A stretch of DNA of 25,844 nt from an uncultured bacterium (GCA_964573245.1 CAZNJA010000017.1:1-25844), one strand, 5' to 3'; positions 1 to 25,844 are shown, counted from the first letter of the stretch. A program made the numbers and translations. The notes: generated by a model not told the origin, from the sequence alone.

Positions 1-424
1 GCAGCTTCACGGGGTCCTTTACTTTAAATTGCACAATCCAACGCACATCTAAGATGTTCAAATCACCTGTAAGCATCAAAGATTCTTCAAGGTATTGTTT
101 GGAAGAATACGATGTTCTCACACCTGGCTGCAAAGTCCTAGCTCCAAACTCCTCCTTAAAAACTTTCTCCACCTTAATCGGAGTAACTTTCTCGATGCTA
201 AAAGGAATTTTTGCGTGCAGTCCCGGAGAACTTAAACCGATATATTTACCAAACCTCTGTCTTACGCCCACTTCATCCGGACCGATAGAATAAATTGAAC
301 CTATTAAACCAACCAGAACAAAAAAACCAAAAATTATCCATGGCATAAACCGTCCAAAATCAGTAAATTTCTGCTTACCCACATCAATCACATCTTCTAC
401 CCCGCGCACATCTTTCCATTCCAT
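1..424 (-). CDS. hflK: FtsH protease modulator HflK (SPFH/Band 7), 5' part, runs off window
   Basis: Manual translation from ATG at 424: MEWKDVRG...MPWIIFGFFVLVGLIGSIYSIGPDEVGVRQRFGKY...PGLHAKIPFSIEKV...ESLMLTGDLNILDVRWIVQFKVKDP. TM helix followed by HflK-typical motifs. AAGGAGG RBS at 433-439. Absent from the ORF track because it is truncated. Confidence 0.88.
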   Translation of the reverse strand, partial: MEWKDVRGVEDVIDVGKQKFTDFGRFMPWIIFGFFVLVGLIGSIYSIGPDEVGVRQRFGKYIGLSSPGLHAKIPFSIEKVTPIKVEKVFKEEFGARTLQPGVRTSYSSKQYLEESLMLTGDLNILDVRWIVQFKVKDPVKL

Positions 425-454
425 TTTACTTGCCTCCTTATTTCCCATAATTGG

Positions 455-482
455 GTCGCTTACGCGCCAAAGCTTCAGCGAC
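455..482. repeat. GC-rich REP-like imperfect palindrome upstream of hflK
   Basis: GTCGCT...AGCGAC arms around a core containing AAGCTT; GC-rich patch in AT-rich intergenic DNA. Confidence 0.35.
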
Positions 483-507
483 GGAGCAAAGTTGTTTCAT
501 CTTCTAA

Positions 508-536
508 TCCCGTTAGAAATAAATTTCTAAACGGGA
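508..536. mobile_element. 29-bp minimal palindromic element (GTTAGA family) with CTAA direct repeats
   Basis: CTAA-TCCCGTTAGAAATAAATTTCTAAACGGGA-CTAA; near-identical to 5531-5559. Confidence 0.7.
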
Positions 537-590
537 CTAACGACTCGTCACCAAAACTTAAAGTTTACATCCTTTCTGTAAGATAATTCT

Positions 591-621
591 TTTAGATAGA
601 ATCGTGCCGTTTCTATCTAAA
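591..621. other. Perfect 11-bp inverted repeat (possible terminator or protein-binding site) downstream of otsA
   Basis: TTTAGATAGAA-N9-TTCTATCTAAA; AT-rich stem with no clear U-tract. Confidence 0.4.
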
Positions 622-661
622 TTTATCTACCTTAATGCTTACCCTATTATTCTTTTTGATG

Positions 662-2932
662 TCAAATCTTTTTCAAGGCAGTCAGTTCAGTAACAATATT
701 AGCCGCCCAATGATAAACATTGTTTTCGCCTATAATTTTACGCATATTCTCCATACGTTTTATTTTCTCTTCTTTAGGCATTTCTATTGCGACTCTTATA
801 GCTTCCGCAAATTCTTCTATGGAATATGGATTTATCTGGATAGCATCAGTCAATTCCCGGGAAGCGCCCGTAAATTGGCTCAAAATCAAACTGCCGGAGA
901 AGTCTCTCTTGGCTGCAACATATTCCTTTGCTACCAGGTTCATCCCATCATGCAAGGAACTTACAACGCAAACATCAGCCAATGTATAATAAAATTTTAT
1001 CTCGTCTTGAGAAAAATGTCTTTGTAGATAAACTATCGGTTTCCAGTTTTCTTCGGCGTGTTTTGAATTTATTTTCTCAACAAGTTCGTTTATTTCAAAA
1101 ATCAGTTCACGATAACGTTTTATATCCGTACGACTGGGAGAAGCGAGTTGCACAAAAACAAACTTCTTTTTATATTGCGGATATTTCTCTAAAAACCTGT
1201 CTATGGCTAATATCCTTTCTACTATCCCCTTAGTGTAATCAATTCTATCTACGCCTATCCCAACAATCTTGCCTTCAAGCTCAAATTCTTTCTTTAATTT
1301 TTCCACTTCCTTAGCTAATTCAACATCCGCTCCATAAACATTGACTTGGGGGATAGAACCGTTAGGAGTACCCTTCATATCACAATCCACGCTTATAGGA
1401 AAAGCCCGAATATACGTTTCTTTGCCGGAACGCATAACACTGAACTTTTCCGTATTCACTCTGGATTCAAGTAACTTGTTCATAGTATCAAGAAAATTAT
1501 TGCAATGATTTTGCACATGAAAGCCTATCAAATCACATCCCAACATGCCATCCAAAATCTCTTTTTTATAGGGACATATGGAAAAACTTTCCGGATTGGG
1601 CCAAGGTATATGCCAAAACAAAGCGATTGTGGCATCGGGACGTTTCTCTTTAATCATCCTTCCAAGTAATGTAAAGTGATAATCCTGTATAAAAATAAAA
1701 GGACTTTTCGTGGGCAATTCTTCTAATATACTGTTCGCAAATTTCTGATTTACTTTTTTATACATTTTCCAATCAGATTCTCTAAAAATCGGCCGAGCGT
1801 GAGTATTATGACAAAGTGGCCACAATCCTTCATTGGAAAATCCGAGATAATAGCCAGCTTCTTCTTCCTTGTTTAGCCACACTCTTTTTAGAATATAGCG
1901 GTTATCTTTGGGAGGAACACCTAATTTATCTTTGGAATTTACAAATTTTTTATCGGCTTTACCGCTTCCGTAAGCAACCCAAACCCCTCCGCAAGCACAC
2001 AAAACAGGATGTAGGGCAGTAACAACGCCGCTGGCGGGTCTGATTACTTTGATAGCACCGGTAATTTCATCTATGACATGCATATAGGGTTCTCTGTTTG
2101 AAACCACAAAAAAAGCATTTTCTCCCAGCTTTGCATGGACGAGATTTCTAAGTTTTGCTTCTGTCCATGTTTCTTCTTTCTGAAGATGAACGGATGCTTC
2201 ATCGGAAATGGACCTTCGCGCTACACGCAAAGAGAGAGCCACTTGTTCAACTTCGCTTGCAAGCTTGCCGAGTCCTCCTTTATCTTTTATCGGATGAGCT
2301 TTATCGACATCGCCTTTCTGAAAATATTTAAACCATTCTGTAAGACGTTGAACAGGTAATATAAAAATCTGCCTATGCAGAAACATTGACACAAGCAAAA
2401 TAAATGCTATTAACACTACCAAGGTTAAAATGTTACGCCTCCATATTTCTGCCAATCTGTCAAATATATATGAAGTGTCATAAATAATTTCCGCCAAGCC
2501 CAAAATCTGCCCGCTGTCACCGATTATAGGCAAAACATAACTATATAACGTATGGTTATTGAAATCTTTCAATTCGCCTTTAGGAGTTTTGGTATTCAAG
2601 ACATCTTTTATACGCAAATTTTGCTCGTTTCCCCAATCGGCAAATCTTACAGTAACGGCAAAAACATTCCCTTCACTGTCATAAATAACACATCCTTGCA
2701 GCCTTTCGCGGGACTGGAATTTTCCCACAAGATAATCGGCGTTTTTCAAATCATTTGTCAAAAGAACGTGCTTCACCGAAAGTTCCACGCTCTCTGCAAT
2801 AGTCCTTGCTTTGTGTTTTAAATCGTCTAAAAGCTTTTCCTCTTCAAAACGCACCTGAAATATTCCCAACCCGGTGAAAGCTATGATAACAATTATCAAT
2901 ATCGGCAAAATAAAGAGTAAAATCCTTTTCAT
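662..2932 (-). CDS. otsA: Trehalose-6-phosphate synthase (GT20) fused to an N-terminal TM-periplasmic-TM-HAMP-like sensor module
   Basis: GT20 motifs VVSNREPY, GFSNEGLWPLCH, QDYHF, FWHIPWP, GVDRIDYTKG, DGMNLVAKEY. N-terminal ~260 aa with two hydrophobic helices and a HAMP-like segment (PVQRLTEW...GLGKLASEVEQV). Confidence 0.88.
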   Translation of the reverse strand: MKRILLFILPILIIVIIAFTGLGIFQVRFEEEKLLDDLKHKARTIAESVELSVKHVLLTNDLKNADYLVGKFQSRERLQGCVIYDSEGNVFAVTVRFADWGNEQNLRIKDVLNTKTPKGELKDFNNHTLYSYVLPIIGDSGQILGLAEIIYDTSYIFDRLAEIWRRNILTLVVLIAFILLVSMFLHRQIFILPVQRLTEWFKYFQKGDVDKAHPIKDKGGLGKLASEVEQVALSLRVARRSISDEASVHLQKEETWTEAKLRNLVHAKLGENAFFVVSNREPYMHVIDEITGAIKVIRPASGVVTALHPVLCACGGVWVAYGSGKADKKFVNSKDKLGVPPKDNRYILKRVWLNKEEEAGYYLGFSNEGLWPLCHNTHARPIFRESDWKMYKKVNQKFANSILEELPTKSPFIFIQDYHFTLLGRMIKEKRPDATIALFWHIPWPNPESFSICPYKKEILDGMLGCDLIGFHVQNHCNNFLDTMNKLLESRVNTEKFSVMRSGKETYIRAFPISVDCDMKGTPNGSIPQVNVYGADVELAKEVEKLKKEFELEGKIVGIGVDRIDYTKGIVERILAIDRFLEKYPQYKKKFVFVQLASPSRTDIKRYRELIFEINELVEKINSKHAEENWKPIVYLQRHFSQDEIKFYYTLADVCVVSSLHDGMNLVAKEYVAAKRDFSGSLILSQFTGASRELTDAIQINPYSIEEFAEAIRVAIEMPKEEKIKRMENMRKIIGENNVYHWAANIVTELTALKKI

Positions 2933-3095
2933 ATTATCTTTCCTATCCGAACCCCAAAATTTAAACGGATAACTGCCAAAGTTTTTGTATTACGTGCTAT
3001 TCGCCGGTCTTGGAAATATTGACAGATAATCCCTGCAGCATCTGCCTTAAATTTCTCCATGGGTTTAAAGCCCAAACATTCTATAAGCATATTGA

Positions 3096-3944
3096 CTATT
3101 TCTTTTTCTTCAACTGCGCCAAAACTTCTTTTAACGGGAAAAAATTCCCGGGGCATTCCGTAACACTACCTCTTATATCCTTGTGCCTTCTTATGTTGGA
3201 CAGCGGGATATTGTATTGCTTTCGCAAAGTGTCAACCAATTCTACTAGAGATTCAAACTGCGCATTGCTGACATGCTGTTGATTGAAATTTCCCACCAAG
3301 CAAATTTGAATATCATTAGGTCTATTTACCTGGGTTTGCTTTTCCCAGCGCCACCCCACCTCAATTTCTCCATCACCGGAACCAGTACCATTACCTATTA
3401 CAAAATGATAAAAAAGCCCTCCCATGCCGCGGCTTCTATGGTTCCTGTCGAAAACCTCGGCATTACCCTGGAGGGTAGCACTATGATGTAGAGTAATGTA
3501 TTGCCACCTGGAAAAACGATTTTTGGGACCAACGATTTTTGCAGCCGACTCTTGAACGGCAGGGTGATAAGGTTCGACATATAAAAATGCTTTTGCGCCA
3601 GGGATAAATAACTGCTGCCCAACCCCAATTTTAGTTGGGTCGCTAATTTTATTCGCCCGCATAATTGTATCTACATTGACATCATAAGTTTTTGCAATTC
3701 TGTAAAGCGTCTGGCCGCTTCCCACGATATGATATATACCCTGAGGAGGAACGCGTTTGCGAGGCGCGGTAGCGCATCCCCAAAAACTTAAAAGAGCGAA
3801 CGCGACGATAAATATTCGAGCAATCAAAAACAACCCCGCCTGCTTGTTTCCGCAAGAAGCGGGCAGGTCATAAAAAACCGCCGGCTGACGTTGCATCAGA
3901 CGGCGGTTGGATTTCTCTGGTTTTTTTTGTAGACTATAAATCAT
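3096..3944 (-). CDS. LysM-domain N-acetylmuramoyl-L-alanine amidase (Amidase_2), probable lipoprotein
   Basis: Lipobox-like LSFWGC; LysM YHIVGSGQTLYRIAKTY...VGQQLFIP; amidase motifs TLHHSAT, YHFVIGNG, RHKD..TECPG. Start uncertain (ATG 3944 chosen). Confidence 0.82.
   Translation of the reverse strand: MIYSLQKKPEKSNRRLMQRQPAVFYDLPASCGNKQAGLFLIARIFIVAFALLSFWGCATAPRKRVPPQGIYHIVGSGQTLYRIAKTYDVNVDTIMRANKISDPTKIGVGQQLFIPGAKAFLYVEPYHPAVQESAAKIVGPKNRFSRWQYITLHHSATLQGNAEVFDRNHRSRGMGGLFYHFVIGNGTGSGDGEIEVGWRWEKQTQVNRPNDIQICLVGNFNQQHVSNAQFESLVELVDTLRKQYNIPLSNIRRHKDIRGSVTECPGNFFPLKEVLAQLKKKK
3835..3867. repeat. 33-bp CCCGCCTGC...GCGGGCAGG REP-like palindrome, in-frame in the amidase N-terminus
   Basis: Same ends as 4750-4776 and 9947-9973, with a different loop. 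Confidence 0.7.
3876..3908. repeat. 33-bp CCGCC...GGCGG palindrome in the amidase N-terminus
   Basis: AACCGCCGGCTGA-N7-TCAGACGGCGGTT, one mismatch. Confidence 0.6.
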
Positions 3945-4133
3945 GCCCCCAATGCCTTTTTGTGTGTTTTGTTGCCTCAACTAAATATTTACTTCTGCAC
4001 AAAGTAGTCTCTTTTTGAGTTTTCATTATAACTTTCTTTACCCCGAATATCAATCTTAGCACTAAAAAAACATTATGATATTCGCGATGTTTGTTTAGGA
4101 AACTCTTTTAGAAATGAACTTAAAAATGCGGAG

Positions 4134-4691
4134 CTATTTTTCTTCAAACGGCGGTTGAATTCTTCTTATAAAAGCGTCATGGAAATCCTTCGTTATTTTT
4201 AAAAGAGTCTCCTTGCCATCCTGTGAATTAGAAAAATTCCCAACGCAGACCTCAAACAGTCTACCTCTTGTTTTTATGTATACAGGAGAGAACTTTTCTA
4301 CCTTTAATCGATTAGCCAAATTTTCCGTCCTTCTCATATCGCTAAAAGTAGCCACTTGAACCGTATAAAACTGCGAAGGAATGGAAGCAGACACCTGTTT
4401 TTCCCCAGCGGTTGTTTCAGTTTTTGTGGCAGAGGGTATAACTGTGTTTCGAGGGACTTCTTCTACACTCTTCCGGACAACTGTTTCCGACGGGGATAAT
4501 ACTTCCTCTTTTCTTTGCGTCTCGGTTATTTCTATCGTAGCAATGTCGGCAACATTTTGGTTTTCCTTAACCAGGGTTAAGATTATCTTAAACAAAAAAA
4601 ACCCACCTATAATGACGGATGCGACAAAAATTATTATTGGGAACTTGGATACCGTATTTTGGATGTAAAGCTTTTTTCGCCTTCTAAACAT
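4134..4691 (-). CDS. SPOR-domain membrane-anchored peptidoglycan-binding protein
   Basis: N-terminal TM helix, low-complexity linker, C-terminal FYTVQVATFS...FEVCVGNF...DAFI SPOR pattern. Confidence 0.78.
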   Translation of the reverse strand: MFRRRKKLYIQNTVSKFPIIIFVASVIIGGFFLFKIILTLVKENQNVADIATIEITETQRKEEVLSPSETVVRKSVEEVPRNTVIPSATKTETTAGEKQVSASIPSQFYTVQVATFSDMRRTENLANRLKVEKFSPVYIKTRGRLFEVCVGNFSNSQDGKETLLKITKDFHDAFIRRIQPPFEEK

Positions 4692-4738
4692 GATTTTTTA
4701 TTGTATTTTATACTAACAAATTACTTGCGGAATGTAAA

Positions 4739-4794
4739 CCCTCAACACCCCCGCCTGCCAAATCTTGGCGGGCAGGAATGTATTGGTGTGAGGG
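4739..4794. mobile_element. 29-bp palindromic element (CCCTCAACACC...GGTGTGAGGG) carrying a nested 27-bp REP-like unit
   Basis: Removing 4750-4776 restores CCCTCAACACCAAT-GT-ATTGGTGTGAGGG (29 bp, one bulge); flanks TAAA/TGAA. Confidence 0.65.
4750..4776. repeat. 27-bp REP-like unit CCCGCCTGCCAAATCTTGGCGGGCAGG (copy 1)
   Basis: Identical copy at 9947-9973. Confidence 0.85.
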
Positions 4795-4817
4795 TGAACT
4801 CCGTTCAAATATAAAAA

Positions 4818-5339
4818 TTAGACTATCTGTTTTCTATAAATCTCTCGTATCTTATTGAAAACATTTATGGAACTTTCAACTTTATAATCAGGATATGTCC
4901 AGGGTAAAGATTGAAACGTTTTCTCTTTATAAAATAAGGTAACTTCCAAATAAATACCTTGCCCCGAATATATTCTATGATAATAATTTTTTGAGGAGGC
5001 AAGGACAAGTTGAGAATTGCTGATGTAACCGGGGTCAATGTTTATCGTTCTTTTATTTTCAACAGAATATTTTCTCTCTAAATCATTTGTAAAAACCTTG
5101 ATTGGACTTATTTGTTCTAACCTAACCAATCTTTCAAAACTTATGAATTTCTTTTTTAAGCCAAGTCCCATTTCGTCTTGGTAATAATCGGTATAGTCAA
5201 ATTCAAAAAAAGGACTAACAAAATCTATTTTGCCGTATTGCTTCTGCAACTCTGTTTCTATCTTTGGAAAAAGATCTAGACGGTTGCCAAAAACAGCCAT
5301 AATTAACTTGACGGGTAAAGGGGGCTTTACTGTTCCCAT
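4818..5339 (-). CDS. DUF4416 family protein
   Basis: Motifs F.YTDYY..EMG..L.K.F.SF, K..TN.LE, R.INIDPGY, VLAS.KNY.HRIY...GIY.E, LPWTYPDY. Confidence 0.8.
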   Translation of the reverse strand: MGTVKPPLPVKLIMAVFGNRLDLFPKIETELQKQYGKIDFVSPFFEFDYTDYYQDEMGLGLKKKFISFERLVRLEQISPIKVFTNDLERKYSVENKRTINIDPGYISNSQLVLASSKNYYHRIYSGQGIYLEVTLFYKEKTFQSLPWTYPDYKVESSINVFNKIREIYRKQIV

Positions 5340-5397
5340 AACATCAATTTTATATGGAGCTCCAGACTTTTACAAGCAAAGGTGGATAAAAAACTTG

Positions 5398-5526
5398 CCC
5401 CGTTTAGAGATAAAGTGAAATATGCTGTATATGTTATACAGAGTAGGAAAAATTATATATTGGATACAGGTGCGAGTTATAATTTACGTCCGCCACTGCT
5501 TCAATGGCGGACTATCTCTAACGGGG
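5398..5526. mobile_element. 129-bp long GTTAGA-family MITE-like element with CTTG direct repeats
   Basis: CTTG-CCCCGTTTAGAGAT...TTAC-GTCCGCCA(N9)TGGCGGAC-TATCTCTAACGGGG-CTTG. Confidence 0.75.
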
Positions 5527-5530
5527 CTTG

Positions 5531-5559
5531 ACCCGTAAAGAAATAAATTTCTAACGGGT
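5531..5559. mobile_element. 29-bp minimal GTTAGA-family element, in tandem with the previous copy
   Basis: CTTG-ACCCGTAAAGAAATAAATTTCTAACGGGT-CTTG. Confidence 0.7.
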
Positions 5560-5560
5560 C

Positions 5561-5589
5561 TTGCAAATGAATACTGAATATCATATAAT
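5561..5589 (+). promoter_or_regulatory. Sigma70-type promoter for rpmB
   Basis: TTGCAA-17 bp-TATAAT, 9 bp upstream of the ATG at 5599. Confidence 0.65.
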
Positions 5590-5598
5590 TTGCGCCAA

Positions 5599-5790
5599 AT
5601 GTCTAGAGTATGCGAAATATGTGGAAAAGGACCTACTACAGGGCATAATGTGAGCCACTCCAACAGAAAGGCAAAAAGAAGATGGTTGCCTAATCTGCAA
5701 TATGTAAGGGTAATAACTGCAGAAGGTGTAAAGCGGATCCGCGCCTGCACAGCCTGTATTCGCTCAAATAAAGTCAAAAAAGCAGTGTAA
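5599..5790 (+). CDS. rpmB: 50S ribosomal protein L28 (CxxC..CxxC form)
   Basis: [34 protein letters not shown]...ACTACIRS. Confidence 0.96.
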
Positions 5791-5807
5791 AATCATCAAA
5801 CCTTTTT

Positions 5808-6680
5808 TTACCTCGCTAATTCCAAATTTTTCAGAACTTTAACCAATTTCTCTTTGTTCTCTTCCGTCATCCTGCAAAGAGGCAACCTCAAATGAGGTTG
5901 AATTTTACCCATCAATGCAAGCGTTTCTTTTACGGGAATTGGATTTGTTTCATAGAAAAGGGCTTCAAATAACGGGAATAATTCCAAGTGTATTTTTTGC
6001 GCTTCCTGGATTTTTCCGTCTTTAAAATTTCGAACAAGTTCATGTATTTTTCTAGGGACTACATTGGCGGCTACGGAAACAACTCCTTTGCCACCTACGG
6101 AAAGAATCGGCAAAGTTACGGAATCGTTGCCTGAAAGAACAGTTATATTGCAAAGTGAAAGCGTCTTACTTACCTGGTCAAGTGATGGATTTGCCTCCTT
6201 TATGGCAACTACATTTTTAATTTTGGAAAGTCTTGCTATGGTTTCAGGCAACATATTCGTGCCCGTGCGCCCAGGCACATTATAAAGAATAATGGGTATG
6301 TCAACCTCTTCGGCTATTTTTTTATAATGCAGATATTGTCCTTGAGGAGTAGGTTTATTATAATAAGGTGTTATTATCAATGCAGCGTCAGCGCCTACTT
6401 TTCTTGCAAAAGATGTCAAATCAAGTGCTTCGTCGGTAGAATTGGAGCCAGTCCCGGCAACAACTGGAATCCTTCCGTTTACTTTTCCTACAACAAATTC
6501 TATGACCTTTTTCTGCTCGGCATGTTTTAATGTGGCGGCTTCGCCAGTGCACCCGCAAGGTAATATGCCGTCGGTTTTCTCCGAAATATGAAATTCTATT
6601 AATTTTCCCAAACTTTCGAAATCAATTTCTCCGTTTTCACGAAAAGGAGTAATCAACGCTACAATTGAACCGCTAAACAT
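5808..6680 (-). CDS. dapA: 4-hydroxy-tetrahydrodipicolinate synthase
   Basis: ALITPF, GCTGE, ITPYYNKP, LYNVPGRTG, AIKEA, ETNPIPVK; GGAGG RBS before ATG 6680. Confidence 0.95.
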   Translation of the reverse strand: MFSGSIVALITPFRENGEIDFESLGKLIEFHISEKTDGILPCGCTGEAATLKHAEQKKVIEFVVGKVNGRIPVVAGTGSNSTDEALDLTSFARKVGADAALIITPYYNKPTPQGQYLHYKKIAEEVDIPIILYNVPGRTGTNMLPETIARLSKIKNVVAIKEANPSLDQVSKTLSLCNITVLSGNDSVTLPILSVGGKGVVSVAANVVPRKIHELVRNFKDGKIQEAQKIHLELFPLFEALFYETNPIPVKETLALMGKIQPHLRLPLCRMTEENKEKLVKVLKNLELAR

Positions 6681-6696
6681 ATTTACCTCCAATTTA

Positions 6697-6803
6697 AAGA
6701 CTAAAGACTTTAGACCCAAGACTACAGACTAAAAAATTTTTAAAAGTTTTATATCTAAAGTCCAATGTCCAGAGTCTAATGTCTGATATCTTATGTCTGG
6801 TCT
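6697..6803. repeat. Inverted arrays of degenerate heptamers (AAGACTA-like x5, inverse x7)
   Basis: AAGACTA AAGACTT TAGACCC AAGACTA CAGACTA, an AT spacer, then ATATCTA AAGTCCA ATGTCCA GAGTCTA ATGTCTG ATATCTT ATGTCTG. Confidence 0.75.
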
Positions 6804-8018
6804 TCATTTTAACCCAATCAACTGATTCATTTCAAATATAGGCATAAGAATAGAGATGGCAATAATCCCAACTATAAGACCCATAGTAATTATGACCAGG
6901 GGTTCAAGAAGAGTGGTAAACCTATTTAATGCCATTGTTACTTCTTCTTCGTAATTCTTTGAAATATCATCCAACATTTGCTCCAAATTCCCGCTTTTTT
7001 CTCCTATTTCAACCATATGTAAAAAAAGCGGCGGAAAAACGCCGCTCCTTCTTAGAGCCTTGCTCATGCTGTCTCCGCGAGAGATATCCTCTTTCGCCTG
7101 ATATATCGCATTAGAGATAACTTCGTTTCTAACCGCATCCTTTGCAAGTTCAAGCGAAGTAACAATTGTAACTCCACCTTTTCTAAGAGTGGATATGGTT
7201 CTCGCAAAATTCGCGACAAGCGACTTTCTTGCAATTTCTCCGATAACAGGAAGTTTTAATTTCAATCCGTCAATTTTCTCTCTCGTTTTTTTCACGTGAA
7301 GCAGCCATATAAATGCCGCAGTTAGGATGACTATTCCGACAAGAATTATGACCCAGTAATTTTTCAAAAAAGTGGAAATATTAATTAAACCCAACGTAAG
7401 CGGCGGCAAAGTTTTATTCATCTGTTCAAATAATCCCGAAAGGGTGGGAACCACGACCGTCATAAGAAAAACGAGCACTCCCACACCAACAAAACTAATC
7501 ACTGCGGGATAAATTAAAGCATTTCTAACTTTATTGCGCAAATTAATATTCTCTCTTATCAGCGCCGAAATCCTCAAAAGAATATCCGCCAAACTGCCGG
7601 TCTCCTCGCCGCTCCTTATCATATTTATATAAATAGGCGAAAAAACTTTACTGAATAAAGAAAGAGATTCTGCAAAAGATTTGCCTTCTTTTACAGACTC
7701 TGCCAAACCCAACACTATTCTTCTTAAACGATGCGAACTAACCTGTTCCGCTATAGCGTTTAAACTGGACAAAAGCGGAAGCCCACCTTTCAACAGAGTG
7801 GCTAATTGATGAGAAAATAATGCAACGTCTTCACTATTTGTTTTTCTAAAAGATAGGAAATTGCGGCCCGAAGAAGTTTGAGTAACTGCATTAACATCAA
7901 CGGGGAAAAGAGATTGTTCACGCATCTTATCTCTTGCTTCTTCCACCGAAGATGCGTCTATTATTCCTTTTACCGTCCTGCCGCCTTTATTTAAGGCTTT
8001 GTATTCAAATACAGCCAT
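6804..8018 (-). CDS. gspF: Type II secretion inner-membrane platform protein GspF (PilC family)
   Basis: MAVFEYKAL, QLATLL..GLPL, MI.SGEETGSL, ALIYP, MVEIGEKSGNL, LLEP; located after gspE. Confidence 0.9.
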   Translation of the reverse strand: MAVFEYKALNKGGRTVKGIIDASSVEEARDKMREQSLFPVDVNAVTQTSSGRNFLSFRKTNSEDVALFSHQLATLLKGGLPLLSSLNAIAEQVSSHRLRRIVLGLAESVKEGKSFAESLSLFSKVFSPIYINMIRSGEETGSLADILLRISALIRENINLRNKVRNALIYPAVISFVGVGVLVFLMTVVVPTLSGLFEQMNKTLPPLTLGLINISTFLKNYWVIILVGIVILTAAFIWLLHVKKTREKIDGLKLKLPVIGEIARKSLVANFARTISTLRKGGVTIVTSLELAKDAVRNEVISNAIYQAKEDISRGDSMSKALRRSGVFPPLFLHMVEIGEKSGNLEQMLDDISKNYEEEVTMALNRFTTLLEPLVIITMGLIVGIIAISILMPIFEMNQLIGLK

Positions 8019-8035
8019 AATCATTTAAAACAAAA

Positions 8036-8126
8036 TAACGATAGACGACCGTTCCCCCGACATTACGCCGGGCTAACTAGGACGAAAAAAGTTTCTTCAT
8101 CATCCCTCGTCCTTCGTCCCTCATTT
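8036..8126. repeat. Inverted degenerate heptamer arrays (GGACGAA-like) with a nested hairpin
   Basis: TAACGAT AGACGAC...GGACGAA, then ATCATCC CTCGTCC TTCGTCC CTCATTT; CCCGAC-N5-GCCGGG at 8056-8072. Confidence 0.55.
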
Positions 8127-8128
8127 TT

Positions 8129-9826
8129 TTAGTCCATTATTTCCTGAGTTTCGCTCAAAACTTCGGACAAAGTCGTAACACCCTCATAAACTTTTTTTAG
8201 CCCGTCGTCTCTTAAAGTCCTCATCCCAAGTTTTTTTGCTTCGTTCCTGACAGTGCGAGATGATTTTTTTTCCAGTATCATCTTTTCAATTGCTTCTTGA
8301 ATAAGCAGGATTTCAAAGATTGCTATTCTGCCCAAATACCCCTCATGACAATAGGAACACCCTTTGCCTTTGAATAATTTCTTGGGAAGCTCTTCTTTTT
8401 TTACGCCCAACTTTTCAAATTCTATTATTTCATCTCTATTTTCCAACTGATACTCAATTTTACAGTAATGACATATTTTCCTAACTAACCGCTGTGCTAT
8501 TATTGCCCTTACAGAAGAAGTCAAAAGATATGGTTCTACGCCTATATCAATAAGTCTTGTTATGGCTCCAGCCGTATCATTAGTGTGGAGTGTAGAAAAA
8601 ACCAGATGCCCTGTCAAAGAAGCTCTCACAGCAATGTCTACGGTATCCAAATCTCTCATCTCGCCCACCATTATGATATCAGGGTCGTGACGTAGTATTG
8701 AGCGTAAACCGTTTGCAAAGGTAAGATTTATTTCTGGTTTAACTTGTATTTGAGCAATACCCGGCAATTGATATTCTATCGGGTCTTCCACCGTTACTAT
8801 ATTTTTGTCGGGGGAATTTATTCTGGAAAGTGCGGCATAAAGAGTAGTCGTTTTTCCCGAGCCAGTAGGTCCAGTAACCAGAATAATACCATTGGAAAGA
8901 TGAATTAAATCGTCCATAGTTGCATACATTTGTTCATCCAATCCGAGTTCTCCCAAATCAAAAAGACTTGCCCTGTCAAGCAATCTCAAAACAACCCTTT
9001 CTCCTCCAGCAACGGGAATTACAGATACTCGTATATCGATCTCTTTATCGCCCGATTTTATGTCAAATCTTCCGTCCTGGGGCAATCTTCTTTCCGCAAT
9101 GTTCAAACTCGCCATAACCTTTATTCTGGAGACAATCGCCGAATGATAAGATTTGGGAGGATTTAACACGTCATATAAAATGCCGTCTATACGGTATCTT
9201 ATTCTAAGTTTTGCGGGCAACGGCTCTATGTGTATATCGCTTGCCCTTTTTTCGATTGCCTGAAAAATCATTAAGTTTACAAGTTTAATTACCGGTGCCT
9301 TATTGGCAAGGTCCAGCAAATCTTCGGTCTTTTCATCTGCCGCAAATCCAAGCAAGTCCTCTTTCATTTCTTTCATAACATCTTCTGTAGAGCCCGATTC
9401 AGGCCTGTATAACTTATCTAAACTGCTAAGAATTTCTTTTTCACATGCAAGCACCAGTTTGATTTTATATCCGCTAATATTTGCAAGTTCCCCAGTTGGA
9501 GGCAAATTTAAAGGATCCGAAGTCGCTATAGTAAGAACATCTTGATTTATATTTATGGGAAGGAGTTTATAATTTTTAAGAATCTTCAAAGGGATGGTTT
9601 TTAAAGTAGACCCATCGATTTTATCCAAAGAAATTTCGGGAAGGAACGGGATAGACAATATTTTACTGAAAAATTTCAAAAGGCTTTCTTCGCTAATATG
9701 TCCTTCTTTTAACAGTAGTTTGTCAAGACGTTCGTTTCGCTGTTTTGAAAGTTGAAGAAATTTTTCCAATTTTTCTTCATTGATAAGATTTTCTTTAAGG
9801 AGCAACTGGCTGATATCAAATTCCAT
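8129..9826 (-). CDS. gspE: Type II secretion ATPase GspE
   Basis: ASDIHIEP, RRLPQDGR, Walker A GPTGSGKTT, LRHDPDIIMVGEMRD, TGHLVFSTLHTN, tetra-Cys motif. Confidence 0.93.
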   Translation of the reverse strand: MEFDISQLLLKENLINEEKLEKFLQLSKQRNERLDKLLLKEGHISEESLLKFFSKILSIPFLPEISLDKIDGSTLKTIPLKILKNYKLLPININQDVLTIATSDPLNLPPTGELANISGYKIKLVLACEKEILSSLDKLYRPESGSTEDVMKEMKEDLLGFAADEKTEDLLDLANKAPVIKLVNLMIFQAIEKRASDIHIEPLPAKLRIRYRIDGILYDVLNPPKSYHSAIVSRIKVMASLNIAERRLPQDGRFDIKSGDKEIDIRVSVIPVAGGERVVLRLLDRASLFDLGELGLDEQMYATMDDLIHLSNGIILVTGPTGSGKTTTLYAALSRINSPDKNIVTVEDPIEYQLPGIAQIQVKPEINLTFANGLRSILRHDPDIIMVGEMRDLDTVDIAVRASLTGHLVFSTLHTNDTAGAITRLIDIGVEPYLLTSSVRAIIAQRLVRKICHYCKIEYQLENRDEIIEFEKLGVKKEELPKKLFKGKGCSYCHEGYLGRIAIFEILLIQEAIEKMILEKKSSRTVRNEAKKLGMRTLRDDGLKKVYEGVTTLSEVLSETQEIMD

Positions 9827-9830
9827 TTCA

Positions 9831-9983
9831 CCTCGTTAGAGATAGCTCCGACGATACGTCGGAGCGTAACTCATACTTAATATGTGAACACCTTTTGTCT
9901 TTATTTTTAAAGCATTGATATAAATCATAAATTTTTCTTTTTAATCCCCGCCTGCCAAATCTTGGCGGGCAGGTCTAACGGGG
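9831..9983. mobile_element. Long GTTAGA-family element (126 bp plus nested 27-bp unit), reverse orientation, TTCA direct repeats
   Basis: TTCA-CCTCGTTAGAGATA-GCTCCGACG(ATA)CGTCGGAGC-GTAA...ATC[27-bp unit]TCTAACGGGG-TTCA. Confidence 0.75.
9947..9973. repeat. 27-bp REP-like unit (copy 2)
   Basis: Identical to 4750-4776; interrupts the ATCTCTAACGGGG end. Confidence 0.85.
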
Positions 9984-9987
9984 TTCA

Positions 9988-10113
9988 CCCCGATTAGAGA
10001 TCTCACTACAATAAAAGCCCTTATTTAAATAGAATTGTAGAAGCCAAAACAATACAAAACTCTTTTCAAGTAATTACAGAAATGTCAAAAGACATTTCTT
10101 ATCTCTAACGGGG
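9988..10113. mobile_element. 126-bp long GTTAGA-family element, tandem, TTCA direct repeats
   Basis: TTCA-CCCCGATTAGAGAT...TTAC-AGAAATGTC(AAAA)GACATTTCT-TATCTCTAACGGGG-TTCA. Confidence 0.75.
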
Positions 10114-10114
10114 T

Positions 10115-11992
10115 TCACTTAATTGTCTCTTCTATTTTGAATATATCCTGAAGTTCTTTTTTCTGTCGCGTTAATTGTTCTATTTTTTCCTTCTCTCTTA
10201 TAATATAAGGGGTTATGAATATAAGAAGATTTCTCCGCTCGGTTGTTTCTTCTGTCCTTCTAAACAAGTTTCCTATAATCCATATATCGCCCAATAACGG
10301 GACTTTATGTAAAACTTTAGTGCTGTCGTCTCTTATAAGTCCTCCGATAACAATCGTAGAGCCGTCATCTACCGATACGCTTGTCTTTGCTTCTCTTATC
10401 GTTGTTACGGGTAATTCTGTCCCGGTTGATGTGGGAACAAGTTTTGTAACTTTCTGATGTATATCGAGTTTAAGATTATTTTCTACCCCAATGTAAGGTG
10501 TTATTGTCAATTCTATGCCAACATCTTTATATGCATAACTGCTTACGACAGTATCCTGCTCGGTTATACGGGAAGAAGTTAGATAAGGAATGTTCTCGCC
10601 AACTAAGATCTTAGCCTCTTTATTATCTAAAGTAAGTATTTGAGGAGTAGAAAGAATATCAAATCCGGTTTTTTTATGATACGCTTGTATAATCATCCCC
10701 ACATTAGGTATTCCCGCTGTTGTTCCCTTCATAGCCCCCACGATAAGCCCGGAAAACGTCAGTGCTCTTGAGTAAAGAGTTGGTTGTCCGCTGTATTTTG
10801 CACCCCCAAAACCTGTGTACTCATCTTCCATAGGCGCATCTACAGTGCCCCACTCAACGCCCAATTCCGACATTAAATCCATAGACACATCGGCAATCAA
10901 TGCCTCCAAAAAGACCTGCGGTCTTGCGGAATCAAGTTGGTCTATTACTTCTTTGATGTTTTCATACTCTTCGGGCTCCGCGGTAACAATCAAAGAACGC
11001 GTTGATACATCCGCACTAATACTGACGGTTTTCTCGCCTTTTTGAGCATTGTCTTTTCCCAAAGGCATAGCCGAAAGAATTTTAGCCAATTCTTCAGCAT
11101 CAGCATATTTCAATTTATAAATATGTATAGTCTCCCTTCCCGGCGGGGGAAGAATATCCAACTGTTCAATGAGTTTTTTTACTTTGAAAGTATCATCTTT
11201 ATTGGCAACCAAAATAATGGAATTTATACGCTCGTCGGGTATAAGCGTAACTCCTCCGCCAACGGAACCCACAACGCGGGGCACAGCGCCTCTTACGGCT
11301 CTTGTCGGAGTAATTGCTGTTTTGCCTGTACTTTCTACGGCAGTAGTTACTTTTTCGGCAATAGTTTGTGCAGAAGCATATTTAATGGGAATAATGGTGG
11401 TTTCCAATTTCGCACCCGCAATATCAAAATTGTTTATAATAGTTAAAAGTTTACGTATGTTGGAAGATGTATCCGTAACAATTAAAGTATTCGTAGGGGA
11501 ATAAGCAGTTAAATGTCCCTGTGAAGAAATAAGCGCAGAAAGTATAGAAATAATCTGTTGACTGTCCGCATACTCCAGAGGAATCAGTTGAGTAACCATC
11601 TTGTCTTCCATCGGTATTTCGGAAATTTCCTTGCCAATGCCTGTAGGCAAAGCAGACTGCCTGGCAGTTGCTATAGGCACTATTTTCGTAACTCTGCCAG
11701 AAGCTATCGCTGTAAACCCTCTAACTTCAAGCACAGACAAAAATACCGCATATATCTCTTCTACCGGTATCTTGGTCGGCGAGATAATAGTCACATTCCC
11801 TCTGACCCTATCGTCAAGCAAAAAATTCTTTCCCGTAACCTTTGAGACAAAATTAGTAACCACCCTTAAATCCACATCCTCAAAGTTTATAGAGATTAAT
11901 TCTTCTTCAGAGCAAACGTTTAAAAACATTGCTAAAAACAAAATGGCACAGATAACTATTCCCAACCCAGTTTTTTTAATATGTATAATCAT
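10115..11992 (-). CDS. gspD: Type II secretion secretin GspD
   Basis: N0 domain (INFEDVDL...VSKVTGKNFLLDDRVRGNVTIISP), repeated N domains, secretin motifs QVFLEALI, LSTPQILTLDN, KVPLLGDI...GNLFR, LLIFITP. Confidence 0.93.
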   Translation of the reverse strand: MIIHIKKTGLGIVICAILFLAMFLNVCSEEELISINFEDVDLRVVTNFVSKVTGKNFLLDDRVRGNVTIISPTKIPVEEIYAVFLSVLEVRGFTAIASGRVTKIVPIATARQSALPTGIGKEISEIPMEDKMVTQLIPLEYADSQQIISILSALISSQGHLTAYSPTNTLIVTDTSSNIRKLLTIINNFDIAGAKLETTIIPIKYASAQTIAEKVTTAVESTGKTAITPTRAVRGAVPRVVGSVGGGVTLIPDERINSIILVANKDDTFKVKKLIEQLDILPPPGRETIHIYKLKYADAEELAKILSAMPLGKDNAQKGEKTVSISADVSTRSLIVTAEPEEYENIKEVIDQLDSARPQVFLEALIADVSMDLMSELGVEWGTVDAPMEDEYTGFGGAKYSGQPTLYSRALTFSGLIVGAMKGTTAGIPNVGMIIQAYHKKTGFDILSTPQILTLDNKEAKILVGENIPYLTSSRITEQDTVVSSYAYKDVGIELTITPYIGVENNLKLDIHQKVTKLVPTSTGTELPVTTIREAKTSVSVDDGSTIVIGGLIRDDSTKVLHKVPLLGDIWIIGNLFRRTEETTERRNLLIFITPYIIREKEKIEQLTRQKKELQDIFKIEETIK

Positions 11993-11996
11993 AAAT

Positions 11997-12854
11997 TTAT
12001 TGTTTTATTTCATAAGTTAAAGTTTCGGTCGAATCCCCCCTTGAAACTTCCAGTTGAATGGAAGAAGACTTTTCCAAGTTTCTATAAAACTCGAAAATCT
12101 TTTTCGGACTATCTATCGTCTCGCCATTTATTTTTGTCACAACGTCGCCTTTCTTCATACCCATTGCCAAAGCTATACTCCCCTGGTTGATATCGTCAAT
12201 TCTAAATCCTTCCATTTTCCCGTCCGAAAAGTGAGGTCTAATTTTTAAATCGGACATAATCTGCGAAACATTTCTTGTAGCCTGAAGGACATCTTCCCTG
12301 CTTAAAACCCACTTATTAGGGGAAGGATTCTCTATACTTGGGAAATCAGACAGTGATGGCCTCTCGGCAACGATACGTTCCTCGGTTGTTTTAAGTTTCT
12401 CCCCTTGTTCGTCAATATATAAAATCATTTTTTGTGTACCTTTCATCAATACCACGCTATCAGCCATAATTTCGCTTACTTCCATGTCCTGTATTTTATC
12501 ACCTTTCTGATAAAGGTCATCTCTTCGCTTGCTTTTATCTTCAATTATACAAAATGTGAATTCTTCGGCACCTACCACCGTCCCTTTTAATTTTAAAGAC
12601 AGGGGCTGCGAGGATGTGGCAATGGATTTTGGAGCTTCGCTAATATTAAATAAATTTCTTTTGTAAATTACCGCATAGCCGGAAAGACTCTTCTCGGATT
12701 TTACAAGAGAGTGCACTTCAGCGGAAATCGGCAAAATAGAAGCCTCCGCCTTTTCTTTTTCATAAGACTTAAAAAAGAAAAAAACATCCAGTAAAAGAAA
12801 TGCTATAACAATACACAGAAAAAGGTCTAAATATTTAACCCAGTTTCTTCTCAT
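11997..12854 (-). CDS. gspC: Type II secretion protein GspC with PDZ domain
   Basis: N-terminal TM, HR domain (LKLKGTV...IIED), PDZ (EGFRI...GMKKGDVVTKING); directly upstream of gspD. Confidence 0.82.
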   Translation of the reverse strand: MRRNWVKYLDLFLCIVIAFLLLDVFFFFKSYEKEKAEASILPISAEVHSLVKSEKSLSGYAVIYKRNLFNISEAPKSIATSSQPLSLKLKGTVVGAEEFTFCIIEDKSKRRDDLYQKGDKIQDMEVSEIMADSVVLMKGTQKMILYIDEQGEKLKTTEERIVAERPSLSDFPSIENPSPNKWVLSREDVLQATRNVSQIMSDLKIRPHFSDGKMEGFRIDDINQGSIALAMGMKKGDVVTKINGETIDSPKKIFEFYRNLEKSSSIQLEVSRGDSTETLTYEIKQ

Positions 12855-14002
12855 ATCTTTTTCATTATACTACTCGCTTCTGTTCTTGCCCACTGGTCCG
12901 CCTGCAAAACGTTAGACACGTTTTGCTCGGGATTAGGGCTATGCCTTTGCATAACTAATTCGCAGACCTGCCAAATTTGTGGAAACGTTATTTCCCCTTC
13001 TAAAAACGCCTCCACAGCCATTTCGTTTGACGCATTAAGAACTGCCGGCATGGTCCCGCCGGTTCTGCCGGCCGAATAGGCAAGTTTTAATGCGGGGAAT
13101 TTTTCTTCGTCCGGCTTGAAAAAAGTAAGTTTCGAGATTTCGCTTAAATCGACCCGCTTGAATCGGCTTTTCGTTCTCTTTGGATATGTCAGAATATATT
13201 TAATCGTGATTCTCATATCGGTATCGGACAATACGGCAAATATTATGCCATCCATAAATTCCACTAGGGAATGAACAATAGACTGCGGATGAATTATTAT
13301 GTCAATTTTATCCCAATCCAAACCAAAAAACCATTTGGCGGCAATAACCTCAAACCCTTTGTTCATCAAGGTCGCAGAATCTATGGTAATCTTTGAACCC
13401 ATTTTCCATGTGGGATGAGAAAGAGCATCTCTTATCTTGATAGAAGAGAATTTATTCCTGTCGTAATTATAAAAAGGCCCGCCTGAAGCTGTTAAAGTGA
13501 TTTTATGAATTTCCTCCCTTTTTTCTTTGTCTATACTTTGAAAAATAGAACAATGCTCGCTGTCTAAAGGGAAGATTTCCACATTTTGTTTTTTTGCCTG
13601 CGCCATGACTTCTTCGCCGGCGATTACCAAAACCTCTTTATTGGAAAGTGCTATATCATTCCCGCTTTTTATGGATTCCAACACAGGTGACATTCCCGCA
13701 GAACCGACTAAAGCCACAACAACCAAGTCAACTTTTTGGCCGGCAAGTTCCCTAATACCTTCACTGCCAACAAAAATTTTACCCAAAGAGCCTTTAAATT
13801 TTTTTTTGAATTGTTCTGCTTTTGCTTCGTCAGCGATTGCAACCCATTTAGGATGAAATTTTTTGACCTGTTTGGCCAAAAGTTCTATATTCTCCCGAAC
13901 GCTCAAGCCAACAACTTTAAATTGCCCGCTTAATCCGGATATAACTTCAAGAGTGTTTTGGCCGATTGAACCCGTAGAGCCAAGAATCGTAATTTCTTTC
14001 AT
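12851..14002 (-). CDS. dxr: 1-deoxy-D-xylulose 5-phosphate reductoisomerase
   Basis: ILGSTGSIG, NKE, DSEH, LTASGGPF, HPTWKMGSKITIDSATLMNKG, HPQSIVHS; ATG 14002. Confidence 0.95.
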   Translation of the reverse strand: MKEITILGSTGSIGQNTLEVISGLSGQFKVVGLSVRENIELLAKQVKKFHPKWVAIADEAKAEQFKKKFKGSLGKIFVGSEGIRELAGQKVDLVVVALVGSAGMSPVLESIKSGNDIALSNKEVLVIAGEEVMAQAKKQNVEIFPLDSEHCSIFQSIDKEKREEIHKITLTASGGPFYNYDRNKFSSIKIRDALSHPTWKMGSKITIDSATLMNKGFEVIAAKWFFGLDWDKIDIIIHPQSIVHSLVEFMDGIIFAVLSDTDMRITIKYILTYPKRTKSRFKRVDLSEISKLTFFKPDEEKFPALKLAYSAGRTGGTMPAVLNASNEMAVEAFLEGEITFPQIWQVCELVMQRHSPNPEQNVSNVLQADQWARTEASSIMKKI

Positions 14003-14111
14003 AATATTTTTATTTCGCCTTAGGGCAAAGCGGGATGATGCAACGGACTGCTTTAACCCAATATTCAAGACGAGCGCAGGAACAAAAGCAGACAGAAAGA
14101 AAGTAAAATGC

Positions 14112-14357
14112 TTATGAGGTAATAATGCTTACAGATTTTTTCTTCTTTCCAGTGTAAGATACAATCCCATCCGTTTTAGCAAAAATAGTATGGTCAGACC
14201 CCAATCCTACATTTTTACCTGGCTTAATTCTGGTTCCTCTTTGCCTTATGATGATATTTCCCGCTTTAACTCTTTCACCACCAAATTTCTTAATACCGAG
14301 TCTTTTGGCTACTGAATCTCGACCTTGATTATTCGAACTACCACCGGCTTGTGCCAT
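14112..14357 (-). CDS. rpmA: 50S ribosomal protein L27
   Basis: GRDS..KRLG.K.FGG..V.AGNII.RQRGT...G.NVG.G.DHT.FA..DG.V; AGGAGG RBS. Confidence 0.95.
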
Positions 14358-14386
14358 ATTAAAACCTCCTTACAATTGAGGGAGTG

Positions 14387-14415
14387 ATTATAATCTATAA
14401 AATATAACGAATCAA
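14387..14415 (-). promoter_or_regulatory. Sigma70-type promoter for rpmA
   Basis: TTGATT-17 bp-TATAAT on the minus strand. Confidence 0.55.
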
Positions 14416-14596
14416 GATATAAAGATAACGTTCATAGACATTTAACGGTTTTAAACCAAAATAGATAATATTGGGAGGACATGCGTGTAAATATGCCAAA
14501 AACACTGCGAATAGGTGTTACATAGAGAACACGACAATATTGTAATTATAAAATATTACGAAAAAAGACTTGTTTCCCTCAACAAATAGATACAAG

Positions 14597-17500
14597 TTAT
14601 TTCTTGTTTCTTAATTGAAGAATCCTTTCTTCAAATATTGTGTATAGGATAGGAATGAAGATTAGAGTCAAAATAAATGACATTATAAGTCCACCAACTA
14701 CTGTTAGGGATAGGGGAACCCAAATCTCAGAACCTTCTCCTTTTGATAAAGCTAATGGGATCAACCCGAAAACAGTGGTAAGCGTGGTCATAAGAACGGG
14801 TCTTAATCTTAACCTTCCCGCTTCTACTACTGCTTCATGAAGTTCGACTCCTTTTCCTCTTAACTGTTTTATAAAGCTTACCAACACTATCCCTGTTTCA
14901 ACTCCTATCCCCACTATCATTATCAGTCCAATGAAGGACACAATAGAAAGGGTATTGCCACTTAAAAACAATGCCCATGCCACCCCAATCATTGCAAAGG
15001 GAATAGCGAACATTATGACAAACGGGTCGATTAAAGACTCGAATTGAGACGCCATAATCATGAATACCAAGATTATTCCCAATATTAATGCCAGAAAGAG
15101 CTGACGAAAACTTTTTGCCATCTCCTCATGCTCCCCGCTAAAGTATATAGAAAATCCCGAGGGCAGGGAAACTTTAGATAATTTTGCTTTTGCCTCTTCT
15201 ACTACACTGCCCAGGTCTCTGCCATAAATTTCACCTTCTATTTTCACTACTCTCTCTCTTCCTCTACGCTCTATCTCCAAAGGTCCGGTAGTCCTTTCTA
15301 TATGGGATATTTGAGATAAGGGTATTTTCCCACCTATCGGAAGCGTTAGGGATAGATTTTCTATATCTTCCAACTTTTTTCTGTCTTCTTCCCTTAATTT
15401 CAGTTCTATATCGTATTCTTCCCCTTCCTCTCTATACCAGCTTACTACATTGCCTTTGAAACAAGTTTCTATGGTGTGAGAGATATCCGCGACATTTAAT
15501 CCCAATAAGGAGGCTTTGTCTCTGTCTATAATGATTTGCAGTTCAGGCTTGCCTGATTTTCTTGAAATTTCTATATCTCCCACACCTCTTATACTTTTAA
15601 GAATTTCCGCTATTTTGTCTGAAAGAATTTTTGCCTCTTGCAAATCGTAACCTCTTAGTTCCACGGAAAGCGGTTTTGCCCCGCCGAACATTATTTGCGA
15701 CATGCCTGCGGGATCATATCTCACTTCGGCATCGGGGAAACTCTTAAATTTATCCTTTAATTCGTAAGCTATTTCCCGGGGGCTTCTTTTTCTTTCCTCT
15801 TTGGAAATGAGTTTGAGGGATATCATTCCGATATTAGAACCTTCTTCTCCTCCCATTAACATTTTTCTCTCCATTCCGCTTCCGCTGCTCAGTCCGGCGG
15901 TAGAATAACCAACTCCTATCTCGGGAACTTCTTTATATATGATATCTATTACTTCATCCGTAATTTTAGATGTCTTTTCATATCTTGTACCCATAGGTAA
16001 AGTTATATTGAAAGACATTGTCCCTTCATCTTCCTCCGGGAAAAATTCGGTCCCGATAAATCCTATTACTGCCAAACTTATCAAAAGAAGTAAACTGCTT
16101 CCTGTAATTACCCTCTTGCGGTGTTTCAAAGCCCAGGATAATAAGTTTTGATAGCTTGCCTCCATTTTTTTGAAATTTCTTTCGGTTGTCTCATAAATTT
16201 TATCCGGAATTCCCTTCTTCTCTTTAGAATCAGGAATTTTCATCTTAACGAATTTTGAGGAAAGCATAGGAACAAGCATAAGCGCTGTAAACAAAGAAGA
16301 TATAAGAGCAAAGGAAATCACATAAGCAAGTTGTTTAAAAAATACCGCAGTAAGGCCGCCTGTAAAGATTATGGGAACAAATATAGCTATCATGCACAAA
16401 ACAGATGCAAATACGGCTCCTGCTACTTCGCTTCCGCCTTTGATACAAGAATCTTTTAAGTTTTCACCTTCCTCTAAATGGCGATGAATATTTTCATAAA
16501 CAACAATTGACGCGTCGACCACCATTCCTATGACTATTGCCAATGAAGCAAGTGAAATGATGTTTATCGTATAACCCGCCATGTATAAGAAAATGAGAGA
16601 AGCAATAAGTGAGACAGGAATAGCGCTTGCCACGATTAATGAAGAACGGAAACTGCCTAAAAATAAAAAGATAATAATAATTACTAAAATCCCTCCTATT
16701 AAAAGAGAATCCTTTAAATTATTTATGGACTTAATAATTTGGTCGGAGGAATCCATTATCGGCTGTGAAAATTCAACATCGCCGGGAAGATTTTTCTTCA
16801 ATTCGTCAAGTTTTTTAAACACTTCCGTGCATACATCGACGGTATTTGCACCAGATTCCTTTTGAATCGAAATAGCCAATCCAGAATGCCTGTTTATTTT
16901 CGTCTCTCCGGTAGTTTCCTTAAAAGAATCTTTAACCCGGGCAATATCTTTAATCTTCACCACATTCCCGTTGAAATTGCCTACTACTACATTCTCTATT
17001 TCCAATATTTCCAATTCTTCCGGCACTCTTAAAACATATTCTAAATTCTCTGTTCTGATATATCCGCCCGGCGTAGATAAATTCCCCGCTCTTAACATAT
17101 TTTCTATTTGGGTTATAGATATGTTATAAGCGTTGAGCCGCTGGGCATCCAATTCCACTAAAATTGCCCTTTCCAAACCTCCTCTTACTATTACATTTGC
17201 TATGCCCGGTATGCTTTCCAACGGAATAGCCACCTCGTCTTCCAAAAGTTTTTTAAGGCGGGGGTAAGATTCTTGTGCGGAAACGCCGTATACCAGAACA
17301 GGCATCATGGAAAGATCAAATTTGAAGATTAAAGGGGCATCGGCATCTGTGGGAAGCCGCGGCTTGACCATGTCAAGTTTATCTCTCACGTCATTTATTG
17401 CATTGTCTAAATTAGCCCCCCACTTAAACCTCAAACTTACAACAGATATACCTTCCGAAGAAGAAGCCTCTATCTTATCCAAGTCTTCCACGGTAGCCAG

Positions 17501-17710
17501 TTGTTCTTCAGTTACACGGGTAATCCTTTCTTCCACTTCTTCCGGTCCTACTCCGGTATAAGTGGTAATAACCGCAATAGTGGGTATTTCTATATCCGGA
17601 AGCATGTCTAACCCCATGCGGGTTAAAGAAACTCCGCCCAATATAATAACCCCAATAAATATCATCGCGGTCGTAACTGCTCTTTTTACTCCTAATTCTG
17701 GTAGATTCAT
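14597..17710 (-). CDS. RND efflux permease (AcrB/AcrD/AcrF family)
   Basis: 1037 aa, RND topology, MASQFES..DPF.IM..IP, RLRPVLMTT.TT..GL.PLA. Confidence 0.93.
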   Translation of the reverse strand: MNLPELGVKRAVTTAMIFIGVIILGGVSLTRMGLDMLPDIEIPTIAVITTYTGVGPEEVEERITRVTEEQLATVEDLDKIEASSSEGISVVSLRFKWGANLDNAINDVRDKLDMVKPRLPTDADAPLIFKFDLSMMPVLVYGVSAQESYPRLKKLLEDEVAIPLESIPGIANVIVRGGLERAILVELDAQRLNAYNISITQIENMLRAGNLSTPGGYIRTENLEYVLRVPEELEILEIENVVVGNFNGNVVKIKDIARVKDSFKETTGETKINRHSGLAISIQKESGANTVDVCTEVFKKLDELKKNLPGDVEFSQPIMDSSDQIIKSINNLKDSLLIGGILVIIIIFLFLGSFRSSLIVASAIPVSLIASLIFLYMAGYTINIISLASLAIVIGMVVDASIVVYENIHRHLEEGENLKDSCIKGGSEVAGAVFASVLCMIAIFVPIIFTGGLTAVFFKQLAYVISFALISSLFTALMLVPMLSSKFVKMKIPDSKEKKGIPDKIYETTERNFKKMEASYQNLLSWALKHRKRVITGSSLLLLISLAVIGFIGTEFFPEEDEGTMSFNITLPMGTRYEKTSKITDEVIDIIYKEVPEIGVGYSTAGLSSGSGMERKMLMGGEEGSNIGMISLKLISKEERKRSPREIAYELKDKFKSFPDAEVRYDPAGMSQIMFGGAKPLSVELRGYDLQEAKILSDKIAEILKSIRGVGDIEISRKSGKPELQIIIDRDKASLLGLNVADISHTIETCFKGNVVSWYREEGEEYDIELKLREEDRKKLEDIENLSLTLPIGGKIPLSQISHIERTTGPLEIERRGRERVVKIEGEIYGRDLGSVVEEAKAKLSKVSLPSGFSIYFSGEHEEMAKSFRQLFLALILGIILVFMIMASQFESLIDPFVIMFAIPFAMIGVAWALFLSGNTLSIVSFIGLIMIVGIGVETGIVLVSFIKQLRGKGVELHEAVVEAGRLRLRPVLMTTLTTVFGLIPLALSKGEGSEIWVPLSLTVVGGLIMSFILTLIFIPILYTIFEERILQLRNKK

Positions 17711-17712
17711 TT

Positions 17713-18819
17713 TTACTCGATTATTTTAATTTCAGTTCCTTCTCCTACTGAATTTTGTCCCTCGGTTATTAAAAGTTCTCCTTTTTTTAACCCTGATAGA
17801 ATTTGCAACATTCCTGTTTCTTCCAAGCCCGTGACAATTTCTCTTTGTCGGGCTTTTCCATCCTCTGCCACAAAGACATATTTTTTATCATTTTGTTCGA
17901 GTATGACGTCCCTTAAGATGACCACTGCGTTTTCATGGAGGGATAGGATTAAACCTACCCTGGCAAACATACCCGGTTTTAATAAATGGGCAGGATTAGG
18001 TATTTTCACTTCTACCGGTGCGGTTCTTGATGAGAAGTCTAAAACGGGTGAAATATTTGATACAGCGCCTTCAAATGTCTCTTGAGGATAAGCATCTACC
18101 TTGACTCTTGCTTTCTGTCCCATCTTAACTTTAACAATATCCTTCTCGGTTACATTTACTATGACTTTGACTATATCCATATCAACAATGTTAACTACAG
18201 GTGCTCCTTTCATCTGGGAAGTAGCAGTAACCATATCTCCCTCTTCTATAAACTTTTGGGCAATTACTCCACTAATTGGAGCGAATATAGCGGAATCTCT
18301 CAGTTGAATTTTAGCAAGTGCCAAAACAGCTTCTAATTCCTTAACTTGAGCTTGAGCGCTTTCGTAAGCAGTTGTTACGCTGTCAAATCTCTGTTCAGAG
18401 ATAACATTCTGCTCAAAAAGATTTTTGAACCGTTCATAATCTTTCCCAAGATTCTCAAGATTTATCCCTGCAGATTCTAATGCGGATTCTAATCTTTCCA
18501 CATCTAAAATTAATTTTTCCTTTTCTATTGTTGCAATAGGGTTGCCTTTTGTGACATTGTCCCCAATATCAACAGCTAACTTTTCGACTTTTCCGCTGAC
18601 ACCGGAATATACGGTTACTTGAGACTGCGGTTCAATATCTCCCGTAAGATACAATTTTTTCTCGATAGTTTGCAATTTGACTCTTTCGGCGACTACGGGA
18701 ATTTCCGCCTCCGCCCCAACTTCCTCTGTCAACCTTTTGGATGCAATTGTTTGATACACACGATAACCTACTAAACCCAAAAGAACCAAAACGACTATCA
18801 AGACAATTGTTTTTTTCAT
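17713..18819 (-). CDS. RND periplasmic adaptor (MFP)
   Basis: N-terminal anchor, lipoyl halves (V..GD.V.KG; APISGVI), coiled hairpin, LKPGMFAR. Confidence 0.92.
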   Translation of the reverse strand: MKKTIVLIVVLVLLGLVGYRVYQTIASKRLTEEVGAEAEIPVVAERVKLQTIEKKLYLTGDIEPQSQVTVYSGVSGKVEKLAVDIGDNVTKGNPIATIEKEKLILDVERLESALESAGINLENLGKDYERFKNLFEQNVISEQRFDSVTTAYESAQAQVKELEAVLALAKIQLRDSAIFAPISGVIAQKFIEEGDMVTATSQMKGAPVVNIVDMDIVKVIVNVTEKDIVKVKMGQKARVKVDAYPQETFEGAVSNISPVLDFSSRTAPVEVKIPNPAHLLKPGMFARVGLILSLHENAVVILRDVILEQNDKKYVFVAEDGKARQREIVTGLEETGMLQILSGLKKGELLITEGQNSVGEGTEIKIIE

Positions 18820-18837
18820 TATTTTTCTCCTGTATCT

Positions 18838-20109
18838 TTAATTTATTTTCACCCCTATTGCCCTTTCAACTAAGGCAATAGCAATATTATATTCATAAAG
18901 AGCCTGATAATAATTCGTTTTTGCCTGACTAAGTAAAACCTGCGCATCCAAAACATCCGTATTTGTCGAAAGTCCTTCTTTGAATCTTAACAAAGTATCG
19001 CGAAAATTTTTATCGGCTTCTTTTACCGCCTCATCCTGCACTTTTATCTTTTCTTTTTCCGACAGCAATTTGAAATACGCTTGTCTTACTTCAAGTTCTA
19101 TATTGTTCACAAGAAGTTCTAAACTGCTCCGCACTTGCTCAGATTGGGATTTCGCTTTTCTGACTTCGTTTAAATTTTCTCCCCAGTCCCATATATCCAT
19201 TTCCACTGATACAGTCGCGCTCCAGGATTCTTGCCACTCGTCTATAGGCAGTTCTGCGCCCTTTATCCTGTCCCATTGGCCGATAAGCGAAACTTGGGGC
19301 AGAAAAGAAGAATGAGCAATGCTTACTCCGCTTTGTGAAATCTTCAATCTGCTACTTGCTTCTTTTATTTCAGGCCTTGAATTAATAGCTTGGCTTATAG
19401 CCGAAGAAAGGTCAACATTATAATCATCTAAATACAGAACATCTTCTATCACTACTTCTTGCCCCAAATTTCTATTCAGAAGACTGTTAAAAAGGGATTT
19501 TGCCAGTTCCACGGCATTATCCGCATCTATTAGACTCTGCCTTGCATTTGATAAGGCAACTTTTGCCCTTAAAACCTCAACTTCGGAAACGAGCCCTTCT
19601 TTAAGATATGCCTCTATAGTATTAAGATGGGCTTTTGTTGAAGTTACCGATTCTTCCGCCACTTGTTTGATTTTTCCTGCACCCAAAACTTGAAAATATG
19701 CTTTTTTAACTTCCACAACTAAATTGTTTCGTACCGACTCGAAGTAACTTTGATTTGCTTTAAGATTTTCTCTCTGCAAATTATATGCTGGTAAAAGTCC
19801 TCCGTGAAAAATCGGCTGAACAAGTCCCAAATTATAGTCATAAATCTCATCATCGCTTAAAACTACTGAAGCCATTTCGCTTTTTTCATCCAATCGAGTA
19901 TAAGAAGAAGAACTGTAAATTTTAGGGAAAAAATAGCTTAACGCCTGACTTTTTTCTGCTTGCGCTTCTTTTATTTTTGCGTTGGCTAATCTTATGGAAG
20001 CGTTATTTTCCAATGCTATGGATATGCTCTTTTCAAGAGTAAGCGTGTCTTCCTGCGCAAAGACAAAAAATGGCAAACTAAATATAACCAAAAAAATGAA
20101 TTTCTTCAT
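18838..20109 (-). CDS. TolC-family outer-membrane efflux channel
   Basis: Signal peptide, LTLE.SI..ALENN, two OEP repeats, F.EGL.T..DVLDAQ. Confidence 0.9.
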   Translation of the reverse strand: MKKFIFLVIFSLPFFVFAQEDTLTLEKSISIALENNASIRLANAKIKEAQAEKSQALSYFFPKIYSSSSYTRLDEKSEMASVVLSDDEIYDYNLGLVQPIFHGGLLPAYNLQRENLKANQSYFESVRNNLVVEVKKAYFQVLGAGKIKQVAEESVTSTKAHLNTIEAYLKEGLVSEVEVLRAKVALSNARQSLIDADNAVELAKSLFNSLLNRNLGQEVVIEDVLYLDDYNVDLSSAISQAINSRPEIKEASSRLKISQSGVSIAHSSFLPQVSLIGQWDRIKGAELPIDEWQESWSATVSVEMDIWDWGENLNEVRKAKSQSEQVRSSLELLVNNIELEVRQAYFKLLSEKEKIKVQDEAVKEADKNFRDTLLRFKEGLSTNTDVLDAQVLLSQAKTNYYQALYEYNIAIALVERAIGVKIN

Positions 20110-20522
20110 AGAAGTTCCTCCATTTTTTTAGTTACCTCAAGAAAACTTTTTTTCTCTTGGGCAGAAAACGCTTTAAAAAGGGAAATGAACAGTTCATTGG
20201 ACTGGTTTTTAATTTTTGATATGGCGGTTTTCCCCTTAGGCGTAAGAGAAATAATTATTATCCTTCTGTCGGAAGAAGAGAAATCTCTTCGCACTAATTG
20301 TATTTTTACGAGTTTATCCACCAGCCCGGTTACAGCCGGAGGAGTTACAAAAAGATAATCAGCAACTTCACGCATAGTGGCTTTGGCTTTGTCATTAAGG
20401 TAATCGAGGATATGGTATTGCGGAATAGTTATTTTCCCTTTGCTTAATTCGTTGGACAACCTCGTCCTTATTTTTCTATGTATCTGATCGAACGTTTCCG
20501 TGATTCTATCTATTTCTCTCAT
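20106..20522 (-). CDS. MarR-family transcriptional regulator
   Basis: ITIPQYHIL, wHTH VTPPAVTGLVDKL, DRR...I.LT.KG. Confidence 0.9.
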   Translation of the reverse strand: MREIDRITETFDQIHRKIRTRLSNELSKGKITIPQYHILDYLNDKAKATMREVADYLFVTPPAVTGLVDKLVKIQLVRRDFSSSDRRIIIISLTPKGKTAISKIKNQSNELFISLFKAFSAQEKKSFLEVTKKMEELL

Positions 20523-20550
20523 AATTGCACCCCAAAACTTAACACTCTTA

Positions 20551-20571
20551 ATAATTAAGTAACTTAATTAT
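20551..20571. promoter_or_regulatory. Probable MarR operator (perfect 10-1-10 palindrome)
   Basis: ATAATTAAGT-A-ACTTAATTAT overlapping the -10 box of the marR promoter. Confidence 0.7.
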
Positions 20572-20594
20572 ATCAGAAAAATATTTGTTGTCAA
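20567..20594 (-). promoter_or_regulatory. Consensus sigma70 promoter of the marR-efflux operon
   Basis: TTGACA-16 bp-TATAAT with extended -10 (TGnTATAAT) on the minus strand. Confidence 0.75.
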
Positions 20595-20655
20595 ACTTGA
20601 ATTGGCATTAGTTTATATGGTAAATTACATCGCTAAAAGTGTTCGGAGACAAGAA

Positions 20656-21579
20656 ATGGAAAGAGGAACAGAGTTTCAAATAGGCGCAGAGACTTACGTT
20701 TTGGACCGGTTTATAGGCCAAGGCGGGATGAGCCAGGTATATACGGCTTACAGAAAAGACGATGTCAGCGCTGAAAAACAATGTATAGCAGTCAAATTCC
20801 TTCCGCCCAATATGGCGCGCGACAAAAAAAGGATTCAAGCCTTAAAAGAAGAATTCAACATCATTCGAAAAATTCCCGACCCTGAAAGCTACAACATCAT
20901 AAAGATATACGACATGTTGAAAATCAAAGACGGTTACTGTCTGATTATGCCTTACCTAAAAGGTGGGAATTTGATGCAAAAAGTTATAGATAGGGAAAAG
21001 GCTAAAGGCGAAAAATTCCCCTTCACAGAAAAGGTAAGAATCGCAAGAGATATAGCTTATGGACTTGCATATTTACACGCTTACGACATAGTTCACGGAG
21101 ACGTAAAACCGACAAATATACTTTTTAATGAGGAAGGGCAAGTCAGGATAACGGACTTCGGCTTGTCGCATTCTTCTTCAAATTCACTCTTTAATATTTT
21201 AGCCCAGCTTCTTTTATTTGGTTTTCTGATTAAAAAAGACATTAAGGGAGGAACTCCTGCTTATATGAGTCCTGAACAGTTCAAAGGCTCGAAGCCCGAC
21301 AAGAGCGCTGATATCTACGCTTTGGGAGCGCTCCTGTTTGAATTATTTACTGGTAGTCTGCCATATTCTCCTTATGCTTTTTCCAATAATAGAAAAAGCC
21401 TTATGAAAGGCCATTACCTTGCAAGAAAAAGAGACCGTCAGGCTATGACAATCAAGAGCCAACTCCTTTATTTACCCTTCTCTTTGCAAGAAATAATTCT
21501 TGGATGTTTAATGTTTGATAAAAAAGACAGGTTCCCCACGATTGGAAGTGTTTATGTTAAATTAGACCAAATAAGATAA
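20656..21579 (+). CDS. Hanks-type Ser/Thr protein kinase (catalytic domain only)
   Basis: IGQGGMSQVY, AVK, HGDVKPTNIL, DFG, GTPAYMSPEQ, DIYALG; ATG 20656 with GGAG upstream. Confidence 0.9.
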   Translation: MERGTEFQIGAETYVLDRFIGQGGMSQVYTAYRKDDVSAEKQCIAVKFLPPNMARDKKRIQALKEEFNIIRKIPDPESYNIIKIYDMLKIKDGYCLIMPYLKGGNLMQKVIDREKAKGEKFPFTEKVRIARDIAYGLAYLHAYDIVHGDVKPTNILFNEEGQVRITDFGLSHSSSNSLFNILAQLLLFGFLIKKDIKGGTPAYMSPEQFKGSKPDKSADIYALGALLFELFTGSLPYSPYAFSNNRKSLMKGHYLARKRDRQAMTIKSQLLYLPFSLQEIILGCLMFDKKDRFPTIGSVYVKLDQIR

Positions 21580-21650
21580 ATCTTTAAGTAATTTTTCCGA
21601 AGGATTCTTCGGAATCCATCCGGAACAATCCCCAATTGCTAATTTCTAAT

Positions 21651-22604
21651 ATGGAGCCCAAAAATTTCCAGCGCCTTATTAAACAGGCATTAAAAGAAGA
21701 TATCGGCCCCGAACCAGAGGGCTCTCGGTCCGGGGCAGGCAAAAAAGATATTACGACGGAAACGATTATTGTTGGGGATGTTAAAGTTAAAGCCGTAATC
21801 ATCAGTAAAAACGAAGGCGTAATAGCCGGGTTGGACATCGCAAAAACCGCATTTCAACTTGTGGCAAAAAACATAAAATTCCGCAAACTCGTAAAAGACG
21901 GCGACAATGTTCACAAAAACCAAATTCTGGCAATTTTATACGGTGAAGCGAAAAACATACTAACCGCCGAAAGAACCGCTTTGAATTTCTTGGGCCATTT
22001 GAGCGGAATAGCGACATTAACCTCAAAATATGCAGAAAAAACCAAACCTTACAAATGTAAAATTCTTGACACCAGAAAAACCACTCCGCTTTTGCGGGAA
22101 ATGGAAAAATACGCCGTCAAAACGGGCGGCGGGCATAACCATCGCATGGGGCTTTACGATATGGTTCTTATAAAAGATAATCATATTAAGCTTATATCCC
22201 ATTGCGAAATCAAAAAATTAATAAAGTCGGTTAGAAGAAAAATTTCCTCCGGTTCTACGACCCGTAGACTCGCCTCGCTGCGAAGCGGGGGTCGGAGACC
22301 CAAGAACACAAAAATAGAAATAGAAGTTGAAACCCTGGACGAACTAAAAAACGCCTATGATTGCAAAGCCGATATAATAATGCTTGATAATATGAATCCT
22401 GCCAAAATTAAAAAAGCCGTCAGGTGGATAAAGCAACAAAAAAAATTCAAAGCGCCGCTTCTTGAAGCATCCGGAAACATTAATTTTTCCAACGTAAAAG
22501 AGATTGCCAAAACGGGTATAGACTTTATTTCTATCGGCGAAATAACTCATTCGGCGCCTGCTCTTGACATGAGTCTTAAAATAATAGAAGTTAATGAAGG
22601 TTAA
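21651..22604 (+). CDS. nadC: Nicotinate-nucleotide pyrophosphorylase (quinolinate phosphoribosyltransferase) with two in-frame inserts
   Basis: AERTALN, DTRKT.P, HR.GL.D.VLIKDNH, EIEVE, IMLDNM, EASGNI, ITHSAPALD. Confidence 0.95.
   Translation: MEPKNFQRLIKQALKEDIGPEPEGSRSGAGKKDITTETIIVGDVKVKAVIISKNEGVIAGLDIAKTAFQLVAKNIKFRKLVKDGDNVHKNQILAILYGEAKNILTAERTALNFLGHLSGIATLTSKYAEKTKPYKCKILDTRKTTPLLREMEKYAVKTGGGHNHRMGLYDMVLIKDNHIKLISHCEIKKLIKSVRRKISSGSTTRRLASLRSGGRRPKNTKIEIEVETLDELKNAYDCKADIIMLDNMNPAKIKKAVRWIKQQKKFKAPLLEASGNINFSNVKEIAKTGIDFISIGEITHSAPALDMSLKIIEVNEG
21707..21735. repeat. 29-bp palindromic in-frame insert in nadC
   Basis: CCCCGAACCAGAGGGCTCTCGGTCCGGGG; removing it plus 4 nt restores EDIG-KKDITT. 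Confidence 0.7.
22251..22300. repeat. Nested palindromic in-frame insert in nadC
   Basis: GGTTCTACGACCC...GGGTCGGAGACC enclosing CTCGCCTCGC-T-GCGAAGCGGG; encodes ~18 extra aa before KIEIEVE. Confidence 0.65.
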
Positions 22605-22627
22605 AAAAATATTAACTTCAAAAATTA

Positions 22628-23272
22628 ATGAAACTATTACATCCAGACTTCGAAAACACTATTAAGACCAAAACTATCGGCCATCCTCTCTACATATATT
22701 CAGAACTTGATTCCACTCAAACGACCGCAAAACTTTTAGCTGAAAACGGCGCAAAAGACGGCGCTGTAATACTTGCTTACTCTCAAAAAAAGGGAATGGG
22801 TAGAAACGGGAAAAAATGGTTTTCCCCACAAGGCGGGATTTGGTTAACTGTCATATTAAGACCTTCCTTTACTCTGGAACAGTCGAATATTATCAATGCA
22901 ATTTTCACCACGGCTTGCGCAGAAGTTTTGCATTCCTTCGAAATATCCAATCCGACGATTAAATGGCCCAACGATATATTGGTAAACGGCAAAAAAATAT
23001 GCGGGATATTGACGCAAACGAAAAGCGGAAATAAGATAGAATACGTTTTAGTGGGAGTAGGCATAAACCTTAATACTAAAATGAAAGATTTCCCGTCTGA
23101 GTTGAAAAACACGGCAACATCCTTGAGATGCGAAACAGGCAAGGAAATACAACCGGATAAATTTCTGGCAATACTTTTAGAAAAAATAGAGAAATATTAC
23201 TTTATGTTAAAAGACGAAAAATCTAAAACAATTCAGGCGAAATGGGCAAGTTTTTCTTTGAGCGGAGTATAA
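22628..23272 (+). CDS. birA: Biotin--[acetyl-CoA-carboxylase] ligase, short form
   Basis: DSTQ, Q..G.GR.G..W.SP.GG, IKWPNDI.V.GKKICGIL, VGVGIN. Confidence 0.85.
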   Translation: MKLLHPDFENTIKTKTIGHPLYIYSELDSTQTTAKLLAENGAKDGAVILAYSQKKGMGRNGKKWFSPQGGIWLTVILRPSFTLEQSNIINAIFTTACAEVLHSFEISNPTIKWPNDILVNGKKICGILTQTKSGNKIEYVLVGVGINLNTKMKDFPSELKNTATSLRCETGKEIQPDKFLAILLEKIEKYYFMLKDEKSKTIQAKWASFSLSGV

Positions 23273-23301
23273 CCAAATAAACAAAAGGGAAACAAATACA
23301 C

Positions 23302-24051
23302 ATGCTTTTGGCTGTAAACATCGGGAATACCAATGTGCAGATGGGGCTATTCGTAAATAAAAAATTAGCCTGCTGTATTGTCTTCCCAACTTGCAAGAAG
23401 CCTGCAAATAATTATTACAAGGCAATTTGGGAAAACCTTTCTCAATTCAAAAATATTGAAGCAGTTGCAATTTGCTCTGTCGTTACGTCTTTAACAAAAC
23501 CTCTTCGAAAATTACTCAAAAAACATTTAAAGATAGAGCCGCTTATCGTAAGTGAAAATTTAGATTTGGGAATAAAATTAAATTATAAAAAGAAGGAACT
23601 CGGCGTTGACAGAATAGCAAATGCAGTTGCGGCTTACCATTTATATAAAAAGGGATGTATAGTGGTTGATTTTGGAACAGCCATAACTTTTGATGTGATT
23701 TCTCCCGGAGGTGTTCATTTAGGCGGGGCGATAGCACCAGGCCTGGGTAGTTCCGTAAAAGCGCTCTTTTCAAACACAAGTTTGCCCGAAATAAACAATC
23801 TTGAGGACACGAACTTTGCAATAGGCAAGAATACGGCCAAAAACCTGAAAGTAGGAATACTACACGGTTTTGCTTCCATGGTAAAAGGGCTGGTCGAAGA
23901 ATTCAAAAAGGAGATAAAATTTAAACCGTTTATAATTCTAACCGGCGGGGACGCAAATAAAATAAGCAAAATCTCAAAATTTCCTCATTCAATTAACCCG
24001 TTTCTAACGTTGGATGGGATAAGAATAATATACGAGAGAAATTCTCTCTAA
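23302..24051 (+). CDS. coaX: Type III pantothenate kinase
   Basis: IGNTN, LGVDR, VVDFGTAITFD, GGAIAPG, LTGGDA, LTLDG; follows birA. Confidence 0.9.
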   Translation: MLLAVNIGNTNVQMGLFVNKKLACCIVFPTCKKPANNYYKAIWENLSQFKNIEAVAICSVVTSLTKPLRKLLKKHLKIEPLIVSENLDLGIKLNYKKKELGVDRIANAVAAYHLYKKGCIVVDFGTAITFDVISPGGVHLGGAIAPGLGSSVKALFSNTSLPEINNLEDTNFAIGKNTAKNLKVGILHGFASMVKGLVEEFKKEIKFKPFIILTGGDANKISKISKFPHSINPFLTLDGIRIIYERNSL

Positions 24052-24108
24052 ACAAAGTTGCATACTTTCAGAAAAAGTGATAAGTTTATTCTAAAATGGG
24101 AGGGAAAT

Positions 24109-24837
24109 ATGAATAAATTTAAGAATACAGATTTTCCAATCCGAAACGAGCTTGCCCCGTTAGAAATAAGCCGTCCTTGGACGAGTGTAAAATTTCTAAC
24201 GGGGTTTACCCTAATAGAACTTCTTGTCGTTATTGCAATCATAGGAATACTGGCAGCAGTGCTACTTCCCGCAACTCAAAGGTCAAGAGAAGCAGGAAGA
24301 AGGACAGTGTGTATGAATAACCTTAAGCAGATTGGACTTGCCCTGAATGATTATACAAATGATTACGTTCAGACCTTTCCTCCAACCTCTGATAATACGG
24401 CGACCAATAGAATAAAACAAGCAGGCCCTCCAATAGAAATAGAGGGGCTTGGCTACTTGGTAGAAGCATATCTAAATAGCGAGTTTGGAACTCTAATTTG
24501 TCCGTCAAGTAGCTCCGTATCAATGGCAAGCACTATAAAAATCAATTGGGACGCAGATTTAGATACGGATAGCGCTTATATTTACAGAGGCCTTTCGGGG
24601 GGATTAACGCGTTATTTTAGTGGAAGCGCCAGCAGGAAAGGAAAACCTGCTTTGGTTATGGATTATAATAATAATGATGCGGCAAGTTTATTCTTCAACC
24701 ATGACGGTAACTACGTCAACATTCTTTTTAATGACGGGCACGTGGAAGGTGTCATGAACACAAATGACTTATTAACTATAGATGCAGCTGTTCCAATAAC
24801 AGAAGACGATATTTTCACAGAGGCAGACGGTAAATAA
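24109..24837 (+). CDS. Prepilin-type N-terminal cleavage/methylation protein with H-X9-DG-like C-terminal motif (DUF1559-like)
   Basis: [24 protein letters not shown]...[17 protein letters not shown]...[13 protein letters not shown] 24109 with GGAGGG RBS. Confidence 0.85.
24155..24204. mobile_element. 50-bp GTTAGA-family element in-frame in the prepilin leader
   Basis: Perfect 13-bp IRs CCCCGTTAGAAAT/ATTTCTAACGGGG; reverse strand reads end-TTAC-hairpin-TATTTCTAACGGGG; flanks CTTG/TTTA. Confidence 0.75.
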
Positions 24838-24852
24838 TAGGAGGGAATTAAT

Positions 24853-25602
24853 ATGAAACATTTGACGGGGAAAACGGGATTTACCCTTACAGAACTTCTC
24901 GTTGTCATTGCAATTATCGGCATGCTTGCAGGAATATTGCTGCCTACTTTACAAAACGCAAGAGAAAGAGCAAACAGAGTTGCCTGTATGGGCAATCTGA
25001 AAGTCATAGGCGAAGCATTCAATATGTATAATATAGATACGGGGGAAATGCCCACGACAGAGGAATTTTTTGTAGCCGGCACCAACACTGCAACCAACCA
25101 ATTGGCAGATTCAGGAACACCGGGAGGAATGGGTTATTTTTATGATGACCCGGCTGTTCCTTCGAATAACAAAAACGACTACATAGAGGATTTTGCCGTT
25201 TTTATATGTCCCTCAAGCGAAAATTACAGAGACCCAGAAACTTTAAAAAATGATTGGCTTACTCCTCAAAATACATTTTCTGCTTATATCTACAGAGCTG
25301 CATCAGGGGCAGGGGGAAACGAACTCATGTTAAGCGAGTCAAAACCGGCAATAGTAATGGATTATAACGATATAACCGGTGCTACTCCCAAATATAACCA
25401 TTCTGGAGAATATGTAAATATCCTCTTCAGAAACGGAAACGTTAAGGGAGTGGAAAATAAAGATGATACGGGCGCTTCTAATAAAGACGGGCAATTAACT
25501 TTCGGAGGAACAGACGCAGGAGGAGGAACAGTAGATATAGACGAACTTTTCCGACATGAGAGTGCTGGTGTATTAATTGGTGGGGCTGACAATTATCAAT
25601 AA
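24853..25602 (+). CDS. Second prepilin-type / DUF1559-like paralog
   Basis: [23 protein letters not shown]...[15 protein letters not shown]; shares SAYIYR, KPA.VMDYN and NH.G.YVNILF with the upstream gene; GGAGGG RBS. Confidence 0.85.
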
Positions 25603-25691
25603 AAAATTTATTTTTTTTATTTTTACGTAAAATTTATGTTTGTCCATGGCAGAAGCTATTGATAGATGGAATACAATAAAAGCAAGCATTG

Positions 25692-25844
25692 ATGAGAGTA
25701 AAACTTCTAATCTCCGTCCTAATTCTTGGTTTTGTTGGACTATTCGGTATTAGCAACACGACTTATGCAGATATAGCATCCAACAACATAAAACTTGCAA
25801 GTTTAGATTCAGACAAAGACGGTTATAGTGATTTATGCGAGTCC
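25692..25844 (+). CDS. Secreted protein with Ca-binding DxDxDG (TSP3-like) motif, partial
   Basis: Manual translation MRVKLLISVLILGFVGLFGISNTTYA-DIASNNIKLASLDSDKDGYSDLCES; open to the window end. Confidence 0.6.
   Translation, partial: MRVKLLISVLILGFVGLFGISNTTYADIASNNIKLASLDSDKDGYSDLCES

Follow-up and report, generated by a model that had tools for sequence, protein, structure and literature searches.

The short inverted repeats scattered through this contig are probably non-coding MITEs, descended by deletion from a ~278-bp element whose only gene encodes a GIY-YIG nuclease. We put at about even the chance that this 86-amino-acid protein is also the element's sole transposase, which would make it a nuclease-only, mechanistically new class of DNA transposon whose reactions are finished by host ligation or repair. 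If true, the ~278-bp element is a candidate for the smallest autonomous transposon. We know of no smaller one, and to our knowledge the GIY-YIG enzyme type has not so far been counted among transposases, nor is any member known to act as one. A literature search found no description of such a GIY-YIG-only element.

Copies in the window

The window is the whole 25,844-nt stretch analysed here (CAZNJA010000017.1 of GCA_964573245.1, an uncultured bacterium), and its 1.46-Mb genome is labelled G000. Six family copies of 29 to 153 nt lie in it (Table 1), and 13-nt terminal inverted repeats (CCCCGTTAGAGAT...) delimit every family member. With up to one mismatch allowed, the window contains the 10-nt end motif TCTAACGGGG 8 times where 1.0 is expected, a count reached in 0 of 100 shuffles. 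The three long copies share the order inverted repeat, ~72-nt block, TTAC, hairpin, TATC and TCTAACG(G/A)GG. An earlier note on this DNA had described these three, with TTAC 86, 86 and 87 nt from the outer end, and a 50-nt copy that, read in reverse, lacks the variable block; coordinates and architecture proved correct, with the 86-nt distance verified for 5398-5526 and 9988-10113. All copies that it listed are real, and the two 29-nt copies had been overlooked. One of these, at 508-536, is flanked by CTAA on both sides (504-507 and 537-540) and folds as DNA at -8.4 kcal/mol (z -3.9).

None of the copies has an ORF of its own, and host genes extend in frame across some of them. For example, the 50-nt copy lies in frame within the leader-coding part of a prepilin-type gene (N_methyl and DUF1559), immediately before its G-F-T-L-I-E codons, with differing flanks (CTTG vs TTTA).

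Table 1. Coordinates of family copies, their parts and associated target duplications in the window.
Feature	Position	Strand	Description
29-nt mini copy	508-536	.	inverted repeats alone: T-CCCGTTAGAAAT / ATTTCTAAACGGG-A
Target duplication CTTG, first copy	5394-5397	.	repeated at 5527-5530 and 5560-5563
129-nt MITE, 122-131-nt class	5398-5526	+	nhmmer match to full-element profile
5398-5526, left repeat	5398-5411	+
5398-5526, block	5412-5483	+	putatively decayed 5' gene block
5398-5526, right half	5484-5526	+	TTAC 5484-5487; hairpin 5488-5512; TATC 5513-5516; right repeat 5517-5526
29-nt mini copy	5531-5559	.	tandem insertion, identical CTTG as 5398-5526
Target duplication TTCA, first copy	9827-9830	.	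repeated at 9984-9987 and 10114-10117
153-nt MITE	9831-9983	-	same class as 5398-5526 but inverted
9831-9983, left half	9831-9865	-	repeat 9831-9840; GATA 9841-9844; hairpin 9845-9865
9831-9983, right half	9866-9983	-	GTAA (minus-strand TTAC) 9866-9869; block; nested hairpin 9946-9973; repeat 9974-9983
Nested 28-nt hairpin, different repeat family (D7)	9946-9973	.	CCCGCCTGCC...GGCGGGCAGG
126-nt MITE, tandem insertion	9988-10113	+	TTAC 10074-10077; hairpin 10078-10099
9988-10113, right end	10100-10113	+	TATC 10100-10103; right repeat 10104-10113
50-nt copy	24155-24204	-	repeat, TTTAC, short hairpin, TATT, repeat

Empty sites and target duplications

The window copies are MITE-like mobile elements and not RNA genes, because orthologous empty sites show clean insertion with a 4-bp duplication. 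A single CTTG stands at the empty orthologous site in G003 and G004, CTTG occurs at every junction in G000, and 5398-5526 has no counterpart at the orthologous site of G001, G003 or G004. Likewise, TTCA occurs once in G003 and G004, where the empty site is the 5-nt spacer between the stop codon of a secretin gene and the start codon of an ATPase gene, and at every junction in G000. G001 and G002 carry an orthologue of 9831-9983, which G003 and G004 lack; 9988-10113 is present in G000 alone among G000-G004. The prepilin-type gene is free of inserts in its G003 and G004 orthologues, and in G002 a 125-nt copy with a TTCA duplication occupies the same codons.

The duplicated targets are T/A-rich tetranucleotides (TTTA, TTCA, TGAA, CTTG), with tandem re-insertion at one and the same tetranucleotide, and the insertions lie between operon genes, at a putative promoter, and in frame at prepilin G|F-T codons. 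Identical 4-nt flanks border 18 of the 60 paired G000 copies (4.6 expected), 31 of 73 full-length elements (10.9 expected) and, in the 122-155-nt range, 11 of 25 copies; about half of all copies have no identical flanks. Contigs from public runs end at elements, and no excision joint was found in them. The family is small and non-coding, with terminal inverted repeats, a duplication relative to empty sites and a relative with the same ends, as in MITEs; we regard the full-length relative that shares these ends as the putative autonomous element.

Size classes across the genome

The exact end motif is found 87 times in G000 against ~1.3 expected from base composition. We list 60 inverted pairs of at most 155 nt (copies of 29-155 nt), and the inverted pairs of the genome form discrete length classes of 28-30, 45-55, 62-74, 92-106, 122-131 and 137-155 nt. 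Copies of 29 nt consist of two repeats, those of 50 nt of repeat, hairpin and repeat, those of 62-74 nt of two hairpin ends, and those of ~100 nt of two left ends. Among the 25 copies of 122-155 nt, a hairpin followed by a TATC-type linker sits beside one repeat in 23-24, and TTAC lies directly 5' of the hairpin in 20 (read from the alignment); TAC or TTAC is also kept at this position in the short hairpin classes. Interiors are unrelated from class to class. The variable blocks, which had been called unrelated, are indeed dissimilar in the three window copies, but every one has subfamily relatives elsewhere, and the block of 5398-5526 shows homology with the 5' part of the gene-bearing parent.

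A putative full-length parent

A 298-nt copy in G018 encloses an 86-aa GIY-YIG ORF. Among the best 80 loci encoding relatives of this protein (66-99% identity; many phyla by record title), the left repeat is present in 76, the right repeat in 76 and both in 73, and 71 of the 73 two-repeat elements measure 274-287 bp. The full element of ~278 bp has a 13-nt terminal inverted repeat (C/T-CCCGTTAGAGAT), a leader of ~10 nt and a single gene, whose 86 codons encode a stand-alone GIY-YIG nuclease. The last six codons (F-L-S-L-T-G) are the right repeat, and the stop codon, which comes from the flank in 55 of 72 full elements, usually lies in the duplicated target (TGAA, TAAA). A full copy with a TTTA duplication is present in G003, which belongs to the window's own genus, and full elements also occur in G042. 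The earlier observation that the window holds no cognate enzyme stands, and GIY-YIG, one of the enzymes then proposed, is indeed what full-length copies enclose.

Against a GIY-YIG parent, none of 6 small GIY-YIG genes in G000 is repeat-flanked, and the same is true of all but 1 of 20 in G018, G015, G010, G001 and G002. Of 13 genomes with 17 or more end motifs, 3 have a close relative of the nuclease (E <= 1e-25), as do 0 of 40 with at most 7, counts that are not independent because the genomes are related to each other; a full copy was not found in the assemblies of 10 of the 13 motif-rich genomes.

The 86-aa protein matches PF01541 (E = 2.7e-16, 60.1 bits; cut-off 22.6) and is of a minimal Slx1/UPF0213 type, with 1zg2 and 1ywl as nearest solved structures. 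Y5, Y16, R26, H30 and E50 are invariant in 42 sequences, and we assume their catalytic roles by analogy with I-TevI and UvrC. Median pN/pS is 0.27, with pS saturated. The catalytic domain has no obvious DNA-binding module, and TIGR01453 (GIY-YIG homing endonuclease, group I intron type) scores 26.8 bits, below its cut-off of 56.05, the protein having 86 residues against a 215-position model.

Probable derivation of the MITEs

Positions 1-94 of the full-element profile align with MITEs of G000 (E = 3e-10 and 2e-9); for the window, nhmmer aligns 5398-5488 with profile positions 1-93 (E = 6.9e-5). The left arm of 5398-5526 is identical to the G003 full element at 52 of 70 aligned bases (z 4.3), and z reaches 13.7 for MITE left arms aligned with that element. 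On this sequence evidence, the 122-131-nt class corresponds to the parent minus its gene interior, and the left arm appears to comprise the leader and, in decayed form, the gene's first ~70 nt. Of the earlier idea of fixed-length cargo or guide units mobilised in trans, we retain a fixed-architecture family mobilised in trans; the block itself is apparently decayed coding sequence.

TTAC in the parent is the Leu-Arg codon pair of a D-L-R-K-R motif, and the MITE hairpin is the base of the parent's 12-14-bp long-range stem, which pairs the codons R-K-R-(F/L) with the L-K-R-F-L codons adjoining the right repeat. Across parents, pairing is 99.1% in the repeat helix and 94.4% in the inner stem. Double changes affect 13 of 27 pairs, slid controls have covariation scores of 0.05-0.07 compared with 0.258 here, and the observed values were reached in 0 of 500 shuffles. 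The earlier objection that this pattern is incompatible with MITE decay is not supported: the parent supplies most of the architecture, and hairpin-free copies also have target duplications. The hairpin is likewise not essential, because the ~100-nt class and the 29-nt minis lack it yet carry duplications. Nevertheless, the hairpin stems are perfect although unrelated, and TAC has been retained, both of which point to some constraint.

Alternative explanations

The repeats could instead be ordinary MITEs of a conventional transposon, in which a DDE or other known transposase recognises the CCCCGTTAGAG ends and the GIY-YIG gene is a passenger, an accessory or a separately mobile selfish gene. 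We consider this unlikely, while recognising that most MITE-rich genomes (10 of 13) have no full copy, and that repeat-free small GIY-YIG genes are common in the same genomes and look otherwise mobile, beside duplicated tRNA halves. PMC10293859 also describes a GIY-YIG nuclease that is a non-essential accessory in the Tsy transposon. However, both repeats occur in the same register around 73 of 80 close homologues from many phyla; ~278 bp leaves no space for another gene; and the repeat forms the gene's C-terminus, with the stop codon in the flank. Repeat pairs up to 3 kb apart in G000 enclose no transposase-sized unit, merely neighbouring separate copies, and the longer pairs of G001 and G002 consist of copies that are nested or in tandem. 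An IS1380/piggyBac-like source (4-bp duplication, ends starting CC) found no support: NF033539 has no match in G000, G002 or G010, and in G015 and G018 it gives only sub-cut-off fragments with no end motif nearby.

Far less probable are two readings that rest on structure. Host-serving elements kept for their fold, as 5' UTR or operon-spacer RNA or as attC-like sites, are very unlikely, even though 19 of 60 copies lie at most 30 nt from a gene start or stop, a repeat end plus duplication can rebuild the ribosome-binding-like GAGGTGA ahead of ATG, and five window copies form single-strand DNA folds of much greater stability than shuffles (z -3.9 to -5.6). Presence varies at orthologous sites in close species, copy numbers within a single genus span 3 to 104, the classes have unrelated interiors, and an Rfam 15 search gave no match at gathering score (two chance-level matches fall elsewhere in the window). 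The words GTTAGAG and CTCTAAC do recall core sites of integron attC, palindromes that conserve structure over sequence, but attC has the consensus order R''(RYYYAAC) ... R'(GTTRRRY) and the element reads GTTAGAG ... CTCTAAC, duplicates its target and forms no cassette array, and the attC analogy drawn earlier is not supported. Least credible of all is single-strand mobilisation by an HUH (Y1) enzyme like those of IS200/IS605 or REP/RAYT, which would cleave at the tetranucleotide TTAC beside a hairpin that it recognises. There are resemblances: as in IS608 TnpA systems and REPINs, a tetranucleotide adjoins a subterminal hairpin (here in 20 of 25 long copies and the short hairpin classes), stems stay paired though sequences differ, and the 62-74-nt class matches the inverted hairpin doublets of REPINs. 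IS200/IS605 and REP/RAYT elements, however, have neither terminal inverted repeats nor target duplication, and this family has 13-nt repeats and 4-bp duplications. Empty sites contradict cleavage at TTAC by setting the boundaries at the repeats, ~40 nt away, and TTAC is coding sequence in the parent. No active Y1 enzyme was found in G000. Its sole Y1_Tnp match (PF01797, 32.7 bits) has no HUH histidines, the HUH position reading S-D-K-V-Y by eye, and belongs to a fusion with an unrelated 436-aa membrane protein and a C-terminal domain. The IS608 analogy of the earlier note, and TTAC as a flank-side cleavage site, are not supported.

Comparison with known mobile elements

Bacterial MITEs (Correia/NEMIS of Neisseria, RUP, MITEAba12) and Rickettsia palindromic elements are short, non-coding deletion derivatives moved in trans, with inverted repeats and a short duplication, present in tens of copies that are intergenic or sometimes in frame. 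The copies described here resemble them in size, repeats, duplication, copy number and sites. They differ in that the putative parent is a ~278-bp GIY-YIG unit rather than a DDE insertion sequence, the 10-13-nt ends are kept across distant phyla, and several modular classes have one common pair of ends.

The parent nuclease shares its catalytic domain with Slx1-like UPF0213 proteins (1zg2, 1ywl) and with homing endonucleases (I-TevI). GIY-YIG homing endonucleases are also selfish, but they have DNA-binding modules, have one target allele and leave no duplications. In PMC1564403, Slx1 is a structure-specific nuclease and the UPF0213 group is treated as vertically inherited cellular genes, with parasitic further members left open by the authors. 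Tsy, as PMC10293859 presents it, is a bacterial transposon whose chemistry is performed by tyrosine recombinases and whose dispensable GIY-YIG nuclease raises transposition efficiency; in the element here, by contrast, the nuclease is the sole gene.

Proposed mechanism

We infer that the GIY-YIG protein is the mobilising enzyme. Probably as a dimer, it would recognise the terminal repeats, which may be read as a cruciform or single-stranded fold, and make staggered cuts; host repair or ligation would then finish excision and insertion. Such a structure-specific, Slx1-like nuclease would read both the parent's conserved long-range stem and the hairpins of the MITEs, and the MITEs would be moved in trans by a single full-length copy still held by some genomes of the lineage. 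Having no stop codon itself, the element would borrow one from the target duplication. It would enter at start codons, where an ATGA overlap restores the host ATG, and enter prepilins at the G|F-T cleavage site, and host genes would therefore survive. Swarms of MITEs would have been seeded as the element spread across Patescibacteria, Omnitrophota, Planctomycetota, Desulfobacterota and other groups.

Other features of the window

At 5560-5563, the final CTTG shares bases with the TTGCAA hexamer of a putative TTGCAA-17 nt-TATAAT promoter, read by eye, upstream of a small + strand ORF, which we take from its N-terminal residues to be ribosomal protein L28. Finally, the D7 hairpin nested in 9831-9983 is missing from the orthologous element in G001. 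D7 has 20 copies in the genome, 1 of which adjoins the inverted-repeat motif, and a free copy lies in the window at 4749-4776.

A repeat family with discrete length classes

The earlier note described four non-coding copies in the window, three consisting of a repeat, a variable block of about 72 nt, TTAC, a hairpin and a second repeat and a 50-nt copy without the block, and its readings of all four match the sequence (Table). It overlooked two further copies, both 29-nt palindromes. Allowing up to one mismatch, the 10-nt end motif inside the terminal inverted repeat (TCTAACGGGG) has eight matches in the window where 1.0 is expected, a count reached in none of 100 shuffles. The genome-wide pattern search that the note had called for bears out a family: G000, the window's genome (1.46 Mb, 110 contigs, 38% G+C), contains 87 exact motifs against about 1.3 expected from base composition, and its inverted pairs fall into discrete lengths of 28-30, 45-55, 62-74, 92-106, 122-131 and 137-155 nt. 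Single-stranded DNA folds of five window copies gave z values of -3.9 to -5.6. An Rfam scan of the window (E <= 1) returned nothing relevant, with no family at gathering score.

A separate hairpin family (CCCGCCTGCC - loop - GGCGGGCAGG) is represented twice in the window and by 20 copies in G000, nearly all of them apart from the inverted-repeat family. The one nested within the 153-nt window copy is nested in the orthologue of genome G002 as well and is absent from that of G001.

Table. Coordinates of repeat copies, hairpins and loci discussed in the text
Feature	Location	Description
Short copy	window 508-536	29-nt palindrome
Short copy	window 5398-5526	129 nt
Short copy	window 5531-5559	29-nt palindrome
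Tandem insertions	window 5398-5559	129-nt and 29-nt copies
Promoter-like region	window 5560-5640	TTGCAA-17 nt-TATAAT
Short copy	window 9831-9983	153 nt
Short copy	window 9988-10113	126 nt
Short copy	window 24155-24204	50 nt
Separate hairpin	window 4749-4776	
Separate hairpin	window 9946-9973	nested in 9831-9983
L001	G000:C12:23859-25169	Y1_Tnp-like protein, 436 aa
L023	G000:C27:11433-11818	small GIY-YIG gene
L024	G000:C1:10068-10280	small GIY-YIG gene
L027	G000:C14:13250-13456	small GIY-YIG gene
L155	G001, C11, ~211730-211850	prepilin-type orthologue with leader insert
L160	G003:C13:10544-10823	full element in prepilin-type gene

Insertion and target duplication

The copies are mobile and duplicate 4 bp of their target, and orthologous sites in relatives provide direct proof. 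The spacer between the secretin and secretion-ATPase genes is 5 nt with a single TTCA in both G003 (same genus) and G004 (same family); in G000 it reads TTCA - 153-nt copy - TTCA - 126-nt copy - TTCA, and in G001 and G002 it holds the first of these copies only. Upstream of a promoter-like sequence, G003 and G004 have one CTTG and G000 has CTTG - 129-nt copy - CTTG - 29-nt copy - CTTG; in G001 the 129-nt copy is missing, and a short end-like remnant adjoins the same CTTG. These filled and empty sites indicate that the insertions postdate the split of these species, and the tandem arrays that new copies land next to old ones at the same tetranucleotide. Across G000, identical 4-nt flanks were found for 18 of 60 pairs, against 4.6 expected for independent flanks, and inverted flanks were not enriched (3 against 5.4 expected). 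Beyond the tetranucleotide, the target-site logo contains weak preferences only: G at -1 (8/18) and C at +1 (10/18) in G000, and A at -1 in 24/30 sites of the A-ended variant.

At the promoter-like site, the tandem insertions stop exactly at the TTGCAA hexamer, which the last CTTG duplication rebuilds. The short ORF downstream presumably encodes ribosomal protein L28.

Public sequencing runs with the window comprise 16 listed as DNA and 0 as RNA. In four runs, the Logan contigs compared with window 4900-24400 break at the elements; the joints listed arise from cross-matching of copies, and none precisely skips an element, a result that is neutral on current mobility or expression. Public-run contigs stop inside window copies. 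Several contigs of G018 and G010 have an end motif no more than 60 nt from one of their termini, so the repeat family helps to fragment these assemblies.

A full element encoding a GIY-YIG nuclease

End motifs number 47-106 per genome in the window's genus and 0-4 in the rest of the family and class, and they are abundant again in three genomes of the 'same domain' rank (26 in G010, 21 in G015 and 75 in G018); the reversed word occurs 0-3 times per strand in every enriched genome. Copies in these three genomes have the ends and flanks of those in G000 and unrelated interiors. The earlier note had advised looking for copies that enclose an ORF, and a 298-nt copy in G018 encloses one of 86 aa on the minus strand. 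The protein matches PF01541 (E = 2.7e-16) as a GIY-YIG catalytic domain, falls under the cut-off for the intron endonuclease family and is closest, among solved structures, to the UPF0213 proteins 1zg2 and 1ywl. The 2006 superfamily survey groups these two with minimal bacterial Slx1-like proteins and asks if additional members are molecular parasites (PMC1564403).

The G018 protein has at least 405 relatives in a collection of species genomes, of which the best 80 were analyzed. These are 66-99% identical over their full length, and their record titles name Patescibacteria groups, Omnitrophota, Planctomycetota, Desulfobacterota/Syntrophales, Nitrospirota, Elusimicrobiota, Clostridia, Bdellovibrionales and others. 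Among these best 80 of at least 405, a left repeat lies in the 60 nt before the start in 76, a right repeat lies at the 3' end of the gene in 76, and both are present in 73. The full element, hereafter the parent, measures 274-287 bp in 71 of these 73 loci, and its 4-nt flanks are identical in 31 of the 73 (10.9 expected). The right repeat encodes the C-terminus of the nuclease, F-L-S-L-T-G. Within the same best 80, the stop codon is the first flank codon in 55/72 full elements, and in 28/72 an ATGA (last A plus TGA) overlaps the host start; TGAA is the most frequent flank, in many cases forming ATGAA with a host start codon. A host ATG to the left of the element is in frame with the nuclease gene in 11/21 cases against 7 expected, an unconvincing excess.

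Read as a fixed 86 codons, the gene is open in 68 of 71 elements from these best 80, with one internal stop and two sequences indel-shifted as extracted. Its pN/pS has a median of 0.27, pS being saturated (0.75), and residues Y5, Y16, R26, H30 and E50 are invariant across 42 nuclease sequences. Relatives were absent from plasmid and phage collections at E <= 1e-10, and IMG/VR holds only four, all distant (40-59% identity). In a large protein collection, the related clusters at E <= 1e-20 bear no more than generic names such as 'GIY-YIG nuclease family protein', 'excinuclease ABC subunit C' or 'putative endonuclease'. A GIY-YIG domain protein is also listed among genes transferred from Patescibacteria in a published account (PMC12455944). 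The nucleases of loci L029 (G018:C20) and L165 (G042:C172), from two genera of one family, are 99% identical, which suggests a recent transfer or a shared recent source.

The short copies as interior-deleted parents

Judged by alignment, deleting the interior of the parent yields the architecture described in the earlier note. At profile positions 1-94, a nucleotide profile built from 73 full elements matches the 122-131-nt class of G000 (E = 3e-10 and 2e-9; window 5398-5488, E = 7e-5). Aligned to the full element of G003, left arms reach z = 13.7 (C56) and z = 12.2 (C13:1166), and that of the 129-nt window copy is identical at 52/70 bases (z = 4.3); alignments of the 153-nt and 126-nt window copies were insignificant. 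TTAC lies at the same distance from the left end in the parent as in the MITEs, about 86 nt, where the consensus of a 71-element alignment reads GAT TTA CGG AAA CGC TT. (D-L-R-K-R), so that TTAC corresponds to a Leu-Arg codon pair. The bases after it pair with ..AAG CGT TTC C directly before TATC and the right repeat. Among 70 distinct sequences, this 14-pair inner stem is 94.4% paired, with both sides altered in 8 pairs (wobble against wobble), and the repeat helix is 99.1% paired, its outermost pair alternating between C-G (32) and T-A (32). None of 500 shuffles reaches the observed pairing and covariation (0.258 versus 0.05-0.07 for slid partners). The MITEs lack the ~150-nt loop of this stem, which is most of the gene, and retain a short hairpin; the parent-like GGAAAT...ATTTCC is still present in some copies. 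Repeated deletion of the loop from a single conserved stem accounts for the constant 86-nt arm, and the fixed-length cargo or guide units envisaged in the earlier note are not needed.

Most MITE hairpins have perfect stems of 7-11 bp, the stems belong to at least five unrelated sequence types, and TAC is kept 5' of the hairpin in 20/25 long non-coding copies, with GTAC in the double-hairpin class. This combination points to some constraint or to a palindrome-making repair process. Evidence against a strict requirement comes from the 29-nt minis and from the class of ~100 nt with its two left-type ends, which are hairpin-free yet carry duplications. In the parent, the stem could act in DNA, as a cruciform or single-strand fold read by an Slx1-like nuclease, or alternatively in mRNA.

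Insertions in prepilin-type genes

The 50-nt window copy lies in frame within the leader of a prepilin-type gene (N_methyl plus DUF1559) whose orthologues in G003 and G004 have an uninterrupted leader ending ...G-F-T-L-(I/T)-E. At the same codons, the G002 orthologue carries a 125-nt copy with TTCA flanks, and the G001 leader holds a different in-frame palindromic insert with GCAAAGGCACAAAG-type repeats. Five of 60 G000 copies lie directly before G-F-T/S codons. G003 carries a full element (L160) that is flanked by a TTTA duplication and placed at the G|F-T codons of a prepilin-type gene. Its nuclease ORF has no stop codon and continues in frame through the pilin, giving an open frame of 245 aa. 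In principle, prepilin peptidase cleavage after ...S-L-T-G would free both proteins.

Candidate mobilizing enzyme

The window copies qualify as MITEs by every feature tested. They do not conform to IS200/IS605-REP/RAYT, IS1380, attC or intron-type homing endonuclease systems in the features tested, which leaves the IS608/HUH and attC analogies of the earlier note unsupported. No description of a bacterial inverted-repeat element encoding only a small GIY-YIG nuclease was found in the openly accessible literature searched; in the Tsy transposon, the GIY-YIG nuclease is a dispensable accessory (PMC10293859). On these grounds, we class the window copies as MITEs derived from a variant transposon with a putative new kind of enzyme. 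In the proposed mechanism, the GIY-YIG protein would make cuts offset by 4 nt where repeat and flank meet, and host functions would rejoin the DNA.

Repeat-flanked small GIY-YIG genes number 0/6 in G000 and 1/20 across G018, G015, G010, G001 and G002. Among 53 genomes, in which kin are not independent, a close nuclease relative (E <= 1e-25) occurs in 3/13 with at least 17 end motifs (G003, G018 and G042) and 0/40 with at most seven; end-motif counts range from 3 to 104 within one genus of G018's class. Zero or one master copy with tens of MITEs fits, but does not prove, mobilization in trans and a later loss of the master copy. The repeat-pair interiors of G000, G001 and G002 contained no conventional transposase with these ends, and a search for the IS1380 family, considered because of the 4-bp duplication and CC ends, gave no link to the elements. 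Repeat pairs of 170-830 nt in G001 and G002, candidates for longer elements, are nested or tandem copies or separate copies flanking a host gene. Y1_Tnp was rejected as cognate enzyme, its sole homologue in G000 being degenerate and fused.

The L001 protein has an N-terminal Y1_Tnp-like domain in which the HUH histidines are seemingly absent, a membrane segment and, at the C-terminus, a domain similar to the neighboring 202-aa ORF.

Known transposases belong to the DDE, DEDD, HUH, serine, tyrosine and Cas1 classes. If the GIY-YIG protein moves the elements, it would add one more catalytic class, lower the minimum for an autonomous mobile element below 300 bp, give a function to a very large protein set (5,363 clusters at the E <= 1e-20 threshold) and answer the parasite question of the 2006 survey (PMC1564403). 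The elements account for assembly breaks and lengthened gene starts in uncultivated bacteria with small genomes and illustrate an insertion strategy that leaves host genes functional. With a one-domain enzyme and 13-nt ends, they would also be a candidate for a very compact DNA-insertion tool.

Other small GIY-YIG genes

In G000, L023 lies within its own perfect 14-nt inverted repeat, the left arm of which ends 5 nt ahead of the ATG; this repeat is not a genome-wide family, and its 23 loose matches look like chance. L024 and L027, two of the six small GIY-YIG genes, lack the repeats studied here and adjoin tRNA genes whose 5' halves are duplicated and, by eye, look Gln-like and Val-like, an arrangement that resembles insertion into or beside tRNA genes. 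One odd tRNA-like copy bears a CTCCGACGTAACGTCGGAG hairpin that is also seen in some MITEs.
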